DNA from: a virus
Virus record (IMG/VR): IMGVR_UViG_3300024052_000085
Span: 1 to 64,000 of that record
Direction: 5' to 3' (one strand)
DNA length: 64,000 bases
Shown here: positions 1-64,000 of the stretch, one piece after another
Position numbering within the stretch: position 1 is the first letter of the stretch
How the letters are laid out: every line of letters starts with the position of its first letter
The notes under the pieces: generated by a model
Seen by the model: only the letters and a program-made list of their open reading frames with translations
Database searches by the model: none
What the model was told of the DNA's origin: nothing
Translations under genes and position numbers: made by a program

Positions 1-33
1 CCCGGGGGTCAGGGGGTGTCTACATAATAATAT

Positions 34-70
34 CGACATCAGGGGACGACCTCGAGTTAGACGACATCAG
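34..70 (+). repeat. 9-bp direct repeat CGACATCAG (34-42, 62-70) near the window start
   Basis: Exact copies seen; shares the CATCAG core with the internal promoter motif. Confidence 0.6.
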
Positions 71-99
71 AGGACAGCGAGTATTATATATATAGATTA

Positions 100-128
100 A
101 TTATATAGATGAATTAGATCTATATAAT
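100..128. repeat. AT-rich perfect 11-bp inverted repeat (ATTATATAGAT / ATCTATATAAT, 7-nt spacer)
   Basis: Seen directly; possible operator or origin element. Confidence 0.6.
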
Positions 129-275
129 AGATCTTCTCTAGATGAGAAAAGTCCCTGGGAGGAGTCTGCTTATGGACTAATCTGAGCACTCTCTGTTTCT
201 AGTTGGGAGAAGGCGCTCGGCGAATAACTAAGATCTGAGGGAAGTGAGGGTACGGGCGAGGATGGATTATCTATA

Positions 276-701
276 ATGCCTCAAACAGCTCGCGCTATCG
301 CTAAGTCCCAATCTACCGGAACGACCTCTCAGTCGAATAGAGACTACCACAATAGCTCACGTGGTCAGTTTAGAGATGCGCTCTGGTCTGAGTATCAGAA
401 GGACGCTCGCGCAATTACAACTCTCTGGAAACAGGGACATGCGCTCGCGGATGGAACTCCCTTTACTGAAGATATGGCTGACGCTGCTATAGCTACGCGT
501 TATCTCAAGTACAAGGAAGATCTGGCCTTATATGCTCCGGCTAAGAAGGAGCGGGGAGGCACGGCAAGGGTTATGATGTCTGGAGACGCGCAAGCGGCTA
601 TAGATGCAATGCTCTCTGCTCGTGGATCTGAAGTCTCGATCATGGATAAGGCTGAGGAAGTTGCGGAAGGTGCGGACGCAGTGAAAGCGAAGAAAGAGTA
701 A
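276..701 (+). CDS. hypothetical early protein
   Basis: ORF with upstream GAGG/GGA; locally higher GC; followed by a hairpin. Confidence 0.6.
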   Translation: MPQTARAIAKSQSTGTTSQSNRDYHNSSRGQFRDALWSEYQKDARAITTLWKQGHALADGTPFTEDMADAAIATRYLKYKEDLALYAPAKKERGGTARVMMSGDAQAAIDAMLSARGSEVSIMDKAEEVAEGADAVKAKKE

Positions 702-793
702 CTGATATAGGGGGCTTACTAATGGAACAATACTGTAAGCTCTCTAGGTCAGGGACTATGGAATAAAAAGTCTCTGGTATTAGGAGGTCCTTC

Positions 794-1018
794 ATGGACA
801 AGATCATCGTTTCGGCGATGGCTCGTTGTGAGAGGACTAGGTGTAACGTTCGAGTTAACTCTCGTTACGTGCTCGAGTCAGGCGTTCGACGTGCTTTCTG
901 TACTGAGAAATGCTTTATAGAGCAAGTGGCTAAAGAGAAAACTAATAAAGCGAAACGCTTAGTCATCAACGATGTGTCAGCTGTAGATATGGTAGAAGAT
1001 CTTTTGAAAGCGGTCTAA
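794..1018 (+). CDS. small Cys-rich (TRASH/MYM-like Zn-binding) protein
   Basis: CxxxxC...FCxxxC pattern; AGGAGG RBS. Confidence 0.5.
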   Translation: MDKIIVSAMARCERTRCNVRVNSRYVLESGVRRAFCTEKCFIEQVAKEKTNKAKRLVINDVSAVDMVEDLLKAV

Positions 1019-1025
1019 AGGGAAG

Positions 1026-1062
1026 AGAGAGAGGGGGTCTCAGAGATGAGATCCTCTTTTCT
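1026..1062 (+). terminator. stem-loop after the first two ORFs (terminator or processing site)
   Basis: GAGGGGGTCTCA-gaga-TGAGATCCTCTTTTCT. Confidence 0.55.
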
Positions 1063-1362
1063 ATAGTCGAGAGGACGCTGCGACTTTAAATAAAGGACTC
1101 AGGGGGGATTATTGCTCCTGGGTGAGGAGGAATCTTTGTTTATGGAGACTGGATATAGTTTCCTGAAGGTAAGATAATGTAGTGGATTTAACTCCCTTCA
1201 CTTAACCCACTATAGCCACATAGCATCAGATGAAAATCGAAAAACTTGTGGATACCATGGCGATTATTATATAATATATATAACAACTAAAAATCTAGAT
1301 AAATATAACGTATAACTGAGATATCAAAAAGGAGATGGATAAGAGTAACTAGATGTTTAGTA

Positions 1363-1713
1363 TTGTTAATATATTATAGGAGTAAGGTTTTGACGTCTAA
1401 GAATAAAATTGAAGAGTTTGAAGAGATTGAAGTCTCTAGTAACGGTTCTAGTAACGGATCATCGATGACTGATATGGAAGTAGATGCTCTGTTGGCAGAT
1501 GCTCTAAAGAAAGAGAACTACTCTAAAGAGTATAATCAACGTCCTGAGGTTAAAGAAGCTCGTAAGATTTATAACGAGTTGCGTCAAGCGAAACAGAAAG
1601 TAGGATCTCTGTTGTTGCACGAGCAAATCACGAGAGACGAGGCTGTGGCTTTCTTGAGTCAAATTAAGAATAAACAGGTCCCGGATCTCAAGATGTTTAA
1701 GGTATCTAGCTAA
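1363..1713 (+). CDS. hypothetical helical protein
   Basis: ORF track; start uncertain. Confidence 0.5.
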   Translation: MLIYYRSKVLTSKNKIEEFEEIEVSSNGSSNGSSMTDMEVDALLADALKKENYSKEYNQRPEVKEARKIYNELRQAKQKVGSLLLHEQITRDEAVAFLSQIKNKQVPDLKMFKVSS

Positions 1714-2793
1714 TGAAGATAGGGAGGAGGGAGGGATCTCTTTGTTGATTAGATATATTAGAATAGAAAGACTAAGGAGAAAGGCTTTGAGAAAAACGAT
1801 ATATCCCGTAGGTATGCCAAAGGATAAGAAAAACGAAATCTCTCGAAAGAGCGGTTATGTTGCTTTGTGTCATCTACGAGACAGTTACAGAGAAGAATAT
1901 CGTAGCGCTGTAACTAGTATTACTGGTGACAAAAAGTTAAATACTACTCATAGAGCTATGGTTATTGTCTCGAATGCTCATACAACAGAATATGATCAAT
2001 TGAGAATCGACAGTCGTACTATATTAATTAATGAATGGATTGCGATGGAAGCAAGTCCTTCAGAGTTAAAGGCTTGTGCTAATAGTGCTTTTAAGTCAAA
2101 GGAAGAAGATCCTAAGCAATCCGAGTCTTTGAGTTTCTTTGGAAAACTACTCTCAAAAGTAGGACTTAGAAACGTTAACTAATGTGTACGAGAGCTGGAG
2201 AAATAACGCATGAACCAGAACATCAGGATTGTATTTGGTGTTGTTGGTGTGACTGTTTTGGGGATTGTCATATTTCTCTTCTCGAATGCAATCAAAAGGA
2301 ATTAGATTATTTTGAAGATCTTTATAAAGGAGGATTTGGAACATAATGAATGTAATAACGTTTAGTAATAGAGAGAGAGGAGAGTTCTTTTTCTCGACTG
2401 ATCATTGTCAAGGAGCGAAGGAAGATACAATTCTAGATAATAATTGGGTTCCGGTTACTCAAAGATTACCAATTAGAATAGTTCCTCGTCCAGGCTTTGA
2501 GAATGGTATGATTAGAACTATTGATGGGCTTATAGCTATCTTCTTCTCTGATATGACTTTGATAGCTAATCCAGATGTGAGGTTTCGAAGGTGAATAGAT
2601 TAATTGACTATGGCAAAATTGATAGATGTCCAATATCTGATGTAGACTATAGCGAAGATGATGAAGTTCTAGTTACTGTTGAACTGAGTGACTTTAGAGA
2701 TGTTAGAATCTCGTATAAAGCTATAGTAGCACTGTATGAAGGACTGATGGAGAATCATCCAGGTTATCCTGATAAGTTATATGAGGTTTGTAA

Positions 2794-3081
2794 ATGACGC
2801 CGTTTGAAGAACAAGTTAAGAAGATTCGAGAACGTTTGGATGTTTTAACTGTTAGAGAGAAAGTAGTTTTATCTTATAGATTCGGATTGGCTGATGGACG
2901 ATCTCTTTCTTTAGAAGAAGTGGGAAAGGGGTTAGGAGTAACTCGTGAAAGAGTTCGTCAGATCGAAGCTAAGGCTTTAAGGAAGATAAATTCTCCTAAG
3001 CAATTGACTAGTGAAGAAAGAAGGGAGGAAAAAGATTCTCGGATGTTGGATAAAGTATTGGGGTGTATCAATAATGGATAG
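2794..3081 (+). CDS. stand-alone sigma70 region 4 (HTH) protein
   Basis: [44 protein letters not shown] matches RpoD region 4.2; regions 2 and 3 absent. Confidence 0.9.
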
Positions 3082-3526
3082 AAGGGATCATACAGATAGC
3101 TATAGATGGTGGGATGAAGTCTCTCCTGATAGAATAAAGGTAACTTTAAGGGATGCTTTTCTAGATGAAGAAGACAATCTCGTTTCTGTAGATGAAGATC
3201 TAGAGGAAGTTAATAAGAGGTGGTATCATATCAAATGGGTTATATGTACTATGTGTCAAGGTAGAGGACAGTATATAAATCCAAGTATTGATAGTCATGG
3301 GTTAACTAGTGAAGATTTTGATCGGGATCCAGATTTCAAGGATGACTATCTTAGTGGTCTATATAATATGACATGTGAGTTATGCGGAGGACGGGCAGTA
3401 CAACCCGAGTTCGATGAAGACTATAATTCAAATGCAAAAGAGTTGATAGAAGCTAGGGATAAATTTCTAGATATGTTACAGGGATGGGATGCTGAATCAG
3501 AAATGGAAAGGATGATGGGTGCATAA
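3011..3526 (+). CDS. CxxCxGxG Zn-finger protein (probable start at the ATG near 3074)
   Basis: CTMCQGRG and CELCGGR motifs. Confidence 0.6.
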
Positions 3527-3899
3527 ATGGGACCTTTTACAGATTCAATGATTTGTAGGAATCAAAGTAGTGGACATTTAGTTGTTAGGTGTAAAGGATG
3601 TGGAAGTCGTCATTCTACTAAGAATATTGGATGGTGTGATGATAAAACTAAAGTTGTACGTTTAGCTCGTTCTCTATTCGATATGTTCGATGAGCGTTGT
3701 AGTTGCGATGATCCAGCGGAGTTTCCATTAGTTCACGATTGTGATGTCGATGATATTTGTTTTGATTGGGAAACTAAAACGTTTGTTAAAATAGGAGCGT
3801 GATACGATTTCAGCTTATAACTTTCGGGTTATAGGCTGGCGTCGGATTATGATCTTAGTAAGATTATTAGTTCGAAATACGAAATAAGGAGGTTAATTG

Positions 3900-4055
3900 A
3901 TGCCAGAGATTACAGAAGAACAAATGGCAAAGCTTGAGAAAGCAGAACGCGAATCAGAACGTCGTAAAGAGTCGAATCGTAAGCGGTCTGTTGCTATCCG
4001 AGAGCTTATTAAGTCTCATCAAGACGAATATAAGCGTAACTTCGACGCAGCTTAA
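3900..4055 (+). CDS. 51-aa charged helical protein, not in the ORF track (MPEITEEQMAKLEKAERESERRKESNRKRSVAIRELIKSHQDEYKRNFDAA)
   Basis: AAGGAGGT RBS; flanked by hairpins; translated by hand. Confidence 0.7.
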   Translation: MPEITEEQMAKLEKAERESERRKESNRKRSVAIRELIKSHQDEYKRNFDAA

Positions 4056-4470
4056 GGAATACTCAAAGGTGGAGGCAGTATCTAAGGATGCTGTCTTCAT
4101 CTAATCTCTACATGATATAGAAAGGAGAAGAAAAGCATGTATGAGCTAGGTTTTGAATACGGATTGTATATAGTATGGGCTATTACGTTACTTATTGCTT
4201 TTAGTAGTGGACAATATCTTAATACACGTACTCGCAAGCGTAAAGGTAAGAAGTAATGGAGAATTGTGGGTTGTGTGGCCAGGAAGTCGAAGGCTTTGCT
4301 GTTCGCCAAAGTTCTGAAGATAGTGAACAGTACGGTAAAGGACTTTGTGGACTCTGTTTAGATTTTATTGTTTCGTTTTCTATGTCTTCAACGTTTAAAG
4401 AAGCTGAGACGTTAACTAAATCTGAACCTCTTAGGTTTCTAAGACTTAAACAAAAATTAGAGGTTATATA

Positions 4471-4638
4471 ATGAAAGAAGTTACGATATCTCTGAAAATA
4501 GATAGGATAACTAAAAACAAGGTTCTATTCAAAAATGTTGAAAGTCCTGGTCTTAATGTAGATAGTATCTATATTGATAAGAAACATTTCGAGGGTCAAG
4601 ATCCCCCAGATGAGATCAAGATTACTGTAGCGGCTTAA
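4471..4638 (+). CDS. 55-aa small beta-rich protein, not in the ORF track (MKEVTISLKIDRITKNKVLF...PPDEIKITVAA)
   Basis: TAATG-coupled to the upstream ORF; GAGGT RBS. Confidence 0.6.
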   Translation: MKEVTISLKIDRITKNKVLFKNVESPGLNVDSIYIDKKHFEGQDPPDEIKITVAA

Positions 4639-4739
4639 TGAATTCCTCCGAAGGCAGAAGCCGGATTCCGTCCCGGACTGATGAATATATGACGACGCCT
4701 AGGAGGACAATAAAATATAGGAGTCAAAAGAAATAAAAT

Positions 4740-5306
4740 ATGGTAACTAATAATATAGATGTAATGAATATCTATAGGCAAGCTAGAGAAAAGGTTGATG
4801 ATAAGTTTGCTAAAGAGAAAGAAGATTATGAAATGAAGACTGCTTTTCTTTGTAGTAAAGATGTTGTTGGCTTTCTAGAAGATATAGGTAATTCTTTAGC
4901 TGGAGATTCGCTTCATTGGGTTAGTGTTGAAGAGAGATGGACTAAATATGAAGATAAGTTTCAAGGAGGGGTTCAAGTACTGATTCGTATTTCTTCAGAC
5001 GATGAAGAATCTGCTGATGTAGTTAGAGGTAAGATACAGAGAGTTTATCATGCTCCTGCTACTCGTTCGGTTAATAACTATGATGGTTCAATATCTTATA
5101 ACTTTGATAAGGCTATAAGTTCTGTAACTACTACGGATGAAAATGACGAAGAAGTGTTTATAGCTCCAGGAAATATTAAAGTTTCTATTGGTCGAGGATC
5201 TCTAGCTGCTTCATGTGAAGTTGTAGAAGTGATAGAAACAGTTAAGAGATTCGAAATAAAATGTACAGATGGAATGGAGGGTATAGATCAAGATGGTAAT
5301 GAATAA
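4740..5306 (+). CDS. hypothetical protein
   Basis: 188-aa ORF with AGGAG RBS. Confidence 0.6.
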   Translation: MVTNNIDVMNIYRQAREKVDDKFAKEKEDYEMKTAFLCSKDVVGFLEDIGNSLAGDSLHWVSVEERWTKYEDKFQGGVQVLIRISSDDEESADVVRGKIQRVYHAPATRSVNNYDGSISYNFDKAISSVTTTDENDEEVFIAPGNIKVSIGRGSLAASCEVVEVIETVKRFEIKCTDGMEGIDQDGNE

Positions 5307-6667
5307 AGAAGGGCAAGCGATAGAATGTATTGGATTTATGACTTCTATGAGAGGTAGGTTGATTTTAGATCAAGCTTTATCGCTAGCTATTAGGGAGTTA
5401 GATAAAGTTGAGGGTGCTATGAAACAAGTTTCTAACATTGCAGATATGAAATATCTAAGAGATAGTTTTTGTGGTGATATGAAAGGAGTTTCTAATCTTA
5501 TAGAGACAGAGGAAGTTAAAGAAAGTTATTTAAGTTAGCATTCAGATTAAGAGGGGGGAGTATTATTACTCTCCTTTCTTTGTCTGCATACTAGATGCGG
5601 AAATCTTAAAAGGAGGTGAAGAATATATGGTTACACTATTTGAAGATTCTAGAGACGATGCAGAGAATAGAGGAGAACGTTTAGGTTACTGCAATACACA
5701 TCATGTTAGAGTTGTGGACGAAGATTGTCCTCAATGCAAAGATGATGAATATCGTAGCAATTTACAAGATCTTATAAAAGGTGAAGAGTAATGAGAGTTA
5801 CCTTGTTTACAGTTGGAGTAGCTGAGATGGATGACGATGATGTATTTCATGGTAGTCCAGTTGAGTTACAAGAAGCTTTAAGAGAATATTGTAATGAAAG
5901 AGGCTTAGTTAAGGAGTTTATTGTAGATTATGTTTTGTCTAGGTACGAAGATCATAAAGACCTTGAAGAAGGCTGCGACGAAACTCATACGAAAAAGTGG
6001 AAAGAAAATGGATGTGGATCCTGTATAGATATAATAGAAGATTTTAAAGAAGGACGTATTAGCTAATGGATACGTATTAATAATATATGGATCAATTTGA
6101 AGAAGTACTTGATGTTGTTGTTAGAGGTGAAAATATTCGTGATTCTTTATTCTTTAGGTCGAATGATGACTTTGAAGAGAGAATTTCAGGAATGCTAGAA
6201 AGTAGGGAAAAGTACTTGAAGACTTTTAAAGGTCCTCAGGATATAGCTGAAGCAAAGATACTCTATGAAGAAGCCATCTCTGACTATTTTGGGGATATTA
6301 CTATTCCAAATGTAATAGAACTTATCTGGGAGAGAGAAGATCTAAGGTTAGGCTTTCTTACTTATGTTCTAGAGTATTATGAATCTTCTGCTAAGAATAA
6401 TGAATTTGGCTTAAATCCTTGGGATGATCAAAATAGAAGAATTTTATTAGGAGTTAAAGCAAAACTAGATGAAATATCTAATAACTGAAGGCGATCTTGA
6501 GGTTCTCAAATTGGAGGGTCCTAGTCTTATGAGTATTCTAGGATTTGAAGAACAGGATGAAGATAACTTTTCTGTTGGTATTCTTCTAACAGCAGAAGAT
6601 GGTACCGAATATTCGCTAATTATAGGGGATAAGTAAACTTTGGGGTTCGTTCTCCCAAGTATGATAG

Positions 6668-7660
6668 GTGGGACATACTATTGTATTAAGGGCAAACAAG
6701 AACGATAATGGATGTCACTGGAACTCCAATCAGGATGGCGTCCGCCCCAATAATTCAAATACCTGCAAATATAAAGGAGTACTAATGGTACGCAAATTAT
6801 TTGGCTCAACGGAAAATATTGTTATTGAACCTAGTCAAGAACAAAATTCTTTATTCGAACATTCTAGAGTTAATGTTACACCTTTAATAGCTCGAGAATG
6901 GTTAGATACTATGATTGTTAATCGTAGACCTGTAAAGAGTAAGATTAAACAATACGGCGAGTCTATGAAACAAGGTAAATGGTTCGATCAGGGTGAATGT
7001 ATTAAGTTTGACTTTGAAGGTCATCTTAAAGATGGTCAGAATAGATTACTGGCTATAATTGATCAAGATATGACTGTTCCTTTAGAAGTACTTAGAGGAG
7101 TTCATCCAGAATCTCAAAAGTATATGGATATTGGGGCAGCAAGGAAGCCTGCAGATAGTCTATATATGGCAGGTATTGAATATTCTTCAAAGATTAGTAC
7201 GTCTCTAACTTTATTGAATCAATACGATAGTCAAGGGTTCATAAGCATTCAGGGAGGTAGTAAAAGGTTAAATACTTTCGAAGTTATTGAAGCTTTAGAA
7301 AAGTATCCTGGTATAGTAGATAGTGCTAAGTGTATCTTTAATACTTCTGTAGCTCAGAAACTTATGACTGGTTCTCATTTGGTATTCTGTCATTACATCT
7401 TTAATAGGATTGATCCGAATGTGTGTACTTCTTTCTGGGATCAAGTAGATAAGGGTTACAATCTTACGAAAAATGATCCGATTCATCTTCTGAGGGAAAA
7501 GATGATAACTAATAAAGCAGCTAGTCTTGCAACTAAGCAAAATCCAATAGTTATGATAGCTTTTGTTGTAAAGGCGTGGAACCTTCACAGAGCAGGTAGA
7601 AGTATTAGTCGGTTACAGTATTCAGCTACCAGCAACGATCAGTTTCCGAAGGCAATTTAA
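6668..7660 (+). CDS. ParB-N-like / DGQHR-type domain protein (probable start ATG 6785)
   Basis: TPxxAxxWL..NR..Y..M..GKW..LKDGQNRLLAI motif; AGGAG before ATG 6785. Confidence 0.7.
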   Translation: MGHTIVLRANKNDNGCHWNSNQDGVRPNNSNTCKYKGVLMVRKLFGSTENIVIEPSQEQNSLFEHSRVNVTPLIAREWLDTMIVNRRPVKSKIKQYGESMKQGKWFDQGECIKFDFEGHLKDGQNRLLAIIDQDMTVPLEVLRGVHPESQKYMDIGAARKPADSLYMAGIEYSSKISTSLTLLNQYDSQGFISIQGGSKRLNTFEVIEALEKYPGIVDSAKCIFNTSVAQKLMTGSHLVFCHYIFNRIDPNVCTSFWDQVDKGYNLTKNDPIHLLREKMITNKAASLATKQNPIVMIAFVVKAWNLHRAGRSISRLQYSATSNDQFPKAI

Positions 7661-9749
7661 GGAGATTAAACGTGCTTTGTACAGTACTGATAACGAAAAA
7701 ATATCCTGATGAGGAACTTCCAACAATGGAGTGGGATGAAGAGGAACCCGGCATCTTAGAAGTATACGTTAACCATACAGATGGACAAAAAGCTTGTATA
7801 ACTATAGATGCTGAATTCCTAAATTTGCTAGGAGAGTGTATAGAGGAAGGATATTCGCAGGATGTTTTGAAACATTTAAGTTCATAAGGAGATTAGAGGG
7901 GCTAGTGTCGATAGCCTCTCAGATCTGCGTATGAATAATAAGCGTAGTAAAGGAGGTGAAGATAATGGCGATCACTGAAGAACAACTAAAGGATTTTGAA
8001 CTCTGGATTAAAGAAACTGATAGGATTGACGAGCTATATAAGGATCTTAAGCCTTCGGAAATCCGAGAACTTGTTAGAGAATTTTGTGGAAGTATAGTTG
8101 CTAATATGACTCTAGAAGATATAGTTGCAATAGGCGATTCAGCTAATCCTATATTTCATATAGACTTAGATTATCTAGATGATAAGATTAAGAAGTATGA
8201 AGTAGATATAGTTTTAGATTATAAACATGATCAAACATATCAAGAGGAGATGAATAATGATTGATAATGAAAAGATCAAGCAAGACGTATTAGATGGAAA
8301 CATTACTATAATTGCTGTAATCGATGCAGTAATAGAAATAAATGGATTCGTTGGAGTAGGTCTTATTACTCTAGGAGATGATCTTAAAGATTATTGCTAT
8401 GGGTATTCTAAAATGGTGCATAATAAAGGGAGGAGAGATGATAGGAATGCCTAAAGCAGATTTTAAAACGATAATAGCGTTTATTGTTGGTACTTTAGTT
8501 GTACTTTGTATAATTGCGACAATAGCAACGAATTTGTAATAGAAGGAGGGATAATTTATGTTAGACTTAGAAGAAGAAATGGATCAAGTTCTAGAAAAGT
8601 GGATTCATAATCTGTATTATGATCTTCCTAGGGAAGAAGTTCCTATTGGAGAGTTTCGTATAGTAGTAGAACAAGTAGATAAAGCTATTTTGAGGTATCA
8701 GCAAGAAACTTTAAGGATATTAGATAATGCCAACAGTAACTAGTCTAGTAAGAGGCGGAGAAAATGTTAAAGTAAAATGGTCTATAGGACACTGTGGAAT
8801 GCTCTTAGAGTGGATGCAGTCTGAGAATTCTCTTCCAGGAGATAAAGAACCAGAGCTTTTTCCTACTAGTTATGTATTTCTAGAGGATCATTCTAGGACT
8901 TTTATGGAAAGCGATGTGTATCGTGATGGAGATCCTGACAAAATGGAAACGTTTGAAGTGAAAGCTGGGGATAAATACGAATGTTGGCACGAGTTTAAGA
9001 GGTAGTATGAGTTTAGAATATTTAAATGGTACAGATCTTGAGTCTATTCCTAATCCTATTAGAAAGGATTATCTAGACTATATGAGATGGATCCAGGCAA
9101 AAGAAGACCACAGAAAACTTATTCAGAAGAGATCGGTAACAAGGCGTAAAGATGCTTTGGATTATATTGAAGGACTGAAGCAGGTTATGCATCATCCTGA
9201 TCTTATAGAATTAAAGAAAGTGGTTTTACGTCATTCTCAGTTATTCAGTCTTACAGCTATTCACGAGATTTGTAAGAAAATAGATGAAGTTTGTGGAGAA
9301 TAATTTAATGATTGAAGAACCTAGTAAGAGTCTTAAGGTAAAAAGGAATCTTCGTGTAAACGTCTATAGAGTTGAGAGGGCATATGGAGGTTCAGAAGAG
9401 GGAGGTTGGTGGTTCGATCAAGGAAGGTTTGTAGAAAGTTGGCCTTGTACTTGCGAATGTAGTCTTCCTATAGAAGAAAGACCGACAGAAGATGAAAGAG
9501 GTAACCAGGGGTGGTATGCTCAATTAGATACTTGGTGGGGCCATCATGAAGAAGGATGTAATTCTCTAGAGTGTTATGAGAAAATAGATAAAGTTTTCTC
9601 AGAACATCAAGATGAGTGGTATCCTCAATTCTCCGGAGATGAGTCCGAACCTAGAAGAGGAGAGACTTTTAGTACTGGTAAGATACAAATCGATATCGAA
9701 CTTAATTGTGGCAAGAACTTTCCGGAGCATATGCCTCACTATTCTTAAA

Positions 9750-9774
9750 GCATCAGATTAATTTATGTTAAAAT
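9750..9774 (+). promoter_or_regulatory. virus-specific promoter motif, copy 1
   Basis: GCATCAGATTAATTTATGTTAAAAT, intergenic. Confidence 0.7.
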
Positions 9775-9799
9775 AATGATATGAACATAAGGAATAAGT

Positions 9800-10663
9800 A
9801 TGCAGTTCGATAGAGATAAAAGAAAAGCTTATGCTAGAGAGTATCAAGCTAATAAGAAGAGGGAACAAGATCTTCTTAAGAGATGGATAGCTGAAAATCC
9901 TGAAGCTTATCAGAAAAAGTTAGCAGTTATCAAAGCTAAAGCTGATAAAGAGCAATCTAGAGTTCAAGATTTCAGGGATATTGTAGGTACTGAGTACTTT
10001 AAAGCAGTTTCAATACATGCATGTCCTGATTTAATGTGTGAGTGCGGTATTCCGGAGTCTCCAGCTATGCATTCTCCTATGCAAAGATCTAAGAGAAATT
10101 GTAGTACGTGTGGAGAAGACTATTCTGCAGTATTTTATCAAGTAGGATATGAGACTAAAGATCAACATAAATGCGATAGATGGGGTCTGTTTGTAATGTC
10201 TCCTCAAGAATATACTTCTATCAGTAAGGTAGATGGATTGTATAATCAATGGTCTAATAAAGTAATGTTAGCAGGTCCTGGAGAAAGGTATAATAACAGT
10301 AAACCTAATGGACATATAACTCTACAATGGTTTAAACCTTCTAGAGCTTTGTTTGCTGTATGTAATTACTGTAATGAAGGTTTAGATCAAGGGTATCTAT
10401 CTTTCGCAGAAAGAGTTCATAATACTATCTCTGGTCAAGGACATTATGGAGACTCTTTACTGTCGTGTTTAAGATGTACAGAGAAACATTATCAAGCTCC
10501 TCTACCTTTCCAGTGGGAAATTAGAGATTGGGAGATTGGATTCTTTAGTAATAAAGAGTTTGATTGGAGCATTCATCATCAATCTCAAAGAGATGAGATA
10601 GAGAAAAACTTTATGAAATATAAAGGGTATTTAGATTCTATAGACTTTAATGATCTGAGGTAA
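9800..10663 (+). CDS. multi-Cys Zn-binding protein
   Basis: Several CxxC pairs; charged N-terminal helix. Confidence 0.55.
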   Translation: MQFDRDKRKAYAREYQANKKREQDLLKRWIAENPEAYQKKLAVIKAKADKEQSRVQDFRDIVGTEYFKAVSIHACPDLMCECGIPESPAMHSPMQRSKRNCSTCGEDYSAVFYQVGYETKDQHKCDRWGLFVMSPQEYTSISKVDGLYNQWSNKVMLAGPGERYNNSKPNGHITLQWFKPSRALFAVCNYCNEGLDQGYLSFAERVHNTISGQGHYGDSLLSCLRCTEKHYQAPLPFQWEIRDWEIGFFSNKEFDWSIHHQSQRDEIEKNFMKYKGYLDSIDFNDLR

Positions 10664-10668
10664 TTGTA

Positions 10669-11229
10669 TTGGTTCACGATAATCCCGAATTTTTAAGTAA
10701 GGTTAAGGGGGTTGTTTCCTTTCATAAGAAGGGAGACAACTCTGATATTGCATTAGTAACTAGAGAGTGTCCTTATTGTTGGACAAGCGTAGAACAACCT
10801 GTTGAACATATATATGTTACCTGTCTTAGTTTATGGGGAACTTATATTTGCAGTAGTTGTGGAACTTATTATTACTTTGTAGGTGATAATATATATCAGT
10901 ATATCCCAGAAGCTCAGTTAATGCATATTCCTCATTATGCAAAGAGACCTTCTAGATTAGATACTATTAAGGATTATAATAGTCTATTTTATAGGGCCAA
11001 AGCTTTTAACTGGTTTGATACGATAAATCTGGAAGAAATAAGTATAGTTGAAAATGTTTGGACTATGGCTATAGAAGTTGCAGCTCAAATGAATACAAAG
11101 CTTAAGACAGGTATAGCTCCTGGATATAGTATTGGATACGAGTTATCTGGGGAGTTAGATCCTCAATCTTTAAATAGCGTAAAATTTGTTGAAGCTTTGG
11201 AGTTTCTTAAGGAGAAGGAGTTAGTGTAA
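10669..11229 (+). CDS. Zn-ribbon protein
   Basis: CPYC...CSSCG. Confidence 0.5.
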   Translation: MVHDNPEFLSKVKGVVSFHKKGDNSDIALVTRECPYCWTSVEQPVEHIYVTCLSLWGTYICSSCGTYYYFVGDNIYQYIPEAQLMHIPHYAKRPSRLDTIKDYNSLFYRAKAFNWFDTINLEEISIVENVWTMAIEVAAQMNTKLKTGIAPGYSIGYELSGELDPQSLNSVKFVEALEFLKEKELV

Positions 11230-11501
11230 TGTCTTTAGAATTTCAAACTAGAAGTAAGAATAGAGAAGACGCGAAGAATTTAAAGAAGAAGAAGATAAAG
11301 GTTTCTTTATTCAAGAATTTTAAAGCTAAAGATCTTCAACAAACAATTAAGCTGTTAGTTATCGGTCTTTCTTTAGGTAGCGGTATATTAGGAGCGGCAT
11401 ATCTTATTAGTGTAGGTATATCTCCTTATATAGGATTTATCTTTGGTGCAGGTGTATTAGCTGTACACTTAAATTATATAGCAACAGTAACAAAGTCATG
11501 A
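11229..11501 (+). CDS. small membrane protein (basic N-terminus, two TM helices)
   Basis: Hydrophobic C-terminal half. Confidence 0.6.
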   Translation: MSLEFQTRSKNREDAKNLKKKKIKVSLFKNFKAKDLQQTIKLLVIGLSLGSGILGAAYLISVGISPYIGFIFGAGVLAVHLNYIATVTKS

Positions 11502-12031
11502 TCTGCGATAATTTAGAATATGCCATTAATGAATATTGTCTAGAATCTGGAAAGTTTCCAATATCAGATGGTAATTATGTTTCTAGTTGGATAGATCTAT
11601 ATCCTTTGACATGTAACAGGGAGTTTAGTAATTTAATTACTGAATCTCTCTGTTCTAAATTGTTTTCAAACTTTTGGCAATTTAGTTATGTAGCGGGAAA
11701 AGAACTTCATGGAACTCTATTAGCCAGTAGTTTAGTGGCCAAATGTAAATGGATAGATTCTGATTTGGTTATTGTACGTAAAGAAGCTAAGTCTATTAAA
11801 GTTCCTTATAATTTCGAGAAAGATTCTAATGAAAATAAATGTATTTTATTGGATGAAGTTATAAGTTCAGGTACTAATATGGAGTCTTCAATTATAGATC
11901 TAAACAATAGAGGATTTCAGGTAGTTGGAGTAATGAGTGTAGTATATAGAGGTGGAGGAGCTAAAGAGAAAGCAGAAGGGATGGGTATTCCTTTTGACTA
12001 TCTATATAAGATTCCCGAGGAGTTGATATGA
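11498..12031 (+). CDS. type I phosphoribosyltransferase, orotate PRTase (PyrE)-like
   Basis: GKF..S.G..SS..IDL, VRKE loop and PRPP-binding ILLDEVISSG. Confidence 0.75.
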   Translation: MICDNLEYAINEYCLESGKFPISDGNYVSSWIDLYPLTCNREFSNLITESLCSKLFSNFWQFSYVAGKELHGTLLASSLVAKCKWIDSDLVIVRKEAKSIKVPYNFEKDSNENKCILLDEVISSGTNMESSIIDLNNRGFQVVGVMSVVYRGGGAKEKAEGMGIPFDYLYKIPEELI

Positions 12032-12665
12032 GTTATAGATTAGTAGATTTAATTCTTAAAGAAGAGTCTAGAAGAGGACGTAGAAATGTACGAGACAGAC
12101 TTGCTAGAGAATATATTCAGAATCATCCAGAAATAAAACAAGATCCGAATAGTATTATTGATTCTAACGATATTCCTGAAGGCACTACTGAAAGTGCAAT
12201 AAGGGGTATAGCTAGATTTTACAATAAATCTAGTTTAGTAAGACAGATATTACGAGAACGGAGAAACGATGACAACACCGAACAGGCCGAATCGTCGAAG
12301 GCAACCGAGTCCAGCCGAACTACAGAGTAGGGTAGATGCCTTATCTCGTTGGATTTCAAGAGATAGAGCTCAAAGAATGGCTCCCTATATGCCTAATCCA
12401 AGTGGTAATAGTCCGGGAGCTAGACGTACTCAAAGAATTTTAATAGCTATGAGAGCTAGAGTTATGGATGCTCAAAAACAATTAGAAAATGAATCGATTG
12501 TTGATGTCGATACTGGTGATCTTATTCATCCTATTTACGGTGTTGTAGATGAGGGTCGTAGATATCGGGGAGGTAACTATGGTAACCTTGCTATAGACGT
12601 AGCTACTACAGATGTTGAAACTATGATATTTACTGGAGATACAGATAATTTGGAGCCTGAACTAC

Positions 12666-14390
12666 ATGCTATCGTCAGCCCGTGATAAATGGGAGCTTGA
12701 ATCTCAAGAAAGATATAAAAGACTCTTTAGAAGTGAACCTGAATATGAACAAGAAAGAGAACTTCCAGATATAATTGCAAATAGGTTTGCTAACTCTCCT
12801 TCAGGTATGGGATTTCATGGTTTAAAGATAGAAGTTGACAACCTAGGAAATCCTAGACTTTGGTCAGAACAGGAAGAGTTAGATACTTATGATATATTTG
12901 AATGGATATTAGATAAAGAAGCAGTAACTTCAGTAGATGGTAGAGGGGTCTTTGATAGTATATTTAAGATTCTTAGTCCTAAACAGATAAAGGAGATTGC
13001 AATATTAGGTAAGACTACTATTTCAGATGGTACTCAACTGATCATACCAGGCAATGCTCCTTGGCTATCTGTACGTAAAGGTAATAAGACAGGTAAACTT
13101 ACAAATATTTATGGTCTTTTGTCTTTACAGAAGGAATTTGATACTGAATTTACAGATCCTGCACACTTTAGGAAGGCAACAGAACTGGCACATGCTAGAT
13201 TATGGAATGCAGGTTTAGGAGATTTAAGTATTAGATCTCCAGGTAACTTAATTGAGGCTATGGTTATTAGAAAATCTCCTCGGCAACCTTTACCTAATCT
13301 ATTACATGTCCAAAGGTTTGCGACAGCATTTAAACCTGCAAGAATAGAAGGTACTACGTTTGGGATTAATGAGGTAATTGACTACGATATTACTTCTGCT
13401 TTTCCTTCCGTTATAAGTGACTTAGTCGATTTAAACTCAATATATTGGTTAGATACTCATAAGCCTCAAGACGAAGCTATTTACGCAGCTATTAGATGTG
13501 ATTTGGAAATAAATCAATCTTTGATTAGAGGACCTATATCTGTAAGGTTAGGTACTAATTCGTCTTTCTTTCCTATAGGCATTATTTCAAGTATTTGGAT
13601 TAGTAAACCCGAATATGATTTGTTAAAAGATTATCCGGAGCTTGGTAAAGTTACTACAATACACGAAGCTTCTTGGGGTTGTCTAAGTAATCCTGAAAGT
13701 GCTGAAATTTATCCTTTCAGACGTCTACTTAAGAATTTATTGTTCCCTCTACGTCAGAGAGATAAATTTTTAGGTGGATATCTTAAATTAGCTATGGCAG
13801 CTTTATGGGGTAAGTTTATTTCTTCATATGAAGTTCAAGATACTTTGGATGGTGAGAAATATACTAGGTCTTCTAGTCTTTATAATCCTATATTTGCCTC
13901 TCATGTTACGGGAGCAGTTAGAGCTAGTCTTTATAGAACTAGCTTAGGTAAAGAAGTGGTAGGAGAATTCGTAGATGGTATAGCCTTATTAGAGTCTACT
14001 AGAACAAGAAATGGTTTTGGAGGTCTAATTCAAGAAGGCTCTGGAACGATGGTTCTATTCGACGATCAATATAAAGGTTGTGATTGGAAGAATCCTGAAG
14101 TATTAGTTTGGGCTCAAGGATATAAAGATAAGTATTTCTTCGAGATGCCAAGAAATTACAGAAATTCTTTACAATTTGCATATCAGAAATTTGGAACTGA
14201 TGGAGCAGCATCTGAAATGTCTAGGGAGTCTACTATAATGCAGCATATACCTATAGGACCTTCTAGAAGACTTATGGATGCTTACAGAGTAGGAGACTTC
14301 TTAAATTATTCTCTACCTAGTGCACCTCCTAGAATGTCAGATTTAATGACAATAATGTATCAGAGATCATTTAGTAGGAAGATAAGATAA
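12666..14390 (+). CDS. degenerate family B DNA polymerase, protein-primed-like
   Basis: Motif A YDITSAFPS, motif B KLAMAALWGKF, YNPIFASHVTGAVR (Tx2G/AR), motif C reduced to FVDGI. Confidence 0.7.
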   Translation: MLSSARDKWELESQERYKRLFRSEPEYEQERELPDIIANRFANSPSGMGFHGLKIEVDNLGNPRLWSEQEELDTYDIFEWILDKEAVTSVDGRGVFDSIFKILSPKQIKEIAILGKTTISDGTQLIIPGNAPWLSVRKGNKTGKLTNIYGLLSLQKEFDTEFTDPAHFRKATELAHARLWNAGLGDLSIRSPGNLIEAMVIRKSPRQPLPNLLHVQRFATAFKPARIEGTTFGINEVIDYDITSAFPSVISDLVDLNSIYWLDTHKPQDEAIYAAIRCDLEINQSLIRGPISVRLGTNSSFFPIGIISSIWISKPEYDLLKDYPELGKVTTIHEASWGCLSNPESAEIYPFRRLLKNLLFPLRQRDKFLGGYLKLAMAALWGKFISSYEVQDTLDGEKYTRSSSLYNPIFASHVTGAVRASLYRTSLGKEVVGEFVDGIALLESTRTRNGFGGLIQEGSGTMVLFDDQYKGCDWKNPEVLVWAQGYKDKYFFEMPRNYRNSLQFAYQKFGTDGAASEMSRESTIMQHIPIGPSRRLMDAYRVGDFLNYSLPSAPPRMSDLMTIMYQRSFSRKIR

Positions 14391-15079
14391 TGTCGCTTAA
14401 ACAAAGAGAGAAAATTATTAGCGAGCACTTTAGAAGATTGGCTGATCCTGTATTTGCTAGAAGAAGTAATGTTCAGTCAATGCATACTAGATATAAGACT
14501 ACAGATGTAATTAGAATGCATTCTAAGCTTTCGAATCCCGACTTTAAGGGTCTAATGCTGAAAGCTGATGAACTAATGATTAATGAGAATATTACTCTAT
14601 GGGAACCTTCCTCTCCAGATTGGACAAATGAGGTTCTTTATCACATACATTATGATCCTGACATTAGAGAAGATAAGGAAGATCTTGCAGATAGAGAAAC
14701 TGAGTATGAACGTAGAAGAAATGTTACTCAGTGGAGAGATGAATTTCCAGATATTCTTAAAGAATATAGCTGGAACAGATTAGACTGGTTATGGGATATG
14801 TCCTGGTCCTTCTATGTTTCCTATAGAGACCAATTTAGACAAGGACATTTACAAGTATATAAAAGTATTCTAGGAGAAATACCTAGAGGATTAGAAGATA
14901 TTCCATATCAAAGTGTTATGACAGCTGAACGTAAGTATCGACAAAGGTCTTTTAATGAAAAGATGAGCAAAGCAATACTAAGAAAAGATACTGAAACTCT
15001 AGAACATATGGGCTTTACAGAAGATGAAATCTCTAAAGCATATGAGCGTGCTGATCATATACAATCTCGAAGGGGGTAA
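14390..15079 (+). CDS. helical protein coupled to PolB (terminal-protein candidate, speculative)
   Basis: TAATG-coupled to the PolB gene; size and position only. Confidence 0.3.
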   Translation: MSLKQREKIISEHFRRLADPVFARRSNVQSMHTRYKTTDVIRMHSKLSNPDFKGLMLKADELMINENITLWEPSSPDWTNEVLYHIHYDPDIREDKEDLADRETEYERRRNVTQWRDEFPDILKEYSWNRLDWLWDMSWSFYVSYRDQFRQGHLQVYKSILGEIPRGLEDIPYQSVMTAERKYRQRSFNEKMSKAILRKDTETLEHMGFTEDEISKAYERADHIQSRRG

Positions 15080-15080
15080 T

Positions 15081-15110
15081 TTGAAGCATCAGATTAAATT
15101 ATATTATAAT
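15081..15110 (+). promoter_or_regulatory. virus-specific promoter motif, copy 2
   Basis: TTGAAG-CATCAGATTAAATTATAT-TATAAT upstream of the ATPase/ssb genes. Confidence 0.75.
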
Positions 15111-15131
15111 AAATCATAAGGAGTTCGAGAA

Positions 15132-15971
15132 ATGACAACAACATCTGTCTGGGTTGACGGAAAAAAAGGAAAAACGTTAGATGTATCAGAATACATAGAC
15201 GGTTCTCCATGGGATGGAGAATATGCTACTTTCAATATGATGATTTATGGTGAACCTGGAGAAGGTAAGACTCCTCTATTAGGTTCAGTTGTAGATGTTC
15301 CTTCAATGCTTCCAGCATTGCTTATTGATTGCGATTCGGGAACTTTAAGTATTCGAAACAGAGATGGATTGAATACGTTACATCTTAATAAGATGGCCGC
15401 TCAACTCTCAAATGAACAAGGTAAAGAGATAAGTCCTTGGAAAGCTCTTGAAGAGACTTATAGATGGTTGACTCAAGACGATCACGATTACAAAACCGTA
15501 ATGTTAGATGGAGGTACAGAGATACAGAGATACTGTGAGTTAGAATGTATAGCTTATGGTATTGAAAAGAAGAATTCAGGAGACCATGATCCAGAGCTTG
15601 CTGAACTTGCAGACTATAGAAGGATTCACGAAAGAATGAAGCGTATGTATATGCGTTTTAGAGACCTTCAAACCAAAGATGGTAGAAGGATAAACTTCTT
15701 AGCAACAGCACATGAAGGTAAAGCTAAGGATGATCTTTCAGGTAAGATGTATATTCAACCTTTATTCATAGGAAAAGCTACAGTTCTTATCTCTTCTGTT
15801 TTCGATATATTAGCAAGACTAACTACATCCGATGTAGGTACTAAGAAGGATGTTAAGGTTCTTGTTCCTGCTGTTAATGGTACAGCTAGAGGACGAGATA
15901 GATCAGGCAGTTTAGGTGGGTTTGTTGAAGACCCTACAATGGCAAAGTTAGCAGAAAAAATAAGAGGTTAA
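15132..15971 (+). CDS. AAA_24 / Sak4-like P-loop ATPase (recombinase-associated)
   Basis: Walker A YGEPGEGKT, LLIDCD, VMLDGGTE, ATAHE; adjacent to SSB. Confidence 0.8.
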   Translation: MTTTSVWVDGKKGKTLDVSEYIDGSPWDGEYATFNMMIYGEPGEGKTPLLGSVVDVPSMLPALLIDCDSGTLSIRNRDGLNTLHLNKMAAQLSNEQGKEISPWKALEETYRWLTQDDHDYKTVMLDGGTEIQRYCELECIAYGIEKKNSGDHDPELAELADYRRIHERMKRMYMRFRDLQTKDGRRINFLATAHEGKAKDDLSGKMYIQPLFIGKATVLISSVFDILARLTTSDVGTKKDVKVLVPAVNGTARGRDRSGSLGGFVEDPTMAKLAEKIRG

Positions 15972-15982
15972 GAAAAGGATTG

Positions 15983-16550
15983 TTAGATGTTTGAAATCTC
16001 ATCTAGGGGAAGGTCCTTAGCACATAAAATTATATATAAAAGAAATGGTGAATACATTGGTTAAAGTTAATTTGGCAAATCAAGAAATGCGAACCTTCGA
16101 TCCCGTACCTGCTGGTACTTACAGAGTAACTGTAGATCAGTGCGAGGAACGTCAATCTCAGATGTCTGGCAATGCCAACATCTTCTGGCTGTTCCGTATT
16201 ACTGACGTCATCAGCACTCAGGGTGATGGAGGCGGCGCTGGTCTAGTAGATCGTACTATTATGCATGGAACTTCTCTTCAGGAGAGCGCTCTTTGGAATC
16301 TCTTCCGGACTCTAGTAGCTCTGGGTGAAGATCCTCAAGGATTGCAGGATGGTGAGTTTGAACTCGAGCCTGATACTCAGATTGGTAAGGAGTGTGTAGT
16401 TACTGTTCGTATCCGTGACTACCAAGGTCAGCCAACAAATAACATAACAGCTCTTCGGGCTCTGTCTGAGTCTGAAGCCGGTGCTCTAGCCTAGGTTATA
16501 ACCTAAAAAGTAGTACCTCACTTCCCCTAGATGAGGTCTCAGGCATCTAA
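15983..16550 (+). repeat. 30-nt long-range inverted repeat (15983-16012 / 16521-16550) bracketing the SSB gene
   Basis: 15-bp perfect core CTCATCTAGGGGAAG/CTTCCCCTAGATGAG, extended by G-U pairs. Confidence 0.85.
16045..16494 (+). CDS. DUF669-like single-stranded DNA-binding protein
   Basis: FDPVPAGTY...S..SGN...IGKEC.V.V....YQG...N.I pattern; follows the Sak4-like ATPase. Confidence 0.75.
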   Translation: MVNTLVKVNLANQEMRTFDPVPAGTYRVTVDQCEERQSQMSGNANIFWLFRITDVISTQGDGGGAGLVDRTIMHGTSLQESALWNLFRTLVALGEDPQGLQDGEFELEPDTQIGKECVVTVRIRDYQGQPTNNITALRALSESEAGALA

Positions 16551-16969
16551 TGATTCTTTATCACATTAGTCCATCAAAGAGAAGATTAAAGATACGTAGA
16601 GAGGGATTAAAACCTCCTACGTTTCTTTGTAGTAAGAAGGATCTCTCAAGCTGGTTAATGTCAGCTCTTATTAATTTCTATAATACAGGTAGAGGAGGTG
16701 TACTCACACTATACGAAGTTAAAATTCCAAATAACTGGTTCTACGACGGTAGTTTAGTATTTAAAAGAAATGCTGATATAGGACCTGAATATGTTATTGG
16801 TGAAACTATAGATAAGTCTAGAGTAAAATCTATAGGTACTGTTAGAGTAAAAGATACAGTTGAAAGAGGTATTAAAGAGGGGTGGTTAATTCAAGTTATG
16901 TCTTCAGGTAAAGAAGTAAGACCAAAATGGAAGTCTAGAAAAAGAAAGCAATTTGCTAGAGTGTCGTAA
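16550..16969 (+). CDS. ADP-ribosyltransferase-fold (Tpt1/ART-like) protein
   Basis: LYHIS....I.REGL.P, LYEV and a late EY strand. Confidence 0.45.
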   Translation: MILYHISPSKRRLKIRREGLKPPTFLCSKKDLSSWLMSALINFYNTGRGGVLTLYEVKIPNNWFYDGSLVFKRNADIGPEYVIGETIDKSRVKSIGTVRVKDTVERGIKEGWLIQVMSSGKEVRPKWKSRKRKQFARVS

Positions 16970-17415
16970 TGGCTACATTACAAGCTGGAGTCTATTACGA
17001 CCATCCTGGATGGTATCGTTTAGTATGTCGTTATGATCCTTGGATGCAAGAAAACTTAAAAGCAAGTATAGGTTTAGGTAATTATAAATATGACCCTAAA
17101 CTAAAATTATGGTATGTAAGAGAGCCTTATAGAAAGACTACTGTAGATCTCTTAACTAGTCATGGCTATACTGTTTCCTTCGAAGGTAAAGAAGAAAATA
17201 AGAAGGAACAAAAATCAGGACCTAAGAATGTCTCTTCTGTTAGAGGAGATAATCCTTGGTCCATTATTTTTGGTCGCTTGCCAGATACTAATCATGGCCA
17301 AGAACTACGTGTTAAACTTTATAGGGAAGTTACTAAGATATTACACCCAGATAAAGGAGGCCATGAAGAAGCTATGAAGGAATTGAATGAAGCCTGGAGT
17401 AAATTAAAACCATGA
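16969..17415 (+). CDS. HARP-like N-domain plus C-terminal J-domain-like (HPD) protein
   Basis: Y....E.LK...KYDP..K.W.V; LYREVTKILHPDKGGHEEAMKELNEAW. Confidence 0.7.
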   Translation: MATLQAGVYYDHPGWYRLVCRYDPWMQENLKASIGLGNYKYDPKLKLWYVREPYRKTTVDLLTSHGYTVSFEGKEENKKEQKSGPKNVSSVRGDNPWSIIFGRLPDTNHGQELRVKLYREVTKILHPDKGGHEEAMKELNEAWSKLKP

Positions 17416-17655
17416 TGAAAAATGATTTAGATGATGACAATAATCAATTTATTTGGTGGTTAGGAGAACTCGGAGTTTATTTATTAGAATGCTATAAATT
17501 CAATCTTATGGACCTTCTCGCAAATCATCCAGAAATAGCTAATAAATCTGCAGAGTTAATGAGAGAAGAATTTATGAAGGGTATGGATCCTCATACTTTT
17601 GGAGATTCTATAGTACCTAAAGAGTATACTAAAGTAGAAGGTATTAAGGAGAATT

Positions 17656-18132
17656 ATGCCTGATAAAGAAGAGATTGAACTTGACATAGGTTTTTCCTAC
17701 TTTGGGGATCCTGATTTAGTTACAGAGTATGAAGGTGGGAGTTCTTTTAACTTACAGCCTGGATCTCATAAAAAGGTTATAGGTATAGATTTACAAACTG
17801 TTCCAGAAGACATTCCAGTAGACCAAATAAAAGCAAGTGCTGATTATCTTCCTATACAAGATCAAAGTGTTGATTCAGTATTTGCAGGTGGAGTCTTCGG
17901 AGCTTATGTTGATCTAGAAGACTCTGTTAAAGAAGCAGATAGAGTCTTAAGGCCTGGAGGTAAAATGTTCATAAGAACTTGGGGTAGATATATGCCTCGT
18001 TTGAAATTACTTCTTAAACGTGGATATTACATAACTGAAATGGGTACTCCAGACTCTAAGGATCTCTTTCCAGGCGAGAACCCTTTAGACTTTGAATGGC
18101 ACGTAAGAGCAGTTAAGAGAGGTAAGAGGTAA
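17656..18132 (+). CDS. class I SAM-dependent methyltransferase-like (type 11), paralog 1
   Basis: LDIG, ASADYLPIQDQSVDSV, EADRVLRPGG. Confidence 0.75.
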   Translation: MPDKEEIELDIGFSYFGDPDLVTEYEGGSSFNLQPGSHKKVIGIDLQTVPEDIPVDQIKASADYLPIQDQSVDSVFAGGVFGAYVDLEDSVKEADRVLRPGGKMFIRTWGRYMPRLKLLLKRGYYITEMGTPDSKDLFPGENPLDFEWHVRAVKRGKR

Positions 18133-18134
18133 CA

Positions 18135-18338
18135 ATGGTAGTTGGAGAGTTTTTTAAAGAAGGTAACAAACGTATGTTATGGGTGAGATGTCCTATGTGT
18201 GAAGAGGAAAGAGGAGCACCTGTAAGGACTAAAGAAGATCTACCTAGTCGTTTGTGTAAAGTATGTAATTTGAAGAACGCTAAAATTAATATGGAGAGTA
18301 TATGGAATATTATAAAGAATGATCATACTCAGAGGTAG
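18135..18338 (+). CDS. C4 Zn-finger protein, paralog 1
   Basis: WVRCPMC..ER...RLCKVCN. Confidence 0.65.
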   Translation: MVVGEFFKEGNKRMLWVRCPMCEEERGAPVRTKEDLPSRLCKVCNLKNAKINMESIWNIIKNDHTQR

Positions 18339-18398
18339 ATGAGAAAACGTAGGCGTACTAGAGGTAATAAACGTTATATTAAATATAAGCGAGGTTAT

Positions 18399-19103
18399 AT
18401 GAAAGGATTGGTTTTACATTCAGGAGGATTAGACTCTTCTACGTTACTTGCAGCGGCTGCAGATGAGTGTGATGAGGTAGTAGGTCTTTCTATTGCATAC
18501 GGTCAAAAACATCAAGATAGAGAGATTAGAGCAGCGAGGGAAGTTTGTGCTTACTTTAAAGCAGAGCATCTTGAAATTGAGTTGCCAGATGTCTTCAAAG
18601 GCTTTGGTAGTACTCTTATGGATTCTGATAAAGATAATCCGCATCTTACCTATGAAGAGATCCGCGCTAGCGAAGGTCCTTCTCCTACGTATGTTCCGTT
18701 CCGAAATGCGAATCTTCTTTCCATAGCAACAGCAACTGCTCAGATACATAAATGTGATATAGTATACTTTGGAGCTCACTCGGATGATGCTCACAATTAT
18801 GCTTATCCTGATTGTACTCCTGAATTCATTGGAGCTATGGCAAATGCTATTAGTGTTGGAACGTATTATACTGTACGGTTGAAAACTCCTATTATGTGGA
18901 TGACTAAAGGTCAAGTTACTGAATGGGGTCAAAGTTTAGGAGTTCCCTTTGCAATGACTTATTCTTGTTACGAAGGTACTGAGATACACTGTGGAGAATG
19001 TCCTACCTGTGTTTCAAGACAAGTAGCGTTTGAGGAGGCAGGCATTGACGATCCCACAGAATATACCGGAGGAGCCCAACGCGAAAAAGCCATTCACGGT
19101 TAG
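18399..19103 (+). CDS. queC: 7-cyano-7-deazaguanine (preQ0) synthase
   Basis: SGGLDS, YGQKH, TYVPFRN, YPDC, TYSCY..HCGECPTC; start moved to MKGLVLHSGG. Confidence 0.95.
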   Translation: MKGLVLHSGGLDSSTLLAAAADECDEVVGLSIAYGQKHQDREIRAAREVCAYFKAEHLEIELPDVFKGFGSTLMDSDKDNPHLTYEEIRASEGPSPTYVPFRNANLLSIATATAQIHKCDIVYFGAHSDDAHNYAYPDCTPEFIGAMANAISVGTYYTVRLKTPIMWMTKGQVTEWGQSLGVPFAMTYSCYEGTEIHCGECPTCVSRQVAFEEAGIDDPTEYTGGAQREKAIHG

Positions 19104-19251
19104 TCTAAGTATCTCTTATAGTGTTCCAAGACGCTACTCCAGAATACAAGCTGAAAGTAAAGAACAAGCTTTAGAAATTGCTCTAGAACAGTTACAAAAA
19201 GATACTTGGGGAGTACAGGATGTTAAAGTAATGTCAGTTGAAGAGGGTTAA
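19045..19251 (+). CDS. small protein with AES.E.A.E.A motif
   Basis: TTG start 6 nt after GAGGAGG; overlaps the queC end. Confidence 0.45.
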   Translation: MTIPQNIPEEPNAKKPFTVSLSISYSVPRRYSRIQAESKEQALEIALEQLQKDTWGVQDVKVMSVEEG

Positions 19252-19954
19252 TGTGGTAGACGCTTTAGATATTAAGAAAATAGAAGTTACGGAGATCTTT
19301 AGTTCTCTTCAAGGAGAGGGTAAGAGATGTGGAGTTCCTGCAACCTTTGTAAGATTAAGAAGATGTAATCTAGCTTGCATATGGTGCGATCAAAAAGAGA
19401 CTTGGGATGTAAACGATCCTGGGTATAACAATTATGAACTTAAGCATATATCTGAAATAAGACAACAGATATTAGACTACAATAATAGACTATTAGTTAT
19501 TACAGGAGGTGAACCTCTACTTTGGCAAAGAGAGCTAAGATATTTAATTGACTCAATGCCAAGTGAGATTAGTATAGAGATAGAATCTAACGGAACTATA
19601 GATCCAAGTTTTCTAAAGTTGACTAGGACTGAATTTAATATTTCACCTAAGATGTCTAACTCTGGAAACGGTGAAAGAAATACTAAAGTACATGACGAAT
19701 ACCTCGATCTATTTAAACTTAGAAGGGTCGTATTTAAGTTTGTAGTTAAGACAGCTAGTGATTTTGAAGAGGTAGATAGGTTTGTAGCTAATTATAATTT
19801 AAATCCTAAAGGTATTTATGTTATGCCTGAAGGAGTTGACCGAGAAACCATTTGCACTAGACTTCCAATCCTCTTCGATTATTGTAATGAGAGAGGATAT
19901 AATTTAACTACTAGATTACACGTTCTAGCCTTTGGAGATATGAAAGGAGTTTAA
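19238..19954 (+). CDS. queE: 7-carboxy-7-deazaguanine synthase (radical SAM)
   Basis: EIFSSLQGEG, CNLACIWCD, TGGEPLL, ESNGT, ISPK. Confidence 0.93.
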   Translation: MKRVNVVDALDIKKIEVTEIFSSLQGEGKRCGVPATFVRLRRCNLACIWCDQKETWDVNDPGYNNYELKHISEIRQQILDYNNRLLVITGGEPLLWQRELRYLIDSMPSEISIEIESNGTIDPSFLKLTRTEFNISPKMSNSGNGERNTKVHDEYLDLFKLRRVVFKFVVKTASDFEEVDRFVANYNLNPKGIYVMPEGVDRETICTRLPILFDYCNERGYNLTTRLHVLAFGDMKGV

Positions 19955-20145
19955 ATGCTAAGATCAACCATGATTACATGTTGCTATAAAGTATGTGGTA
20001 AAAACCATGGTTCTTCCCTAGGGTTACACTTTGATACTGATATTAAAGAAGTGTATTGTAACGTAAAGTGTTATGTAGAAGACTATTTCCTGAAACATAC
20101 AGGAAGACAAGGCGAAATTATAGAAACTGATAGAGGGTATAATTA

Positions 20146-20823
20146 ATGGTAGAGCAGACTAACGAAGATCCAAGAGTAGTTGGAGGAGACTTTACAGAGA
20201 TTGTAAAATCAAGAAATAAAGGAGTTGAAGAAGATATTAATTATGGAGATAAAGAGAGAGGTAAAGATTTAGAAGACGCAGCTAAGTTAATAATCAAAGC
20301 TCTAGGCGAAGATATAAATGCAGAAGGACTATCTGAGACTCCAAGACGTTTCAGAGAAATGTTTATGGAGGATTTCTGGCCTGGAGATTCTTTAGATACT
20401 GTTCTAGGTGAAATGGTAATGGAAGAAAGCTTTGACCAAATGGTTATAGTTAAAGATATCCCAATCCGTTCACATTGCGAACATCACATATTACCTTGGT
20501 GGGGTAAGGTTTGTTTAGGTTATATTCCTCATGCTAAAACTGTTGGGTTAAGTAAAATGACTAGAATGGTTGATGCAGCAGGTAAAGGACTAACTATTCA
20601 AGAGAGAGTAACTGATAGTATTGCTCAGAGTATGAATAGAGTTCTAGATCCTAAAGGTGTAATGATAGTAGTTGAAGCAGTTCATATGTGTACTCTAATG
20701 AGAGGAGTAAAAACTGAAATGCAAAGATTTACTACCAGCACGGCTAAAGGAGTATTCTTAACTAATTCAGCACCTAGACAAGAGTTTCTAACCTTGTTTG
20801 CTAAAAATGGAAGTTTGATTTAA
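20146..20823 (+). CDS. folE: GTP cyclohydrolase I
   Basis: GL.ETP.R, SHCEHH.LP, GLSK, IQER, HMC..MRG. Confidence 0.95.
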   Translation: MVEQTNEDPRVVGGDFTEIVKSRNKGVEEDINYGDKERGKDLEDAAKLIIKALGEDINAEGLSETPRRFREMFMEDFWPGDSLDTVLGEMVMEESFDQMVIVKDIPIRSHCEHHILPWWGKVCLGYIPHAKTVGLSKMTRMVDAAGKGLTIQERVTDSIAQSMNRVLDPKGVMIVVEAVHMCTLMRGVKTEMQRFTTSTAKGVFLTNSAPRQEFLTLFAKNGSLI

Positions 20824-20828
20824 TTTCT

Positions 20829-20954
20829 TCTCTAGCTTTGCTAGAGAGGTACTGTTGATCGGGAAACCGGCATGAGGATCACCTCCCTCAAACTACCTCC
20901 CGTCACGTGTGGGGCCGGCTGTAATCGTGGTTATCAACAGTACCTCTCTAGTAA
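20829..20954 (+). ncRNA. structured sRNA candidate with anti-SD (CCUCC) motifs
   Basis: Perfect 19-bp closing stem 20841-20859 / 20933-20951; internal GGATCACCTCCCT and CTACCTCCC. Confidence 0.6.
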
Positions 20955-20971
20955 ATATAAAGGAGAAATAA

Positions 20972-21175
20972 ATGTTAACAACATTCGAAGAATTGCAAGT
21001 CTATCTTAGATCAGAACATCCATCAAGTCATAGTGTAGGGCCTTGTGTACTGTGTAGTGAAACAACTTCTGATAGATGTATTAGATGTAAAAAGTATTTC
21101 TGCGGAACTCATGTAGGACGTAAAGACTGTATCACCCCTAGAGATCTGTATGCAAATAAAATTGAAGATCGTTAA
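20972..21175 (+). CDS. small Zn-finger (AN1/B-box-like) protein
   Basis: CxxC...CxxC...CxxH...C. Confidence 0.55.
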   Translation: MLTTFEELQVYLRSEHPSSHSVGPCVLCSETTSDRCIRCKKYFCGTHVGRKDCITPRDLYANKIEDR

Positions 21176-21189
21176 GGAAGAGTTAAAGG

Positions 21190-22269
21190 ATGCTTATAGA
21201 GAGTTTACACGGAGAATCTCAATGGACCAGAAGTCCAATGACCAACGGAAATATAAGAATGTCAATGACAGAAAACTGTCCTAGACAACAAGTGTATGTC
21301 GCTTTGGGGATAGAACAAGACTATCCTGAGACTGGAAGATCTCAAATGGCTGCTGATGATGGTAATCTACATGAAGCTGATGTAGTAAATAGATTCTTAG
21401 CAGCTGGTTATCGTTGTTGGAATTACGGTGAAGACCAAGCTATGGTGCATTTTGAAAGGGATGGTGTACGCTTTAGAGGACATCCTGATTTATTCATGGA
21501 AACTCCCGAAGGTGAAGTAATAGGAGTAGAACTCAAAGGTTATAGAGATGAAACCTTTAGACAGTTCGTTCAAGGAGCTGTACAGACAGTTCCAGGAATG
21601 TGGTCTGTTTCAGATTGGTCTAAACTAACTAAGAGACCTTATCCTTTAATGGGTCAATTACAAATGTATCTTCATTCTGATACTTCTACTAGTTATGGAA
21701 TAGATAAATGGGTTCTAGTTATGAAGAATAAAAACACTGCAGAGCTAGCTGAGTGTATTATTACTAAAGATGACGATTATATTAATAGACTAATAAGAAA
21801 GTGGAAAGGTTTCTGGGCTTATATTGAAGCTGGAAGACTTCCAGATAGATTCTTTGGAGATGATAGCATAGAATGTCGAAGATGTCTGTTTCGTCAAAAG
21901 TGTTGGAATCTTGGTGAAGTATTTACTTCAAAAGAGGATGTAGTTCACGTTAAAGGTTTAGAGAAGTTTGCTTCTATGCGAAGAGAAGGAAGTCTTTTAA
22001 AGAAGGATGCTGAAGGCCTATTAGAAGAATCTAGAATGGCTTTTCTAACTGAACATATTAATAAAGAAGCTACTAGGATAGAGTGTGACGGTCTTACAAG
22101 TACTGTAAGCGAAAGAAATAGAAGAGGTTTAGATAGTACAGAAGTAAATAAGGTTCTGGCCTATATGCTAGAAAAAGGTAATATTGACGATCAACAATAT
22201 GATGATTGTTTTAATGATGTAAGTTATCAGGAGGTTAGATTTAAAGATGTTAAACCCCGAGATGCCTGA
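21190..22269 (+). CDS. Cas4-like PD-(D/E)xK exonuclease
   Basis: CPR, GHPD, ELK, QLQMY and C-terminal CRRC..RQKC cluster ligands. Confidence 0.8.
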   Translation: MLIESLHGESQWTRSPMTNGNIRMSMTENCPRQQVYVALGIEQDYPETGRSQMAADDGNLHEADVVNRFLAAGYRCWNYGEDQAMVHFERDGVRFRGHPDLFMETPEGEVIGVELKGYRDETFRQFVQGAVQTVPGMWSVSDWSKLTKRPYPLMGQLQMYLHSDTSTSYGIDKWVLVMKNKNTAELAECIITKDDDYINRLIRKWKGFWAYIEAGRLPDRFFGDDSIECRRCLFRQKCWNLGEVFTSKEDVVHVKGLEKFASMRREGSLLKKDAEGLLEESRMAFLTEHINKEATRIECDGLTSTVSERNRRGLDSTEVNKVLAYMLEKGNIDDQQYDDCFNDVSYQEVRFKDVKPRDA

Positions 22270-22627
22270 TACTAAGTCTATGAACTTTGAAGAATTGGTA
22301 GAGTATCGTAAAGGTATTGGTTATAATGTTTATGGAGTAGAATTAAGTTATGGCGTGATTGTAGATAGTGCTTACTATAAAGATGTTACATGGGAATGCA
22401 TAGAAGAATTAGCAGACGCTTTTGTATATTTAGACTTTGAAAGAGAAAAGTTGATAAACAGATCTTCTAAAGTAAATGTAAGAAGGATAGAATCTATTCA
22501 GAATAGAGTTAAAGACTGCGTAGTATTTATAAACAATTATAGAGACCTAATTAAAGAAAAATTTCCAGAACTTTTGGAGGATACATTACAAGATGAAATT
22601 CGCACCGGTACTGTCAGAGAAGTATGA
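22247..22627 (+). CDS. MazG-like all-alpha NTP pyrophosphohydrolase
   Basis: E..EELADA.VY motif. Confidence 0.55.
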   Translation: MLNPEMPDTKSMNFEELVEYRKGIGYNVYGVELSYGVIVDSAYYKDVTWECIEELADAFVYLDFEREKLINRSSKVNVRRIESIQNRVKDCVVFINNYRDLIKEKFPELLEDTLQDEIRTGTVREV

Positions 22628-23378
22628 TCCAGCTAAATATTCCAATTATCATTTAGTATTGGCAAATGAAGTTATTAGTGATAACAGTTACGCTAATTAT
22701 TATAGCTCACTCGCTATCGACCATACTATTATTCTAGATAGCGGAACTGTCGAAATAGGTTATGCAGATTCTGAAATGATATTTGCAGCAGTAGAGAAAT
22801 TAAATAGAGAAGTTATTGTAGTTGCTCCAGATTTCTTAGGAGATAAAGATCGTACAATATTAGAGACTGAAGACTTTCTAAGTCAGGATGGATGTCCTGG
22901 CAAAGATAATGTAATGATAGTACCTCAAGGTGAAACTCCTGAAGAGTGGATTGAATGTTTTGATTACTTAGATCTTAATTACAATGAAAAGTTTAAGTGG
23001 GTTGGGATCCCTAGGATATCAGAAGACTTTCCAGGAGGTAGAAGTTGGTTGTATCAAAATGTAATGCAGATACACCGTAGGAGGAGGAGTATGAATGATC
23101 AACCTAAAATTCATCTTTTGGGACTACAACATACTTTAGATGAGATAGAATGGGCAAAACATTTCAGTTCTAGAATTGTAGGTGTTGATAGCAGTGCTCC
23201 TCTTAAAGCCGCAGAAATTAACGTTTTATGTTCTGAAGTTGTAGACTTTAGATTACTTACAGATATAAATGTAAATCCTTCAGAGGATTTAGTAGCCGAA
23301 AGAATACAAGAAATGGTTGAATATACTTCTTTCAGATGGAGTGTTAAAACTCAGGGAGAATTAATAAATGGAGCCTAA
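22593..23378 (+). CDS. DpdA-like TGT-fold DNA base-exchange (transglycosylase) protein
   Basis: ILDSG, APD..GD, VPQG, IHLLG, GVDSS motifs in TGT order; que gene context. Confidence 0.7.
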   Translation: MKFAPVLSEKYDPAKYSNYHLVLANEVISDNSYANYYSSLAIDHTIILDSGTVEIGYADSEMIFAAVEKLNREVIVVAPDFLGDKDRTILETEDFLSQDGCPGKDNVMIVPQGETPEEWIECFDYLDLNYNEKFKWVGIPRISEDFPGGRSWLYQNVMQIHRRRRSMNDQPKIHLLGLQHTLDEIEWAKHFSSRIVGVDSSAPLKAAEINVLCSEVVDFRLLTDINVNPSEDLVAERIQEMVEYTSFRWSVKTQGELINGA

Positions 23379-25812
23379 ATATCCTGGATGTAATTGCGAA
23401 GAGTGTCCTTTAAAAGATGAAGGTTTTGTTCCACCTAGCGGACCTGAAGATTCTGATATCTTATTTATAGGACAAGCTCCTGCATATTACGAAGTTAGGA
23501 GTGGTAAACCCTTCTCAGGACCTTCAGGTAGTGTACTCGATGGTTCTCTAGAGAGTGTAGGATTACGTCGAGAAGACGTAAGAACAGATAATAGTGTACT
23601 TTGCTTTAATGCAGCAGGTTCAGGAGATCCTTCAATAGCTGCAGTAAGAGCATGTAATGGGCACATTAAAGAGGCTTTAAGTAAATCTAAATATGTTGTA
23701 CCTATGGGCAATAGTGCTTTAACTGCTATCTTTGATAAAGAAGTTGAAGGAATAACTCAATATGCTAATACACTATTCAGGCATAACGATAATATTATTC
23801 TTCCGCTAATACATCCAGCATTTTATCTTAGACAGTCAGGTGAAATGTTTAGAGACTTTTTAGAGGGTATGGCTCTACTCAAAGATCAAATAGACGGAGG
23901 TACTCTTTGGAATGACTTAGACTTTAAGTTTACAGTATTTAGGACTGTAGATGAAGTGATTCCTTTTCTAGAGAACCTCAGAGATAATCCTCCAGAGACT
24001 CTTGCAGTTGACTTAGAAACAGATTTCCCAGATCCCGTAAGAGGTGTTATAACAGGTGTTTCGCTTTGTAGTAGATATGATGAGGCTTTTATTATTCCTT
24101 GGGACTCTAACTATTTGGAAAGTCACGGAAGCGATATTGAACCGCTTTTGGAATATCAAAACGTCTTCGACTTGCTCAAAGAAGCTTTAGAAGCTCAAGA
24201 TGGAGTAGTAATGCATAATGCTCCTTTCGATGCAAGACTATTACGTCGAGAGGGTATAAATATTAGAGTCAGAGATGACAGTCTTTTAATGCATTATGCT
24301 TTAGATGAAAGAGCAACATCTCAAGGATTAAAGAAAGTTGCTAAAGTAATGTTAGGTATTCAAGATTGGGAATCTGATCTTAAACAATACTTACCTAATA
24401 AGGCCGCTCCGTATACTATGATACCTCCTGAAGTATTATATCCTTATGCTGCTAGGGATGCATGCTATACTTTAGTCTTGAGAGATTTACTTAGGAAACG
24501 TTTAGATGCTCCGGGAAACGAAGGTCCGTCATCTTTATACGAAAATATCTTAACTCCTTGTAACGAACTACTAATGGCTCTTAGTTTAGAAGGCGTGTCT
24601 ATGGATTCGCAAATTCTTGTAGACGCTATGACTGAGATGCCTGCTAAGCTTACAGAGCTAGAAAAAGAATTAGAAGAGTTGTCAGGAGATAGATGGTTTA
24701 ATCCTAGAAGCCCTAAACAGATTTCTGAAGTTATGTTTGGAAAACTTGGATTGAGACAGATTAATGGAACTAGTACAAATAAAGAAGTATTAGAACAGCT
24801 CTCTGGAGAACATGCTTTTGTAGATACTCTTATAGAGTATAGACAGTATCTAAAAGTATCTTCTACCTATATGGAAAACTTTGCTAAGAGTTACCAAAAT
24901 GGTAAAGGTTATCCAGATCTAAGATTATTTGGAACTGTTACAGGAAGGTTAAGTGGTAGTAAACTTAATCCTCTTACAATGCCTAGAGAGAGTAGAGGTG
25001 ATTTATATCGTTCTATAAAGAATGTATTTATAGCAGATCCAGATTGTTTCTTATGGGCTTCAGATTACAGAGCTGCTGAATTAAGAGTTATGGCTGTATT
25101 AGCAAACGATGATTGGTTAATAGAACAATTAAGTAGTCCTGATATAGATTTTCACTCTATAATGGCTGAACAAATATTCGGCGAAGAATTTATGGGTGCG
25201 GATAAATCCAGACAGAAGGAACTTCGAGTTATAGCAAAGATGTTCGTCTTTGGTCTTAACTATGGAAGAGAAGCTCCCTCAATAGCTAAACAGTTAGGTT
25301 GCGGCATTAATGAAGCTACTGATTTAATAGCAAAATATTTTAAACCAATGCCTAACGTATTAGCATGGCGTAAAGAAATGGAACGTACAGCTGTTGAAGA
25401 TGAATATCTAGAGAATCCTTTTGGAAGACGAAGACGCTTTTCTTTAATAACAAAAGATAATATTCATGATATAAAGAAGCAAGCTATTAACTCTCCAGTA
25501 CAAGCTACAGCTAATGATCTTAACTTACTAACTATGGAAAGGATTAGAAGAGAGCTTGGACCTGAAGTAAGAACATTATGGCCAGTACATGATAGTATAC
25601 TAATGAATGTTAAGGAGACAGTACCTAACGAAACACTATATGATCTAAGAGATATACTGTTTAAATATCCCAGTGAATTACTAAAGACAAGACTTCCTTT
25701 CTTTATTGATATCGCAGTAGGATATGCTTGGGGAACCTTAAAAGAAGTTAATGAAATTGAAGAGATTAAGGGTGCTTTAGCTCAACTCACACCTAGCAAC
25801 TCAGCATCATAG
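23368..25812 (+). CDS. polA: family A DNA polymerase with N-terminal family-4 UDG-like domain and 3'-5' exonuclease
   Basis: CxxCPL, GQAP, PFSG.SG, HPAF (UDG); DLET, HNAPFD, YAARD (exo); TGRLS, DYRAAELR, AKMFVFGLNYG, NSPVQ, VHDS. Confidence 0.93.
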   Translation: MEPKYPGCNCEECPLKDEGFVPPSGPEDSDILFIGQAPAYYEVRSGKPFSGPSGSVLDGSLESVGLRREDVRTDNSVLCFNAAGSGDPSIAAVRACNGHIKEALSKSKYVVPMGNSALTAIFDKEVEGITQYANTLFRHNDNIILPLIHPAFYLRQSGEMFRDFLEGMALLKDQIDGGTLWNDLDFKFTVFRTVDEVIPFLENLRDNPPETLAVDLETDFPDPVRGVITGVSLCSRYDEAFIIPWDSNYLESHGSDIEPLLEYQNVFDLLKEALEAQDGVVMHNAPFDARLLRREGINIRVRDDSLLMHYALDERATSQGLKKVAKVMLGIQDWESDLKQYLPNKAAPYTMIPPEVLYPYAARDACYTLVLRDLLRKRLDAPGNEGPSSLYENILTPCNELLMALSLEGVSMDSQILVDAMTEMPAKLTELEKELEELSGDRWFNPRSPKQISEVMFGKLGLRQINGTSTNKEVLEQLSGEHAFVDTLIEYRQYLKVSSTYMENFAKSYQNGKGYPDLRLFGTVTGRLSGSKLNPLTMPRESRGDLYRSIKNVFIADPDCFLWASDYRAAELRVMAVLANDDWLIEQLSSPDIDFHSIMAEQIFGEEFMGADKSRQKELRVIAKMFVFGLNYGREAPSIAKQLGCGINEATDLIAKYFKPMPNVLAWRKEMERTAVEDEYLENPFGRRRRFSLITKDNIHDIKKQAINSPVQATANDLNLLTMERIRRELGPEVRTLWPVHDSILMNVKETVPNETLYDLRDILFKYPSELLKTRLPFFIDIAVGYAWGTLKEVNEIEEIKGALAQLTPSNSAS

Positions 25813-25818
25813 TAAGGT

Positions 25819-25848
25819 TTGAATGTTTAAAAGAAGCATCCCTATAAT
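25819..25848 (+). promoter_or_regulatory. sigma70-like promoter for the capsid operon
   Basis: TTGAAT-N18-TATAAT in the intergenic gap. Confidence 0.65.
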
Positions 25849-25896
25849 TAATTAAGGTGTTACACACTATTTACTTTTTTATGGAGGTAGTCAATC

Positions 25897-25986
25897 GTGG
25901 CTAAAGTTAAAGGATACTCTTACAAACGGAAGGGTAAAACCATCCGAGTAAAGGGTTACAGTCGCAAAAAGTCCAAGAAACGCTAG
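25897..25986 (+). CDS. 29-aa highly basic peptide (MAKVKGYSYKRKGKTIRVKGYSRKKSKKR), candidate DNA-condensing virion protein; not in the ORF track
   Basis: GTG start after GGAGGT; VKGYS occurs twice; first gene of the capsid operon. Confidence 0.75.
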   Translation: MAKVKGYSYKRKGKTIRVKGYSRKKSKKR

Positions 25987-26038
25987 TCTTGACTACTTTG
26001 GACATTAAAGTTAAAATATTGAAAGGAGGGAACACCTT

Positions 26039-26239
26039 ATGATTGAGTCAGTTATTAACGCTTTGGTTGCAGGTCTGATCGGCACGATTTCTTTTGTAGT
26101 TATCAAGAGTGTCGTTGCGGCTCAGAACACCACAGGTTGGTCTGCAGCTGAAATTGCCATCGTGACAATTATTCCTGTTGTTCTGGCGATCTTGGTCGTC
26201 GTCGGCATGTTTATGGGTCTCACGAAGCTTCGTTCCTAA
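26039..26239 (+). CDS. putative major capsid/coat protein 1 (66 aa, two hydrophobic helices, spindle-virus-like)
   Basis: Hydrophobic helix, QNTTGWS turn, hydrophobic helix with IP, basic tail; AAGGAGG RBS. Confidence 0.7.
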   Translation: MIESVINALVAGLIGTISFVVIKSVVAAQNTTGWSAAEIAIVTIIPVVLAILVVVGMFMGLTKLRS

Positions 26240-26287
26240 GTGGAAAATCCTATTAGGCAAAATTTTGAAAAAGGAGGTTAACTTATT

Positions 26288-26488
26288 ATGATTGAGTCAG
26301 TTATTAATGCTCTAGTCGCAGGTTTGATTGGTACGATCTCCTTCGTTGTAATTAAGTCTGTTGTTGCAGCCCAGAACACTACAGGCTGGAGTGCAGCTGA
26401 GATTGCTATCGTAACTATTATCCCTGTTGTACTCGCGATTCTCGTAGTTGTGGGTATGTTTATGGGACTAACTAAGATGCGAGCTTAG
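26288..26488 (+). CDS. putative major capsid/coat protein 2 (64/66 aa identical to copy 1)
   Basis: Tandem paralog; AAGGAGGT RBS. Confidence 0.7.
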   Translation: MIESVINALVAGLIGTISFVVIKSVVAAQNTTGWSAAEIAIVTIIPVVLAILVVVGMFMGLTKMRA

Positions 26489-26518
26489 GGTTAACTATGG
26501 GCTGATTGCCCAGGGTAT

Positions 26519-26563
26519 TGGGGATTCAGAACTTTTCGTAGCTGTTCTGGATCCCCATTTTTT
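26519..26563 (+). terminator. intrinsic terminator after the capsid genes
   Basis: TGGGGATTCAGAAC...GTTCTGGATCCCCA followed by T6. Confidence 0.85.
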
Positions 26564-26580
26564 ATTCTAGGAGTTTCCAA

Positions 26581-29500
26581 ATGGGTCTTGATCATAGGTT
26601 TGGGGGAGATCATCCTCTTTCTTCTGGTCCTGCTAATGTACCAGAGCCTGAAGAATTACAACAAATTACAGAATCTGAACCTGAATCTGTAGATACTTAT
26701 GAACCGCCTGAAATGATCTCTTCAGGTATTCATGAAGTGTTTACTCAGGAAGATATTGATTCTGCAGCTGATGATTGGCAAGATATAATGGATGCTCAGG
26801 AGCCAGATCCAGAACCTGAGTATGAACCAGATCCTGAACCTGATCCTATACCTGAACCTGTTGAAACTTTTATAGAAGATGACATCTTTTTCGATCAAAC
26901 TGCTTCAGATGAAGAATATGAAGAGATAATAGATGCTGCTATTGAAGCAGCTATAGAAGAGCCTGTTGTAATAGTTCCTGCACCTGCTATAGGACCTCAG
27001 GAATCCGAACTTCCATTTATAGCTCCTCCTGACGAAATTATACTTCCTGATTCAGTTACATCTGAAAGTCAAGAAGAGACTGAAACTAACGTTGAACTAG
27101 CTACTATTGCATTACAGACTGAGAAAGATTTATTAATAGTAGAAACTCAAAATGATAACTTTGAAGAACTTGTTGAAAATATAGAAACAGTAACGGCTTC
27201 AGACGTGTTTAGGCAAGAAGCTGTAGGTAGTATTACTTCAGAACAAGCTGCTACTGTTTTAACTGAGATTAAAGGTAATCAAGAACAAGAACAACACGCT
27301 GCTCAGGTAGAGGCTTTAAGGCCTGCTACAGAGATTCAAGAAAGCTTAACAACCTTAATCGAAATGGAAGGTGAAGGTTCAAGTTTCTTCTCTACCGTAA
27401 ATAATCACTTTACAAGACATGTAGAATCTAGAACTGAAAGAGGTCTAGTTACTGATGAGGCTGAAGCAACTAGACTTTTTGAAACTATCCGAGATCAGTT
27501 AGCTCCTCAGTTAAAAGATCAGATAACCCACTTAGTATCTTCGGGAAACACTAGTATTATAAATGCTCTAGATCATGGTTTTACTGAGAGAGAACTTAGA
27601 GATTTTGGTTACACTACTGAACACTATCAAAATGCAGTAGAAACTAGAACTATTAGAGACGCTGTTATTATCAGCCATCAAGGAAATGTAATAGAGGCAC
27701 TTGTAAAGAGTGAAGATGTTACAGAAGATAATTTAATTAAATTATATTCTGAAGAGACTGTAGCTCAAATAGTTAACGTTTCTAACTTCGCAGACTCTGA
27801 AGGAATTGTAGATCCTTATGCTGCTATAGTTACAGATTCTGACAACATAGCAGAAGATCTTAAATTGTTCTTTAACGAAGATTTTATAGATACTCTAGGA
27901 GAAGTTAGTGAGTATATTGAAGTTGGAGAAGAGGGTGAAGAGTCTTTAGTAAATGCAGAAAGTTACGTTAGAGACAGCCTTGAAGATGGTGATCTAGAAG
28001 TAGTAGAAGAGAATCTAACTAAGTTAGGTTTCTCTAATGCTTCATCTTATATCGAAAGCGTACAGACAATTGTAAAGGCCGAAATTGCTACAGATGTAAT
28101 TGAAGAAGCTATAGGTATAGAAGATCTAAATAATTTCGAACCAGATAATAAAACTAGATCCAGTAAAATATTTACATTATATGCAAGAACAGAAAATTCT
28201 GATTCCCAAGTATTAGTAGACTACGGTTATCCTGAAGATATTTCTGAAGGTATAATAGTAGTTAAAGATTTTATTGATACTGAAGGTGTTTTAGATTCTT
28301 ATGGTGCTGCTCTAGGTGGTAAGACTAAAGAAGAACTAGAGGGTGCTGGTATTACAGAAGCTGATGCTAATTCAGCCACTCAATGGGGTCGAGTATCTAG
28401 AGCTATTTATGCAGATATTGGAGTACGTCCAGAAAATGTTACTCCTCTACAAGCAGCTAAATCTCAAGGTATTTATGGTACTTCAATACTATTTGGAGAT
28501 AACATTGCTTGGGCTGCAATGCATACTGTTCCACATCTTACTAAAGATGGTACCTTACTACCTCAAGTAGCTATGGCTAACGGTTTAAATAGTAATCATT
28601 TAATTACTTTGGGCGTTCCGGAAGAGAGAGTAAGGAATCTTCGAACTTTATCTACGTACTTTAATAAAGATAATAGAGAATACGATACCGCTTTAATGTG
28701 GTCAGATCCAGAAGCTCGAGAAGCAATCTTAAATCTAGCTCCTCAAGATACCGATAGTTTAGAATCAGCTTTTAAGTTCGGAGAAGCTAGAGAAACCTTT
28801 AGACTATCTTTTGGTATTGATTCGTATTCAGACGATCCAGGAATAGATGCTCCTACAGACCTCAGTACTGCTACTCCTATAGCTTTTATTCATCAAGGCG
28901 GTGATCCTCAAGTTCTTAAAGATATGACTGTCGATCCCGAAACTGTAGATGCGATAGTTACTTTAAATAACTTTGGAACGATATCTAGAGAAGGTAGTAT
29001 AGATATTAGAAGATCTATGGATCATAACGAAGCTGAACCTGATAAAGGAATTAAAGCTGCGTTAAGAACTTTAGAAGTGTCTTGGGAAGATATAAACAAA
29101 CAAGAGAAAAGAATAGAAGAAGCTCCTTTAGTAAGAGCTGCTCAATCTAGACTTGGATTAACTGATAGTAGTCTGCCTGATGAGATAACAGGAGATGTTA
29201 GTACTTTTAATCCTACTAAATACTATCTAGAAAACGGTCCTGAAGATTTTACAATTGCAAAGTTTAAACCTGAATACGTTGAAGCTTTAGAAACTTTATA
29301 TAACAACGATAGAATAGCTTCTGATGGCTCGCTGTTAATAGGTAATTTAATCACTCTTAAAGATGATTTTACTACTGAATGGGTTCCTGCTGCAATACCT
29401 TTAGAAAACGAAGAGTATCAAGCTTTAACTACTTTAGGAGTCGATGTAACTGAGATTCCAGAGTATGAAAGCTATATGCATTCTTTAGTAAAGACTGAAG

Positions 29501-32500
29501 GTGTTCCAGATGAGCTTAGTTTAATTACTGAATACGATTCTAATGGTGAGCTAGTAAGATCTTCTCAGGATATGGTCTTAGCTAGATTAAATATAATTAA
29601 CAATCCTGGAAGTAATAGAGAAACTCCAGATGAAGTAAGAGAAAGAGAATCTGGGAGAGGTTCTCTAGCTTCTATATCTAGAACATCTATTCCTGATATT
29701 GCTTCTATAGCTAATATTAAGGGCGTCGATAATATTATCAATTACTTTGATTGGAGTGGACCTCAGGAAGTAGTAGATTTAGGTAAAAGGTATTTTAATT
29801 ATCTACGTACTCAGAAAGAGAGAGATAAAGAACGAAGAGAGCAAATAGCTCTTCTAAAGGCAGAGGGTGAACTTGCTTTAGAAGACACTAGATTCATTTC
29901 TGCTTTATCTGGTGATCAAACGTTTACTCCTAACGTTGCAACTCTTTGGAAGTCCGTAACTTCGGATGATAAGTTTGACTATGAAGATTATTTACCAGGT
30001 ATGTTGCCTTTAGATTCTAGAACTCCTTTAGGTGTTAGGGATCAAGCAAGAATAGCTGCCTCAGGAGAAGGTATAGGTACTCAGGCAGCTCTTATGGCGG
30101 CTGGAGCCGTTATGGGTATGGTAGATCCTCTTCAGATAGGTTCAGATGTAAAAGAAGGTTGGGGTGCATGGGAGCAGGAACAAGAGCTTATCGATCAACG
30201 TAGAGCAGAAAGAATTGAAGCCTTAACTTCTACAGAATTAGCAGAAGAGGAACGAGTTAAAGAAGAGGGATTGTCTAGAACTGAAATGATGTTCTCGTCT
30301 GCAGCACTTTCAGGAATTGATTCAAAAGGGCCTTCAGCAGATGTAATAAGAATGATTCCTGGCCAAGAAGATTATGCTCCAGGTAGAATAGAATGGTTTA
30401 CTAAAATGATGGCTGTAGGTATGGTTCCTGGAGTAGGAACTGTTCAAGGTGTTACTGCAGCTATTAAAGCTCCAGAACATATTTCTAGAAGCATGGCTAT
30501 AGGTCAAGCTGTTGGCTCTACTATTATGGATCTAGCTTTCTTCCTTCCTTTGGCAAAAATTAGAATACGTCCTTCAACCATTAAAAATACTGGAGTGACA
30601 CATATTTCTAATAGAGCTGATGATGCTATAAGAGAGTTTTCTAAAGCTCGAGATGTTCTATTAAAACAAGGTAAAGATGCTCCTACACTAAAATTTGAAG
30701 AAGTCTCTAGTTATGACCATATACGAGAAGTTAATAGAGTTATAGATAATCTAGAAGACGTTGAGGGATTAAATATACTTCCAGACGAGTTAGTCGTTTC
30801 GAATAATTTAGATCCTATGCACGTATCAAATTCTATAAACGCTCGGAAGGGTATAATAGATCATCTAGATAGTAAGGTAACTGTTGAAAATCTTCTTGAT
30901 GATGTAAACTCTCCTAAAAATATTTCAGACAAAGTTAAATTAGAATTTGAAATCGATACTAACGTACCCGATCCTAGATTAAATTCTGAAGATCTTAATA
31001 CTGTTATTCAACTTCTTAAAGAAGACAAACCTGAAAGTGTACAGATTGAATATTGGGCAGTTAAGGAATCCAAAGATTCTGCTCCAGCAATAAAACCAGA
31101 AGGTACTATTAAATCTAAAAGTCCTGCTGCAGAGATTGCAGAACTTCGTAGATCTGCTAATTCTATTGAAGAACTTAATATCCCAAGCATGAAAGAGACA
31201 ATACGTGCTAATGAACAAAACCCTAGTGGAGGTATTGATAGAGCACAATTTTTAGACGAATCTTTAAATCGTTTAGAAGAACAAGTAGCGAGTAAGAGAA
31301 GTAGAGCGGATCTTCTTGAAAGAGGAGAGACACCAGAAGACTTTTCAACAATAATATCTGAAGGAGATTTACTATCTTCAATCAATAGAGTTACTCCTAC
31401 TGAACTTAAAGCTTATGTTGATGGTATTCGTGAAGCACTTGAAGAAGCAGATATAACTGTAGTTGTTAAAGTTAAAGAAGGAAAGGCAATAACTGCAGAT
31501 CAAGTATTGACTCCTGATGAAATAAAATTTATACCTGAACAATCTAAGTTCGACGCTGCTGCAGAAGGTTTTGGAACTCCTCCTAAAGATGAAGTTGTAA
31601 AGATGCCTTCTGAGGATGATTTTTTTACTCGTTTAGATGATCAATGGGAGCCAGAGGGTACATCAGATTTTAATATTCAAGATATTATAGGACCTGGACC
31701 TAGCGATGGCCCTACGGCATTTACAGGAACGTCTGCTGTTATGGAACGAGTAGGTGCGGAAGTACAGCCTCAAGTATCTTCTGCTCAACTACAACAAGCT
31801 ATGCAGCAAGCAGACAACCTAGGTATACAAATAAAAGGTACTGTAACAAGTCCTGAAGATTTAAATTACTATGTTCAATATACTACTGAAACGACAGCTA
31901 CACCTGTAACTCTTTCTTTCACTGACTTCTTTGGTCCCGCTTTAGGTACTTCTCTATCTTCGACTATGGAACAATATAGAGGTCTTGATTATGCTGAGTT
32001 ACCTAAATCTTTATCTGTTACAGGTTATACTCCTGTAATTGATTTGTCTGCCTATAACTTTAATACTTCAGGAGAAGCTTCAGCTGTTCCAACGTCTTAT
32101 ACCCCCTACTTTAGTAGCTATATTGGAGAAGACCAAGTAAGTCAGGGAATTAATCCTATTCTCTATAATAGAGGTTTAGAAGGTTTAGCTATAGCCCCTA
32201 ATATAGGTTCTAATAAATCTCCTCAAGGTCTATTAGGAGGAGTAGATACTATAGGTAAGTTTGATAAAACGATTCCTATGATGTTAACTGCACCTGATAA
32301 TCCAGTAAGATTTGAACCAGGTAAAGGTTGGGTTCAAGATACTGGAGAGTATACTTTTACTGATGCTACAGGCGGTCAAGAACAAAGAATAATATCTACA
32401 GGCACTGGAACAGAAGGAATGTCAGGTGTAACACCTTCTGAATTTACAAGTCCGGGCTCTAGACAATTTGTAGGTCCTGGATCTAAACAATTTGTAGCTC

Positions 32501-33192
32501 CTGGAGAGGGTATATCTAGTAGTCCTGTTTCAGGCACTAGGTCGAGTACTAGTTCTTCTACAAGCGCAGCTAGTAAGGCGGGAACTAAATCATCTACTAG
32601 TTCAGCAACTAAATCAGCAACTAGCTCTGGAACCAAGTCTGCTACAAGTGCTACTACAGCTTCAGCTCAATCAATTCAGTCAGCTATGTCCACAGGAACA
32701 GCTTCTGCAGTTAGTGTTTCGACTGGAGTTAGTGTAGATGTATCTCCTTTAATATCTCCGGCGATCAAACCTGTAGTTAAACCTAAACTTAAGGATAAGC
32801 TTAAGGAAGATACAAAAGTTAAGAGTCCAAAATTACCTAAGAGAAAACCTAAAGTTAGGGGAAAGGATAAGGATAAGAAAGTGGACGAGAAATATAAGGC
32901 AGCTAATATTAAAGGTGCAGTAGCTTGGAAGCAAGATGATGTTACTGGTGTTTATGTAATTTGGTATCCTCCGTATAATTTAGAGACTTTAGATTATGCT
33001 CTTCAAATTCCTGGGGGAGTTAAACGAGTAAAGACTATTCAAACTGCTTGGAGATGGATACATAATAGAGGAGGTGAGGTACCTGAAGATTCTTTAAGAG
33101 AAGTAGCTCTACTAGCTAAATCGTCTGCTCCTAGTCCTGCAAGTACTTTAGATGATATCTTGGGAGGAGAAGGAAAATTAATATTAAAGTAG
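26581..33192 (+). CDS. 2203-aa acidic virion-associated protein with degenerate helical repeats
   Basis: Directly after the capsid genes; acidic N-terminus, Ser/Thr-rich then Lys-rich C-terminus. Confidence 0.55.
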   Translation: MGLDHRFGGDHPLSSGPANVPEPEELQQITESEPESVDTYEPPEMISSGIHEVFTQEDIDSAADDWQDIMDAQEPDPEPEYEPDPEPDPIPEPVETFIEDDIFFDQTASDEEYEEIIDAAIEAAIEEPVVIVPAPAIGPQESELPFIAPPDEIILPDSVTSESQEETETNVELATIALQTEKDLLIVETQNDNFEELVENIETVTASDVFRQEAVGSITSEQAATVLTEIKGNQEQEQHAAQVEALRPATEIQESLTTLIEMEGEGSSFFSTVNNHFTRHVESRTERGLVTDEAEATRLFETIRDQLAPQLKDQITHLVSSGNTSIINALDHGFTERELRDFGYTTEHYQNAVETRTIRDAVIISHQGNVIEALVKSEDVTEDNLIKLYSEETVAQIVNVSNFADSEGIVDPYAAIVTDSDNIAEDLKLFFNEDFIDTLGEVSEYIEVGEEGEESLVNAESYVRDSLEDGDLEVVEENLTKLGFSNASSYIESVQTIVKAEIATDVIEEAIGIEDLNNFEPDNKTRSSKIFTLYARTENSDSQVLVDYGYPEDISEGIIVVKDFIDTEGVLDSYGAALGGKTKEELEGAGITEADANSATQWGRVSRAIYADIGVRPENVTPLQAAKSQGIYGTSILFGDNIAWAAMHTVPHLTKDGTLLPQVAMANGLNSNHLITLGVPEERVRNLRTLSTYFNKDNREYDTALMWSDPEAREAILNLAPQDTDSLESAFKFGEARETFRLSFGIDSYSDDPGIDAPTDLSTATPIAFIHQGGDPQVLKDMTVDPETVDAIVTLNNFGTISREGSIDIRRSMDHNEAEPDKGIKAALRTLEVSWEDINKQEKRIEEAPLVRAAQSRLGLTDSSLPDEITGDVSTFNPTKYYLENGPEDFTIAKFKPEYVEALETLYNNDRIASDGSLLIGNLITLKDDFTTEWVPAAIPLENEEYQALTTLGVDVTEIPEYESYMHSLVKTEGVPDELSLITEYDSNGELVRSSQDMVLARLNIINNPGSNRETPDEVRERESGRGSLASISRTSIPDIASIANIKGVDNIINYFDWSGPQEVVDLGKRYFNYLRTQKERDKERREQIALLKAEGELALEDTRFISALSGDQTFTPNVATLWKSVTSDDKFDYEDYLPGMLPLDSRTPLGVRDQARIAASGEGIGTQAALMAAGAVMGMVDPLQIGSDVKEGWGAWEQEQELIDQRRAERIEALTSTELAEEERVKEEGLSRTEMMFSSAALSGIDSKGPSADVIRMIPGQEDYAPGRIEWFTKMMAVGMVPGVGTVQGVTAAIKAPEHISRSMAIGQAVGSTIMDLAFFLPLAKIRIRPSTIKNTGVTHISNRADDAIREFSKARDVLLKQGKDAPTLKFEEVSSYDHIREVNRVIDNLEDVEGLNILPDELVVSNNLDPMHVSNSINARKGIIDHLDSKVTVENLLDDVNSPKNISDKVKLEFEIDTNVPDPRLNSEDLNTVIQLLKEDKPESVQIEYWAVKESKDSAPAIKPEGTIKSKSPAAEIAELRRSANSIEELNIPSMKETIRANEQNPSGGIDRAQFLDESLNRLEEQVASKRSRADLLERGETPEDFSTIISEGDLLSSINRVTPTELKAYVDGIREALEEADITVVVKVKEGKAITADQVLTPDEIKFIPEQSKFDAAAEGFGTPPKDEVVKMPSEDDFFTRLDDQWEPEGTSDFNIQDIIGPGPSDGPTAFTGTSAVMERVGAEVQPQVSSAQLQQAMQQADNLGIQIKGTVTSPEDLNYYVQYTTETTATPVTLSFTDFFGPALGTSLSSTMEQYRGLDYAELPKSLSVTGYTPVIDLSAYNFNTSGEASAVPTSYTPYFSSYIGEDQVSQGINPILYNRGLEGLAIAPNIGSNKSPQGLLGGVDTIGKFDKTIPMMLTAPDNPVRFEPGKGWVQDTGEYTFTDATGGQEQRIISTGTGTEGMSGVTPSEFTSPGSRQFVGPGSKQFVAPGEGISSSPVSGTRSSTSSSTSAASKAGTKSSTSSATKSATSSGTKSATSATTASAQSIQSAMSTGTASAVSVSTGVSVDVSPLISPAIKPVVKPKLKDKLKEDTKVKSPKLPKRKPKVRGKDKDKKVDEKYKAANIKGAVAWKQDDVTGVYVIWYPPYNLETLDYALQIPGGVKRVKTIQTAWRWIHNRGGEVPEDSLREVALLAKSSAPSPASTLDDILGGEGKLILK

Positions 33193-33199
33193 GTTAATT

Positions 33200-33517
33200 A
33201 TGAGAAATATTTTAAGAAGGCAGTTTCATTGGGTTTATGGTAAAACGGGTATGGGTAAACCTATAGTTATGGGTCCTTATAGTGAACATTTAAAAGCGAA
33301 TACAATTTCTGAGAAATTAGAAGATGGTAGAGTCTTCAGTCTCAATACTCGAAATATGCAGCAAGCTACAAGAACTATTAAAGCTCAACTCGTTCAATCA
33401 ACAGGTAAAATAGATGAACATATTCAAAGACATGGACACTCTGTAGAAGGTCAGAAGGTTTCTTTTGATAATCCTACTTCTAGTTTAGCTAACGAAATTA
33501 TGAGATCCTCAGATTAA
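33200..33517 (+). CDS. hypothetical protein (morphogenesis block)
   Basis: ORF track, context. Confidence 0.55.
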   Translation: MRNILRRQFHWVYGKTGMGKPIVMGPYSEHLKANTISEKLEDGRVFSLNTRNMQQATRTIKAQLVQSTGKIDEHIQRHGHSVEGQKVSFDNPTSSLANEIMRSSD

Positions 33518-33530
33518 ATTAGGTTATAAT
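33509..33530 (+). promoter_or_regulatory. virus-specific promoter motif, copy 3
   Basis: TCAGATTAAATTAGGTTATAAT upstream of the membrane protein/ATPase genes. Confidence 0.7.
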
Positions 33531-33549
33531 TTTTCAAAGGAGGTTTAAT

Positions 33550-34140
33550 TTGGAACTTATTATAACGCTTATAAAATCATTCAGTCTTATGATGGGTATC
33601 TCAGGCGGAACATTATTAGTATTCGGTCTAGCGATGATCGTTTGGGTCCGCAAGAACGCTAAGTCAAAAGTATTTGCATTTTTTGTAGAACCTAATAGAG
33701 AATTAACCACAGAACTTATTACAATAGATCCTCAAAGCAATCCAGATAAAGTACGTTCGGAAGATGGCGGCGATTATCTAATACATCCTACTAAAATGTT
33801 TTGGCATTCATGGCCACCTGGATTTCCATCTTGGGTTAAAGAACCAATTCCTGCTTGCTTATATGTTAGAAATCAAGCAGAACCTTTAGATCCTGTAAAC
33901 ACTAAATCTATATTAACTGCTCACTCTCTTCGTTATATGACAGATGAAGAAATGTTAAGACAAACGTGGAAAGATGCAAGAGAACAATTAGATGCAGATA
34001 AACCATTCAATCAGTCAAAAATAAGTTTATATCTTTCTGTAGCAATAGTAATAGCACTTTGTGCTGTTGCTTATATGTCTTATAATAGTATGTCTATAAT
34101 GCAAGAGATTCAGTTACTACTTCAAGGAGCTGCATCGTAA
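33550..34140 (+). CDS. membrane protein with N- and C-terminal TM helices
   Basis: Hydrophobic termini; AGGAGG RBS with TTG start. Confidence 0.7.
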   Translation: MELIITLIKSFSLMMGISGGTLLVFGLAMIVWVRKNAKSKVFAFFVEPNRELTTELITIDPQSNPDKVRSEDGGDYLIHPTKMFWHSWPPGFPSWVKEPIPACLYVRNQAEPLDPVNTKSILTAHSLRYMTDEEMLRQTWKDAREQLDADKPFNQSKISLYLSVAIVIALCAVAYMSYNSMSIMQEIQLLLQGAAS

Positions 34141-34463
34141 TGGCTATAATACCTAGAGGTTTACTTGATGATGAGATGGGGGAGGATCCTCGTCCAGCTC
34201 CTTATAAAGTATTATTTGATAGTGACGATACGGAGTTAATTAAAATAACAGAAACTCCTACAAGAATGATACTTCCAATGGTTAGAATGGCTTTGATTGA
34301 TCAAGCTACCAATAAAAAAAGAAAGGAGTCTCTCATAAGTATTTTTATGAGAAACTTTGACTCTAGAATGATTTCTAGAGATCGTAAAGGAAGAATAGAA
34401 GCAGTTCAACTCCTTCAAAATAGAAGAATGGAAGAAGAAGGGTCTGACGATATTCCGTTATAG
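34140..34463 (+). CDS. hypothetical protein preceding the ATPase
   Basis: TAATG-coupled. Confidence 0.6.
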   Translation: MAIIPRGLLDDEMGEDPRPAPYKVLFDSDDTELIKITETPTRMILPMVRMALIDQATNKKRKESLISIFMRNFDSRMISRDRKGRIEAVQLLQNRRMEEEGSDDIPL

Positions 34464-34474
34464 GACATTAAATT

Positions 34475-35272
34475 ATGGCTACAGAATTAATAACACCAGA
34501 TACAGAACTAGTAACTGCTACTCCACAGCAGGTAGAAAAACCTTGGAACAAACTTACTCAAGCTGAACAAAGAGTTCTTATAGCTCAGGCTAAGCAAGAA
34601 AGGATTCTCCAAAAACAAGCTGAAGCTATAGGTTCTCTAGTACGTAACATTACATTATTCGAAGGTAAAAAGGGTAGAGGTAAAACTCTAGCTGCAGTAG
34701 CTATGGCTTATCAAATGAGAGAGTTTTTTGATATTCCAACTACTGTTATAGGCTCCAGTATGGATCTTACTGATAAATATGGTCCTTACACTTTCTTAGA
34801 TGAGAGAGAGTTTATAGATAATCTAGATCGCATTACCAAAATCAGTAAAGGTACTGAAGATGCTGAAGTAGGTGATGCTATAGAACAAGTTATGGATAAT
34901 ATGGGAATCTCAATCCATAATTCTCTTCTAGTATTCGACGAGGCTTACAAGTTCTTCGATGCTAGAACTCCTTCTGATAAGTTAGTTAGAGTATTCGGAT
35001 ACTTTGTAGCCCAGAGTCGTCATTATAAATGTAGTCTATTCTTAATATCTCCAAATAGAGATATGATAGATAAAAGAGTACGTAGACAGATAGATTGGTT
35101 TGCTAGATGTTTTACAAATAAGAGAACCAACATTACAACTGTAAGACTTACAGGCGGTGTTGAATCTTGGAAGCTTAGAGTTAACGGTCCTACCTATTGG
35201 GATATGTATGACACTCATGCTATACTTGGTTTTAGAGCTAAGCATCTCAATATAACGACAGAACAACAATGA
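34475..35272 (+). CDS. Zot/pI-like (FtsK-HerA superfamily) morphogenesis/packaging ATPase
   Basis: Walker A GKKGRGKT, Walker B LLVFDEA, FDAR, QSRH, IDKRVR; no TM anchor. Confidence 0.85.
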   Translation: MATELITPDTELVTATPQQVEKPWNKLTQAEQRVLIAQAKQERILQKQAEAIGSLVRNITLFEGKKGRGKTLAAVAMAYQMREFFDIPTTVIGSSMDLTDKYGPYTFLDEREFIDNLDRITKISKGTEDAEVGDAIEQVMDNMGISIHNSLLVFDEAYKFFDARTPSDKLVRVFGYFVAQSRHYKCSLFLISPNRDMIDKRVRRQIDWFARCFTNKRTNITTVRLTGGVESWKLRVNGPTYWDMYDTHAILGFRAKHLNITTEQQ

Positions 35273-35475
35273 TCTTGACTCTTACAACCTCAGGAAGAAG
35301 AAAAGCTAAGGACGTTATGGGTAAAGGGATAGAGCAATCTATCCTTTCTACCTTAGAAGAGAATGGTCCTGCTACTATCGAAGAACTAGCAAAAGATATT
35401 GCCATTGCAGAGTTTAAAGTTAAAGAAGCTGCTGCTAAGCTAGCTAACGGCAATTATCTTACGAGGGAAGACTAA
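35269..35475 (+). CDS. winged-helix DNA-binding protein
   Basis: IL..L...GPAT.EELA......V...L...NYL. Confidence 0.65.
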   Translation: MILTLTTSGRRKAKDVMGKGIEQSILSTLEENGPATIEELAKDIAIAEFKVKEAAAKLANGNYLTRED

Positions 35476-35780
35476 TGCCTGCTCTGTTTTTTATCTTAGG
35501 ATCTGTAATGCTATTTATGTTTATATTTATAGCAGGCAAAACAGGTCTAGGTACTATAAAACCTTTACTCTCAGTAGCTTATGTGGGTCTCTGGTTATAT
35601 TGTATGTTTGAAGCTGTAATGATATTTTCTACAGATAGAAAAAAGGGTAAAATGACTGTAGAAGAAGTACAGTCTGAATATGGAAGAAGAATTGGAGGAG
35701 GAAGAAGGAGAAAAAGAATTAGTACTCAGGAAGCTTATGCTGCAAGGATAGCAGCTTATGGTGAAGTATACAAAAGATAA
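35475..35780 (+). CDS. two-TM membrane protein with basic tail
   Basis: Hydrophobicity pattern. Confidence 0.6.
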   Translation: MPALFFILGSVMLFMFIFIAGKTGLGTIKPLLSVAYVGLWLYCMFEAVMIFSTDRKKGKMTVEEVQSEYGRRIGGGRRRKRISTQEAYAARIAAYGEVYKR

Positions 35781-35858
35781 TGTTTACATTTGAACAAAGA
35801 CATATTTTATTGTTTGCAGTAATTGGAATTGTATTAATAGCTACGTTTATAGTTTTAT

Positions 35859-36965
35859 ATGATACGCCGTAATATAGTAATCACGTCACTCCTAATAATT
35901 GTATTAGCTCTCATTCCGATGAGGGCTTTTGCTCTGTCTGATGTTCCAAATAAATTTGAAATTATAGACGTTATCAAAGCTCGTAGTGTAGTAGAAGTCG
36001 GAGATGCTTTATACATTATGCAGTACAATGTAGAATATACTGCACCAGCTTGGAGTTCTGCCTTTGATTCAATAGGAGGTTCAGGTTCAGGTATTGATGG
36101 AACTTTCCTAGGTGCTCTAAGAGACTATGATAGTACAGGTCCGTCCTATAATGATGCTGCTGGATTAATTGGAGGTATTTATACTGGCTCTAGTTTACAA
36201 GAAGGGTACGGATACGGAATTTGGTCTATATATGCATCTGCTAATACTTATGCTACTTACACATTTCCTAATGAAGAAGTTTTGTGTATGTTTAACGGTG
36301 CAAATGGGCCCGCTAACCAACTAATATGTAAAAATGCAGGTGACTTTGAAGAAGTAGGTTATGACAACCTAATAAATAATAGCGGTCTTCAGACTGAAGT
36401 AGTTAAGATGTTTAATACTTTGGAGATTCAATGGGACCAGATTAACCAAACCCAGAATAGTGGAGCTCCAAATAGTATTGACTTAATAAATATAGCCTCT
36501 AATGGAGAACCTCTATTAACTGCTTTAGGTTCGGATTATGCAAATAATACTATACTTAAATTAAAGTTAGCTTTGGTAGACCTCTTTGAGGCGGGTACTG
36601 TTTCACCTAGTTATATAGAAGAAACTTTTGATACTACTTATTCAGACAATATGACTAACTATTTTGTAGGTACTGATTTAGATCAAGATCCTGCGTCAGG
36701 CTCTCCTTTAGTTATGTTAGGTGTCTGGTTAAGTATGCCTACTATAGTTGTTTCTACTTTAATAGTTCTTATGGTAGGAGGTAGTATTGCGGGAGCTACT
36801 ATAATAGCTACAGGACGTTCTGAGATAGGAATGTTCTCGATGATAATGATAATTCAAGTAGCTGCATTTGTTGGAATGATAAGCTTTGCAGTAGCAGCAA
36901 TCTTAGCAATGTTAGGAGCTTTAGCATTGGGTTACATATTCTTCTATAAGAGTAGTACATCTTGA
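35859..36965 (+). CDS. secreted-domain virion membrane protein (signal peptide, C-terminal TM bundle)
   Basis: N-terminal signal ending AFA; about three C-terminal TM helices. Confidence 0.7.
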   Translation: MIRRNIVITSLLIIVLALIPMRAFALSDVPNKFEIIDVIKARSVVEVGDALYIMQYNVEYTAPAWSSAFDSIGGSGSGIDGTFLGALRDYDSTGPSYNDAAGLIGGIYTGSSLQEGYGYGIWSIYASANTYATYTFPNEEVLCMFNGANGPANQLICKNAGDFEEVGYDNLINNSGLQTEVVKMFNTLEIQWDQINQTQNSGAPNSIDLINIASNGEPLLTALGSDYANNTILKLKLALVDLFEAGTVSPSYIEETFDTTYSDNMTNYFVGTDLDQDPASGSPLVMLGVWLSMPTIVVSTLIVLMVGGSIAGATIIATGRSEIGMFSMIMIIQVAAFVGMISFAVAAILAMLGALALGYIFFYKSSTS

Positions 36966-38287
36966 AAAAGAAAAATCTAGTAACTATAATATTAATAACA
37001 CTTACTACTCTTCTTTTAGGAGGTGTAGTTCAAGGGGATTCGGTACACGTAGGAGGAGCTGCATTAGTTCAGGGTATTGAAGTTCCTGCAGCCTCTGTTG
37101 CGGCTGTAGATGTTACTGTAGCTGTAAAAATTGATAGTGAATCCGAAATAGCTTCTGGTATAAGCGACGATGAAGTAGGAGATACTGGAGTTGCAACTGC
37201 TTTGATAACAATGCAATTGCATTCAGGAACTACTGATGTTCCTTTTATGCCTGGAACTAAGAATCAGCCAATACTTCAATATATAGATAAAGTGGGGACT
37301 AATGTTACCTCAGGTACTACTACACCTGCTTATAGTGGAGTAGGTGAAGATTTATTACCCTCTGCCCCTGCTGAAGAAGTATTTATGGCTATAGATCATA
37401 GAGCTCTTACTTTAGAAATGGATATGGGTCAAACTTCTTCAGGTACTTCAAGTGATTGGGAACTATACTATTTTAATCCTACAACCAATCTTTGGGTACT
37501 TTTTCCTGATGCTGAGGCACGTTTTACTACAACAGTAGGTCTTACAACTTTAAGTAGTACTACTGATCTACCTCTTGGGTGGACTAAAGGTACTCCGACA
37601 GACTTTGTAAGTATGACAGCTAATGCTTATTGGATTAAACTTAAACAAATAGCTGTAATAACTCCAAAGGTTCCGCAAGTAAAAACGATAGAATATAGAA
37701 CAGGAATCATGTTGTTTCATATGGATGAACATCAGATAAGCTTTGCGCAAGACTTCCTAGTCTATAAAGGAGGTACTACTACAATGAGAACGTTTAATAG
37801 TTATTTTCCAGGCTTTGATGGAATTACCCAAGCAGATCAGCCTTATCTAGAAATGAATTATGGAGCAACTACATCAGGATCTACTGATTGGGGTTTTGAA
37901 AGTTCTGTAGGCCTTAATTTAGACAAGAATGAATCGGGAAGTATATTTTCTAAATCAGGTTCTATGACTTTTAACTTTACTACAGCTGCTGCAGCTGGAG
38001 GTAATAACGCATTTACATTGTCTACGCCTGGATCTTCAAGCTACTACGGAGAATGGTCACATAATGAAAATGATGGTGGTGGTTATTATTCAGGAGCTGG
38101 AATAGAATCTCACTCAAAAGGATTTACTAATAAAGCAAGTAAATATAAAACAGCGAGAGAAGAAGATAATTCGGATAGCGTAACCTCAGATACCGGCGTA
38201 GTCGGAATAAGTAATTTAAAAGGAACAGATCCGGGGGGAACTGACACTACTCCCGTTTTTGGAGCGAAATTAAATGACCCTAGTTAA
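36962..38287 (+). CDS. signal-peptide, Ser/Thr/Gly-rich beta protein (virion surface)
   Basis: KKK plus hydrophobic signal; composition. Confidence 0.6.
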   Translation: MKKKNLVTIILITLTTLLLGGVVQGDSVHVGGAALVQGIEVPAASVAAVDVTVAVKIDSESEIASGISDDEVGDTGVATALITMQLHSGTTDVPFMPGTKNQPILQYIDKVGTNVTSGTTTPAYSGVGEDLLPSAPAEEVFMAIDHRALTLEMDMGQTSSGTSSDWELYYFNPTTNLWVLFPDAEARFTTTVGLTTLSSTTDLPLGWTKGTPTDFVSMTANAYWIKLKQIAVITPKVPQVKTIEYRTGIMLFHMDEHQISFAQDFLVYKGGTTTMRTFNSYFPGFDGITQADQPYLEMNYGATTSGSTDWGFESSVGLNLDKNESGSIFSKSGSMTFNFTTAAAAGGNNAFTLSTPGSSSYYGEWSHNENDGGGYYSGAGIESHSKGFTNKASKYKTAREEDNSDSVTSDTGVVGISNLKGTDPGGTDTTPVFGAKLNDPS

Positions 38288-41200
38288 ACATGCAGACAAG
38301 TCCTGGATTTTAACCTGGACTTTAAGTCTTTTAACGATTTTAGGTTTTATAGGTTTACTAGTATATTCTAGTTTACCTACAACTGTACTTGCTAGTCATG
38401 ATCCTACAGCAGATCCCGATGACCCACATGCTGCCTTTAGAGTAGTTGATGTTAGGGAGGCTTACGGCAGGTTAGTACTTGAAGTTCAACACTTTAAGTC
38501 TAATGGAGACCATTGGTTCTATGAAGTTTATACTTGGGAAGGTACAGAAGAATTTAATAGACTTCCAGCTATTAATCCTCAGGGTCAATTATTATTAGAA
38601 GATAATAGTATTGCTCCTTATATTGCTAATCCTGAATATAATGAAGTAGGTATACTAAATCTAGACGAGTACAGAAAGGATGTTCCTCCAGAAGTACAGT
38701 ACATACCAATTAAGAAAGTAGAGTTTGAATTCCAAAAGGTAATAGAGGATGTAATTCCGTCAGATCCAGGAAAAGATACTTACTTTCAGTTTCTTGTAAC
38801 TTCAGGGGAAACTATAGGCTGGGAACAAGAGCAAGTTCTACAGAAACTAGGCCCACCCCTATCCAGTTCAAATAACGTAGTTGGAGATTTAGCCCCCGTA
38901 GTTGGGGATACATTAACTTATATTTACAGTGATGGTCCTGAACTACAATATTCTAATGAGACAGCCTTAAATAAAGAGGCTATTATTCAACAGGTAGCCT
39001 CTATTCATCAAGTACGCACAGAAAAGGGTTGGACAGGTAATAAGGGTAGAGTATTATCTCCTGAAGTTAAAAGCACTCCTAAATCAATAGAGGGAGCTAA
39101 ACTTCTAAGTATTAGATTTGCTCATCTACAGGGAACTACTTATTTTGAAGATGGAACTATATTTAATGGAGACACTGATCTCTTAGCAGGTATTGACGAT
39201 TATTTTGAGAGAGTTGATTTAAGGACTGATAGAAGTAAGACCTACAGTATTGGAGAAGATCTATATAGAACTGAACTGTATCAGACTGCTATTCATAGTG
39301 AAAATGAAAATGGAGAACTCTTAGATATATCCTATGACTTCATCAGAGTGCCAGATACCGATACCTGGGTAATGGGGACTCATCCAGATTATAAAGTTAT
39401 TGCTGATGAATCTACTCTAACTATAATAGATCCCACAGACACATATGGAGGTAGATGGTATACTCCTGCTCCTCTAACTTTTAAGGATAATACTGCTTAC
39501 TACTATGATGATGGATTAAAGTGGGTCTATTCTCTAACTCCTTCTGGAATAAAACTTGATGCTGAAGTTCATGAACCTAGGGGAGAAAGAGACTATGAAT
39601 TTACTTTCTTACCTTTGGGTGAAGGTATACAACCCTTTAGAATAGATAGTGATGGTAATGCAGTAACTGCTGATAGAGCTGTATCCACTACAGGTGGGGA
39701 AATTTACTTTGACTTTACTTTAAATGAGAATGATTATAGTATTGAACCTCAGTTAGTTGTTCCACGAGCTTTTGCTGAATTTGGAGAGGATATTAATAAA
39801 GTAAGGGTGAGTGCTTCTCCTTGGGAGATAGTAGACGACTATACGATTAAATTTACTTTTGATGATAAGGATATAACGAGTTATCCTTATGTACTTGATC
39901 CTACTACTACTATTTCACTAGTTGGAAATCCTCTACAAAATGGTATGATGTTCGGGACTATGTACTGTAATCCTATAACAGCTGGGTTTTACCCAAACTG
40001 GACTTGTGGTAGTGTTCATGGAACTGGACCAGAAGACTATTATATAGGTAAGTCTTCTGGTTCAGCTTATGAAGCAAAGAGGGGGATGATTAAGTTTGAC
40101 TTGAATAGTCTTCCTGCAGGTATTGTTATAACTAGAGCTTATATAGATATGTATAACTTTACTGGTGGAAGGAACTTTGATTCCACAGATTATGGGGATG
40201 ACCGTATTAATTTCCATAGACTTAGAAAAGAATGGGATATGAACGCAAACTGGACTAAAGCTACCAATAGTGTAAACTGGACAGGAGGTGGTGCTAGTCA
40301 AGACTGTTGGCATATAACTGCTAATAGCAATACTGGTTGTGATAGAGATACTGAAGTGTCTGCATCACTTGATGCTTATTCTGCTACCTCTCATCCTAAT
40401 GATAGCAATGCAGACTGTAACTGTTGGCATAGATGGGAAGGTGAAAAGTTATTAGTAGATGTTAGGCAGATGTATAGTGGTATGCGCCCTAACTATGGAT
40501 GGGTTATTGAACATCCTCAAGCTGAAAACTCTGCTAAACTGCAGGGTACCTGGGCCTACTGGTATTATGGCTATTATGGCTATAACCAAGTAGTAACACT
40601 TGGTCTTGCTACATATGCTCCACATATGACTGTGGAATATACTTTCCCTTCAATTGACAGTTGTGTTACTCAGACTAATTGGTATACAACAAATCAGGGT
40701 AGTTCCCCAGCTATGTGGGATGGTCAGATAGCTCACAACAATAACCACGTTGCTGCAACCTTCGTAACTAGAACTAGAGAACCTACAACATCTAATTCTG
40801 GGAACGCTAATTATGATACTGATATTACTGATACCCATATTAAAGTAGGTTGGTATGCAAAGCAAGGTATGACAAACGTTTTCTGGATACAACGAGGTGT
40901 TGTAATGTACGACACTTCAAATCTTCCAGATGATGCTATAGTAGTAGATGCAAAGTGGCACTTCACAATTAGTGCTAAAGCCAACCAAAATACTTCTGTT
41001 ACAGCTGAATATGCCTATGATGGGTCTGTTGGTAGTTTCAACTCCTTAGCTAGTCAATCTATAAATTTAGTTGGACTGAATTATACAGACCCTGATGGAC
41101 TGAATCCTAATAGTGGTTTAGCTGGAGCTAATAGACATGACTTAACTAGTATGACCACTTGGAATACTAATGACTATGGCGTCCTAAAACGTTCTGTAGA

Positions 41201-44200
41201 ACCAATGACAGTAGATATGTATATCTACGATGCAAAACAGAATTCTCAAGGTAATATTAACAATGCAGGAGGAGGCCTTTACGGTCAAACACATTATGTA
41301 GATAGTCCCTATCATCATAGAGACCTTACAGACTTTGGTATGGCCTACATAAATAAAACTGGTATTACTAAGTTTGCAATTCTACATAGTGATGATAGAC
41401 AAGGTGACCCTCCTATTTGGTATAATGACTTGTGGTCTTACCTCAATATAGCCTCTTCTGAGGCAGGTTCTCAGTATGAACATAAGTTAGAAGTTACTTA
41501 TAGAGTACCTTGTGCTGAAGTGGGTACTGAAGCTACAGATACAGTTACTAATACCGCAGTTAGTACATACTATGGTACAGATGCTAATGACGATTGGAGT
41601 TATCAAATAGGTAACTATCCTGCTCAGGGAGCTACTAGAAAATGGCATGGTATGTGGGCTGATTCAGCTCATGCTATGCAGAACGCTTCCATTCTGTATT
41701 TGAGTTTTGGTCAACATAGTTCAGGGCAAACTAACTGGTCAACCCTTGCTGGGGATGAATACTACTTTGCTTTTAGATCTGTAGTTAACTTCGATACTAG
41801 TAACCTCCCAGATTATACTCAATGTACGTCTGCTACTCATACTTCTTATCCAGCTGTAGATGGAGAGTATCAGACATACAACTCAGCTGGTTATGAATGG
41901 TATAACATGACCAATGAGAACAGAACTACTGGCTCCAATACTCAAACAACTGATTCTACATCTACTACTATGAGAGTAGGGTTCCAGATGCATTCTACTC
42001 AAAGGAAGTATACTCATCAGTGGCGATCTGAATTACAGTTTGATACTTCAGGTATTCCAGCTAATGCTGTAATTACTGATGCTACCTTAAGGTTGAAGAA
42101 AGCTAACTCACCTGGTGTTTATAGTGCTAATTCTGTTGTAGGTATGGAGAGATCTAATACTTGGGGTGCTGGACCTAATGGTACTAGCCTACAAGAGGAT
42201 GACTATGATAATATGGACTTTAGAGCCATAGCTTTTGGTCAACCAAATGATACTGCTCCAGGTATTAAGTATTTCCAGATTAATAGCCTGGGTCTTGAGA
42301 ACTCAATAAAGAAAGGTGTTGGGGCTATTACTCAGTTAGGCCTTATGGATTCAAGGATATTAAATAATAAAGAGATTTGGAACGGCAGCAACAGTACTGC
42401 TACCTCATGGTATACAGTAGAGAATGGTAACGCTACCACTAAACCTCAATTATCTGTAAACTACTATGTACCTTGTGACAATGGTATTATAGATGCATGG
42501 TTAGACCTTGGAATCTCTGGAGCTAGACTATGGTCTAAAAATAGTCCACTAGGAGCCCATAACTGGTTTGGCTCAGGAAATGCATACACACTTAACTCCT
42601 TAAAACCTCATCCAGAAAGTGACCTAACAGTTGTGGGAGTAAAGGTAGAAGCTGGGCATGCGGATAACTATGGTTCTGCTGTAGCTAGTGATTTCCATAA
42701 ACATACTAAAGGCCAGATTACAGAAGAAATACCTGCTGTTAGGATGAACTGGGACGATTATACTAGATTCCAGTTTACTGATGAAGGTCTATATTCTGTA
42801 AATACAACTGGACATACTCAAATAGGTTTGCAGTTAGGTAATGACTACTGGGATTATGAACCAGTACATAATGGAGGAGGGTGGTCCTACGAAATTGTTC
42901 TCCATTCCTATACTGATGCTACTTCCAGGCCTAAGTTAACTGTTGTTCATGGTTATCAGAATCAAGCAGCTTTCTATTCTAATGCTATACATAATAAAGT
43001 ATTAACTATCAATACTAGTGGTACTACTTGGGTAAACCCTCTGACTAATACCATGAAACAGGATATAATAAATGGTATAACAGGTCACTTATCTGAAAGT
43101 ACTTCTTGGAATACTGCTGTTAAAGCCAATATGTCAGTTGGAGAAGTAATAAGGACTGACGATGATACAGTTACTATAACTTTCGGGAATCATAGTACTT
43201 ATGCTCCTAGTGTAGCTGAAACTATGACCATACTTATACCTGCTAGTGCTACTAACGATGCTCTTGCTAGTCTACCATCTCGTAGTACTTTTCAGGTAGA
43301 TCCTGTTCCATTTTCTTTTACAGCAGCAACTCCTACAATGGCTACTAATACAGGTCCTTTGACTTTAACCTTAACAGGTGCAGGTCTTCCCCCAGGAGGT
43401 AGCTTACCTTTCCAAGGATCAGAAGATGTAAGGATGCAGAAATCTGGTGAACCTGATATTGTATGTTCAGGAGTTTCTGGAGGAGGTAGCTCGTCTGTTG
43501 TTAGTTGCCCTACAACTGGAGCACCTGTAGGAGCTTGGGATATTAAAGTTATAAACGGTGCAGGACTAACTGGTACACTTTCTGCTAATACTACTTTATA
43601 TTCTCCTTGGTCTAGTACAGTAAATGGAGGAGACTTTAGTCCTGGAGGATCAGACTATGGTGTATTTGCTCATGATGCAGTTCCCTACTTCACAGTTCAA
43701 GCTTTTGATGAAGTAGAAAAAGAATGGGGTGTCGCTTCTAGTCCTCCTACTTCATTACCTACTACTGCTGGTATGGATGCTGAATTTAATTTAACAAAGA
43801 CTAGAATAGTAGTTGCTACTTCTACAACTATAACCCCTTTATATGCTTATGAGTTTTCACCTCTAACAGGAGTTATTGGAGGAACATCTTCACCTGCTTC
43901 ACCAACTCTTATGGGAACTACCTCTTTAGACTTTGGATATGCCGATAATGTTATCGGAACAACAACTACTGGTGGTGACTATTTCTACATAAATGATGTT
44001 GACACATCAGCTGCTATAGCTAGCTTCTGGACTAGTACATTAGCTAATACTTCTACTAAACCTACAGCTACTTGTAACGATATTGATGTTACGGTAAGTT
44101 ATATAGCTGTAGGATGTGATTCTGCTCCCTACTTATTTGTATACAACTTCGATAACGCTACTCCTGCTATAGGTACTAAACTTAGTGATCCTGCTAATCC

Positions 44201-45968
44201 TCCTACAGCTTCTGTAACTGGAGTCGAGTTTAGTCCAGACATGAATAAGATAGCTATAACTTGGGATACTTACCTATCGGTATACGAGTTTGATGATGCT
44301 ACAGGAACAATAGGTACTTTAGAAAGTGTTAGCTTAGCTAGTACTGCTACGGGATTAGACTGGCAAAATGAGAATACTACAGGTGTTACATCAATTGCTG
44401 CAAGTTCAACCTTAACACCTTTCATACATGCTTGGCCTTACAATACAAGTTTGAGTACCGGAGCTTTTGGGTCTAAATTAACAGACCCAAGTCCTTTACC
44501 TTCTGGAGCTGGTACTTTTGTAGGTATACATATAAATGATGATGTAGTAGTATTGGGTCAGAGTGTATCTCCTTACATAACTACCTATGAATATACGGGT
44601 ACTAGCGATGACGACTTTGCAATCAATAGATTGGTATTAAATTTCGATACTTCATACCTACCTGATGATGCTGTAATTACAGATGTTAAGCTTAACATAC
44701 CCCATGTTGCCTTAACCGCAGCTAATACATTACCCGGAACTACTCATTGGGACTTATATGTTCAAGAAGGATCTATTGCTGCTGAACCTATATCAGTTAC
44801 AGACTTTGACTTTAATAAATACGATCTACCAACATATCCAGTTATAGGATCTAAAAATAGTGCCGCAATGACAGGTTCTTCTTTTAGTATTAACTTAAGT
44901 GCATCTACTTTCATTAATAGTACTGGAATCTCTCAGTTAATATTAAGACATGAACATGAAGTGAGTTCGACTTCAACTCCTGCTGCACAGACAGATCAGT
45001 TTATAGAAATTAATTACGGAGGTCAGGAAGTAGGTAACGAATTCCCTACAGCTTGTACTTCAGATAGTACTTGGGGTACTATACAATCAGATAGTGCATA
45101 CAATATGTGTAATGCTACTAATGTACCTAAATTATTAATTACTTACACTTCTGTAAGTTCAGGTACTCCTGCAGACCTTGTAACTAATATAACGAGTATT
45201 GCTAACATACCAAAATCTGATGGAACTTATACTGTAGGAATACTTGCTAAAGGACCTGTAATAGTTTCTAAGGTTGAAGGTAATAGTACAAATACTACGG
45301 ATTACGGTTTCAATAGAGTTCAAGTAGATAATCTAAATAGTTGGAGTTTCCATACTTCAAGCGATCCTCAGAAACCTACCTCATTTGTTAACTACACTAG
45401 GATATATAGAAATCCTACAACCTATAATGCTATAAATCCCATTGTCGACTGGACTCTGACTGGTATACATAGCTTCCCCGAAAATTGGTTTTACGATTTA
45501 GGTACTGATGCTAATATCGATAACGCAGTTTATGAAATTGCAATTCCTTCAAGTTCAGTCTCACCAACGTTATCCAATAACGTAGGTATTGCAAGTGTAG
45601 CACCATTAAATGCTGCTTTACCTTCATATTCTCAGTTAGTAGGTATTTCAGATAATACTCCCGATCTTACTACCAGTTCATCTTCGGGAGTTGCAGGACT
45701 ACCTCTAGAACCCTTCTGGTTATATATAGAGTCTCAAACTGGAATGCCCGCAAAAGTAATGGTTTTGATGTTTGCATTATCATTCGTGATATTTGCAGGT
45801 GTTCTAGCCTTTAGATCATTCCAATCTGTAGCAGCATCTTTCATAGTAATGATTATAATGATAGCAGTATTTGCACTATCATTCGGAGGAGTATTCCCAT
45901 GGTGGATGCTAATAACATTTGCAATGACAGGTGGTATCTTCGTATTCGCTAGGAGAGCATACGTATAA
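38274..45968 (+). CDS. 2564-aa membrane-anchored adhesin/spike with DNRLRE-like repeats, an IPT-like domain and a beta-propeller
   Basis: Five R...FD(T/L)..(L/I)P motifs; TP...G..TLTLTG...C.T..A..G.WD..V.N; C-terminal TM bundle. Confidence 0.75.
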   Translation: MTLVKHADKSWILTWTLSLLTILGFIGLLVYSSLPTTVLASHDPTADPDDPHAAFRVVDVREAYGRLVLEVQHFKSNGDHWFYEVYTWEGTEEFNRLPAINPQGQLLLEDNSIAPYIANPEYNEVGILNLDEYRKDVPPEVQYIPIKKVEFEFQKVIEDVIPSDPGKDTYFQFLVTSGETIGWEQEQVLQKLGPPLSSSNNVVGDLAPVVGDTLTYIYSDGPELQYSNETALNKEAIIQQVASIHQVRTEKGWTGNKGRVLSPEVKSTPKSIEGAKLLSIRFAHLQGTTYFEDGTIFNGDTDLLAGIDDYFERVDLRTDRSKTYSIGEDLYRTELYQTAIHSENENGELLDISYDFIRVPDTDTWVMGTHPDYKVIADESTLTIIDPTDTYGGRWYTPAPLTFKDNTAYYYDDGLKWVYSLTPSGIKLDAEVHEPRGERDYEFTFLPLGEGIQPFRIDSDGNAVTADRAVSTTGGEIYFDFTLNENDYSIEPQLVVPRAFAEFGEDINKVRVSASPWEIVDDYTIKFTFDDKDITSYPYVLDPTTTISLVGNPLQNGMMFGTMYCNPITAGFYPNWTCGSVHGTGPEDYYIGKSSGSAYEAKRGMIKFDLNSLPAGIVITRAYIDMYNFTGGRNFDSTDYGDDRINFHRLRKEWDMNANWTKATNSVNWTGGGASQDCWHITANSNTGCDRDTEVSASLDAYSATSHPNDSNADCNCWHRWEGEKLLVDVRQMYSGMRPNYGWVIEHPQAENSAKLQGTWAYWYYGYYGYNQVVTLGLATYAPHMTVEYTFPSIDSCVTQTNWYTTNQGSSPAMWDGQIAHNNNHVAATFVTRTREPTTSNSGNANYDTDITDTHIKVGWYAKQGMTNVFWIQRGVVMYDTSNLPDDAIVVDAKWHFTISAKANQNTSVTAEYAYDGSVGSFNSLASQSINLVGLNYTDPDGLNPNSGLAGANRHDLTSMTTWNTNDYGVLKRSVEPMTVDMYIYDAKQNSQGNINNAGGGLYGQTHYVDSPYHHRDLTDFGMAYINKTGITKFAILHSDDRQGDPPIWYNDLWSYLNIASSEAGSQYEHKLEVTYRVPCAEVGTEATDTVTNTAVSTYYGTDANDDWSYQIGNYPAQGATRKWHGMWADSAHAMQNASILYLSFGQHSSGQTNWSTLAGDEYYFAFRSVVNFDTSNLPDYTQCTSATHTSYPAVDGEYQTYNSAGYEWYNMTNENRTTGSNTQTTDSTSTTMRVGFQMHSTQRKYTHQWRSELQFDTSGIPANAVITDATLRLKKANSPGVYSANSVVGMERSNTWGAGPNGTSLQEDDYDNMDFRAIAFGQPNDTAPGIKYFQINSLGLENSIKKGVGAITQLGLMDSRILNNKEIWNGSNSTATSWYTVENGNATTKPQLSVNYYVPCDNGIIDAWLDLGISGARLWSKNSPLGAHNWFGSGNAYTLNSLKPHPESDLTVVGVKVEAGHADNYGSAVASDFHKHTKGQITEEIPAVRMNWDDYTRFQFTDEGLYSVNTTGHTQIGLQLGNDYWDYEPVHNGGGWSYEIVLHSYTDATSRPKLTVVHGYQNQAAFYSNAIHNKVLTINTSGTTWVNPLTNTMKQDIINGITGHLSESTSWNTAVKANMSVGEVIRTDDDTVTITFGNHSTYAPSVAETMTILIPASATNDALASLPSRSTFQVDPVPFSFTAATPTMATNTGPLTLTLTGAGLPPGGSLPFQGSEDVRMQKSGEPDIVCSGVSGGGSSSVVSCPTTGAPVGAWDIKVINGAGLTGTLSANTTLYSPWSSTVNGGDFSPGGSDYGVFAHDAVPYFTVQAFDEVEKEWGVASSPPTSLPTTAGMDAEFNLTKTRIVVATSTTITPLYAYEFSPLTGVIGGTSSPASPTLMGTTSLDFGYADNVIGTTTTGGDYFYINDVDTSAAIASFWTSTLANTSTKPTATCNDIDVTVSYIAVGCDSAPYLFVYNFDNATPAIGTKLSDPANPPTASVTGVEFSPDMNKIAITWDTYLSVYEFDDATGTIGTLESVSLASTATGLDWQNENTTGVTSIAASSTLTPFIHAWPYNTSLSTGAFGSKLTDPSPLPSGAGTFVGIHINDDVVVLGQSVSPYITTYEYTGTSDDDFAINRLVLNFDTSYLPDDAVITDVKLNIPHVALTAANTLPGTTHWDLYVQEGSIAAEPISVTDFDFNKYDLPTYPVIGSKNSAAMTGSSFSINLSASTFINSTGISQLILRHEHEVSSTSTPAAQTDQFIEINYGGQEVGNEFPTACTSDSTWGTIQSDSAYNMCNATNVPKLLITYTSVSSGTPADLVTNITSIANIPKSDGTYTVGILAKGPVIVSKVEGNSTNTTDYGFNRVQVDNLNSWSFHTSSDPQKPTSFVNYTRIYRNPTTYNAINPIVDWTLTGIHSFPENWFYDLGTDANIDNAVYEIAIPSSSVSPTLSNNVGIASVAPLNAALPSYSQLVGISDNTPDLTTSSSSGVAGLPLEPFWLYIESQTGMPAKVMVLMFALSFVIFAGVLAFRSFQSVAASFIVMIIMIAVFALSFGGVFPWWMLITFAMTGGIFVFARRAYV

Positions 45969-46052
45969 TGGCAGAGTGGAATAGAGAATATTTTGATGGG
46001 AGAGCATACGTATAATGGCAGATAGAGAATGTTTTGATTGGAATAGAGAATA
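45952..46052 (+). repeat. mosaic tandem duplication (24-bp GGAGAGCATACGTATAATGGCAGA at 45952 and 45999)
   Basis: Exact copies, plus repeated TGGAATAGAGAATA and ATAGAGAATRTTTTGAT. Confidence 0.85.
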
Positions 46053-46563
46053 CTATGGTAAAACCCATCCACATAAAAAGTTCTATAACATTCCAGATGT
46101 AGAAGGAACTAAACATTTAGATATAGGGTGGAGCGAAGGAGATTTCCCAATAATTGGAGCTACTCTGGGAGTAGATCCTGGTAGTAATCGAAAATTTTGG
46201 AACTTTGAACACTCTCCAGAAGAGGATAAAGAAGTAACAGACTTTTATAGAAGTATAAACTTCGAAGAAATAGCTGCTAGTGGGACACATCTACCTTTTG
46301 CAAATGGAACTATAGACTCTGTATCATCTCAGCATTCAATGGGAATGGAATTCGATTTAGAAGAGGGATTAGCAGAAGCTATCAGAGTACTTAGGAGCGG
46401 AGGTAAGTTAGCAGTTTTAACATGGGTTACTACTGAAGAAATTGAAGAGTTAAGAAGATGGTTGAGAAGTCAACCTGTACAAAATGTTAGAATAAGAAAA
46501 AGAGATAAAGATGAAGACACTGATAATTTATTTCTTTACGGAATAGAGTTCACTAAGGTATAA
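46015..46563 (+). CDS. class I SAM-dependent methyltransferase-like, paralog 2
   Basis: LDIG, ASGTHLPF..GTIDSV, EAIRVLRSGG. Confidence 0.75.
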   Translation: MADRECFDWNREYYGKTHPHKKFYNIPDVEGTKHLDIGWSEGDFPIIGATLGVDPGSNRKFWNFEHSPEEDKEVTDFYRSINFEEIAASGTHLPFANGTIDSVSSQHSMGMEFDLEEGLAEAIRVLRSGGKLAVLTWVTTEEIEELRRWLRSQPVQNVRIRKRDKDEDTDNLFLYGIEFTKV

Positions 46564-46566
46564 TAA

Positions 46567-47370
46567 ATGAATAAATTAATGGCATTCTTCGTATTCACAT
46601 TCATATGTGGGTCAATGATCAGTTTTACAATGGAAGGGGGTTCTGGTATAGTAACAACTCATCTAAAAGACACTATTACCGCTTCACAGAATGTTATACC
46701 TGTAAATAGTATTGTAGGCTTTTTAACTGGAGGTGATAGGATAACAATCGAAGATGAAGATATTAGATATAATAGCGTACAAGCTGCAGGAATAATAACT
46801 TCTGTAGATCCGGGAGCTGATGGATTATACGACTCTAGCACCTTGGGTGCTGCTATAAATAATGATAACGTTTGTGAAGATGGATCTATATGGTTAGCCA
46901 GTAGAACCTTAATAACTAATGCATGCGTAGGAGCTGTAACAGGAGAGATAGCTTATACATGCCCTTGTATGGTCCTAACAAATAGTAATACGGTTCCAAT
47001 AATGAGAGGAGCTGATTCTTATGATAGTGAAGAGACTGAAGCTAAACCTCATGCAGGGCCAGATAACTCAAAAGTACCCCCAAGAAGAGGTACTAAAGTC
47101 TTTAACAGAGGGTCTTCATTAGTAAATCAGGCTTTAGGAATGAACATAGCTCAAAGTGCGACAACAGCAGGTGTTGCCAAAACATTTGTTCTATTGCCTA
47201 TAGCATTGAGTAAGACAGCAATAAAACTAGTAGCTTGGGACTTCGCATATCTAGAAGGAAACTTTTCATACTTTAAGTATATGATCTTGTATCCTATATC
47301 TGCAGGATTCATGTATACCATACTAATAACCGGTGCAAGTCTATTCCAGGGAGTCTTTAGAAGAGGATAA
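46567..47370 (+). CDS. membrane-anchored structural protein
   Basis: N-terminal and C-terminal TM; T.L...I......IPV.S..GF....I.IE.E.I.Y pattern typical of virion beta domains. Confidence 0.6.
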   Translation: MNKLMAFFVFTFICGSMISFTMEGGSGIVTTHLKDTITASQNVIPVNSIVGFLTGGDRITIEDEDIRYNSVQAAGIITSVDPGADGLYDSSTLGAAINNDNVCEDGSIWLASRTLITNACVGAVTGEIAYTCPCMVLTNSNTVPIMRGADSYDSEETEAKPHAGPDNSKVPPRRGTKVFNRGSSLVNQALGMNIAQSATTAGVAKTFVLLPIALSKTAIKLVAWDFAYLEGNFSYFKYMILYPISAGFMYTILITGASLFQGVFRRG

Positions 47371-47823
47371 TATGACTAGAAGAAGAGGAATTGGAACAGG
47401 ATCAATGGTCAGTAGAGATTTTCAAAGGAAACAAAATAGAGAACGTTCTCAGTTAATATCCCAAGCTATTATTAAAAGGGACTTAGATGATTCTTGGGTT
47501 GTTAGAGTTACTGAAACCCGTCAAAGTATGCAAAATGTAAGTGGTGAGTCTATACCTTATACTCATGCTGAAATAGTTCCAGTAGAGAATGCTAATGCAT
47601 TTAGGAAATATAAAGCATTGGGTTCTAGCGGAGATTCAAGAAATGCTGAATCTGGAGAATTGATTCAATCTGGAGGTATAACCAACGTAAAGTTTTATAT
47701 TCTCGGATTGATTGGTGATGGTGGTTCTTATCGTATAGGAGACCTTATAGAAGAATATGGACTCTCTAATGTATCTGGAGCCTTAACAGAGGGTATAACT
47801 CAGGGATTGATAGAGGTAGCTCG

Positions 47824-48012
47824 ATGATATCCGAAACTGAAAAGTGCGTACATCATTGGATAATAGAAACTTCTACAGGTCCTACAAGTCAAGGTGAATG
47901 TCAGAAGTGTAATGCAAAGAAACTCTTCTCTAACTCTATAGGTATGAAAGAGATGCCTAGAAGTATTAACCTAGCTAGCCCTAATTCTTTAAATGGACGT
48001 TTCAATAACTAA
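47824..48012 (+). CDS. small Zn-ribbon protein (CxHHWxIE..GPTS.G.CxxC)
   Basis: Motif seen directly. Confidence 0.6.
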   Translation: MISETEKCVHHWIIETSTGPTSQGECQKCNAKKLFSNSIGMKEMPRSINLASPNSLNGRFNN

Positions 48013-48911
48013 TGAGTATGAAATCTGAATACGGAGGTATTTTCGGAGTAATCAATCCTAGAGAACTTAATCGTCTCTATGAGTTACTGGATGTTTGCGG
48101 ATCTATGGGATGGAAGATTGAAGAAGATCTTAGTATAGAAGACGAAACTGATAGAAGATGGGATTATAATAGAAGATTAGAAGCAGGAAATCCTCAGTAT
48201 CAATATGGTGGAGGACAATTTAGAGATCTAGCTCCTTTCGATTATTTAGAACTAGAGTATGATGGTAACTTTCAATTAATGACAGTACCAGCTTTTAATA
48301 CTTGGTTGAAGCAAGCGCGTAACTATGCCGCTAGATGGTTTAAACGTCTCCAGTCTAGATATGCTCAGAAGATACAGTTAGCAGATACAAAAGGAAAAGT
48401 AAGAATGGCTGACTATAATAGAATGGAAATGTTGGAACATCATATCAAAGCAGTTAAGGATAAAGATGAAGCATATATAGAAAGAAGTGTACCTATGTAT
48501 GATTCTAGTATAGAACCAGAAAGATATGCAGAATTCGAAAAGTATAAAGATCTTTATGACTGGAAAAAAGATATAGACTGGGTACTTGGTCCTCAAGGAC
48601 TATTACATACTGAAGATTCGGAAATAGAGATTGCTAGACAGAGTTGGATAGAAGGATTTAAGGAAATTTCAAAGTGTCTTCAAGATCTTACTAAAATTCA
48701 AAAGAATGTAGCTAGAAGATATAATCGTTGGTCTAGAAAAGATTTCAGATATACTGAAGATCCTACAGATCCCGACACTCCAGGGAAATTTTTTAACCCC
48801 GACTTTAGATATAATGTTTCCAGACGTCAGAGAGGCCTAACAGACAAAGAAGGTAAATACTTACATGACTGGAATCCAGATACAATGGAAAGCGGAGCGC
48901 AAGGATTATGA
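48012..48911 (+). CDS. hypothetical protein, (Y/F)GG N-terminal family member 1
   Basis: SEYGGIFGVINPRE. Confidence 0.55.
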   Translation: MSMKSEYGGIFGVINPRELNRLYELLDVCGSMGWKIEEDLSIEDETDRRWDYNRRLEAGNPQYQYGGGQFRDLAPFDYLELEYDGNFQLMTVPAFNTWLKQARNYAARWFKRLQSRYAQKIQLADTKGKVRMADYNRMEMLEHHIKAVKDKDEAYIERSVPMYDSSIEPERYAEFEKYKDLYDWKKDIDWVLGPQGLLHTEDSEIEIARQSWIEGFKEISKCLQDLTKIQKNVARRYNRWSRKDFRYTEDPTDPDTPGKFFNPDFRYNVSRRQRGLTDKEGKYLHDWNPDTMESGAQGL

Positions 48912-49738
48912 TTTCAATAATCATACCAGCATATAAAGAGTACGATAACTTAGTTACTCTTATTCCTGAAATACGTAAAACCCTTAATGGCGATCTACAT
49001 GAAATAATTGTTGTAGATGACGATAGTAGGGATGGTACAGAAGGATTAGAGAATGCTAAGGTAATTGTTCGTAAGAACGAAAGAGGACTGTCGAGTGCTG
49101 TAATTAGAGGCATTAGAGAGTGTGAAACAGATGCTTTTGTAGTTATGGATGGAGATCATCAACATCCCCCTTCAGTCCTTCCTTCTCTAACTAGAGCATT
49201 AGACAATCATAATTTGGTTGTAGGCTCTAGATATGTTGAAGACGGAGGAACTTCTGGTTGGACTCTAACGAGAAAGATAGTAAGTAGAATAGCTAGTTTA
49301 ATGGGAAGACCTTTATGCGGTATTAGAGATTCTAGTTCAGGAATTTTTGGAACTTATAAATCGTTATTAAATATAGATAATCTTAACCCTATAGGATTTA
49401 AAATAGGTTTAGATATATACAACAAGTTACGCTATGAAAGTAAAACTGAAATACCTTATATATTCAGTTCACGTAAACATGGAGATTCTAAATTCACTTC
49501 TAAACAGGTTAAGGAGTATCTAAAGCAACTATTTAACTTATACATAGATTTCTTTAACCCTCGACAGTTAGGGAAGTATTGCTTGGTAGGTTCTCTTGGT
49601 GTAATTATCAACTTTGGTATTTTAATTGGATTAACAGAAGCCTTTGGATTTCATTATATAGTATCTGAAATGTTTGCTATAGGCTTAGTACTTATATCGA
49701 ACTTCATCTTAAATAAACATTGGACGTTTAAAGTATAA
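48908..49738 (+). CDS. GT2 polyprenol-phosphate mannosyltransferase (DPM1/Ppm1-like) fused to a GtrA-like domain
   Basis: SIIIPAY.E, VDDDS.DGT, RGLSSAV, MDGDHQHPP, VVGSRYV.GG, GFKI, G.SK; C-terminal TM pair ending NFILNKHWTF. Confidence 0.9.
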   Translation: MISIIIPAYKEYDNLVTLIPEIRKTLNGDLHEIIVVDDDSRDGTEGLENAKVIVRKNERGLSSAVIRGIRECETDAFVVMDGDHQHPPSVLPSLTRALDNHNLVVGSRYVEDGGTSGWTLTRKIVSRIASLMGRPLCGIRDSSSGIFGTYKSLLNIDNLNPIGFKIGLDIYNKLRYESKTEIPYIFSSRKHGDSKFTSKQVKEYLKQLFNLYIDFFNPRQLGKYCLVGSLGVIINFGILIGLTEAFGFHYIVSEMFAIGLVLISNFILNKHWTFKV

Positions 49739-50181
49739 TGGTAGGTAGAGATGCCTTCGGAGGTTTGTTTTCTGTTCTGACAAGATCAGAAGCTAGTTGG
49801 CTAGAAGATTACATTCGAGAGAATGCTGCTGAAGTATATGAGGATTATGAGGGACTAGCAAGTATGACTCTTAAAGACGTAATCCTGATGTTAAGCTTGG
49901 AAAATGAACAATTAGCTTACTCCATGAATGATAAAGAATGGAGAGAACAGTGGGATAACGAGAGTCTAGGGCCTTTAGGTTCTGAAAACGTAGTTAAACC
50001 TTTTAGAGATAGAATAGCTGCATTTAGAGCTATGCTTATCGAAGGAATGAGGATTCAGAAAAAGCTTGAAGCATACGCTAAGAAACATGAAATAAGCTAT
50101 AAGAAGATTAACTATAAACATTGGGGTCCTAAAGCTGATATGGATTATAATCCCAGAAACTTTACAGAGGTGAACTTTTAA
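49738..50181 (+). CDS. hypothetical protein, (Y/F)GG family member 2
   Basis: MVGRDAFGGLFSVLTRSE. Confidence 0.55.
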   Translation: MVGRDAFGGLFSVLTRSEASWLEDYIRENAAEVYEDYEGLASMTLKDVILMLSLENEQLAYSMNDKEWREQWDNESLGPLGSENVVKPFRDRIAAFRAMLIEGMRIQKKLEAYAKKHEISYKKINYKHWGPKADMDYNPRNFTEVNF

Positions 50182-50184
50182 ATT

Positions 50185-50616
50185 ATGGTAGGTAGAGATG
50201 TATACGGAGGATTCTATTCTCCTCTCAGTGGAAGAGATATTGCAGATATAAACAGTGTCCTAGAGACTACTGACTTCTATGCTTTTCTAGAACCCAGATT
50301 CCAAAAATTAGCAACACCGAGAGATATTAGGGGAATACCTAAAAATGTTCTTCTCGAGAACCTAGAAGTGTTTGAAAGGTCTAATAACCGTATGCTAAGA
50401 AAACATTCTAGAGAGACTGCTGAGCAATTTAGAGGAGAAAAAGATTACCCTTATTTAATGAGTCCAGAAGATGTAGGTCACTTTAAAAGACAAGGACTTA
50501 TAATTCGAAGAGCCATTGATAAACTAAAGGCCGATCAAAGAAGAGAGGGCTGGAGTAGTTATAAAGGTAATCCTAAATGGTTAGAACTTATGGAAGATCC
50601 TGGAACTGAAATATAA
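50185..50616 (+). CDS. hypothetical protein, (Y/F)GG family member 3
   Basis: MVGRDVYGGFYSPLSGRD. Confidence 0.55.
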   Translation: MVGRDVYGGFYSPLSGRDIADINSVLETTDFYAFLEPRFQKLATPRDIRGIPKNVLLENLEVFERSNNRMLRKHSRETAEQFRGEKDYPYLMSPEDVGHFKRQGLIIRRAIDKLKADQRREGWSSYKGNPKWLELMEDPGTEI

Positions 50617-50638
50617 TAACTGTAAAGGAATAGTATAT

Positions 50639-50833
50639 ATGCAAATTGGAGACACATATAGAGACAACAACCAAACTTACATTTGGTCTAAATGTCCTAT
50701 GTGCTTTTCTGAAAGAGGAGTAAGAAAACGTAGCTATATCCAAATTCCCCAATCTTTATGTCCTGACTGTAATTATATTAAGAGTAAGAGGGAGATGACT
50801 GGTTTGTGGGACTTTAAGAAGGCTCAAATATGA
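50639..50833 (+). CDS. C4 Zn-finger protein, paralog 2
   Basis: WSKCPMC..ER...SLCPDCN. Confidence 0.65.
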   Translation: MQIGDTYRDNNQTYIWSKCPMCFSERGVRKRSYIQIPQSLCPDCNYIKSKREMTGLWDFKKAQI

Positions 50834-51006
50834 AAGTAGGCGAGACATGGAAAGACGAAAGAGGTACTTGGTTTTGGGTAAGATGCCCTAATTGTAATGA
50901 GGAAAGAGAAGCTAGAAGAGCTTCAAAATATACTCCTGCTCTAAGGCTTTGTAAACCCTGCAATAAGAAAAGAGCTACTCAGTGGATGTCAGGACTAGTT
51001 TTATAA
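50830..51006 (+). CDS. C4 Zn-finger protein, paralog 3 (58 aa, not in the ORF track)
   Basis: MKVGETWKDERGTWFWVRCPNCNEER...RLCKPCN; ATGA/TAATG coupling at both ends. Confidence 0.7.
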   Translation: MKVGETWKDERGTWFWVRCPNCNEEREARRASKYTPALRLCKPCNKKRATQWMSGLVL

Positions 51007-51203
51007 TGCAATTTAACAAAGAATACGAGAATATAGAAGGCGTAAATTATTTACTTAAGCATAGACGTAGTTTAAGAATGTGGGATCTAGGAACTTTACG
51101 AAGTGTTGCTTCTGCTTTCGACTTAAATGTTAAAGGTAGCAGAACTGTATTAATTGCAAGGCTAGAAAGAGTATATCAAGACTTAAAGAATAGAGGGTTC
51201 TAA
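51006..51203 (+). CDS. SAP/HeH-like DNA-binding protein
   Basis: L...LR.....DL.V.G.R..LIARL; start moved to the TAATG-coupled ATG. Confidence 0.5.
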   Translation: MQFNKEYENIEGVNYLLKHRRSLRMWDLGTLRSVASAFDLNVKGSRTVLIARLERVYQDLKNRGF

Positions 51204-51204
51204 A

Positions 51205-51390
51205 ATGTACACTAAAAGAGAATGTGAATACGGTCCTGGAGAGTGGCCTCGCGAGTGTGGTACATGTAGTCACTATTCAGGTACACCAAATGCAGAAGTT
51301 ATAGATGCTACTTGCAGAATATTGGTACCTGAAGAAAATAACGTAGAAGAAGAGATGGTCTGTAAATTTCATGTAATGGTAAAAAGATAA
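51205..51390 (+). CDS. small 4-Cys protein, HiPIP-like spacing
   Basis: Y...CGTC.HY...C.I....V....VC. Confidence 0.4.
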   Translation: MYTKRECEYGPGEWPRECGTCSHYSGTPNAEVIDATCRILVPEENNVEEEMVCKFHVMVKR

Positions 51391-51391
51391 T

Positions 51392-51772
51392 TTGGGTAAT
51401 CAATCTAAATCTCTTCAAGGAAGAGTAAGTAAACAAAGATACAAAGAACGAAAGTTAGAAGTATACAGTTTACTAGGAGGAAGGTGTGCCGAATGTCACG
51501 AGACAGATGATAGGGTTCTCCAAATTGACCATAGATATTCGGACGGTAATAAAGAAAGAAAATTTACTAGATCTCAACTGTACGCAAGGGTAAGAAAGAA
51601 CACTAACAGATATCAGTTACTATGCGCTAATTGCAATTGGAGAAAGAGAACTAAAGATATGGTAGTACAATCAAGAGATAATGTCTGGTGGAGAACTAAA
51701 AGTAAAATAGCTACATCGATTATACTAACAAGCTTTATAACAGCTTTAGGAGCGTACGTATATTATGACTAG
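51392..51772 (+). CDS. HNH-type nuclease domain with C-terminal TM
   Basis: GG.CAEC, LQIDH, LLCANCN. Confidence 0.7.
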   Translation: MGNQSKSLQGRVSKQRYKERKLEVYSLLGGRCAECHETDDRVLQIDHRYSDGNKERKFTRSQLYARVRKNTNRYQLLCANCNWRKRTKDMVVQSRDNVWWRTKSKIATSIILTSFITALGAYVYYD

Positions 51773-52722
51773 TCCAAGTGGATACATTTGGTGCCCCCTA
51801 TGTAAAGCAATGAGACCTGGAGGTCTTGCCGGACATCCTACAGATACTGAAGGTAGATTGATAAATGCAGTAGTTCTACATAAAGACGTAGAACGTTCTA
51901 CAGGCAATCCTTTTAAAGGAATAGATTTAGATCCTCAAGAAGCTTATAGAGCTAGTACCCGTCAGAAAGGACGTTGGGTTGAGGGAGGTCCTGAAGCTGA
52001 TCCCAAGATGTCTATAGGTCAATTAATAGATGTTATGGCTTGGAATCTTTATACTACAGCAGCAGCTTATAAGTCTAAACATCCGGGATCTACTATGGAT
52101 CAGATTGCTTCAGGGATGAACTTAGATCACTTCTGGGAGCTAGCACAAGAATCTAGAGATTCAGGTTTCTTAGATGAACAATACTCTAATGCATGGATAT
52201 ATGAAAATATAATCCTACAACCTAATACCTGGAATAGAGTAATAAGAGATCTCGAAGGTTATCAAGCTACCAACCGTAACCGTGTATGGGATAACTCTTA
52301 TCTGAGTCCAGAACCAGGTTCTCGATCACGCCTACCTAAATCTGGAGGAGAAAAACGAAAGACATTCTACAGGAGACTATATCCTTCTATCAGAGGAGAG
52401 TCGACTGCAGGACCAGACGATCCAGGCAAGACTTCAGAATTCGGATTTTAGATAATGCCTAATAAACGTTACATTCTAACAGTTAAGTTTCCTACAAAGG
52501 ATCCTAGTCCTCCAGAGATGCAGGAGTTCTATGAAAACCTTTCAGATACTCTAAATGATAAATGGTACTATCAAGAGTATGGTGTTGCAGGTAAAAACAA
52601 AGGCTTTAGAAGAATTGGATTTCTTAATCTGACTCCTCTACAATTAAAAACAGTCAAGAAGAAAGCTAGAGAGTACCTTTCTAAAGTAACATTCTCTAAA
52701 AGCGTAAGTACAGAGAGGTCTG

Positions 52723-53292
52723 ATGGCTAAGAAAAGACGAAGGCTAAATCTAGATATAGGCTATGCTGATGGTGAACCTGTAAGAGGAACTACTATAGGA
52801 CTAGATCCTTATCCACATTATCCTGAATCGGATTATCTGAAAGATCCAGAATTCATAGTACCTGATATACAAATTAAAGGAGAGGGTGAATCTCTTCCTT
52901 TTAAAACTGGTTCTTTAGATCGTACAACTTCTTTTTTCCCTGACGGAATAATGGCATTTCCTAATGAAGGATATGCTCAATTCAAGTCAAGAAAAATGTA
53001 TCCTTATCCTGAAGATTTTGATCCTGAAGAACATTGGATAGCTCTTATAGAGAGTCTTAGAGTATTAAGACCTGGAGGAACTACTAGACATGTTTGGGAT
53101 AATGAAATGGAAATCCCAACACCTTTACAAGTACGAAAGGATCCTTACTATCTAGCTCTGATACAGCTTCTTAAAAACCATGACATGGAAAATATTAAGA
53201 TTGAGATAGAAGACAACGGTCTCCAAGGATGGGAAGATGGAGTACCTCAATATCATTATGCATTCATATTGACTGCTAGGAAGAAAAAATAA
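52723..53292 (+). CDS. class I SAM-dependent methyltransferase-like, paralog 3
   Basis: LDIG, GEGESLPF..GSLD, ESLRVLRPGG. Confidence 0.7.
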   Translation: MAKKRRRLNLDIGYADGEPVRGTTIGLDPYPHYPESDYLKDPEFIVPDIQIKGEGESLPFKTGSLDRTTSFFPDGIMAFPNEGYAQFKSRKMYPYPEDFDPEEHWIALIESLRVLRPGGTTRHVWDNEMEIPTPLQVRKDPYYLALIQLLKNHDMENIKIEIEDNGLQGWEDGVPQYHYAFILTARKKK

Positions 53293-53303
53293 AGGAGAAA
53301 TAG

Positions 53304-54716
53304 ATGGTACAAGTTTTACAAAGGCCTTGGGTTATTCCCTTAGCAATATTTATTATTGCTTCGGGATATTTCCTTTCTATGGCCGCAACGTTTCCTACAT
53401 TTTTTAACGCAAATTCGGATTCAGCATTATTCTTAATAGCAGCTAAATTCCTTAGAATAGGACATCCTAGCCCTGGCTATCCTTTATATACTTTAATAAA
53501 CGCAGGCTGGTTATATATAACTCCTTTCTGGAGCGAGGTATTCTCTCTTACATTCCTTAACGTAATATTCTCTGGTGCAGTTGCTGGTATACTCTACTTA
53601 ATAACTCGTACAGTGATGGCACCTCTACTTTGGATGTCTGCAGGTATAGTAGTAAGTCAATCTACCATCTTAGAGCAATATTCTTTGATGATTCTTTTTA
53701 TGGTAGTCTCTTATTACTTCTATCGTCAAGATAAACGTTCCTTAGCTTATGCAATTGCAAGCTTTGGAATTATGGTAAACCATCAAGCAGGCTTTTGTAT
53801 CATAGCTTACCTAGCTAACGATATATATCGCCATAATTCATTAAAACCTTTCTTGTGGTCTTTTATATCTCTTCCATTATTAGCTTATATACCTTTAGCT
53901 AACAGACCACCTTTTCTAATGATAGATGGAGACAGTCCAAGGAACTACATTAATTACTTCCTAGGTCAAAGAGGCCTCATAATGGGTCTATCTATAATTC
54001 CTACAGACGATCTAATAACCAGATCTTGGGAAACAGTCAGACTCGTATTAGGTGGATTAGGCATATCTGTAATACTTATATTCTTTGCGATTAAGAATAC
54101 AATCAAAGATAGTATAGTCTTACCTATAATGTTCTTTCTACCTCTATTATATTACTTCGGTATGTTAAGCTCTTGGGCCTATACATATACATTGCCTATT
54201 ATAGCATTCGGAATAATTCTAGCTTGTCAATACGAGTGGAAGTTTATTAGAAACGCTTGTATAGCAGGTTCTATAGTCCTTATAGCTATGAATTTCATGT
54301 GGTATGACTTCGGAAGAACATTAGATGAAGAAAGAACCAACGTACAATTCTTAGAGACATTAGAAGAACTTCCATCAGACGCTGTAGTAATAAGTAATAA
54401 AGGATTTCTAACTCCTTTATGGATAATGTTACATAATCTAGAAAACGATACAGAAATTAAAAATCTCAGTTGGGATCTCTTAGGAGAGTATGCTACCAAT
54501 ACTAAAGATTGGAATCCTGATTTAGATGTTCTTGTTAATGCTGAAGAGGATGGAAGATTATATGAGTATTCTTTGATAGATGCAAAGACTTTAGAAGTAC
54601 AACTTAAACAGTTAGATAAGGACGATAAAGAATATACTGATTTTATTAAGTGGTTAGAAAGTCCAATAACTGCAAGATTAGACTGTAAGCTTAGAGAGAG
54701 GCAATGGACATGTTAA
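53304..54716 (+). CDS. multi-TM GT-C glycosyltransferase, DUF2723/TMEM260-like protein O-mannosyltransferase
   Basis: DS..F..AA..L.I.HP.PGYPLY after TM1, SQS...E.Y; many TM helices. Confidence 0.75.
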   Translation: MVQVLQRPWVIPLAIFIIASGYFLSMAATFPTFFNANSDSALFLIAAKFLRIGHPSPGYPLYTLINAGWLYITPFWSEVFSLTFLNVIFSGAVAGILYLITRTVMAPLLWMSAGIVVSQSTILEQYSLMILFMVVSYYFYRQDKRSLAYAIASFGIMVNHQAGFCIIAYLANDIYRHNSLKPFLWSFISLPLLAYIPLANRPPFLMIDGDSPRNYINYFLGQRGLIMGLSIIPTDDLITRSWETVRLVLGGLGISVILIFFAIKNTIKDSIVLPIMFFLPLLYYFGMLSSWAYTYTLPIIAFGIILACQYEWKFIRNACIAGSIVLIAMNFMWYDFGRTLDEERTNVQFLETLEELPSDAVVISNKGFLTPLWIMLHNLENDTEIKNLSWDLLGEYATNTKDWNPDLDVLVNAEEDGRLYEYSLIDAKTLEVQLKQLDKDDKEYTDFIKWLESPITARLDCKLRERQWTC

Positions 54717-55015
54717 CCAAAATCATTCAGGGAGCTTCAGTACTACTAATTCCTGTATGGATCCTACTAGCATATTTGTCAGTACCTTTAGTGACAGGAG
54801 TTGAAATAGTATACCCGCTTAGAGGAGTAATTCTGTCAGGGAAGAATGCTTTATTCTTTTTCAACATTATAGCTGTAGCTGCTATGGGAGGTTATTTAGC
54901 TAGTAAGTTTAGGAATAACAAACCAGTATATATTGCTATACAAACTACAACATTTATTCTGGTAATTCTAATAGCTTGGATAACTTCGAAGATTCAGCAT
55001 TCTTATACAATATAA
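54704..55015 (+). CDS. three-TM membrane protein
   Basis: Hydrophobicity; coupled to the GT-C gene. Confidence 0.6.
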   Translation: MDMLTKIIQGASVLLIPVWILLAYLSVPLVTGVEIVYPLRGVILSGKNALFFFNIIAVAAMGGYLASKFRNNKPVYIAIQTTTFILVILIAWITSKIQHSYTI

Positions 55016-55183
55016 TATGGGTAAGAAAAGAAGACTATTCAAGATCAGGTTTAAAGTAAATGGCAAAGCTAAGACATATAGAACGATGGCTAAGTCTAGT
55101 CATGATGCTGCAAAGAGAATGAAAAGTATAGGTCAAATAATTAGTATAACTCAGGAACATTAGCTCACACCACACCATATATA

Positions 55184-55208
55184 GCATCAGATCAAATTAG
55201 AGTAAAAT
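55184..55208 (+). promoter_or_regulatory. virus-specific promoter motif, copy 4
   Basis: GCATCAGATCAAATTAGAGTAAAAT, intergenic. Confidence 0.7.
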
Positions 55209-55239
55209 ATCCATATAGAAGTACAAAAAGAGGTTTCGT

Positions 55240-57273
55240 ATGGCAGCTACCGTACATAATTATGAAGCAGGCGACGTGGTATCTATTACGTCCCAAAAAG
55301 GTTTCTATACAGAAGAGTTCGGTGAGATAAATAGAAGTAAGCCCGGAGGTCCCGGATTACTGCGTCTAAATCCTGGAATTGAGACGAAGTATTCTATTTG
55401 CTTTATTGATGCAGACGGTGATGGTAATGTAGACACTACCGAATGTATTTGGATTCCTATTCCTAACACTATAGGTGTTATGGCAGTTCATGGTTATGGA
55501 TTAAACTTTCCTATTCCTCCTACTGACGAAGGCGTAAACCTACTTCGTAGTGCATTTAGGAAAGTAAGGGGAGCTGCTGCTAATGTTCTTGAACTAGGTA
55601 GTCCGAGTCCTCGGGAAAATAGAGAGCAAAGAGACGCTCCTTCAGACGATAAGAGGATGTATATAACTGACGAGGGAATGCAAGCCTTCGACGATGTATA
55701 TACTAGAGAACAAGAAAGAGTACAACAACTAAAAGGTCCTGAAGCTCTTTCAGAAGCAAAGAAGATACGTCAAGATCGTGCAGATATCCTTTCATTCATT
55801 AATGAGAAGAGATCAGATAAAGAAATTCATGCTAGATTTGGTGACTCAGAATTCCATCGCATGAAAGCCGAAGGGCATTATTCATATAATGAAGAAGACT
55901 GGCATTTTTATGAATCAGAAGAATCTGAAGAAACAGTAGCAGACTCTTCAGGTCAAGATCTGTATAATCTAGAAGGTCCCGAAAGTGTATTTGAAGCTGG
56001 CAAAGAAACTTCAGAAACAAGACCAGATCAAGATACTGATTTAGTAGTATCAGAACCAGAAGTATCTACTGAAGTATCAGACTCTCCAGGTCCCAAAGCT
56101 TCCAGAAATGGTAAACGTGCTTTGGGTAATATAGCTAACTTAGGTAGATCATTTGCTATTGGAAAATTAGCCCAGACAGATATAGGACAGAAGCTTGGTG
56201 TAGAAGCAAGAACACATAGAATGCTTGCACATATTCCAATTGAGACAGCTGTTGTATTCTTATCAGATATGCCAGAGCTTGGAGTTGAAAAGAATGATAA
56301 GGGTACAGTTAAATTAGGTCCTAGAGGAAGAGAAAAGGTTGTTTACTTTGGTGAAGGTGAATACGTTATACCAAAGCAAAATACTATTCTTGGTTTAGCA
56401 ACCTCTGCTCCTACTCAAGCAACTTCAGTTACAGCTATTACAGGTAAGTGGGGAGCTACTTCAACTACACCATCTAGTGTTCTTTCTTCTATAGATCCTT
56501 TTACAGGTAGAAGTTCAAGAAGTTCAATAGACTTTAATGACGGTTTACCTCCAGGTTTTAATGCTGAACACTATGCAAGTTTATCTCGTACGGCACGAAA
56601 TCAATACTTAAGATCTTTTAAAAGTATTGATATAGGATATATAGGTACTGCAAAAGAGCGTAACACAAGACCTAGCATTGAAAGAAAAATACAAGCCAGA
56701 CTTAGAAAAGAAAACCAACATATTCAAAGTCAAAGCGAATCAGAAGAAAGAAGGAAGAATAAAGCACCCAGACCCCCCAGCGCAACTACTATAAGAGAAT
56801 CGATGGTTAAAGTTGTCTTTGACGAAGAAACAGATCGCTGGGTAGCTCTAATACAAATACCTTCTGACAGAGTTCCTTCTACTGCAGTAGCTCCTGGAGG
56901 TATAGATCTGGAAACTTCTAGATGGAAACCTATTTCAACCTCTGAGAGAAATAAAATACAAAATGTTATAGAGGAATGGAAACGTCTTAATCCGAGTAAA
57001 ATTCCAAACTACGAAATACGCGATAAACTAAAGATAGGTACTCAAGACAGTGCTATTCGAGATATCTATAGCGGAAATATAGGAATGGATAGAAGCGATA
57101 TTGATGACGTAGCAAATTTTGTTGATGACGGTATGATTAATTTCGTTCAACAACATGCTACAGGACAACCAGGCTATACAAGCGAAGACATGTCTAAAAT
57201 TAATTTAGGTAGAGGTTTTGAAATCAATCCACAAAACTTAGAACACGATTATAGTTTTGACGATGAAGAATAA
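55240..57273 (+). CDS. large hypothetical protein (677 aa)
   Basis: Long ORF downstream of promoter motif copy 4. Confidence 0.7.
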   Translation: MAATVHNYEAGDVVSITSQKGFYTEEFGEINRSKPGGPGLLRLNPGIETKYSICFIDADGDGNVDTTECIWIPIPNTIGVMAVHGYGLNFPIPPTDEGVNLLRSAFRKVRGAAANVLELGSPSPRENREQRDAPSDDKRMYITDEGMQAFDDVYTREQERVQQLKGPEALSEAKKIRQDRADILSFINEKRSDKEIHARFGDSEFHRMKAEGHYSYNEEDWHFYESEESEETVADSSGQDLYNLEGPESVFEAGKETSETRPDQDTDLVVSEPEVSTEVSDSPGPKASRNGKRALGNIANLGRSFAIGKLAQTDIGQKLGVEARTHRMLAHIPIETAVVFLSDMPELGVEKNDKGTVKLGPRGREKVVYFGEGEYVIPKQNTILGLATSAPTQATSVTAITGKWGATSTTPSSVLSSIDPFTGRSSRSSIDFNDGLPPGFNAEHYASLSRTARNQYLRSFKSIDIGYIGTAKERNTRPSIERKIQARLRKENQHIQSQSESEERRKNKAPRPPSATTIRESMVKVVFDEETDRWVALIQIPSDRVPSTAVAPGGIDLETSRWKPISTSERNKIQNVIEEWKRLNPSKIPNYEIRDKLKIGTQDSAIRDIYSGNIGMDRSDIDDVANFVDDGMINFVQQHATGQPGYTSEDMSKINLGRGFEINPQNLEHDYSFDDEE

Positions 57274-57653
57274 TGGTTATTAAAGTTAGATTAGGTAAAA
57301 CTGTACGTCCTTGGGGAACTTTCTATGATTTAGAAAGAGAAGAGGGTTATCTAGTAAAGAAACTACACTTACGTCCCGAATCTCGTACTAGTCTACAATA
57401 TCATACAGAAAGAGAAGAAGTATGGGTTGTAGTAAGTGGCCATGGTAACGCTTGGCACCAAAGTATGTTTGATACTAACGATCCTGTATGTGAAACCATA
57501 GGTGTTGGCGATACTCTTAGAGTTGGAATAGGAGAACCTCATAGAATAGAAAATACTTCTACATCTGAAGATTTAGTTATAGTAGAAGTTCAACTTGGTG
57601 AAATTTGCGATGAAGAAGATATAGTTAGAATAGCTGATGATTACGGAAGATAA
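57273..57653 (+). CDS. mannose-6-phosphate isomerase type II-like cupin (ManC C-terminal domain)
   Basis: RPWG, VKKL...P..R.SLQYH..R.E.W.VV.G, HRIEN, EVQ.G..EEDIVR..DDYGR. Confidence 0.9.
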   Translation: MVIKVRLGKTVRPWGTFYDLEREEGYLVKKLHLRPESRTSLQYHTEREEVWVVVSGHGNAWHQSMFDTNDPVCETIGVGDTLRVGIGEPHRIENTSTSEDLVIVEVQLGEICDEEDIVRIADDYGR

Positions 57654-57743
57654 GGGGTAATTATTTAAGGCCGCAGTTAATTATTTACCCCAGAGATCAG
57701 ACATCCTCAAGATCAACCCCACTTTTATTAGGAGAGCAAAATT

Positions 57744-58058
57744 ATGACTATGTATTATCCAACAATTAAAGGTATGAAGCTAACTCAGAAGAGCGACTTT
57801 GATCCCAGTAGTAAAATTGAAGATTATATATTCAATGAACTTATGTCTAAGCCGTGGACTGAAGAGGATTACTTTAGAGAACATCTAGGTCATGGACCTA
57901 AACCTAGTTGGAGAAATCTAAACCCAGCAGAAACTATATGGAAGAACTCTATTAGAAATGGTTTCATAAGTAGTAATCCTGAAGATAACTTCTATACTAT
58001 AAGAAGCCACTCTACTTACGGAGAACAAGTAGAATTTATGCAAGATCCTACTATATGA
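57744..58058 (+). CDS. hypothetical protein, paralog of 58248..58676
   Basis: YYPT..G...GFISSNPEDN. Confidence 0.55.
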   Translation: MTMYYPTIKGMKLTQKSDFDPSSKIEDYIFNELMSKPWTEEDYFREHLGHGPKPSWRNLNPAETIWKNSIRNGFISSNPEDNFYTIRSHSTYGEQVEFMQDPTI

Positions 58059-58247
58059 GAATAACTAAAGAACATACAACCATACACGGTGGTCCGATAC
58101 CTGAGAAAAGAGTATTAGCTGATAAGAAATTCATTATCAATGAGAAGCTTAAAAAGATAGTTATTAAGCACCAAAGAGGTTTTTTAAGCGATCGCCAAAA
58201 GGCTGAGTTAATAGCTGTACACTTAAAAGAATATAAGGAATTGGAAG

Positions 58248-58676
58248 ATGCCATTCGATAAAATATTCGGTAAATTAAATAGAGGAGTAATTCAACCTGC
58301 AGAATCTCAAATTTCTGTAGGTTTCGATCTTGACGATTCTACCCAGAAAGATTGGATGAACGAAAAGAATTGGAGTAATACTTTCTCAAGCAGAGTATTT
58401 TATCCTACATCTTTAGGTATAGAATGGTACTCTAGTATTAGCGATCGTGCACCTGCCCATGTTAAGTTTATGATGTCTAAAAGTCCTATGACTAAACTTA
58501 ACTACCTAGATAAGTATCATAATGATGGTAGAGCAGATTCTGATATAGCCCAAGCTTTAAGTCTAGGATATATTTCTTTTAACCCTCAAGATAATGCAGC
58601 TGAAAGAGATATTGCTCTAACCGAAGGGTTTACTTTAGAAGACCATTTAGATAATACTCCTAAACATAAGACTTGA
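58248..58676 (+). CDS. hypothetical protein, paralog of 57744..58058
   Basis: FYPT..G...GYISFNPQDN. Confidence 0.55.
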   Translation: MPFDKIFGKLNRGVIQPAESQISVGFDLDDSTQKDWMNEKNWSNTFSSRVFYPTSLGIEWYSSISDRAPAHVKFMMSKSPMTKLNYLDKYHNDGRADSDIAQALSLGYISFNPQDNAAERDIALTEGFTLEDHLDNTPKHKT

Positions 58677-58709
58677 CCCTATACTGGAGACCCTCTGTAA
58701 GAGGATATA

Positions 58710-59846
58710 ATGAGAATTAAGTTTCCTAAATGGCGAAAACAGAACGAAGAAGATCTTTTAACTCCTGATGAGTTAAGAGAGCTTGCTGAGGAAGAAATTG
58801 AAGTAGAAATGCTACCTGGATATCCTCACGAAATTCATCCTGTAGGCCTAGTATCTGGAAGTGGAGTACCTATAACAGATAGTAGAATTTCTGGTCCTGG
58901 TACCTATAAATCAGATAGGGGAGGAGTTGCTGAGTTTGCAAGAGAATTTGAAGTTGGAGATGATTCACTACAAGCTGGATTAGAATTCGAAAGAGATAAA
59001 TATCCTACTGATTATTCTAAGATAGTAGGAATTCCAAAGTATACTACTAGAGCAATTAGTCATAAAGATCCTTGGGAAGTATCTGAAGATCTTTCTCACC
59101 GCAAAGGTAAGGGAAGTGTAGCAGGCATAAACAAACCTCCTGGAGAAGGTTGGCCAGATGTTATGGGCTTTGGAAGTCCTAAAGCTAATGAAATACATTG
59201 GCCTTTAAAAGGTATAGATGGTGAACTAGACCATCTCGATGTCTTAGCACATGAAATATCACATAAAGCTCTCGGACATTTTGATAAAAAAGCAACATCT
59301 GTAGGGCAATCTATAGAGTCTTATAACATATCTAAATTACCTTTTGTTGTAAAACAGCATCCAGAATTAATATCCGGAGGAACTACTAACGAGTACAGAG
59401 AGATCTTTGTGCAATCAGGTCAAATACTAGATGAATTTGAAGTTAGACTTTATCAAGAAGCTGAAGAATATCCAATAGACAAAGCATGTAGATTCGATAG
59501 ATTTGTTAAAACAACAAAACAGAATACTCCTAGAGACTGGCCTTCAGGAATAATAGATAGCATAGCAATACAAGCATTAATAAATATGACTCAAGAGGGA
59601 GTCATTCACGAAAAGACTGCGAGATTATATATACAGAGAATCAGAGGGGTGACCCCTAAGGAAGTACGTAGGCATTCTCCTTTAGGTTTATCAGATGAAC
59701 TAGATCTTGGAGATAGAATATACGATCCAGATGATCTTTGGATGGGACAAAGTTCAGCGAGCGAAGAAGAATATTTTCAAGCTCTCGAACAAGATAAAAG
59801 GAAATGGAGAAGAGTAGGTACTAAAAAAGGAAAGTGGACTAGATAG
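58710..59846 (+). CDS. HExxH metallopeptidase-like protein
   Basis: VLAHEISH...H and a downstream E. Confidence 0.5.
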   Translation: MRIKFPKWRKQNEEDLLTPDELRELAEEEIEVEMLPGYPHEIHPVGLVSGSGVPITDSRISGPGTYKSDRGGVAEFAREFEVGDDSLQAGLEFERDKYPTDYSKIVGIPKYTTRAISHKDPWEVSEDLSHRKGKGSVAGINKPPGEGWPDVMGFGSPKANEIHWPLKGIDGELDHLDVLAHEISHKALGHFDKKATSVGQSIESYNISKLPFVVKQHPELISGGTTNEYREIFVQSGQILDEFEVRLYQEAEEYPIDKACRFDRFVKTTKQNTPRDWPSGIIDSIAIQALINMTQEGVIHEKTARLYIQRIRGVTPKEVRRHSPLGLSDELDLGDRIYDPDDLWMGQSSASEEEYFQALEQDKRKWRRVGTKKGKWTR

Positions 59847-60103
59847 TGGAAGGTTTAGGAAGTGCAATAGTGGGTTTATTTGGTATAGCTGCACTAGCTG
59901 CAGTCTATAAGACTTTTCAAGATGGTGGAAGGCCGACTAAATACGAACTACATGAAACCTTTAAGACCAAAACCGAAGCATCCAAAGAAGCAGCTAGAAT
60001 GAGAGCTAAAGGAATTAAAGCTAGATTTACAAAATCTGGCAATAAATTTAATGTTTGGATTAGCGAAAAGACTTCAAATATGATGACTTGGCCTTATAAC
60101 TAA
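59846..60103 (+). CDS. TM-anchored SPOR-like small protein
   Basis: N-terminal TM; F.TK.EA...A..MR.KG..A......F.VW. Confidence 0.45.
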   Translation: MEGLGSAIVGLFGIAALAAVYKTFQDGGRPTKYELHETFKTKTEASKEAARMRAKGIKARFTKSGNKFNVWISEKTSNMMTWPYN

Positions 60104-62510
60104 TGAATTACCAATTAAATTATAAAGGACCAGAATATTTAAGTAGTCTAAAAGGCGTTTGGGAAGATACTATACCGGAAGTAGGATCTCCAGGTTTCAA
60201 AAGAACTTTAGATAACATATTTGAAGAGGGTTCTTCATATCCATCAGCTAAAATTATCCAATCCATTTTCATTCTAAAAGCTTTAACAGGTAGAGAGAAA
60301 AAACGTCTATCTAGAATAACAAACAAACTTTGGGAAGAAGGAAAAATAGATCTAGACGAGGCTTCGCGTAGAGAGCTTCAGCAATATAAACTTGCTTATC
60401 CTATATTATCTTACGAACAGTTAAGAAGCAAAATTCCGGCTAGAGTAAGAACAATGAAAAAACAAGACTCTATAATGAAAACCGAAGAAGAGTTAATAGC
60501 TGAAGGTTACAGCTTAGTTTTTGAAGAACCATATCAGGGGATTGTAGATACTCGAGGTACTTGGAGAGATTCCGAGGGTTTTGGAGCTAGTAGAGAAAAG
60601 TATTTTGTAACTTCTTTACCTTGGGAGCAGACTCTAGAAGATCTAGTAGACGAAGAATACGTATTAGAGTTTTAATTTATGAGTACTTATAACGATAGCG
60701 GAAGAAGAATAGCTCCAGGTTCTGATCCTGAAGTTCTTGAACATATTTTTGAAATAAAACAAGAGATAGGGAAAGCTCGTCAGAAAGAAGCACGTAAAAA
60801 TAATTCTTGGAAGTATAGACATACTGAGAAGGGAATAGATACACGAAAGAACTATAGAAAGAATACTGTTAAAGGTATTCAACATAGAATTAATACTCTC
60901 ATAAACAGACGGGACGAACTTGCAGCAGCAAAAATGCTTAGCAGTCAAAAATACGATACCAGCGAGATGTTTTGGAACATTAAAGAACAGTTTCCAGAAA
61001 TGTCTATAGAGGGTATCGTAAAAGTTATGAGTATGAGACCTAGTAAACTTAGAGGTCAAGAATCTATTTTAGACTTTTTAGATAGCTTAGGAGAAGTACA
61101 AGGTCCTGGAGCTGAATTCTATAACTATCCAGGAGGTAGCGATATCTAATGCCAGAAGAACTACCTGATCGAATAAGAGAGCGTATCTACGATCCAGATA
61201 AAGATGAAGCTGCTATAGCTCGTAGAAAAAAAGAAGAGCCTAAATCAGCTAATCCTAAAGGAACGCGAAGAGCAAGTATACCTGGTTATATGACTTTAGA
61301 CTCGAAATTTCGAGATTATATCCATATAGCAGCTCTAAAATATATGTGGGAATATGATTCTGTTCCCGTAGTAGATGCTCGTACAGATGAAGATGATTGG
61401 AAAACTTTAGAGTGGTCTAACTTTAAAAAGATACTTATAAAGGAAATAGATGGTAGAGGATACAATCAAATTCAAAGAGAGCTTATAGACGATTATGAAG
61501 AGCTGACTGGATTACAAAAAAAGATATTATCTTTCATTCGAGTTTCTAGAGATGGTCTAATTAGTGGATATCGTGCAAGAATAGAAGAGCATAATAAACA
61601 ACTTGAAAACCCTGAGAGAATCACTCAGTTACAAAGACGTAAGCCTGAAGGTTATTATACTAAAACTAGAAAACCCGGAGTTAGAGGAAGACCTACAGGG
61701 TCTTTTAAATCTCCCGAAGAAAGAAAAGCTGATAAAGAAAAAAGAGATAAATTCAAAGAGTCTATAGAAATAGAACAGGCTGCTGAAGCAGAAGTATCTC
61801 TTGATTTCTGGAGGCTGTCTACATTACCTCTAGAAGAGGACGGATTAGGCCTTGAGGAGCCAATGCTTCTCGAAGACTGGCAAGAAATGAAACTTGCAGA
61901 AATAAAAGAAAGACAGACTAGAGGAGAGTCTTCAGATGCTGCTTTAGAAGATTTACCTAGTTGGGCTAGAAGAGCTATACTAGAAAAAGGCCTTTCAGAC
62001 TTATTAGTAGCAATAGAATCTGAAGAACCTGGTGAATTCAATGAAAACCTTTTTTCTATCGATATGAGTATAGAATCTGACGATAATGAAGAGGTCGAAA
62101 TATAATGGTATCTCGTGATTACACTTTAAATACAAAACTAGTACAAGCATTGCAGAAGGATAGTCCTGATCATGTTTATCTACGTACAATCTACGGAACT
62201 ACAGTAAGACTTAAAAAGTCAAAAGTTAGAGCATTTATTCGCACCTTACAAAAAATGAAAGCAGCAAGAGCATCTGGAATGGTAAACCAACCTTTCAGTT
62301 ATAAGAGAATTATTATGAATGCTCCAGAATATGTATTAATAATACCTGCAATAGCTGCTGAGTATCCTGACTTAATAAACGATGAAATTATGGACTACTT
62401 TGATGAATGTTCTCAACATATAGAAGATGCTGCTGTATACTTACTAAGTGAAGCATATAAGAATAAATCGAGTACTAAAGAAGTTAAACCGAAACCTTTA
62501 GATACATCCG

Positions 62511-62732
62511 ATGCTGAATAAACTAAAACTTAGAAAGATTAACGGTAAGCTATTTACTCCAAGATATATGGTTCCAGATAAGGAAGATATAGATATGTCT
62601 CGTCAAATAGAAGAAGAAATTTACTGTATTATTTGCACAAGCAGTAACATAACAGAACGTAACTGTAAAGTAATTTGCAACAACTGCGGGTACACAAGAG
62701 ACTGTAGCGACCCCTATATTAAAGGAGAATAA
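62511..62732 (+). CDS. Zn-ribbon protein
   Basis: CIIC...CKVICNNCGY..DCSD. Confidence 0.6.
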   Translation: MLNKLKLRKINGKLFTPRYMVPDKEDIDMSRQIEEEIYCIICTSSNITERNCKVICNNCGYTRDCSDPYIKGE

Positions 62733-62735
62733 GAA

Positions 62736-63257
62736 ATGGAAATAACTAGTCAAGGTAATGAATTAAAGACAGCCCTTAGTACTCAAGAAAATCTTCCTGA
62801 GGATGGACAAAAAATCTTATCTGTATTACAAAATGCTGATCAAGGATCGTCTCCTGACGATTTAGCTTCTGTAATGGAAGATAAAGATGATTCGTTAGAC
62901 TCCCAACAATGGGAAGAAGTAATAGAAGGTCTCAAAGATAGAAATCTCTTGGCCGATAGTGTCGGTTCTAGTTCTCTAGAAAATACTATGGGATCTATGG
63001 ATCCTATAGGAGGCAGTGATACTCTGCAAGGTCATTCTGACGATGTAGGACATTTAATGTTACGTCCTCGAAATATGCAAAATGCCTCTAAAGACTGTAC
63101 ACGTTGCGGATCACACTTTACAGGTCAAAGAGCTTTATCAGATATAGATCTTTGTGTAGCTTGCGCTAGTCAAGATGCTGAATCTACATGGGGTGCAATG
63201 GATGATACAATCTCAAATATGGGTCTAACTATCGAGCCAGGAGAATTTAGTATCTAA
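62736..63257 (+). CDS. winged-helix plus Zn-finger protein
   Basis: IL..L.....S..DL.....I.GL..RNL; CTRC...LC..C. Confidence 0.5.
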   Translation: MEITSQGNELKTALSTQENLPEDGQKILSVLQNADQGSSPDDLASVMEDKDDSLDSQQWEEVIEGLKDRNLLADSVGSSSLENTMGSMDPIGGSDTLQGHSDDVGHLMLRPRNMQNASKDCTRCGSHFTGQRALSDIDLCVACASQDAESTWGAMDDTISNMGLTIEPGEFSI

Positions 63258-63712
63258 TGGCTGACTTTAGCAAACCGCCTGAAGGTGCTTTAGAAGTACT
63301 TTCGGCTGCCGCAGAGGTTATAACAGAAGCTACTGGCGGAGATACTGTTTATCTTTATGGTAGTGCAGGAAGATACTATAAAGGTATTTCAGACCCAGGA
63401 ATTAGAACTGTAGGTAGAAATAAAAGAATAGAACCAGGAAGAAGGTTCTCAGCTACTAGTGACTTTGATATAGGAATACAAACTGCAGATCCTAGAGATA
63501 CTCTAGCTATATTAAACGAGCTGATAGCTGAAGGTAGAATACCTAGATTTATTCCTAGAACTATAATACCTAAAGGCGATATCCGTACAATCCAAAATAA
63601 AGGAAATTGGCCTTCAGGACATATTGTATCCTATATAATCCATGACGGTCTATTACATGGAAGAGGTAAAGACCAATACATATTTGGAGATACCGAGGAA
63701 TATAGAGTATAA
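63257..63712 (+). CDS. minimal nucleotidyltransferase (Pol beta superfamily)
   Basis: VYLYGS...SDFDIGI. Confidence 0.7.
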   Translation: MADFSKPPEGALEVLSAAAEVITEATGGDTVYLYGSAGRYYKGISDPGIRTVGRNKRIEPGRRFSATSDFDIGIQTADPRDTLAILNELIAEGRIPRFIPRTIIPKGDIRTIQNKGNWPSGHIVSYIIHDGLLHGRGKDQYIFGDTEEYRV

Positions 63713-64000
63713 TGAATTTAAGCGAGTTATTTAAAATAGCATTGAAGAGCGGTGAGGATAAAGCTTTACTTAATAAGACTCTTAATCCTCTACGTAGAGC
63801 TGGAACTCAACACATTTTACGTCCTAGATACGGTATTCTAACCTTTGGAAGTCTGTTAAATGCCTCTGAAGAAGAACATAATAAGTGGCTTCAACTAAGA
63901 AGAGATATGGACCATGGTAAAATAGATGTCACAGTAGAAGACATACTTGAAGCATATCCTGACTACTTCGAAAGATTACGTATTAGAGAGTTCGGGCCAA
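63712..64000 (+). CDS. hypothetical protein, truncated by the window end
   Basis: TAATG-coupled ATG; frame open to the edge. Confidence 0.55.
   Translation, partial: MNLSELFKIALKSGEDKALLNKTLNPLRRAGTQHILRPRYGILTFGSLLNASEEEHNKWLQLRRDMDHGKIDVTVEDILEAYPDYFERLRIREFGP

Follow-up and report, generated by a model that had tools for sequence, protein, structure and literature searches.

Tectiviruses, Acidianus bottle-shaped virus (ABV) and His1/His2 replicate their linear genomes by protein priming and, to our knowledge, the family B DNA polymerases (pPolBs) of these small linear-genome viruses have an intact exonuclease site. In the related polymerase of phi29, the TPR1 insertion binds the terminal protein, and TPR2 is the element of processivity and strand displacement. 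Protein-primed replication has been described as confined to genomes of <50 kb, for which a pPolB, a terminal protein and an unusual single-strand DNA-binding protein (SSB) are sufficient (PMC4889955, PMC5695915); in the known protein-primed viruses, helicases and further components of a replisome are missing (PMC4889955). TPR1 and TPR2 occur in primer-independent PolBs (piPolBs) too (PMC5695915), and their presence is therefore no proof of protein priming.

The marine virus described here is represented by a contig of ~79 kb (IMGVR_UViG_3300024052_000085, 78,758 bp), and the window that we analysed is its first 64,000 nt. Domain scans (Pfam, PHROGs) covered the 101 ORFs of at least 70 aa on the whole contig. 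In a genome of probably ~80 kb, the virus keeps a phi29-type polymerase, predicted to be catalytic but proofreading-dead, beside a PolA, a helicase and an annealase/SSB set (Table 1). Because a large genome with a helicase and replisome parts breaks the protein-primed pattern, its mechanism may differ. The reading that we favour, with a probability of about 0.45, is that the genome is linear with inverted terminal repeats, that PolB initiates at its ends with either of two neighbouring proteins, p138 or p229, and that PolA carries out bulk synthesis. An initial annotation had proposed a division of labour of this kind, and its overall interpretation is partly supported by our results.

Table 1. 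Features of the contig. Nucleotide positions are those of the contig; residues are those of PolB.
Feature	Position	Strand	Remarks
Putative left inverted terminal repeat	1..1738		only 1623..1738 seen repeated; reach to position 1 inferred from assembly logic
Origin-like terminal features	34..134		direct repeats, then AT-rich palindromic stretch (82-134)
330-aa ORF	6668..7660		uncharacterised
287-aa ORF, Zn-finger-rich	9800..10663		uncharacterised
p100	12028..12330	+	no Pfam or NCBIfam match
p138, candidate terminal protein 1	12269..12685	+	immediately upstream of PolB; 20-nt overlap with PolB start
PolB, family B DNA polymerase	12666..14390	+	574 aa; phi29 (protein-primed/primer-independent) supergroup
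PolB exonuclease-fold domain	residues ~47-200		active site predicted dead; K54-I-E56 instead of DxE; ExoII D97 retained
PolB ExoI region	residues 52-57		GLKIEV
PolB motif A	residues 241-248		DITSAFPS; D241
PolB TPR1 insertion	residues ~252-351		
PolB motif B (fingers)	residues 374-384		KLAMAALWGKF; K374
PolB short TPR2-like hairpin	residues ~386-403		
PolB LYNPIFASHVTGAVR	residues 405-419		
PolB motif C	residues 435-439		FVDGI; D437
PolB C-terminal extension	residues 530-574		outside alignment to phi29
p229, candidate terminal protein 2	14390..15079	+	start codon shares one base with PolB stop codon
Sak4-like AAA_24 single-strand annealing ATPase	15132..15971	+	PF13479 6.7e-16; phrog_124 1.3e-39
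DUF669 single-strand DNA-binding protein	16045..16494	+	PF05037 1.1e-7; phrog_378
PolA, complete	23368..25812	+	N-terminal UDG-superfamily, 3'-5' exonuclease and PolA domains (Pfam)
SNF2 helicase	66543..67955		just beyond the window
496-aa ORF	68880..70370		adjoins helicase; no match in family scans

The product of the PolB gene is, in structure, a complete DNA polymerase of family B and of phi29 type. The initial annotation had described it as a protein-primed-like PolB with altered motifs; each motif that it quoted lies where it had been placed, and the enzyme is genuinely phi29-type with a TPR1. A confident AF2 model (pLDDT 93.5) has the family B fold, with an exonuclease domain followed by palm, fingers and thumb, and places ~100 residues of TPR1 between motif A and the fingers helix. 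A profile built from 60 aligned sequences matches phi29 DNA polymerase (E 8.7e-7) across the second half of TPR1 (phi29 288-358), motif B, TPR2 and motif C. In this alignment KLAMAALWGKF pairs with phi29 KLMLNSLYGKF, and D437 with phi29 D458, the second Asp of YCDTDS. The annotation had suggested a check for both TPR subdomains. TPR1 is present; the TPR2 position holds a β-hairpin (387-402 in the model) that is 11-16 residues shorter than phi29 TPR2 in the profile alignment, and the KxY motif is non-canonical (Q-Y-K-G at that region). An identity as an RNA- or DNA-primed PolB was rejected, its structural scores being half of those for phi29.

PF03175 is matched by 22 of the 60 aligned relatives (best E 7.9e-24) and, above the gathering score, not by PolB itself. 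Searches of the close-family profile against the PDB, of PolB against NCBIfam and, by tblastn, of PolB against 50,697 phage records gave no match, and no relatives were found in 185,579 GTDB genomes. An exonuclease-proficient distant relative matches the pPolBs of tectiviruses, ABV and His1/His2, and has no plasmid matches.

Distant relatives with canonical motifs share the same alignment columns (G-x-D-x-E-x-x, YNLKYD, KxxMNSxYGK and xTDS/xTDG), which indicates that the altered motifs of PolB occupy homologous positions and are not chance look-alikes. G233, D241, K374, G382 and D437 are invariant in all 60 sequences, and the polymerase active site (D241, K374, D437) is accordingly predicted to be intact. 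Motif C had been called altered: its first Asp is indeed gone, but the retained Asp437 is the catalytic one. Catalysis needs only the second Asp, and active piPolBs likewise lack the first (PMC5695915), which is also missing in exonuclease-proficient relatives. A dN/dS of 0.04-0.09 points to strong purifying selection on the gene. The label "degenerate" in the initial annotation fits this enzyme only in part, and a pseudogene or decaying PolB was rejected because of the low dN/dS and the invariant catalytic residues.

The proposed replacement of the ExoI Asp by Lys is borne out by the 60-sequence alignment, in which the DxE columns read K54-I-E56 in PolB; exonuclease-proficient relatives keep these columns, but within the clade they are not conserved. 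The Asp column of ExoIII (YxxxD) is also variable in the clade, whereas ExoII D97 is retained. Judged from these sequences, the 3'-5' exonuclease has kept its fold and lost its catalytic carboxylates, and its proofreading site is probably dead, in agreement with the earlier suggestion of a proofreading-less PolB.

The full PolA that had been reported beside PolB is there, with three Pfam domains (PF00476 3.6e-70, PF03167 7.8e-20, PF01612 1.7e-11), and is predicted to be the proofreading polymerase of the genome. Close relatives also encode it, as does one relative whose PolB is 35% identical and whose PolA is 43% identical. The pairing of PolB with PolA is conserved in relatives, and is not accidental.

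PolB lies in a module (p100, p138, PolB, p229, Sak4, SSB) that a clade of marine and sediment viruses keeps even where PolB identity falls to 35%. The linkage of PolB, p229, Sak4 and SSB is invariant across the clade, with Sak4 always next after p229. By blastp across loci, p100 outdoes PolB in conservation (41-65% identity where PolB has 35-69%). The two candidate terminal proteins flank PolB, and neither resembles known terminal proteins. p138 accompanies PolB in 16 loci; its N-terminus is rich in Arg, and it ends in an invariant Ser-Pro. M1, R21, M61, L132, S137 and P138 are invariant, and the SP is conserved even at loci where the p138 and PolB genes do not overlap. blastp matched p229 in 24 related loci, where it follows PolB; Y157 and an RLDWxWD motif are invariant. 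Its AF2 model is all-helical (12 helices, pLDDT 86) and matched no known fold. A PolB-p229 complex prediction, run without controls, scored 0.00 and speaks neither for nor against binding.

Pfam, PHROGs and other family scans of the 101 ORFs recognised no primase, recombinase or protelomerase families, and integrase and invertase families were likewise not found among them. The initial annotation had seen neither primase nor helicase in the window; the former finding extends to the whole contig, but an SNF2 helicase is encoded just outside the window. With no such primase, recombinase or protelomerase, unconventional priming would be needed. Three uncharacterised ORFs (496, 330 and 287 aa) could hide a novel primase, a point against our favoured reading. 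As a separate observation, this genome makes 7-deazaguanine-modified DNA.

The two ends of the contig point to a linear genome that is bounded by long inverted terminal repeats. By blastn, the contig closes with 116 bp (78643..78758) that match 1623..1738 exactly in reverse complement. Whole-contig self-blastn finds no other inverted repeat in the 78,758 bp, and this one ends exactly at the contig end. The repeat has a sharp inner boundary, and from its left copy the sequence continues unbroken to contig position 1. Neither direct terminal redundancy nor a circular overlap is seen at the contig ends. This one assembly signature looks like a collapsed inverted terminal repeat of ~1.7 kb, and fits the terminal inverted repeats for which the initial annotation had advised a search. 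We infer a linear full genome of ~80.4 kb with inverted terminal repeats of ~1.7 kb, a genome size that would be exceptional for protein-primed replication.

Other features of the ends are consistent with this picture. Genes read inward from both contig ends. The contig begins with CCC, and CGACATCAGRGGAC forms two 14-nt direct repeats (34-47 and 62-75), a pattern unique in the window (0.02 chance matches expected). In an independently assembled relative, a contig end corresponds by projection to about position 1650, which falls within the putative repeat. IMG/VR scans for the proteins of the putative repeat (276..701, 1363..1713), the 168-aa protein of the right end and the terminal 20-mer found nothing, and a related record, a 35.9-kb fragment, has no inverted repeats.

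We propose that PolB would act as an initiator polymerase at the genome ends, with p138 or p229 as terminal protein and dCMP, placed opposite a terminal GGG, as the first nucleotide. After a short proofreading-free stretch it would hand over to PolA, which would accomplish accurate bulk synthesis with the SNF2 helicase, Sak4 and SSB. A further role of Sak4 and SSB may be to regenerate duplex origins by annealing the inverted terminal repeats, or displaced strands that are complementary. More tentatively, we suggest that a whole clade of viruses with linear genomes of ~80 kb and inverted terminal repeats of ~1.7 kb, probably non-tailed and infecting marine bacteria, replicates in this way, a proofreading-dead PolB and its terminal protein handing over to a UDG-PolA replisome.

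The repeat might not be terminal at all: in a circular or permuted genome, the 116-bp inverted pair would flank a 1.6-kb, possibly invertible, segment, or the contig end would be an assembly artefact, and PolB would be unrelated to telomeres. Just 116 bp are seen twice, which suits this explanation, but we think it rather unlikely. The contig ends have no direct overlap, and no invertase, recombinase or integrase families were found on the contig. Moreover, the contig crosses the left copy unbroken, and its start has no k-mer overlap with the right copy, a pattern expected of a graph tip and not of a loop, and the right copy would carry an orphan 3' fragment of ORF 1363..1713 at 100% identity. 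A serious alternative that is absent from the initial annotation, and that we regard as unlikely, is that PolB, lacking an exonuclease, would synthesise short DNA primers de novo on unwound template for PolA, without a terminal protein. Proofreading is useless to a primase, no primase families were found on the contig, and the helicase, SSB and PolA suit an ordinary primer-requiring fork. piPolBs have TPR1 and TPR2, and in their motif C the first Asp is replaced by Thr (SxTTDG; PMC5695915); at this motif PolB has Phe for the first Asp (EFVDG), and relatives have HTDS or ATDG, some exonuclease-proficient ones reading xATDG. However, the KH-X8-KTRG signature (as defined in PMC5695915) is missing from PolB: the corresponding strand is LFDDQYKGCDWK, placed by the phi29 alignment up to phi29 residue 487 and hand-counted beyond, and the region reads DDQYKGCDWK. 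In characterised piPolBs the exonuclease is active; among named sequences, viral pPolBs are closest to the wider family, which has no plasmid matches; there is no integrase or pipolin context, and the inverted-repeat signature at the contig end would be left unexplained.

That same signature also stands against an exonuclease-less polymerase for repair, translesion or recombination-dependent synthesis, which would work with Sak4 and SSB away from the genome ends, extending annealed 3' ends or copying a modified or damaged template. The choice of a phi29-type enzyme with TPR1, and the priming of replication without a primase, would also be left unexplained. We therefore judge such a role improbable, even though the link between PolB, p229, Sak4 and SSB is invariant across the clade, translesion polymerases typically lack proofreading, piPolB shows translesion activity (PMC5695915) and the DNA of this genome is 7-deazaguanine-modified. 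Quite improbable, in our view, is that PolB is the sole replicase as in phi29, terminal-protein-primed, processive and strand-displacing, with the UDG-PolA reserved for repair and gap filling. A single polymerase initiates and elongates in all studied protein-primed systems, and both the phi29-type architecture and the evidence for inverted terminal repeats would accord with this. Yet PolB would have to copy ~80 kb with no proofreading site and a shortened TPR2, in a genome that keeps a proofreading PolA, an SNF2 helicase, Sak4 and SSB, which protein-primed viruses normally lack (PMC4889955). Initiation by PolB followed by elongation by PolA is thus the reading that we retain. The initial annotation would have abandoned it for a protein without a PolB fold, or for a circular or terminally redundant genome with a primase-helicase elsewhere and a PolB without TPR insertions; we find the fold, ends without circular or direct overlap, and no primase in the 101 ORFs.

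If a relay of two polymerases does operate at these telomeres, it would break both the <50-kb ceiling and the rule of one polymerase and no helicase. PolB priming at the termini would represent a natural split between initiator and elongator among viral polymerases, and a route for protein-primed genomes to grow large. If PolB instead primes de novo, piPolB-type primases would be extended to viruses. The enzyme is also of practical interest for DNA amplification chemistry because it is compact, phi29-like and naturally exonuclease-free, with altered nucleotide-pocket residues (in motif B, AA and W for NS and Y).

How does this system compare with those already described? PolB is ~10% identical to phi29 DNA polymerase (gp2; PF03175 DNA_pol_B_2; PDB 1XHX/2PYJ/2EX3). 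It has lost the ExoI and ExoIII carboxylates, has AA and W for NS and Y in motif B and Phe for the first Asp of motif C, and combines a TPR2 shorter by 11-16 residues with a non-canonical KxY. It is longer by 46 N-terminal and 45 C-terminal residues. The genome of this virus is four times larger than that of phi29 and adds PolA, helicase, annealase and SSB.

Of the named sequences, the pPolBs of His1/His2, ABV and tectiviruses such as Rhodococcus phage Toil come closest to the exonuclease-proficient wing of the family. Those viruses are linear with inverted terminal repeats, as we propose here; the genomes in the records listed are of 14-24 kb, with one polymerase. Motif C varies in some of these viral pPolBs (PMC5695915). 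The piPolB of pipolins belongs to the same pPolB and piPolB supergroup, has TPR1 and TPR2 and is active although the first motif C Asp is missing (PMC5695915). PolB differs from it in an exonuclease that is predicted to be dead rather than active, and in a context that is viral and not integrative, with no plasmid matches for the family.

Two further systems are alike in logic only, with no homology implied. At Streptomyces telomeres, end-patching confines terminal-protein-primed synthesis to the ends and leaves the bulk to other polymerases (PMC3273824); it uses Tpg/Tap and the cellular Pol I or Pol IV, without a pPolB. In eukaryotes, Pol alpha gives way to Pol delta/epsilon, a proofreading-less initiator PolB followed by a proofreading replicase. 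There, the primers are RNA made by a primase; here, we propose that the primer is a protein.

By sequence profile and structural model, PolB is a phi29-type family B DNA polymerase. Its ORF translation contains every motif quoted in the initial annotation, each where it had been placed. PolB itself has no match in Pfam and only a weak 'DNA polymerase' match in PHROG (E 3e-4). An HMMER search of the whole library returned 213 representative homologues at E ≤ 1e-3, of which 60 were aligned; PF03175 DNA_pol_B_2 is present in 22 of these 60, and the profile of the alignment matched phi29 DNA polymerase in the PDB (E 8.7e-7). The AlphaFold2 model built from the alignment is confident (pLDDT 93.5, pTM 0.91), and Foldseek placed nine phi29 DNAP chains at the top of its ranking (E about 1e-12), a lead that reflects the compact phi29 architecture common to both. 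No match to PolB was found among 50,697 phage records or in GTDB genomes. PolB is a separate, exonuclease-dead clade, without a Pfam match, inside the supergroup of protein-primed (pPolB) and primer-independent (piPolB) polymerases.

As judged from the alignment, the DEDD exonuclease site of PolB is lost and the fold is kept, as the model of the exonuclease domain also has it. Distant relatives among the 60 sequences have a canonical ExoI (G-x-D-x-E), ExoII (YNLKYD) and a conserved ExoIII Asp. Aligned with these, the ExoI columns of PolB read K54-I-E56, with K54 in the DxE column, and the Asp-to-Lys change reported earlier is correct. Residues in these columns differ widely across PolB's clade (K/R/G/L/S and E/D/T/V/S/N), and the ExoIII Asp column is also variable (D/Q/E/T/S); the ExoII Asp is retained in PolB (D97). 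Proofreading should be absent.

The polymerase site is very probably that of a functioning enzyme. Motif B (KLAMAALWGKF) aligns with phi29 KLMLNSLYGKF, and motif A (D-Y-D-I-T-S-A-F-P-S) with the KOD segment D-F-R-S-L-Y-P-S. In motif C, V-V-G-E-F-V-D-G-I aligns with phi29 I-I-Y-C-D-T-D-S-I, so that D437 is the second, metal-binding Asp and the first is replaced by Phe435. The initial annotation called PolB degenerate, but this change is no sign of decay, because a piPolB without the first Asp is fully active by experiment, the second carboxylate alone being required (PMC5695915), and because exonuclease-proficient relatives in our alignment vary likewise (HTDS or ATDG). Moreover, low dN/dS against near relatives (0.039 for L005, 0.089 for L006 and 0.088 for L007) marks PolB as a working protein. 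Only G233, D241, K374, G382 and D437 are invariant in the 60 sequences (mean column identity 21%). A non-catalytic role is unlikely, the catalytic residues being invariant. Of the phi29-type insertions, the second half of TPR1 is covered by the alignment (phi29 288-358); the TPR2 region is 11-16 residues shorter than in phi29 and forms a β-hairpin at 387-402 in the model.

PolB belongs to a conserved gene module. We compared 32 related loci from IMG/VR and JGI/ENA metagenomes (marine water, deep sea and sediments). All informative loci have the order p100, p138, PolB, p229, Sak4-like AAA_24, DUF669 SSB, QueC, QueE, interrupted in some by extra genes and kept down to 35% PolB identity. In some distant relatives a UvrD-like SF1 helicase (322 aa) lies between PolB and the p229 homologue (L028 3703-4671, L022 3566-4534); their modules also hold class II RNR and ThyX genes. 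The full PolA reported beside PolB is complete, with all three domains matched. Two close relatives (L001 and L005) are collinear with the contig through PolA, and G001, the sole whole record among the distant relatives (PolB 35% identical), also has a full-length UDG-PolA (43% identity); the pairing of the two polymerases thus extends to close relatives and one deeply diverged one.

Coordinates of PolB, its neighbours and other replication genes on the contig
Feature	Coordinates	Strand	Description
p100	12028..12330		first gene of module
p138	12269..12685		directly upstream of PolB
PolB	12666..14390	+	574-aa ORF
p229	14390..15079		downstream of PolB
PolA	23368..25812		UDG-superfamily domain (N-terminal), 3'-5' exonuclease and PolA domain, E 3.6e-70
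SNF2 helicase	66543..67955		outside window

The window covers the leading 64,000 bp of one contig of 78,758 bp. The initial annotation saw neither primase nor helicase in it; we too found no primase, but beyond the window the contig encodes an SNF2 helicase. We scanned all of the contig's 101 ORFs of at least 70 aa, every one against Pfam and all but 17 also against PHROGs. No primase, recombinase/integrase, protelomerase, HK97-type capsid or portal family was found among them, and the sole terminase match was a marginal PHROG one (E 6e-4). An unrecognised primase could hide in one of two ORFs at 9800-11229 (287 and 186 aa, with many CxxC pairs and no family match) or in the 496-aa ORF adjoining the helicase (contig 68880-70370).

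The same scan found a Zot / M13 protein I type P-loop ATPase, assigned to 34475-35272 by its Walker A motif, and no tail families. Two nearly identical 66-aa proteins in tandem (26039-26239 and 26288-26488), each with two hydrophobic helices, precede a 2203-aa ORF. The 66-aa proteins, the Zot-type ATPase and the lack of HK97 capsid, portal and tail families fit a virion that has no tail and may be spindle-shaped or pleomorphic. The contig also carries a dUTPase and, one per genome end, two sigma-70 region 4 proteins (2794-3081 and contig 74741-75202 (-); Pfam 5e-16 and 2e-7), which point to a bacterial rather than archaeal host. If true, such a host would be unusual among viruses whose capsid module is of this type. 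A 7-deazaguanine pathway occupies 18339-23378 (QueC, a radical-SAM QueE-like protein and FolE), and a PTPS/QueD-family ORF (Pfam 8.9e-29), among 68 contig ORFs scanned in bulk, places queD on the contig.

Genes lie almost all on the + strand, and a block at 74.7-78.6 kb runs leftward from the right end. Its small Cys-rich (CxxC-type) ORFs (contig 75212-78594 (-)), with a dual-specificity-phosphatase-like protein (77126-77677, Pfam 9e-10), probably form an early host-takeover block.

The genome probably ends in inverted terminal repeats. The contig has neither a direct terminal overlap nor an exact end-to-end inverted repeat. The exact reverse complement of 1623..1738 recurs as its final 116 bp (78643..78758), and the contig has no other inverted repeat. 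The two copies share a sharp inner boundary, beyond which their flanks diverge at once; the right copy reaches the very last base, and the left copy is unbroken to position 1. This arrangement matches de Bruijn collapse of a long inverted terminal repeat, in which the assembly would give a single copy of the repeat, followed by the unique body and by about k-1 bases re-entering the repeat. The genome would then be linear, about 80,380 bp long, with 1,738-bp repeats and early-type genes directed inward from both ends. A contig end of L005, an independent assembly of a virus 85-92% identical, projects to about 1650, inside the repeat. Alternatively, a 116-bp inverted-repeat pair could flank a 1.6-kb segment of a circular genome, or the repeat could be an assembly artefact; however, we found no invertase and no overlap of the left contig end with the right copy, and on this view the right copy would hold part of a gene, orphaned and kept at 100% identity. 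The left end has a layout resembling an origin: its first 134 nt contain an AT-rich palindromic block and two direct repeats of 14 nt that recur nowhere else in the window, against a chance expectation of 0.02. The first bases of the contig are CCC, the exact assembled end being uncertain; such terminal reiteration serves sliding-back in protein-primed systems. G+C is markedly higher in the first ~1.1 kb (0.42 over the first 2 kb, about 0.36 elsewhere), and two ORFs in window 1-1100 (276-701 and 794-1018) have no relatives in IMG/VR.

The reading that fits best is that PolB is an initiator polymerase acting with a protein primer at linear genome ends. PolB would start synthesis there, and PolA with the helicase, Sak4 and SSB would then carry out accurate bulk synthesis. 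The main rival is that PolB is a piPolB-like primer-independent priming polymerase, the missing primase. PolB does share TPR1 and loss of the first motif C Asp with piPolBs, and its shortened TPR2 region would correspond to their TPR2, but it lacks their KH-X8-KTRG signature, its exonuclease is dead where theirs is active, and the wider family's nearest named relatives are viral pPolBs. Two further rivals make PolB a phi29-like sole replicase, with PolA for repair, or a polymerase for repair or recombination that is coupled with Sak4/SSB. Our literature searches found no paper on a PolB/PolA/helicase combination of this kind; published surveys describe protein-primed replication as limited to genomes <50 kb that lack helicases and other polymerases (PMC4889955, PMC5695915).

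Candidates for the terminal protein are p138 and p229. The start codon of p229 and the stop codon of PolB have one base in common. The model of p229 is all-helical (pLDDT 86) and matches no known fold; Y157 and an RLDWxWD motif are invariant. The p138 protein is Arg-rich at its N-terminus and ends in an invariant Ser-Pro, which is conserved also in loci whose p138 and PolB genes do not overlap. In phi29, PRD1 and Bam35 the terminal-protein gene lies directly upstream of the polymerase, and the position of p138 matches theirs.

Follow-up and report, generated by a model that had tools for sequence, protein, structure and literature searches.

A conserved, pseudoknotted structured RNA within the 7-deazaguanine and replication operon of uncultured marine phages

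Genomic context of the element

The window analysed here, the whole 64,000-nucleotide stretch covering positions 1 to 64,000 of IMGVR_UViG_3300024052_000085, is AT-rich, carries every gene on the + strand and forms part of a 78.7-kb IMG/VR virus record. Most of its large ORFs that were tested have no PHROG family, suggesting a virus poorly related to described phages; two of its ORFs are giant (26581-33192 and 38274-45968, 2203 and 2564 aa). Between 18339 and 25812 lies a 7-deazaguanine gene set made up of queC, a queE-like radical-SAM gene, folE, a Cas4-like exonuclease, a DpdA-like ORF and a UDG-PolA fusion, together with a conserved 63-aa Cys-rich ORF at 19955-20146; among the window ORFs tested, Pfam recognised no queD.

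The element described here occupies a 148-nt spacer within this set. On its 5' side are queC, the radical-SAM (queE-like) gene and then folE; on its 3' side a 67-aa Cys-rich ORF, for which no Pfam or PHROG family was matched, precedes the Cas4-like exonuclease, a small ORF, the DpdA-like ORF and the UDG-PolA fusion. The element thus sits inside a queC-queE-folE / exonuclease-DpdA-PolA transcription unit. In the neighbourhood 17500-23500 there is no excess of sigma-70-like promoters and no terminator-like site, the closing helix of the element (P1) being followed by AUAUAAAGGAG with no U-run, and this fits co-transcription with the flanking genes. ARAGORN found no tRNA or tmRNA cloverleaf in the window. 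The features of the locus are as follows.

20146-20823, + strand: folE, GTP cyclohydrolase I (Pfam PF01227, GTP_cyclohydroI, E 2.7e-55), with its stop codon immediately 5' of the element
20824-20836, + strand: 5' flank (alpha), pyrimidine-rich, from MFE folds of the window and relatives
20837-20859, + strand: 5' arm of P1, 23 nt, partner 20933-20955, with double-sided change in 13 of 23 pairs over nine sequences
20860-20864, + strand: 5' strand of P5, CGGGA, partner UCCCG at 20898-20902, predicted by RNAalifold and MFE folding
20867-20871, + strand: 5' strand of the pseudoknot, CCGGC, in the P5-P3 internal loop, partner GCCGG at 20914-20918
20873-20890, + strand: P3 hairpin, UGAGG / CCUCA (arms 20873-20877 and 20886-20890) with an 8-nt loop, AUCACCUC; three of five pairs covary
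20891-20902, + strand: AACUACC followed by the 3' strand of P5, UCCCG (second CCUCC motif), invariant in all nine sequences
20903-20930, + strand: P4 hairpin, UCACG / CGUGG (arms 20903-20907 and 20926-20930) with an 18-nt loop
20933-20955, + strand: 3' arm of P1, from complementarity to 20837-20859 and pair counts
20961-20974, + strand: ribosome-binding site (RBS) and start codon of the 67-aa ORF (GGAG 20962-20965, start 20972-20974), the RBS lying inside an outer helix
20972-21175, + strand: Cys-rich ORF of 67 aa, from the ORF list, the first gene 3' of the element in this genome

Predicted structure of the element

An earlier note made from the letters of this DNA had described a perfect 19-bp stem enclosing a GC-rich insert of about 73 nt, and both descriptions hold. 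The arms (20841-20859 and 20933-20951) are fully complementary, and the insert has a GC content of 0.575 against about 0.35 around it. The 19-nt arms are the sole two matches in the window, where 0.04 would be expected by chance. As RNA the helix is 23 bp long (20837-20859 with 20933-20955), and the repeat can be followed to 40 nt at 85% complementarity (20820-20859 with 20933-20972). Folding of the + strand RNA gives -65 kcal/mol (z -8.3), which none of 200 shuffled sequences equalled.

Inside P1, the core is organised as a three-way junction with nearly no unpaired bases at the junction itself (0-2). The internal loop of the P5-P3 arm pairs with the apical loop of P4 and so locks the fold; this apical loop holds UGUGGG, the pseudoknot strand GCCGG (20914-20918) and CUGUAAU. 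The loop of P3 carries a string resembling the end of 16S rRNA, discussed below.

Occurrence in related phages and in environmental RNA

Relatives of the locus were reached via folE and an alignment of the downstream exonuclease, with one more obtained by a core pattern search, and blastn together with a covariance model (R1) served to detect the element in them. It is carried by nine distinct sequences, which come from contigs of marine viruses and metagenomes: the window, L010 (the same as L011), L001 (the same as L006 and L012), L019, L015, L016, L017, L013 and L043, the last an IMG/VR contig from another phage. In eight of the nine, folE lies 5' of the element. The single exonuclease protein used as a query returned no related loci, whereas the alignment-based scans did find relatives.

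Searches further afield were negative. The covariance model gave no copy in 27 loci of distant relatives (exonuclease identity 48% or less), blastn of 1.6 kb around the element had no match among 50,697 GenBank phage records, and two core patterns gave no copy in 185,579 prokaryote genomes, where four GC-rich pattern matches failed to pass the covariance model and were set down to chance. Four core patterns run against IMG/VR retrieved only two known records besides the window's own, and no second site was found in the 78.7-kb record of the window or in that of L043, each of which holds a single copy.

A further variant was seen in assemblies of seawater RNA libraries. Contigs run from folE into the core, and in two libraries the core is enclosed by a third version of P1, GGAUUAUCAGU with ACUGGUAAUUC, complementary once again. 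These are assembled contigs in which DNA carry-over is possible; some runs leave gaps at 20828-20871 and 20960-21047, and some contigs stop within the core, breaks that arise from assembly and were given no weight as evidence. Contigs matching window positions 20881-20933 carry the core with unrelated flanks, indicating that the metatranscriptome assemblies hold family members in contexts absent from IMG/VR. The family is probably under-sampled here.

Covariation and strand

Pair counts were taken on a nine-sequence alignment (A3), which represents about five independent lineages. Covariation, proposed in the earlier note as a check, bore out the fold: pairing holds in 98.7% of 377 cells, and 19 pairs are doubly changed. 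None of 500 shuffles reaches any of the observed pairing or covariation measures, and in slid-partner controls pairing falls to 36-55%. For the pseudoknot, 100% of cells are paired and two of five pairs covary (one goes from C:G to U:A in four sequences, the other from G:C to U:A in two), while P4 shows one A:U to G:C covariation and one single-sided change, U:G to U:A. RNAalifold, which is blind to pseudoknots, independently gives P1, P5, P3 and P4.

The covariation therefore supports a three-way junction with a loop-loop pseudoknot, and positions 20837-20955 of the + strand form a conserved structured RNA with such a core. P5 is invariant, so that this helix is predicted only, and the unpaired core is nearly so. 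Across the nine sequences the only unpaired core positions to vary are those of the P3 loop, position 20920 and the junction bases 20931-20932; the P4 loop changes at 20920 alone (U to C in L001). This all but invariant part of the fold thus has the standing of a prediction.

The alignment contains 28 G:U cells against three A.C cells, and model R1 gives the + strand 140 bits and the - strand 35. Together, these asymmetries indicate an RNA read in the same direction as the genes. The earlier note had also pointed to a perfect Shine-Dalgarno (SD) sequence before a 10-codon ORF on the minus strand. That ORF can be read in the sequence, but both asymmetries contradict the SD and mini-ORF reading, as the G:U cells would be A.C on the minus strand.

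The outer helix and the ribosome-binding site

Beyond P1, positions 20824-20831 (UUUCUUCU), directly after the folE stop, pair with 20961-20968 (AGGAGAAA), the RBS of the next ORF, whose probability of being unpaired is about 0. The same pairing between flank and RBS appears in the MFE folds of L010, L001 and L019. One U:A to C:G change between the window and L019 keeps the outer helix, and L001 keeps it with a different sequence on the RBS side. The sequences showing RBS burial are mostly close relatives; in L017 the true exonuclease RBS lies outside the helix and in L013 there is no adjacent RBS, so that burial is not universal. In L043 the 3' arm of P1 is followed by a U-run (TTCTTTTTTGTTT) instead of an RBS.

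The earlier note had further proposed a competing hairpin, TCTCTAGC-TTT-GCTAGAGA (20829-20847), that would exclude the long stem. This hairpin is present, pairing 20829-20836 with 20840-20847 at -9.9 kcal/mol, and it is kept in the close clade, with an independent compensated version in L013 (UCUCUGC-UUG-GCAGAGA, -9.4 kcal/mol), but it is weak in L017 and absent from L043. A two-state switch is possible for the outer helix; P1, with its 23 bp, is much too stable for gating by a ligand.

Constraint on the core and history of the insertion

The most informative comparison is with L043, whose proteins are only distantly related to those of the window (queC 36% identical, folE 28%, DpdA-like 27%, queE and PolA 26% each, exonuclease 23%). 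When 13 kb of L043 are compared with the 64-kb window, the 74-nt core, at 89% identity, is the only nucleotide similarity, and the two match at 57 of the 65 core positions that lie outside the P3 loop. P1 behaves quite differently. Just 16 of its 46 positions agree between the two, about the random level, and still 15-16 pairs are formed. This replacement of sequence with retention of complementarity, seen in L043 and in the RNA-library variant, argues that P1 is selected for pairing only. The core, by the same comparisons, is under selection at nearly all of its bases. P1 ranges from 15 to 29 bp across members and is 23-29 bp long in most: the window has 23 bp with an extension of 8-10 bp, L017 and L013 have 24-29 bp, and L043 has 15-16 bp.

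The surroundings of the element suggest how it came to lie where it does. In three of the more distant relatives, which lack it (L008, L031 and L032), the stop codon of folE touches or overlaps the start of the Cas4-like exonuclease (2417-3001 with 3001-4077 in L008). The element and the small Cys-rich ORF are thus later insertions, and the gene pair that received them was probably translationally coupled. The gene following the element differs among carriers, being the 67-aa ORF in the window, L010, L001 and L019, and the exonuclease in L015-L017, from which the 67-aa ORF is missing. In L013 that ORF is replaced by one of 412 aa (L013:1726-2964), which has glucose/sorbosone-dehydrogenase-like (GSDH, DUF7133) beta-propeller domains and lies between the element and the exonuclease.

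In L043 the element is found elsewhere in the same module, 5' of a Zn-ribbon ORF, a UvrD-like helicase and queC, the order after it being helicase-queC-folE-DpdA-like-exonuclease-queE-PolA. A small Cys-rich, zinc-finger-like ORF is the first after the element both in the window (20972-21175, 67 aa, CxxC...CxxC) and in L043 (9950-10123, - strand, 57 aa, CPTCHGTG); homology between the two is not obvious, and neither has a Pfam or PHROG family. The 156-aa ORF preceding the element in L043 (10320-10790, - strand) is a homologue of the window ORF at 16045-16494 (32%, E 2e-13), which lies 4.3 kb 5' of the element, showing that genes of the module have changed their order. Just 5' of the element, L043 also has a second hairpin (10260-10298, - strand; CUCCC..GUACAG / CUGUAC..GGGAG), whose 11-nt loop, ACACUCACCUC, displays CACCUC again.

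Likeness to the 3' end of 16S rRNA

The central claim of the earlier note was a small RNA mimicking the 3' end of 16S rRNA, the anti-SD region. The two motifs on which it drew, GGATCACCTCCCT and CTACCTCCC, are both present in the element, and the view of a structured + strand RNA fares well, since the fold is conserved in relatives and the long stem is suited to excision. The 16S identity itself does not survive. GGAUCACCUCC, read as a copy of the conserved 16S terminus, is lost in all relatives, whose P3 loops of 6-9 nt read UCCACCUC, UCACCUC, AACGCCUCC, ACACCUC or AACCUC. The AUCA positions are substituted there, or one to three bases are lost, leaving only (A/G)CCUC in common; the 11-nt identity is consequently peculiar to the window genome. 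The second motif, ACUACCUCCCG, is invariant, and its 3' part falls in the predicted helix P5.

A CGG-GAAA-CCG tetraloop hairpin had also been reported, and no helix-45-like GNRA hairpin next to the tail is supported in the element. The proposed helix shows no covariation and is broken (C:U) in two of nine sequences (L017 and L013); it is unsupported because its 3' bases covary with GCCGG at 20914-20918, as the pseudoknot. The likeness to the ribosomal RNA end is, in our view, mostly a coincidence of this one genome, and the idea of a ribosomal-RNA mimic should be carried forward only with new evidence.

Possible roles of the element

The explanation that we favour, tentatively and at a little short of an even chance for the proposal as a whole, is that of an RNA module lodged in an operon, with the RBS buried by P1 and the outer helix and the core released by processing. 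The module would be a self-contained RNA carried in a polycistronic mRNA, with P1 and its outer extension folding the 150-nt insert out of the way. The folded helix would juxtapose the folE stop and the following RBS and hide the latter, such that translation of the downstream gene would depend mainly on a ribosome unwinding the helix at its base as it completes folE (translational coupling), or on the duplex having been cut. Near-perfect duplexes of 23 bp or more are standard substrates of host RNase III, and P1 of the window exceeds the roughly two turns (20 bp or more) of near-perfect duplex that mark an RNase III site. With a duplex of this length, cutting would probably set the core free as a stable, discrete RNA of about 80-110 nt, which would be the selected product. 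Cleavage by RNase III is thus probable, going by duplex length alone. The 15-16 bp of P1 in L043, with a U-run on its 3' side, speak against use of RNase III throughout the family and suggest a different use there, such as termination. A purely insulating role for the module fails to explain the extreme conservation of the core.

What the core itself might do is a more speculative matter. RNAs with such covariation and core conservation across distant phages usually have a specific job, be it ligand binding, catalysis or recognition of a conserved partner. The invariant 73-nt core may represent a new functional RNA class of phage 7-deazaguanine DNA-modification and replication modules, acting either as a metabolite aptamer (for preQ0, CDG, a related deazapurine or a pterin) that would time expression of the exonuclease, DpdA and polymerase, or as a new self-cleaving ribozyme; we put this forward as a suggestion that has perhaps one chance in a handful of being right.

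Among the rivals to the favoured explanation, the one that survives best is a riboswitch-like aptamer or protein operator controlling the downstream replication and 7-deazaguanine DNA-modification genes in cis, in which binding to the core would stabilise P1. The all but invariant unpaired core and a fold of junction plus pseudoknot, as in many aptamers, would suit such a regulator, and in both independent contexts the element lies 5' of, and co-oriented with, the same gene module. In the window clade, moreover, an RBS is concealed by P1, in L043 a U-run comes immediately after P1, and the alternative 5' hairpin overlaps this helix. The main weakness is P1 itself, since 23-29 bp in most members and about -65 kcal/mol overall far exceed what ligand gating allows. 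Forming the alternative hairpin would cost P1 just eight of its 23 pairs, and L043 lacks this hairpin. The gene that directly follows the element differs among members, the independent contexts number only two, and no Rfam riboswitch model was matched even at E values up to 10. On balance we regard cis-regulation of this kind as unlikely.

A new class of self-cleaving ribozyme, processing the transcript between folE and the next gene, seems to us improbable. The element is small and pseudoknotted, its junction and loop nucleotides are very highly conserved, and it occurs only in phage and metagenome DNA, where it lies between co-directional genes and has no fixed neighbour. Marine phages carry hammerhead, twister and HDV-like ribozymes in spacers of this kind. 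Nevertheless, no Rfam ribozyme family is matched, a hammerhead core (CUGANGA and GAAA at the junction) cannot be placed in a junction with 0-2 unpaired nucleotides, and the order of helices is unlike the HDV-like double pseudoknot (nested P1-P2-P3-P1.1-P4 with a catalytic C). A 23-bp clamp would, in addition, keep the cleavage products together.

No better placed is the small RNA of the earlier note, in which exposed CCUCC motifs would imitate the anti-SD and block GGAGG-type RBSs of phage or host mRNAs. C-rich loops that target the SD are a known mechanism of small RNAs, as in staphylococcal RsaE and RNAIII, and all nine sequences keep CCUC(C) in the 3' part of the P3 loop, the rest of which is variable; the extra upstream hairpin of L043, with its loop ACACUCACCUC, would also fit. 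However, the 11-nt 16S identity is unique to the window genome, the second motif is partly buried in P5, the hairpin resembling helix 45 (h45) is unsupported, and a simple seed-pairing RNA needs no invariant pseudoknotted core. Complementarity to neighbouring RBSs is uninformative here, as every SD is complementary to CCUCC. We judge this reading to be as doubtful as the ribozyme.

Finally, a feature of the DNA itself (a miniature inverted-repeat mobile element, cruciform, origin or packaging signal) is very improbable: a GC-rich insert with inverted-repeat borders in an AT-rich genome, missing in distant relatives and at another place in L043, might be so read, but there is one copy per record, the arms covary without conservation of sequence, the excess of G:U over A.C cells reflects selection on one RNA strand, the internal helices and pseudoknot covary as well, and no target-site duplication or terminal repeat is common to the window and L043.

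Several further candidates were tried and rejected. A protein-coding reading loses its ATG (20872) in six of nine sequences, and a retron ncRNA finds no reverse transcriptase nearby. A hairpin like lambda boxB would use the same bases as the unsupported GAAA hairpin. Likeness to the purine riboswitch at the level of sequence comes down to a UAAUCGCG-GG string, with a different topology and no Rfam match. As for CUGUAAU/UGU as anticodon-loop-like mimics of TGT/DpdA substrates, there is no closed 7-nt hairpin loop, and two UGU per 73 nt is about the chance level.

Under the favoured explanation of a module released from the operon transcript, the locus offers a clean example of an RNA inserted between two translationally coupled genes that leaves the operon unbroken. 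Both independent contexts lie within a module that makes 7-deazaguanine and installs it in phage DNA. A DNA-hypermodification system that, to our knowledge, has so far been described in protein terms only would gain an RNA part if the element turned out to act as a sensor, as a ribozyme or as a regulatory RNA excised from the transcript.

Comparison with known RNAs

A search of Rfam 15, which the earlier note had proposed, was made with window positions 20300-21500 and five relatives at E values up to 10, and no family reached its gathering threshold. The sole hit on the element was the Luteovirus BTE (RF00434; 19.2 bits against a gathering threshold of 45, E 0.29), and the relatives gave no hit on it at all. 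The BTE shares a long closing stem, and the GAUC-GGGAAAC-GG string of the element resembles its 17-nt element; as the BTE belongs to eukaryotic plant viruses, we judge the resemblance to be chance.

No SSU rRNA model of Rfam was reported as matching the element either. With the 16S rRNA 3' end (helix 45 and the anti-SD tail, GGAUCACCUCCUUA), the window shares the 11-mer GGAUCACCUCC, and CCUC(C) is conserved as a core in the family. Set ungapped against the 16S end, the window agrees at 22 of 33 positions, including GGGAAACC against GGGGAACC. In the element, however, the motif lies in a closed hairpin loop rather than at a free 3' end, the bases of the GAAA 'hairpin' pair with a distal strand, and the identity is not conserved in relatives.

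Purine and THF-I riboswitches likewise join three helices at a junction, which a hairpin loop secures by Watson-Crick pairing with another loop, and the neighbourhood of the element is one of pterin and deazapurine metabolism. The element shows no similarity to them in sequence or Rfam model, however, and its P1 is several times longer than that of any riboswitch.

The stems cut by RNase III, namely the intergenic R sites of T7 and the flanks of pre-16S and pre-23S rRNA, are also long, near-perfect intergenic duplexes flanking functional RNA in a polycistronic transcript, and the duplex of the element adjoins an RBS. The T7 sites differ in that each is a simple hairpin interrupted by an internal bubble, and they lack a conserved core; cleavage of the element is a prediction.

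In kind, the element matches the covariation-supported intergenic RNAs of uncultured viruses to which no function is assigned, such as the metagenome motifs of Rfam and the csRNAs of a viral catalogue of 10,006 unnamed structured-RNA candidates (PMC10690425). We found no description of the motif in the literature, and it may be among those candidates, as one of the unnamed DNAVirus_N models (PMC10690425). We therefore describe the element as a phage-restricted folded RNA of uncultured marine phages, strongly conserved and absent from Rfam 15, which this catalogue might include.

Follow-up and report, generated by a model that had tools for sequence, protein, structure and literature searches.

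The window, by which we mean the whole 64-kb stretch of DNA that was analysed, is the left part of a near-complete linear dsDNA genome whose record is 78.8 kb long. At 25819-47370 it carries a block in which all genes lie on one strand; all features of the block given below are on the + strand. The first-pass annotation had described this interval as a contiguous morphogenesis block, and every element that it named was found in place. The block opens with an intergenic leader (25819-26017) that holds two sigma70-like hexamer pairs, TTGAAT-18-TATAAT at 25819-25848 and TTGACT-17-TAAAAT at 25989-26017, each with 10 of 12 matches and together the second and third best in 15 kb. As a class, sites of sigma70 type are not enriched over shuffled sequence (50 vs 45.9), and we therefore only infer a promoter function for the leader pairs.

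The first gene encodes a 29-aa basic peptide with 14 K/R (25898-25987), a candidate DNA-condensing protein; a short basic ORF that ends just upstream of the next gene is also present in four relatives (L005, L007, L014 and L015). Two tandem ORFs follow, each for a 66-aa hydrophobic protein (copy 1, 26039-26239; copy 2, 26288-26488), with the hairpin gene standing at the head of the module behind a perfect SD; AGGAGGT lies 8 nt upstream of the copy 2 ATG. The AlphaFold model of copy 1 (pLDDT 86) is a hairpin of two helices, residues 2-27 and 36-65, in agreement with the earlier description of the pair as two-helix proteins. The copies share 97% amino acid and 78% nucleotide identity: 38 of the 66 codons differ with merely 2 residues changed (pS 0.70), and the tandem pair is retained in nearly all relatives. 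The family comprises 42 plus 45 clusters, and its close members are carried on contigs of 66-75 kb. From the model and the sequence profiles, copy 1 is the candidate major virion protein.

Next comes an acidic protein of 2203 aa (26581-33192), which has helical repeats, is hydrophobic and Gly/Ala-rich in a central stretch, and has a Ser/Thr-rich linker as well as a C-terminal part rich in Lys; it has no Pfam, PHROG or NCBIfam match. L009, L012 and L013 conserve its residues 200-920 and 2080-2176, and the gene at the same position in L027 encodes just 911 aa. Three conserved core proteins lead from there to the ATPase: a 105-aa protein (33200-33517; kept in L003, L004, L009, L013, L027, L037 and L038), a 196-aa protein with N- and C-terminal TM helices (33550-34140), and a 107-aa protein with 57-92% identity in relatives (34140-34463). 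The soluble P-loop ATPase of the Zot/pI family (34475-35272) is followed by a 68-aa winged-helix protein (35269-35475) with weak matches to HTH_24, MarR and TrmB (3e-3 to 3e-2), and by a 101-aa, basic-tailed protein with two TM helices together with a 30-aa single-TM peptide (35475-35872; the two lie at 35475 and 35780).

The remainder of the block consists largely of proteins with membrane anchors or secretion signals. A 368-aa conserved core protein (35859-36965) has a signal or anchor and two C-terminal TM helices, with 22-37% identity in L003, L004, L013, L027, L037 and L038. Beside it lie a secreted or anchored, Ser/Thr-rich protein of 441 aa (36962-38287), with a homologue in L003, and a 2564-aa surface protein (38274-45968; NF033679, 1.1e-10), a candidate spike or adhesin with an N-terminal anchor, DNRLRE domains and two C-terminal TM helices, whose C-terminal anchor is kept in L038. 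A 182-aa class I methyltransferase (46015-46563; Methyltransf_11, 3e-7) and a 267-aa conserved core protein with an N-terminal anchor and a hydrophobic C-terminus (46567-47370; homologues in L004, L014, L037 and L038) complete the set. Synteny of the block extends to about 10 relatives, marine or from sediment, with ATPase identities as low as 43%. Its gene order is repeated in L003, L004, L009, L013, L014, L027 and L037/G002, and in L038 the block is present but rearranged. Because the gene order recurs in relatives, the block is not a product of chance.

We considered how much of the genome is represented in the record. In the assembly graphs of four runs the replicon is linear and its unique sequence, at 78.8-80.4 kb, is fully recovered, which bears out the earlier estimate of a genome larger than 64 kb. 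Two records make up the graph of run X1: 15-1738 and a unique piece of 76,964 bp that is flanked on both sides by the same inverted 30-mer. The junction of the terminal and unique pieces was seen again in runs X2-X4, and the outer end of the terminal piece is a dead end in four samples. A 116-bp sequence (1623-1738) has an inverted copy at the right end (78643-78758) and would form the inner edge of a putative terminal inverted repeat; the depth of the 1.7-kb terminal piece, about 1.1x rather than 2x, does not fit a full 1.74-kb ITR. The CheckV completeness estimate of 55% is too low, because all of the unique sequence is in hand, and the genome is essentially complete. It contains about 118 ORFs, and no tRNA genes were found in it. 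The record is listed as viral in IMG/VR, and its lineage has been recovered from vents and seeps as well as from sediment and deep water. The 'provirus' label that IMG/VR gives to one relative (G002) was rejected, as that contig has no host flank and is colinear with the present genome throughout.

The 66-aa protein and the coat protein of His1-type spindle viruses are probably distantly related. When the widened hairpin family was compared with the His1_capsid family, hhalign returned a probability of 83.7% (score 31, P 8e-6, 36 columns), in an alignment that spans the turn and helix 2 only. Column-shuffled controls averaged 13.2+-3.5 with a maximum of 25.6, so that none of 150 reached 31 (z ~5), reversed profiles scored 20-23, and real TM proteins 6-18. 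Other comparisons gave less: Pfam His1_capsid (PF25665) matched none of four family members at E<=10, and SSV1 VP1/VP3 gave no profile signal (hhalign probability ~2%). The best Foldseek match of the hairpin model in the PDB is 7xdi_A, a 69-residue chain of an SSV19 tail entry, at E 0.4. VIA Z values for the same model were 6.6 for SSV19, 6.8 for PsbZ and 8.2 for a designed TM hairpin; as modelled, the fold is generic, and any TM hairpin would match it as well as SSV19 VP1 does. A Foldseek search of BFVD gave nothing below E 1.3, and a sequence profile of the family gave no meaningful match in the PDB. There were likewise no matches to the 66-aa protein by tblastn in 50,697 phage records, or to the family profile in contigs of binned genomes. 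On the strength of the profile-profile signal we grade the link to the His1 capsid family as moderate. The kinship to spindle-type capsids proposed earlier thus has a moderate signal towards the His1 family, whereas the Pfam profile and the SSV1 proteins are silent and the SSV19 match is unspecific. A glycosylated turn, which the first-pass annotation named as a trait of archaeal spindle-virus proteins, is not supported here: the turn has a conserved motif, Q-[DN]-T-[ST]-x-W, but the N-glycosylation sequon (NTT) within it is not conserved across the family. For an inovirus coat, the 66-aa protein has no PHROG or Pfam match, and it forms a two-helix hairpin that has no cleavable leader, unlike the single-helix pVIII type.

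All ORFs of at least 50 aa in the whole 78.8-kb record were scanned against Pfam and PHROG at E<=1e-3. At this threshold no terminase, portal, HK97 capsid, tube, sheath, baseplate, tail or lysin family was found among the ~118 ORFs, and six-frame searches with Terminase_6N, Phage_capsid and Phage_portal were negative in this genome (G000) and in two relatives (G002 and G003). The sole terminase-family exception is a P-loop-only match of the ATPase to phrog_2666 (6e-4). The earlier statement that these head, tail, packaging and lysis genes are missing can thus be extended to the full record, as an absence at the level of HMMs. A Walker-A motif scan returned three P-loop proteins only, namely Sak4, SNF2 and the Zot-like ATPase; no further canonical Walker-A protein came up that could serve as TerL.

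These results bear on a rival reading, a tailed phage (Caudoviricetes) with head, tail and terminase genes that have diverged beyond the reach of Pfam or PHROG HMMs. In that case the block would contribute a giant protein akin to a tape measure, a pair of holins, tail fibres or adhesins, and a Zot-like ATPase of accessory function. Such phages typically have replication and nucleotide modules like those seen here (phrog_17, 2.5e-102; phrog_62, 6.5e-96; Sak4; 7-deazaguanine genes), the helical repeats and Gly/Ala-rich hydrophobic stretches of the 2203-aa protein resemble those of tape-measure proteins, and many ORFs are unannotated. Yet a complete genome would have to conceal every one of the families listed above, with no extra Walker-A protein to serve as TerL and no endolysin as a partner for the holin. 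Several large proteins (677, 496, 378, 318, 330, 299 and 287 aa) are without annotation, and a very divergent capsid or terminase may be among them; the large unannotated ORFs are charged and disordered-looking, or carry HExxH or a lipobox. Matches to holin families are non-significant and confined to two hairpin family members (E 0.07-5), and the family leans towards the His1 capsids instead. We therefore regard a tailed phage as improbable.

The ATPase itself is clearly of the Zot/pI type. It matches Pfam Zot at 1.4e-8 (34.9 bits, cut-off 20.3) and phrog_197 at 2.5e-8, and PF05707 is found in all 73 of its homologues. The best Foldseek match of the model is 2r2a, the Zot N-domain, at 1.4e-9, and the assignment to Zot/pI made in the first-pass annotation is upheld. 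Records labelled Uroviricota contain Zot-like ATPases too, an overlap that would suit a tailed phage as well, so the ATPase alone is no proof of extrusion. It has no TM segment or C-terminal domain. VIA Z values for the model are close for Zot (13.4), STIV2 B204 (13.1) and HerA (13.0), and one homologue carries Pox_A32. Both observations would suit an icosahedral virus with an internal membrane, PRD1/STIV-like or otherwise of Varidnaviria type, in which a Zot/FtsK-HerA-like ATPase loads a preformed capsid with linear DNA and the hairpin and TM proteins lie in the internal membrane. The linear genome, inverted terminal sequence and pPolB-like gene also follow the tectivirus pattern. Against this, by sequence and Foldseek Zot is the closest relative of the ATPase by about three orders of magnitude. 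No candidate jelly-roll capsid was found in the genome, the beta-rich 441-aa and 368-aa proteins bearing signal or TM segments. The bacterial DJR viruses known to us are, moreover, far smaller than 80 kb, and we give an icosahedral particle of this kind little credence.

A further possibility is that the DNA is not viral and belongs to a mobile element such as a linear plasmid, in which the block would encode a surface adhesin with a secretion or anchoring apparatus. The giant adhesin-like DNRLRE protein, the glycosylation genes and the lack of a recognised capsid would fit such an element. It would, however, have to do without conjugation or secretion ATPases of the VirB4, TraG or T2SS type, none of which is found in the genome, and it would not explain a conserved module whose first products are a basic peptide and, in duplicate, a hairpin protein bearing a capsid-family signal. 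The 7-deazaguanine, dUTPase and sigma region 4 genes are also virus-like, as is the IMG/VR classification, and we consider a plasmid very improbable.

The genes for replication and expression lie outside the block and have implications for the host. A 95-aa stand-alone RpoD/SigA region 4 (2794-3081, +) matches SigA from the PDB by phmmer at 1.6e-18 (residues 301-362 of 371) and Sigma70_r4 at 58 bits, so that the RpoD region-4 protein reported earlier is confirmed. PolA, also reported earlier, is present as a UDG-PolA fusion whose nearest relatives are in tailed phages of bacteria. Sak4, SSB and Cas4-exonuclease PHROGs, 7-deazaguanine genes, a dUTPase and an SNF2 helicase accompany it, and a 653-aa protein has an LAAC lipobox. 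A scan of binned genome contigs with the ATPase family found one binned viral contig, in a MAG that has 8 sigma70 genes and no TBP and whose Atlas RpoB neighbours are Bacteroidota or Planctomycetota. A 574-aa ORF (12666-14390, +) matches His1 PolB by BLASTP at 5e-5 in an alignment that takes in motif A and the YNP..AS..TG..R motif, and its homologue in G002 is 35% identical over 544 aa. We read it, from these alignments, as a divergent His1-like homologue of the protein-primed PolB type; no gene for a terminal protein was recognised.

The His1-like coat signal and pPolB, otherwise archaeal, point the other way on the host. They would be expected if the same virion biology were housed in an archaeon, in a very large virus akin to the halspi-, thaspi- and fuselloviruses, with acquired, phage-like replication genes. 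The linear genome with inverted ends, the winged-helix matches to MarR, TrmB and HVO_A0114, and the archaea-rich habitats of the lineage are in keeping with such a host, and large predicted spindle viruses have been described for ANME-1 archaea (PMC9894754). On the other hand, archaeal transcription would offer a primary-sigma region 4 no target, the combination of a family A polymerase and UDG, like the Sak4 module, is a bacteriophage hallmark, a lipobox protein is encoded, and the sole genome-binned relative sits in a bacterial MAG. An archaeal host is, in our judgement, unlikely. The stand-alone region 4 argues for a bacterial host and the other features just named favour it, as the first-pass annotation had proposed; judged from this indirect evidence, the host is most likely a bacterium.

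Among characterized viruses, the closest parallels are with His1 (Halspiviridae) and, by extension, the Nitrosopumilus spindle-shaped viruses (Thaspiviridae). Both His1 and the present genome have a two-helix hydrophobic coat or coat candidate of ~70 aa that has an S/T-rich turn and a Trp followed 12 residues on by a Pro. Downstream of the coat or candidate coat gene, each encodes proteins with N- and C-terminal TM helices and proteins with a signal plus a C-terminal anchor. Each genome is linear dsDNA whose terminal sequence is inverted, and each has glycosyltransferases and a homologue of pPolB. His1 differs in its size (14.5 kb, against ~79 kb here) and in its ATPase, which, as in spindle viruses at large, is a DnaA-like AAA+ instead of a Zot-type protein, and PolA, the recombination module, the 7-deazaguanine genes and the bacterial sigma region 4 set the present genome apart from it. 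With Fuselloviridae (SSV1/SSV19) the genome shares tandem hairpin paralogues, VP1 and VP3 in SSV, next to a small basic protein, the DNA-binding VP2, but SSV genomes are 15-kb circles that encode an integrase. The block, a conserved cluster in which a P-loop ATPase accompanies a candidate TM-anchored spike and a small membrane protein, recalls Pleolipoviridae (HRPV-1) and Plasmaviridae, whose genomes measure only 7-16 kb; HRPV-1 VP8 and the ATPase family share the Walker-B motif 'DE....FDART.S' in a 22-column alignment to which hhalign gives a probability of 9%. A Zot-family ATPase beside several short hydrophobic proteins and no lysin are features of Inoviridae/Tubulavirales. Inoviruses, however, are circular ssDNA viruses of 5-15 kb with a rolling-circle Rep, a family with no member in this 80-kb linear dsDNA genome with its polymerases; their pI has TM and periplasmic domains that the ATPase here does not have, and their coat is a single helix with a signal peptide rather than a hairpin.

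Two recent descriptions serve as partial precedents. The IME1 elements of Dehalococcoides encode a pI-like ATPase and small TM proteins that best match SSV1 VP1 structurally, and a budding or filamentous virus has been proposed for them (bioRxiv 10.64898/2026.09.15.751708, 2026 preprint). Compared by description, the two share the pairing of a pI/Zot-like ATPase with small TM proteins; IME1 elements are small and integrative, whereas this lineage is 80 kb, linear and marine and has a full replication arm. The ANME-1 spindle viruses (Itzamnaviridae and the tepeuvirus PBV144) have genomes of up to 72.6 kb with a structural and an enzymatic arm, a morphology predicted from the MCP alone, and archaeal hosts assigned by CRISPR (PMC9894754). 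Itzamnaviridae carry two coexisting MCP genes and the tepeuvirus one; the large genome and, as in Itzamnaviridae, two coat genes are thus shared by description with the present virus, unlike which no Zot ATPase or PolA is reported for them in the parts of the description consulted.

Taken together, the evidence leads us to favour, at a confidence a little better than even, a near-complete linear marine virus that is non-tailed, has a hairpin-coat module and a Zot-type ATPase, and likely infects a bacterium. We suggest that it represents an uncultured marine lineage with neither an HK97-type head nor a tail, whose virion module (25.8-47.4 kb) would centre on the 66-aa alpha-helical hairpin protein, predicted to be very abundant. 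The hairpin and the TM-anchored proteins (196, 101, 368, 267 and 2564 aa) would enter the host cytoplasmic membrane, while the basic peptide of 29 aa, perhaps aided by the 2203-aa protein, may condense the genome. The soluble Zot/FtsK-HerA-like ATPase could dock on the small membrane proteins and, once membrane-docked, power DNA translocation or coat assembly. The particle would then exit by budding or extrusion, with no need of an endolysin, displaying the giant DNRLRE-domain protein as a putative receptor-binding spike, which may be glycosylated through viral GT2/GtrA, GT-C and PMI. From the genes alone we can only infer membrane extrusion and the shape of the particle, be it spindle, pleomorphic or filament. 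The more specific claim, of a large (~80 kb) linear dsDNA lineage of marine bacteria with His1-related hairpin-coat virions that are assembled or extruded by a Zot-type ATPase, is one that we put forward only tentatively and consider rather doubtful as a whole. The block is real and unusual, and its first interpretation is partly supported.

To our knowledge, all large-genome dsDNA viruses of bacteria are tailed and have HK97-fold heads, and hairpin-coat virions of spindle or pleomorphic form are regarded as archaeal specialities. The genome would also flag a marine group that marker-based tools misjudge, as the CheckV estimate illustrates; wide occurrence in vents, seeps, sediments and deep water, with 50x reached in some samples, makes the family a practical target for enrichment. 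If the proposed reading is true, this would be the first large-genome bacterial virus that is neither tailed nor built on a jelly-roll capsid, and the range of virion architectures in bacterial viruses would be wider. The hairpin-coat architecture, established so far for archaeal viruses only, would then be common to viruses of both domains, which would bear on whether hairpin-coat viruses predate the split of bacteria and archaea or have moved between the domains.

All the elements that the first-pass annotation had listed for the block at 25819-47370 are present in our ORF inventory. Behind a 226-bp leader, which contains two good sigma70-like hexamer pairs, the block starts with a basic peptide (29 aa, 14 Lys/Arg) and continues with two tandem 66-aa hairpin ORFs (26039-26239 and 26288-26488), each preceded by AGGAGG, and, 3' of this pair, an acidic protein of 2203 aa. 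Conserved proteins of 105, 196 and 107 aa come next, the 196-aa protein having a TM segment at both ends, followed by a 265-aa ATPase (34475-35272, + strand), a 68-aa winged-helix protein and TM proteins of 101 and 30 aa. Signal- or TM-anchored proteins of 368, 441, 2564 and 267 aa complete the block; in the largest, of 2564 aa, DNRLRE domains (NF033679, 1.1e-10) are accompanied by two TM helices at the C terminus.

The order PolA, basic ORF, hairpin gene(s), large protein, p105, p196, p107 (numbers giving length in residues), ATPase, winged helix, p368 and then p267 is shared with metagenome contigs from IMG/VR, JGI and GenBank that derive from marine water and sediment. This synteny persists down to 43-51% ATPase identity (loci L003, L004, L009, L013, L014, L027 and L037), and at locus L038 the block genes are rearranged. 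The large protein varies in length from 911 to 2203 aa across relatives. One related genome, G002 (35.9 kb, the same as locus L037), is colinear with the viral record, G000, over the interval between and including the PolB-like and GT2 genes. IMG/VR labels this genome (IMGVR_UViG_3300005253_003504) a provirus, a label that we rejected: its whole length is colinear with G000, and we saw neither a flank resembling host DNA nor a change in GC. A glycosylation set adjoins the virion module (48908-57653) and comprises a GT2-GtrA fusion, a multi-TM protein of 470 aa that matches no family, and a PMI-type cupin; S/T-rich surface proteins may be its targets.

The AlphaFold model of the 66-aa protein (pLDDT 86) is a hairpin of helices 2-27 and 36-65. 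Searching BFVD with this model gave no match under E 1, and the best Foldseek match in the PDB was 7xdi_A, a 69-residue chain of an SSV19 tail entry (E 0.4, prob 0.92), which in VIA-align (Z 6.6) tied with PsbZ and scored less than a designed TM hairpin (Z 8.2). These fold searches do not discriminate and must be regarded as uninformative. SSV1 VP1/VP3, with which the first-pass annotation compared these proteins, gave no profile signal with the 66-aa family.

Profile comparisons are more informative and lean towards His1. The 66-aa family has 42 close members and forms 45 clusters at 50% identity among 1.84 billion proteins; all are 59-73 aa long, bar a few tandem fusions, and share the turn Q-[DN]-T-[ST]-x-W-[ST], with a Pro 12 residues past the Trp. 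Neither the single window protein nor a narrow family profile detected the His1 coat protein VP21. A widened profile matched VP21 alone with a probability of 71.6% and a 22-sequence VP21 family, all PF25665 His1_capsid, with a probability of 83.7% (P 8e-6, score 31.0), the alignment covering the turn and helix 2. This score lies above all controls: 150 column shuffles inside topological segments (mean 13.2, sd 3.5, max 25.6), reversed profiles (19.6-22.6) and twelve real small TM proteins from His1 and SSV1 (6-18). The near and far halves of the widened profile, run independently, scored 28.1 and 30.1. The Pfam His1_capsid HMM was silent in four family members at E<=10. Taken together, the comparisons are suggestive of a distant homologue of the His1 coat, not a member of that family.

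The hairpin gene leads the module and is preceded by a perfect Shine-Dalgarno sequence in all relatives, nearly all of which retain the tandem pair; it adjoins a basic ORF, much as the basic VP2 gene of SSV1 adjoins the coat genes; and HMM scans of the genome found no lysin for a holin to serve. This context supports an abundant structural role for the putative coat. The tandem copies differ in 38 of 66 codons and in only 2 residues. In the paired genes here (26039-26488) and at L005, L008, L010-L016 and L027, lineage-specific turn residues are common to both copies, and the two genes are thus concerted at the protein level. Their synonymous sites are nevertheless saturated (pS 0.70), a pattern for which ordinary gene conversion does not account.

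The identification of the ATPase as Zot-like was borne out. It matches Pfam Zot above the cut-off (1.4e-8) and, among PHROGs, phrog_197 'Zot-like' (2.5e-8) and M13 protein I (4e-4), and 73/73 homologues carry PF05707. The Neisseria Zot N-domain is both the best PDB sequence match of the family profile and the first Foldseek match (1.4e-9) of the AlphaFold model (pLDDT 79), with RadA, KaiC and the STIV/STIV2 B204 packaging ATPase as runners-up at ~1e-6; VIA-align leaves Zot (Z 13.4), STIV2 B204 (13.1) and HerA (13.0) tied. These results therefore place the protein in the Zot family, within the FtsK/HerA/RecA-like translocase neighbourhood. The tie with B204 is where an internal-membrane icosahedral virus comes into consideration; with Zot first in the sequence and Foldseek searches, we regard such a virus as improbable. 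Inovirus pI has TM and periplasmic domains, whereas the viral ATPase has neither. Bacillota, Hofneiviricota and Uroviricota records are among its Atlas neighbours, so the Zot-like family extends beyond inoviruses.

Pfam and PHROG scans of every ORF of at least 50 aa (E<=1e-3) returned only replication, recombination, nucleotide and glycosylation families: PolA+UDG+exonuclease, SNF2, Sak4, a DUF669 SSB and a Cas4-like exonuclease, with dUTPase, FolE/QueC/QueD/QueE, GT2+GtrA, PMI cupin, FkbM and other methyltransferases, HNH and DSPc. Families for head, packaging, tail, holin and lysin functions were all absent at this threshold, at which ~7 large ORFs carry no annotation. Six-frame searches with Terminase_6N, Phage_capsid and Phage_portal found nothing in G000, G002 and the related genome G003, with positive controls detected. 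A motif scan found only three Walker-A proteins, namely Sak4, SNF2 and the Zot-like ATPase. The reported lack of a recognisable HK97 capsid, portal, terminase, tail or lysin thus holds at the HMM level. A cryptic tailed phage would have to place these functions in the unannotated large ORFs, which by sequence are charged and of low complexity, one with HExxH and another with a lipobox and PT linkers; we consider it unlikely. The HExxH protein (378 aa, 58710-59846, motif LAHEISHKALGH) is a possible metalloprotease. A 330-aa ORF (6668-7660) matches phrog_5931 (2.7e-53), a family of unknown function. The preQ0 pathway is complete, with FolE, QueE and QueC at 18339-20823 and QueD elsewhere in the record, which implies a 7-deazaguanine modification of the viral DNA; the transglycosylase DpdA was not identified in the record.

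The window covers bases 1-64000 of an IMG/VR record that is 78,758 bp long and ~97% coding. The genes of the record lie on the + strand as far as 74.7 kb and on the - strand beyond. CheckV puts completeness at 55%, which the assembly evidence contradicts. The run that is probably the source (~50x) has only two Logan contigs of the virus, namely 15-1738 and a 76,964-bp unique piece with the same 30-mer at either end in opposite orientations. The terminal 116 bp (78643-78758; 16643-16758 of the right-end stretch L002) repeat 1623-1738 exactly, in inverted orientation. Three further runs show the junction 1738|rc(78642); the assembly graphs of the four runs connect both ends of the unique 77 kb to one and the same end of the 1.7-kb piece, and in each of them the outer end of that piece is a dead end. 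The replicon is thus linear and its unique sequence has been recovered completely; it measures 78.8 kb, rising to 80.4 kb should the 1.74-kb piece be repeated in full. By k-mer depth, the terminal piece reaches only ~1.0-1.4x the level of the unique piece, so a full two-copy ITR is not proven. The ends may be formed either by such an ITR or, on the right, by an inverted repeat of 116 bp with possible inversion isomers. That this replicon, with its conserved virion block, is a non-viral element seems very improbable.

A complete UDG-PolA coexists with a 574-aa ORF (12666-14390, + strand) that matches the protein-primed PolB of His1 (E 5e-5) and shares its motifs (DITSAFPS for DINSAYPA in His1; YNPIFASHVTG..R for FNPFLASYITG..R). 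Its conservation in G002 (35% identity across 544 aa) indicates selection, and we assign it as a divergent homologue of protein-primed-type PolB. The adjoining conserved, unannotated 229-aa ORF (14390-15079) could be a terminal protein. At gene-group starts (window 9749-9775, 15085-15110 and ~55185-55215; record ~66465-66495) we observed a recurring intergenic motif, GCATCAGAT(T/C)AA, a 6-9 nt gap and TA(A/T)AAT, which may be a virus-specific promoter, as a standard sigma70 -35/-10 pair would need a longer spacer. A GC-rich intergenic island (20837-20955), flanked by a long inverted repeat, contains GGATCACCTCC, which is identical to the 16S rRNA 3' end.

The strongest host datum is a stand-alone 95-aa primary-sigma region 4 (2794-3081, + strand), which aligns with SigA residues 301-362 (E 1.6e-18) and whose best 60 of 67 PDB matches are all bacterial RpoD/SigA/HrdB/RpoS chains. 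The RpoD region-4 protein and PolA noted earlier were both recovered, the latter within the UDG-PolA fusion. The region-4 protein could serve as a decoy for host RNA polymerase or appropriate it; we know of no partner for a primary-sigma region 4 in archaeal transcription. A weaker, second Sigma70_r4 HTH lies at record 74741-75202 (- strand). The nearest relatives of UDG-PolA are from phages of bacteria (25-28% identity), and further bacterial signs are the Sak4/SSB/exonuclease module, an LAAC lipobox and strong use of GGAGGT Shine-Dalgarno sequences. The lipobox protein (653 aa, record 72758-74719, L002:10758-12719) has a bacterial-type lipoprotein signal ending in LIFALAAC, long Pro/Thr linkers and no family match. 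A search of 185,579 species genomes found a single relative, in a MAG of 2.4 Mb that has 8 sigma70 genes and lacks TBP; its contig has a GC content of 44%, against 50-59% in two other contigs of the MAG, and is thus a binned viral contig, not a provirus. The host is quite probably a bacterium, as first proposed. An archaeal host, which would suit the His1 resemblance and overlaps the preferred reading in virion type, is doubtful beside these signs.

The analysis establishes which genes are present, how they are conserved, to which families they belong and that the genome is complete. With moderate confidence, we take this most likely to be a virus that infects a bacterium, lacks a tail, is assembled at the membrane and has a hairpin coat; the original observation is confirmed and its interpretation partly supported. 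The hairpin protein would be the major virion protein and the basic peptide would condense the DNA, while the Zot-type ATPase and small TM proteins would act at the membrane in DNA loading or coat assembly. The particle would be decorated by TM-anchored proteins, among them the 2564-aa DNRLRE protein, and may exit by budding or extrusion without lysis.

The block follows the structural-module logic common to His1, NSV and SSV, that is, a hairpin coat, terminal-TM proteins and signal-plus-anchor spikes. Spindle viruses, however, use a DnaA-like AAA+ ATPase where the one here is of inovirus type, and inoviruses differ from this virus in genome type and coat. Small Dehalococcoides elements (IME1) encode a pI-like ATPase and SSV1 VP1-like proteins (bioRxiv 10.64898/2026.09.15.751708, 2026 preprint). 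In PMC9894754, ANME-1 viruses of predicted spindle shape reach 72.6 kb, and Itzamnaviridae have two MCP genes and a genome divided into structural and enzymatic arms. A Zot protein plus hairpin coat in a bacterium, and a large predicted spindle virus, are both therefore partly precedented. The literature searched contains no report of Zot and a hairpin coat together in a linear genome of 80 kb that is complete and shows bacterial signals.

Follow-up and report, generated by a model that had tools for sequence, protein, structure and literature searches.

Genes for lipid-linked sugar transfer in an uncultured, non-tailed marine virus (36% GC) raise the question of what such a virus would glycosylate. 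We analysed positions 1 to 64,000 of the 78.8-kb IMG/VR record IMGVR_UViG_3300024052_000085 (64,000 nucleotides, hereafter the window), in which a first-pass annotation had flagged three genes, beginning at 48908, 53304 and 57273, as a pathway for mannosylating proteins via a polyprenol phosphate. All three are real, and the logic of the pathway has become firmer: the GT2 glycosyltransferase keeps the residues of the Pyrococcus furiosus dolichyl-phosphate mannose synthase (PfDPMS), the GT-C enzyme is of the TMEM260/PMT type, and the two genes are adjacent in distant relatives. A fourth gene, encoding a 103-aa membrane partner (54704-55015), had been overlooked and is new here. Taking together what the genes encode, which residues are conserved, the fold, synteny, co-duplication and a predicted complex, we arrive at a self-contained viral module for lipid-linked mannosylation with virion proteins as its most likely acceptors, a reading to which we give an even chance. 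The pathway of isomerase, polyprenol-phosphate-mannose synthase and TMEM260/PMT-type GT-C is well supported, and a lipid-linked hexose pathway ending in a GT-C step is likely. The sugar is probably mannose; a viral protein as acceptor, the point at which we go furthest beyond the data, falls somewhat short of even.

In the proposed mechanism, the cupin, a phosphomannose isomerase (PMI)-type enzyme, would drive fructose-6-phosphate to mannose-6-phosphate and host enzymes would supply GDP-mannose, because the 78.8-kb record revealed neither a phosphomannomutase nor a guanylyltransferase. At the cytoplasmic face, the shortened DPMS-type GT2 would transfer mannose from GDP-mannose to a polyprenyl (dolichyl or undecaprenyl) phosphate. 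The lipid-linked mannose would then be flipped, perhaps by the single GtrA-like hairpin acting as a dimer, by a flippase of the host or by the small protein, and a two-subunit GT-C, consisting of a TMEM260-like catalytic chain and the 103-aa three-helix partner, would pass it to an outer-face acceptor; besides the sugar and the acceptor, the flipping step and the GT-C heterodimer in vivo are the parts of this mechanism that we infer. As a conserved set, these genes are expected to charge a membrane lipid with mannose and deliver the sugar to an acceptor on the outside of the host membrane. Most likely, this would be Ser/Thr residues on virion proteins that the virus exports and anchors in that membrane and that await assembly there, for example in the turn of the hairpin coat protein or in giant C-terminally anchored proteins.

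The TMEM260-like glycosyltransferase

The GT-C gene lies at 53304..54716 (plus strand). Its 470-aa product matched no Pfam family even at E<=10, PMT_2 included, and as a single sequence reached TMEM260 (9rql) in phmmer with an E value of 0.0082 only. Positions 14-325 of a profile of its family (60 homologues) aligned with human TMEM260, the sole solved structure that the profile found, at E 4e-21; 45 of the 60 members match PF11028 (TMEM260-like, formerly DUF2723) and eight match PMT_2. The earlier DUF2723-like assignment is thus borne out at the level of the family, and it is through the family profile that the viral protein, itself failing Pfam, appears to be linked to TMEM260. The AlphaFold model (pLDDT 89.3) has a GT-C fold, and the best 20 matches in a structure search against 48,161 chains were all GT-C proteins. 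The top match was Pmt1-Pmt2 (6p2r_B; Z 25.7, rmsd 4.0, 332 aligned), followed by Pmt4 (9e61_A; Z 24.1, rmsd 4.0, 326 aligned), yeast protein O-mannosyltransferases of family GT39 from which the viral enzyme differs in having no MIR domain and only 11-12% identity. ArnT, a lipid A modifier, matched with a Z of 23.3, at most about 2.5 below the PMTs, and the PMT_2 clan also includes lipid A and glycan modifiers; the fold therefore does not separate protein from glycan acceptors.

TMEM260 (9RQL/9RQM/9RQN), which uses Dol-P-Man to O-mannosylate IPT domains of proteins, is to our knowledge the only studied relative of the viral GT-C. Both have the GT-C fold, with a profile match across the whole TM core, and both carry an outer-side, non-TM alpha/beta domain after the last helix, which comprises ~130 aa (residues ~340-470) in the viral model. 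D39, invariant like P60 in 60 of 60 family sequences, and H54 align in the first loop with TMEM260 D52 and H67, both needed for activity according to the accessible text of the preprint 10.64898/2026.03.17.711096. That text places the catalytic base, D441, in the luminal domain; the HMM alignment ends at TMEM260 chain residue 382, short of this domain, the 60-sequence alignment has no invariant acidic position in the C-terminal domain of the viral protein, and equivalents of D441 and R264/Y267 are not established in the viral enzyme. At 707 aa, TMEM260 is also the larger protein, and it has a TPR domain, which both Pfam and the model indicate is absent from the viral GT-C.

Structural-gene neighbourhood and candidate acceptors

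Of the 21 related loci, 8 have a GT2 homologue, among them every one whose sequence extends more than 5 kb upstream of the GT-C gene. The GT2, GT-C and small genes are contiguous in L016, L018, L019 and L023, whose GT-C proteins are 32-34% identical to that of the window, and the cassette is kept from 96% to 32% identity within one virus lineage. It directly follows genes for signal-peptide or TM-anchored structural proteins in the window, in L004 and L013 and in the distant L018, so that even at 32% identity a contiguous cassette adjoins virion membrane-protein genes. The same three loci share the gene order of a 368-aa homologue, a giant-protein homologue, GT2, GT-C and small protein.

By hydropathy and composition, the exported or membrane-anchored proteins encoded just upstream of GT2 (35859..47370, plus strand) are candidate acceptors. 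They are a 368-aa protein (from 35859; signal peptide and three C-terminal TM helices), a 441-aa protein (from 36962; signal peptide, 22% Ser+Thr), a 2564-aa protein (from 38274; N-terminal signal or anchor, three C-terminal TM helices and 35 N-X-S/T) and a 267-aa protein (from 46567; signal peptide); the same span also includes a methyltransferase gene (46015-46563, plus strand). Further candidates are the 66-aa hairpin coat proteins encoded by two tandem plus-strand genes (26039-26239 and 26288-26488), both of which carry between their two helices the NTT already remarked on in the capsid turn (AAQNTTGWS). A single coat relative was found (L024, 85% identity), and its turn is QSTALWS, with STA in place of NTT; the N-X-T sequon is not conserved there, and Thr and Ser remain.

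The first-pass annotation had reasoned from TMEM260 to IPT domains and from these to the 2564-aa protein, an adhesin with an IPT-like domain, as substrate. This step fails, because the TPR 'fingers' that recruit the IPT peptide in TMEM260, and are necessary and sufficient for doing so according to the accessible part of 10.64898/2026.03.17.711096, are missing from the viral GT-C and no IPT domain was detected. In Pfam searches with the entire 2564-aa protein (E<=0.01) and with 300-aa pieces of it (16, overlapping; E<=1), no TIG/IPT or Ig-type domain came up, and PDB sequences gave no match at E<=1. The long Ser/Thr-rich stretches ascribed to this protein were overstated: it is modestly enriched (20% Ser+Thr overall, with 36% reached in three 50-aa windows only), and a much richer tract (up to 60%, residues ~1951-2060) belongs to a 2203-aa protein in which neither a signal peptide nor a TM helix is present.

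The pathway could instead act on a component of the host envelope, be it an S-layer or other surface protein, lipopolysaccharide, teichoic acid or another glycan, and the altered cell surface would block superinfection or the re-adsorption of released virions, as with gtrABC of temperate tailed phages, which modifies the host O-antigen. We regard this as a serious but somewhat unlikely alternative. The three-part architecture is the same, with a GT2 forming polyprenol-P-hexose on the inside, a small membrane protein and a GT-C that transfers the sugar outside, and the tandem, diversified GT-C/small-gene pairs of five loci resemble the diversification of serotype-converting GtrC. The viral GT-C has no TPR or other recognisable protein-binding domain, ArnT is a near-equal structural match, and receptor masking would benefit viruses that are released chronically and without lysis. 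The components, however, are of other types: the GT2 is DPMS-type (E 1.4e-54) and not GtrB-type (E 1e-4), the small protein is not GtrA-like, and the sequence affinity of the GT-C is with TMEM260 and PMT_2 rather than GtrC-type families, with no relative among 50,697 GenBank phage records. Unlike sporadic conversion modules, the cassette is conserved beside structural genes throughout a non-tailed lineage and stands outside a lysogeny context, as Pfam scans of the record's larger ORFs (79 ORFs) found no integrase or lysogeny genes; moreover, four GT-C homologues contain inteins, whose usual site is core genes. Synteny with the structural membrane-protein module and lineage-wide conservation favour, tentatively, a virus that glycosylates its own virion proteins.

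Among isolated viruses, the best GT2 matches are in the Sulfolobales spindle viruses YNP2 and SMV2 (about 35% identity, E 6e-26 and 4e-23), whose genomes, unlike the window, contain no GT-C match. Sulfolobales spindle viruses also have hairpin coat proteins and, in the accessible text of PMC9351363 and PMC10866085, glycosylated virion proteins, with coat hairpins and tail proteins modified on outward turns, which counts in favour of a viral acceptor here. In the cases examined, however, those glycans are N-linked and mostly ascribed to the host's machinery, which sets them apart from the module proposed here.

The shortened synthase and the 103-aa membrane protein

The synthase (48908..49738, plus strand) had been described as a DPM1-like GT2 fused to a GtrA-like domain; the first part stands, and of the second only the first hairpin is present. 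Pfam, PDB and alignments identify a polyprenyl/dolichyl-phosphate mannose synthase of 276 aa, with a GT2 catalytic domain (Glycos_transf_2, E 4.6e-25), interface helices and one TM hairpin, which matches GtrA_DPMS_TM (E 3.8e-11) over profile positions 1-53 of 117 only. The best PDB match is PfDPMS (5mlz, E 1.4e-54), compared with 7e-9 for ArnC and 1e-4 for GtrB, and Thermococcales homologues are about 42% identical across the full viral length. The hairpin corresponds to TMD1 of type-III DPMS and keeps its polar residues N248 and N277, whereas TMD2 is missing; all eight viral-type GT2 sequences in the alignment stop directly after TMH2. Along with TMD2, the viral enzyme lacks R341 and F338 of the flipping pocket proposed in PMC12992685, the accessible text of which presents TMD2 of the GtrA-like domain as a proposed helper in Dol-P-Man flipping and reports strictly defined type-III DPMS from hyperthermophilic archaea only; the present enzyme is from a 36% GC marine virus.

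The 103-aa protein (54704..55015, plus strand), whose start overlaps the GT-C stop, has three TM helices, with PLxTGxE conserved in the loop after the first and GGY in the second, and belongs to no Pfam or PDB family. By tblastn, a homologue lies directly 3' of the GT-C gene in 17 of the 21 loci; two others end inside GT-C, L020 has only a 113-aa three-TM ORF in this position, and L021 has no small gene. GT-C is present in tandem in L008, L010, L011, L012 and L014, and every complete copy (second copies running off the contig being left out) is followed by its own small gene; beside 11 bacterial GT-C homologues, no small-protein homologue was found. The predicted complex of the two proteins has an ipSAE of 0.81 (best control 0.00), a mark that 116 of the 157 solved complexes attained, against 2 of the 215 mismatched pairs; runs had at least 68% of contacts in common, with a partner pLDDT of at least 70, and the interface would take in GT-C residues 33-36, adjoining D39 and the active-site loop. 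Together, synteny, co-duplication and the modelled complex suggest a conserved partner that is probably a GT-C subunit, a role for which no counterpart is described for TMEM260 in the accessible text of 10.64898/2026.03.17.711096.

An unlikely alternative is that this protein is a flippase, functionally analogous to GtrA, or supplies the hairpin that GT2 lacks, in line with the flipping role proposed for the missing GtrA-like half. A small multi-TM protein is indeed the third component of all three-component systems known to us. Yet the small gene travels and is duplicated with GT-C and not with GT2, from which it is 5 kb away in the window; none of 17 members resembles GtrA/PF04138 at E<=1; and the predicted interface is with GT-C, the pair that was modelled.

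Identity and supply of the sugar

Every PfDPMS residue named for donor or acceptor in the accessible text of PMC5526996 (Y10, E12, D39 for guanine, G68/L69, D89/D91/Q93/H94, R117, R131, S135, F177/K178, R202 and K208; the 5mlz chain number is the paper's plus 22) is matched in the viral GT2. The same text reports residual activity of PfDPMS with GDP-Glc and UDP-Glc, about a quarter being left with GDP-glucose, and mannose as the sugar is therefore not proven. Donor-, metal- and Dol-P-binding residues and both interface helices are all kept, and 15 viral and cellular GT2 sequences share without exception E11, D38, G60, L61, D81, D83, H86, R108, R122, S126, K165 and R189. The viral DXD motif is DGD, whereas that of DPMS is typically DAD.

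The gene at 57273..57653 (plus strand) encodes, as annotated, a PMI-type cupin, here a stand-alone type II form of 126 aa that matches MannoseP_isomer (PF01050, E 1.9e-18) and the C-terminal positions 358-467 of the 467 of NCBIfam GMP_PMI (E 1.5e-18). It has RPWG, Q42, H44, E49, H90 and R91 in common with cellular stand-alone homologues; in the viral clade, the second His of HxHRSEHW is replaced by Glu and there is a clade-specific insertion. The cupin is present in L003, L008, L013 and L014, all four of the close-clade loci with enough downstream sequence, and absent from three distant loci with at least 3 kb downstream (L015, L019 and L023), and is therefore not an obligatory part of the module. 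That GT2 and GT-C use another hexose (for example glucose, like GtrB and AglK-type enzymes), with the cupin as an unrelated metabolic or sugar-modifying gene that is a neighbour by chance, is quite improbable: the side activities of PfDPMS, the DGD motif, the clade-specific changes in the cupin, its absence from distant loci and its position 2.5 kb from GT-C, across an unrelated 677-aa gene, would fit such a reading, but the guanine reader D39 and the mannose-hydroxyl readers D89, H94, R117 and K178 are all kept, Dol-P-Man is the substrate of the nearest families of both membrane enzymes, and the cupin retains Q42, H44, E49 and H90 and its place in the close clade.

The intervening gene, between the GT-C pair and the cupin (55240..57273, plus strand), encodes a soluble 677-aa protein with no TM helix and no Pfam or NCBIfam family; its membership of the module is uncertain, and homologues occupy the same position in L003, L004, L008, L013 and L014.

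The synthase and the transferase

The first-pass annotation had read a PMI-type cupin, a GT2 and a GT-C as a virus-encoded polyprenol-phosphate-mannose pathway acting on the virus's own virion proteins. As a lipid-linked mannosylation pathway, this reading is well supported by sequence comparison and modelling, and is probably extended by a new subunit: the flagged genes had largely been observed correctly, but a partner ORF at 54704–55015 had been overlooked.

The GT2 (48908–49738, 276 aa) matches Glycos_transf_2 in Pfam (E 4.6e-25) and, over profile positions 1–53 of 117 only, GtrA_DPMS_TM (E 3.8e-11). Its best solved structure by far is P. furiosus DPMS (5mlz, E 1.4e-54, residues 2–275), followed by ArnC (∼7e-9) and GtrB (1e-4). 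The PfDPMS report (PMC5526996) assigns guanine binding to D39, ribose to Y10, metal/diphosphate to D91 and Q93, the mannose hydroxyls to D89, H94, R117 and K178, the Dol-P phosphate to S135, R117 and R131, and gating to E12, F177, R202 and K208. Every residue listed there is matched by the GT2 in the 5mlz alignment (5mlz chain numbering is that of the report plus 22); the DXD motif reads DGD rather than DAD. Most of these residues are invariant across an alignment of eight viral-type and seven cellular GT2 sequences. Whereas type-III DPMS has a four-helix GtrA-like domain (TMD1 and TMD2), the viral GT2 does not have its second half. All eight viral-type GT2s, including one from a locus 32% identical, terminate right after TMH2, and all seven cellular homologues extend ∼60–75 residues further, which corresponds to the second hairpin. 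The cellular homologues are about 350–370 aa long, ∼40% identical and come from Thermococcus, Pyrococcus, Pacearchaeota, Nanoarchaeia and one Omnitrophica. Judged from its sequence, the GT2 thus belongs to the DPMS type, with the PfDPMS residues kept, but has only half of the membrane domain, its chain stopping after the second helix. The four-helix domain has been proposed as a possible Dol-P-Man flipper acting via N248, N277, R341 and F338 (PMC12992685, 2026); the viral GT2 keeps N248 and N277, and R341 and F338 (TMH4) are absent. The cassette could show whether half a GtrA domain is enough for lipid-sugar handling. Among isolated viruses, the closest GT2 matches are in Sulfolobales spindle viruses (∼35% identity). 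Three ORFs flanking the GT2 (48012–48911, 49738–50181 and 50185–50616) share similar N-termini (M..GG.F/Y..) and look like a single small family, in a stretch that varies; in the close relative L004, the 299-aa member is missing from the corresponding position.

The GT-C (P0001, 53304–54716, 470 aa) alone gave no Pfam match even at E≤10, and its sole phmmer match in the PDB was TMEM260 (E 0.0082). Exhaustive HMMER searching of 1.84 billion representatives returned 146 relatives, 63 of them at E≤1e-10, and a 60-sequence GT-C profile matched the whole membrane core of TMEM260 (9rql) at E 4e-21, with the second PDB match at E 0.034. With P0156 as bridge sequence, the TMEM260 alignment reached residue 240 only. 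Among 60 homologues searched against Pfam, 45 matched PF11028, eight PMT_2, three GT87 and three EpsG; precomputed annotation assigned PF11028 to 8 of 14 close homologues. By profile, although not by the curated single-sequence threshold, the GT-C is a PF11028 (TMEM260-like/DUF2723) member. Its AlphaFold model (pLDDT 89.3, pTM 0.90) retrieved in the top Foldseek matches only GT-C enzymes (ALG12, ALG9, ArnT, STT3/PglB/AglB, DPY19) or complexes holding one. In a VIA search against 48,161 chains, yeast Pmt1–Pmt2 ranked first (Z 25.7, r.m.s.d. 4.0, 332 aligned), followed by Pmt4 (24.1), ArnT (23.3), STT3B (22.3) and ALG12 (21.6), and the best 20 matches (Z 25.7–11.2) were GT-C folds throughout. 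TMEM260 itself was absent from the matches returned by either structure search. The GT-C thus goes with TMEM260 by profile and has Pmt1–Pmt2 as its best fold match, but ArnT is a nearly equal match.

D39 and P60 are invariant among the 60 GT-C sequences, and in the profile alignment D39 and H54 (the latter conserved in at least 90% of 19 sequences) align with TMEM260 D52 and H67. According to the TMEM260 study, these two residues lie in the first outer loop and their mutation abolishes activity (10.64898/2026.03.17.711096). TMEM260 has R264/Y267 in its donor-lid loop and R355 in TMH10. The aligned GT-C residues 218–225 (FLGQRGL) contain R223, in an uncertain register; residues 223–230 form a low-confidence loop in the model (pLDDT <50), and R240 is almost invariant in the family alignment. 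The TMEM260 profile alignment stops at chain residue 382, short of the catalytic base D441 in the luminal Rossmann-like domain, and family alignments of the GT-C C-terminal domain contain no invariant acidic residue. In the model this domain (∼340–470, ∼130 residues past the last TM helix) is alpha/beta, with weak matches to periplasmic-binding/Rossmann-like folds (Z ∼4). No TPR domain was found in the GT-C by Pfam, and the model shows only mixed strands and helices past the last TM helix. Four GT-C homologues outside the window (P0073, P0076, P0110 and P0125; 709–958 aa) carry an intein at residue ∼320–380 (Intein_splicing/PT-HINT, E 1e-13 to 1e-19); an intein within a polytopic glycosyltransferase is unusual.

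A small membrane protein and the linkage of the cassette

The overlooked ORF (54704–55015) encodes 103 aa with three predicted TM helices and overlaps the GT-C stop codon. We compared 21 related loci, 20 from metagenome contigs and one from genome collection contigs. The alignment that retrieved the 20 metagenome loci gave none among viral contigs, in a search by peptide pattern whose result does not measure absence. By tblastn, 17 of the 21 loci have a small-protein homologue directly 3′ of the GT-C. Of the remainder, two end inside the GT-C, L021 is without the small gene, and L020, with a GT-C 27% identical, has in the equivalent place a 113-aa ORF with three TM helices that aligns weakly. 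Five loci (L008, L010, L011, L012 and L014) contain tandem GT-C copies, and the small gene follows every complete copy; it is unassessable where the second copy runs off the contig. Members of the family share a PLxTGxE loop after TM1 (G32 and E34 in at least 90%) and a GGY in TM2, and profile searches found no Pfam or PDB relative. A GtrA-like identity was rejected, as none of 17 homologues matched PF04138 at E≤1 and the PDB profile search was negative. An HMM of the small protein gave no match at E≤1 within ∼1.5 kb of 11 Chloroflexota GT-C homologues; with no such gene beside cellular homologues, the small protein seems specific to the viral clade.

The predicted complex between GT-C and small protein scored 0.81, against 0.00 for the best of three controls. 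Of 157 solved complexes, 116 attain this score, as do 2 of 215 mismatched pairs; these counts hold only roughly because custom alignments were used. At least 68% of contacts were common to the runs, with a partner pLDDT of at least 70. In the models, TM1 and the conserved loop contact GT-C residues 33–36, beside D39, as well as 243–257 and 314–334; further contacts involve residues 112–118, beside the invariant SQS motif, and parts of the C-terminal domain. On the small-protein side, the interface with 33–36, 243–257 and 314–334 involves residues 8–37. These scores, which express the confidence of a model, support binding of the small protein to the GT-C. In four Chloroflexota loci (L029–L032), a gene for a 167–202-aa protein with an N-terminal hydrophobic segment precedes the TMEM260-like gene; in bacteria it may represent a conserved neighbour or an acceptor.

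A GT2 homologue is present in 8 of the 21 loci, the others being too short upstream to tell, and every locus with >5 kb upstream of the GT-C has one. GT2, GT-C and small gene are contiguous in that order in L016, L018, L019 and L023. In the window, ∼3.5 kb of small genes, including an endonuclease-VII-like gene, separate GT2 from GT-C, and this stretch differs among relatives. Genes for homing-type endonucleases (Endonuclease VII-like, HNH, LAGLIDADG) lie in or beside the cassette in several relatives, as at 51392–51772 in the window, L018:7552–8184 and L020:1510–2250, and may have pushed GT2 and GT-C apart in the window. Immediately 5′ of the GT-C lies a 189-aa gene (52723–53292) that may also travel with the cassette: in L013 its homologue (6192–6788; 63% identity), which matches Methyltransf_11 faintly (E 1.6e-5), sits just 3′ of the GT2.

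The cupin (57273–57653, 126 aa) matches PF01050 (E 1.9e-18; 67.2 bits versus a cutoff of 23.6) and covers only the last 110 positions (358–467 of 467) of the bifunctional GMP_PMI model; the N-terminal mannose-1-phosphate guanylyltransferase fusion is absent. It belongs to a stand-alone 'PMI type II C-terminal cupin' family, whose named members are bacterial; stand-alone forms are common in bacteria. All 16 sequences aligned have R12, P13, W14, G15, H44, R47, E49, H90 and R91, and at least 90% have Q42; we take the conserved motif residues (RPWG, Q-x-H ... E ... H-R) to be metal/active-site residues. In the closest viral cupin clade, the second His of HxHRSEHW is replaced by Glu and a short insertion is present. 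The cupin occurs in L003, L008, L013 and L014, each time after the 677-aa gene (55240–57273 in the window), and is missing from L015, L019 and L023, which each extend at least 3 kb downstream.

Sugar, acceptor and the host-surface alternative

Cells and gtrABC phages are well known to use three-component lipid-linked glycosylation, and spindle-type virions bearing glycans have also been described. The literature searched describes no virus that combines a DPMS-type synthase of its own with a GT-C of the TMEM260/PMT type and a small subunit private to it. In this non-tailed virus, the cassette is the three-component scheme rebuilt from parts of the DPMS and TMEM260 types. Because the GT2 active site would be cytoplasmic, and the first-loop Asp faces outside as in all GT-C enzymes, the sugar would be loaded onto polyprenyl phosphate inside, and the lipid-linked sugar would be flipped and then transferred outside by the GT-C. 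The sugar is likely mannose, as the guanine- and mannose-reading residues are conserved and the GT-C has TMEM260/PMT affinity. Being compact (three chains totalling ∼850 residues) and conserved across deep divergence, the cassette is an attractive minimal system for studying acceptor choice by GT-C enzymes.

Modification of the host surface, instead of mannosylation of virion proteins, is a serious rival, because the architecture of the cassette equals that of gtrABC. However, phage gtrABC has a separate GtrA (PF04138) gene, whereas here nothing is GtrA-like apart from the half-domain carried by the GT2. Likewise, gtrABC belongs to lysogenic conversion by temperate tailed phages, whereas Pfam scans of 79 of the larger ORFs across the 78.8-kb record found neither integrase/recombinase families nor tailed-phage head, tail or terminase families. 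Viral exported proteins are the favoured candidate acceptors, because the cassette is conserved lineage-wide beside structural genes, lysogeny genes are absent from the Pfam scans and four GT-C homologues carry inteins. Glycosylation of outward turns in spindle viruses, described for coat and tail proteins (PMC9351363, PMC10866085), provides a precedent for a viral acceptor. In the window, L004 and L013, the cassette lies 3′ of genes for exported or membrane-anchored proteins, and in the distant L018 the upstream genes of this kind include homologues of the 368-aa and giant proteins. The 368-, 441-, 2564- and 267-aa proteins (35859–47370), each bearing a signal peptide or anchor, are candidate acceptors, as is the coat hairpin.

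The first-pass annotation had argued for IPT domains as substrates. TMEM260 recruits its IPT acceptor through a C-terminal TPR, according to the study of that enzyme (10.64898/2026.03.17.711096). The viral GT-C differs in having no TPR and so is missing the part that carries this specificity; the nearest bacterial Atlas clusters of the GT-C measure 477–509 aa. The substrate argument is not supported on the acceptor side either: sequence searches done three ways found no IPT domain in the 2564-aa protein, and its supposed long Ser/Thr-rich stretches amount to only modest S/T enrichment. The close structural match to ArnT weakens it further. The strongest S/T tract of the window lies elsewhere, at residues ∼1951–2060 of the 2203-aa protein (26581–33192), a low-complexity tract with up to 60% S+T in 50-aa windows; this protein has no signal peptide or TM helix and is probably cytoplasmic or internal. 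The hairpin coat genes form a tandem 66-aa pair of almost identical copies (26039–26239 and 26288–26488), as does the coat-gene pair of L024, a record with a related coat gene. The NTT noted in the capsid turn is present in the coat hairpins of the window (QNTTGWS), but the sequon is absent from L024, the single relative available (QSTALWS), a 17%-complete fragment without GT-C that is uninformative on co-occurrence of coat and GT-C.

Taken jointly, these features would make the cassette the first protein O-mannosylation system of a prokaryote virus, a reading we consider tentative and rather unlikely in its entirety. A heterodimeric GT-C, its new three-helix subunit sitting by the catalytic loop and replacing the TPR in its acceptor role, would work with the virus's own truncated synthase to lay a mannose coat on the hairpin capsid and the giant anchored proteins before they leave the host membrane. 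The bacterial DUF2723 family is, to our knowledge, large and uncharacterised; the joint reading, if true, would give a first functional handle on it, and the cassette could reveal the function of prokaryotic DUF2723 proteins. The cassette is also relevant to how non-tailed, membrane-assembled viruses render a hydrophobic capsid water-compatible.

Distribution, host and the remainder of the record

By tblastn, the GT-C had no match in 50,697 GenBank phage records, and the closer homologues looked up were all on contigs of ≤27 kb. Its neighbours by language model (Atlas) are TMEM260-like clusters from bacteria, mostly Chloroflexota, and resemble it in length. In that phylum, 53 of 201 sampled genomes hold a GT-C homologue (E≤1e-8); copy number reaches eight, and the best match has E 1e-43. 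One Anaerolineales genome bin includes a 7-kb contig with a viral-type cassette, which scores 2e-152. Shine–Dalgarno-like motifs precede 68 of 106 genes, no tRNA genes were found in the record, and PolA is 25–28% identical to PolA of bacterial phages. The named GT2 relatives are mostly archaeal, which runs counter to a bacterial host. We lean, without confidence, towards a bacterial host.

The record is linear (78,758 bases, of which the window covers 1–64,000), with almost all genes on the plus strand up to ∼74.7 kb. Pfam matches, several of them to replication and nucleotide-modification genes, include PolA fused to a UDG-like domain, AAA_24, DUF669, a Zot/FtsK-type ATPase, an SNF2 helicase, dUTPase, and QueC, QueE-like, FolE and PTPS proteins of the 7-deazaguanine pathway. 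Beyond the window, L002:2164–3078 (record 65163–66077) encodes an FkbM-family methyltransferase (PF05050, E 1.3e-20); sugar methylation is frequent in this family, so the enzyme might act on the same glycan. The minus strand at the right end of the record (L002:11742–12203 and the final ∼4 kb) encodes one protein with a sigma-70 region-4 domain (E 2e-7) and another with a dual-specificity phosphatase domain; together they hint at bacterial-type regulation as a clue to the host.
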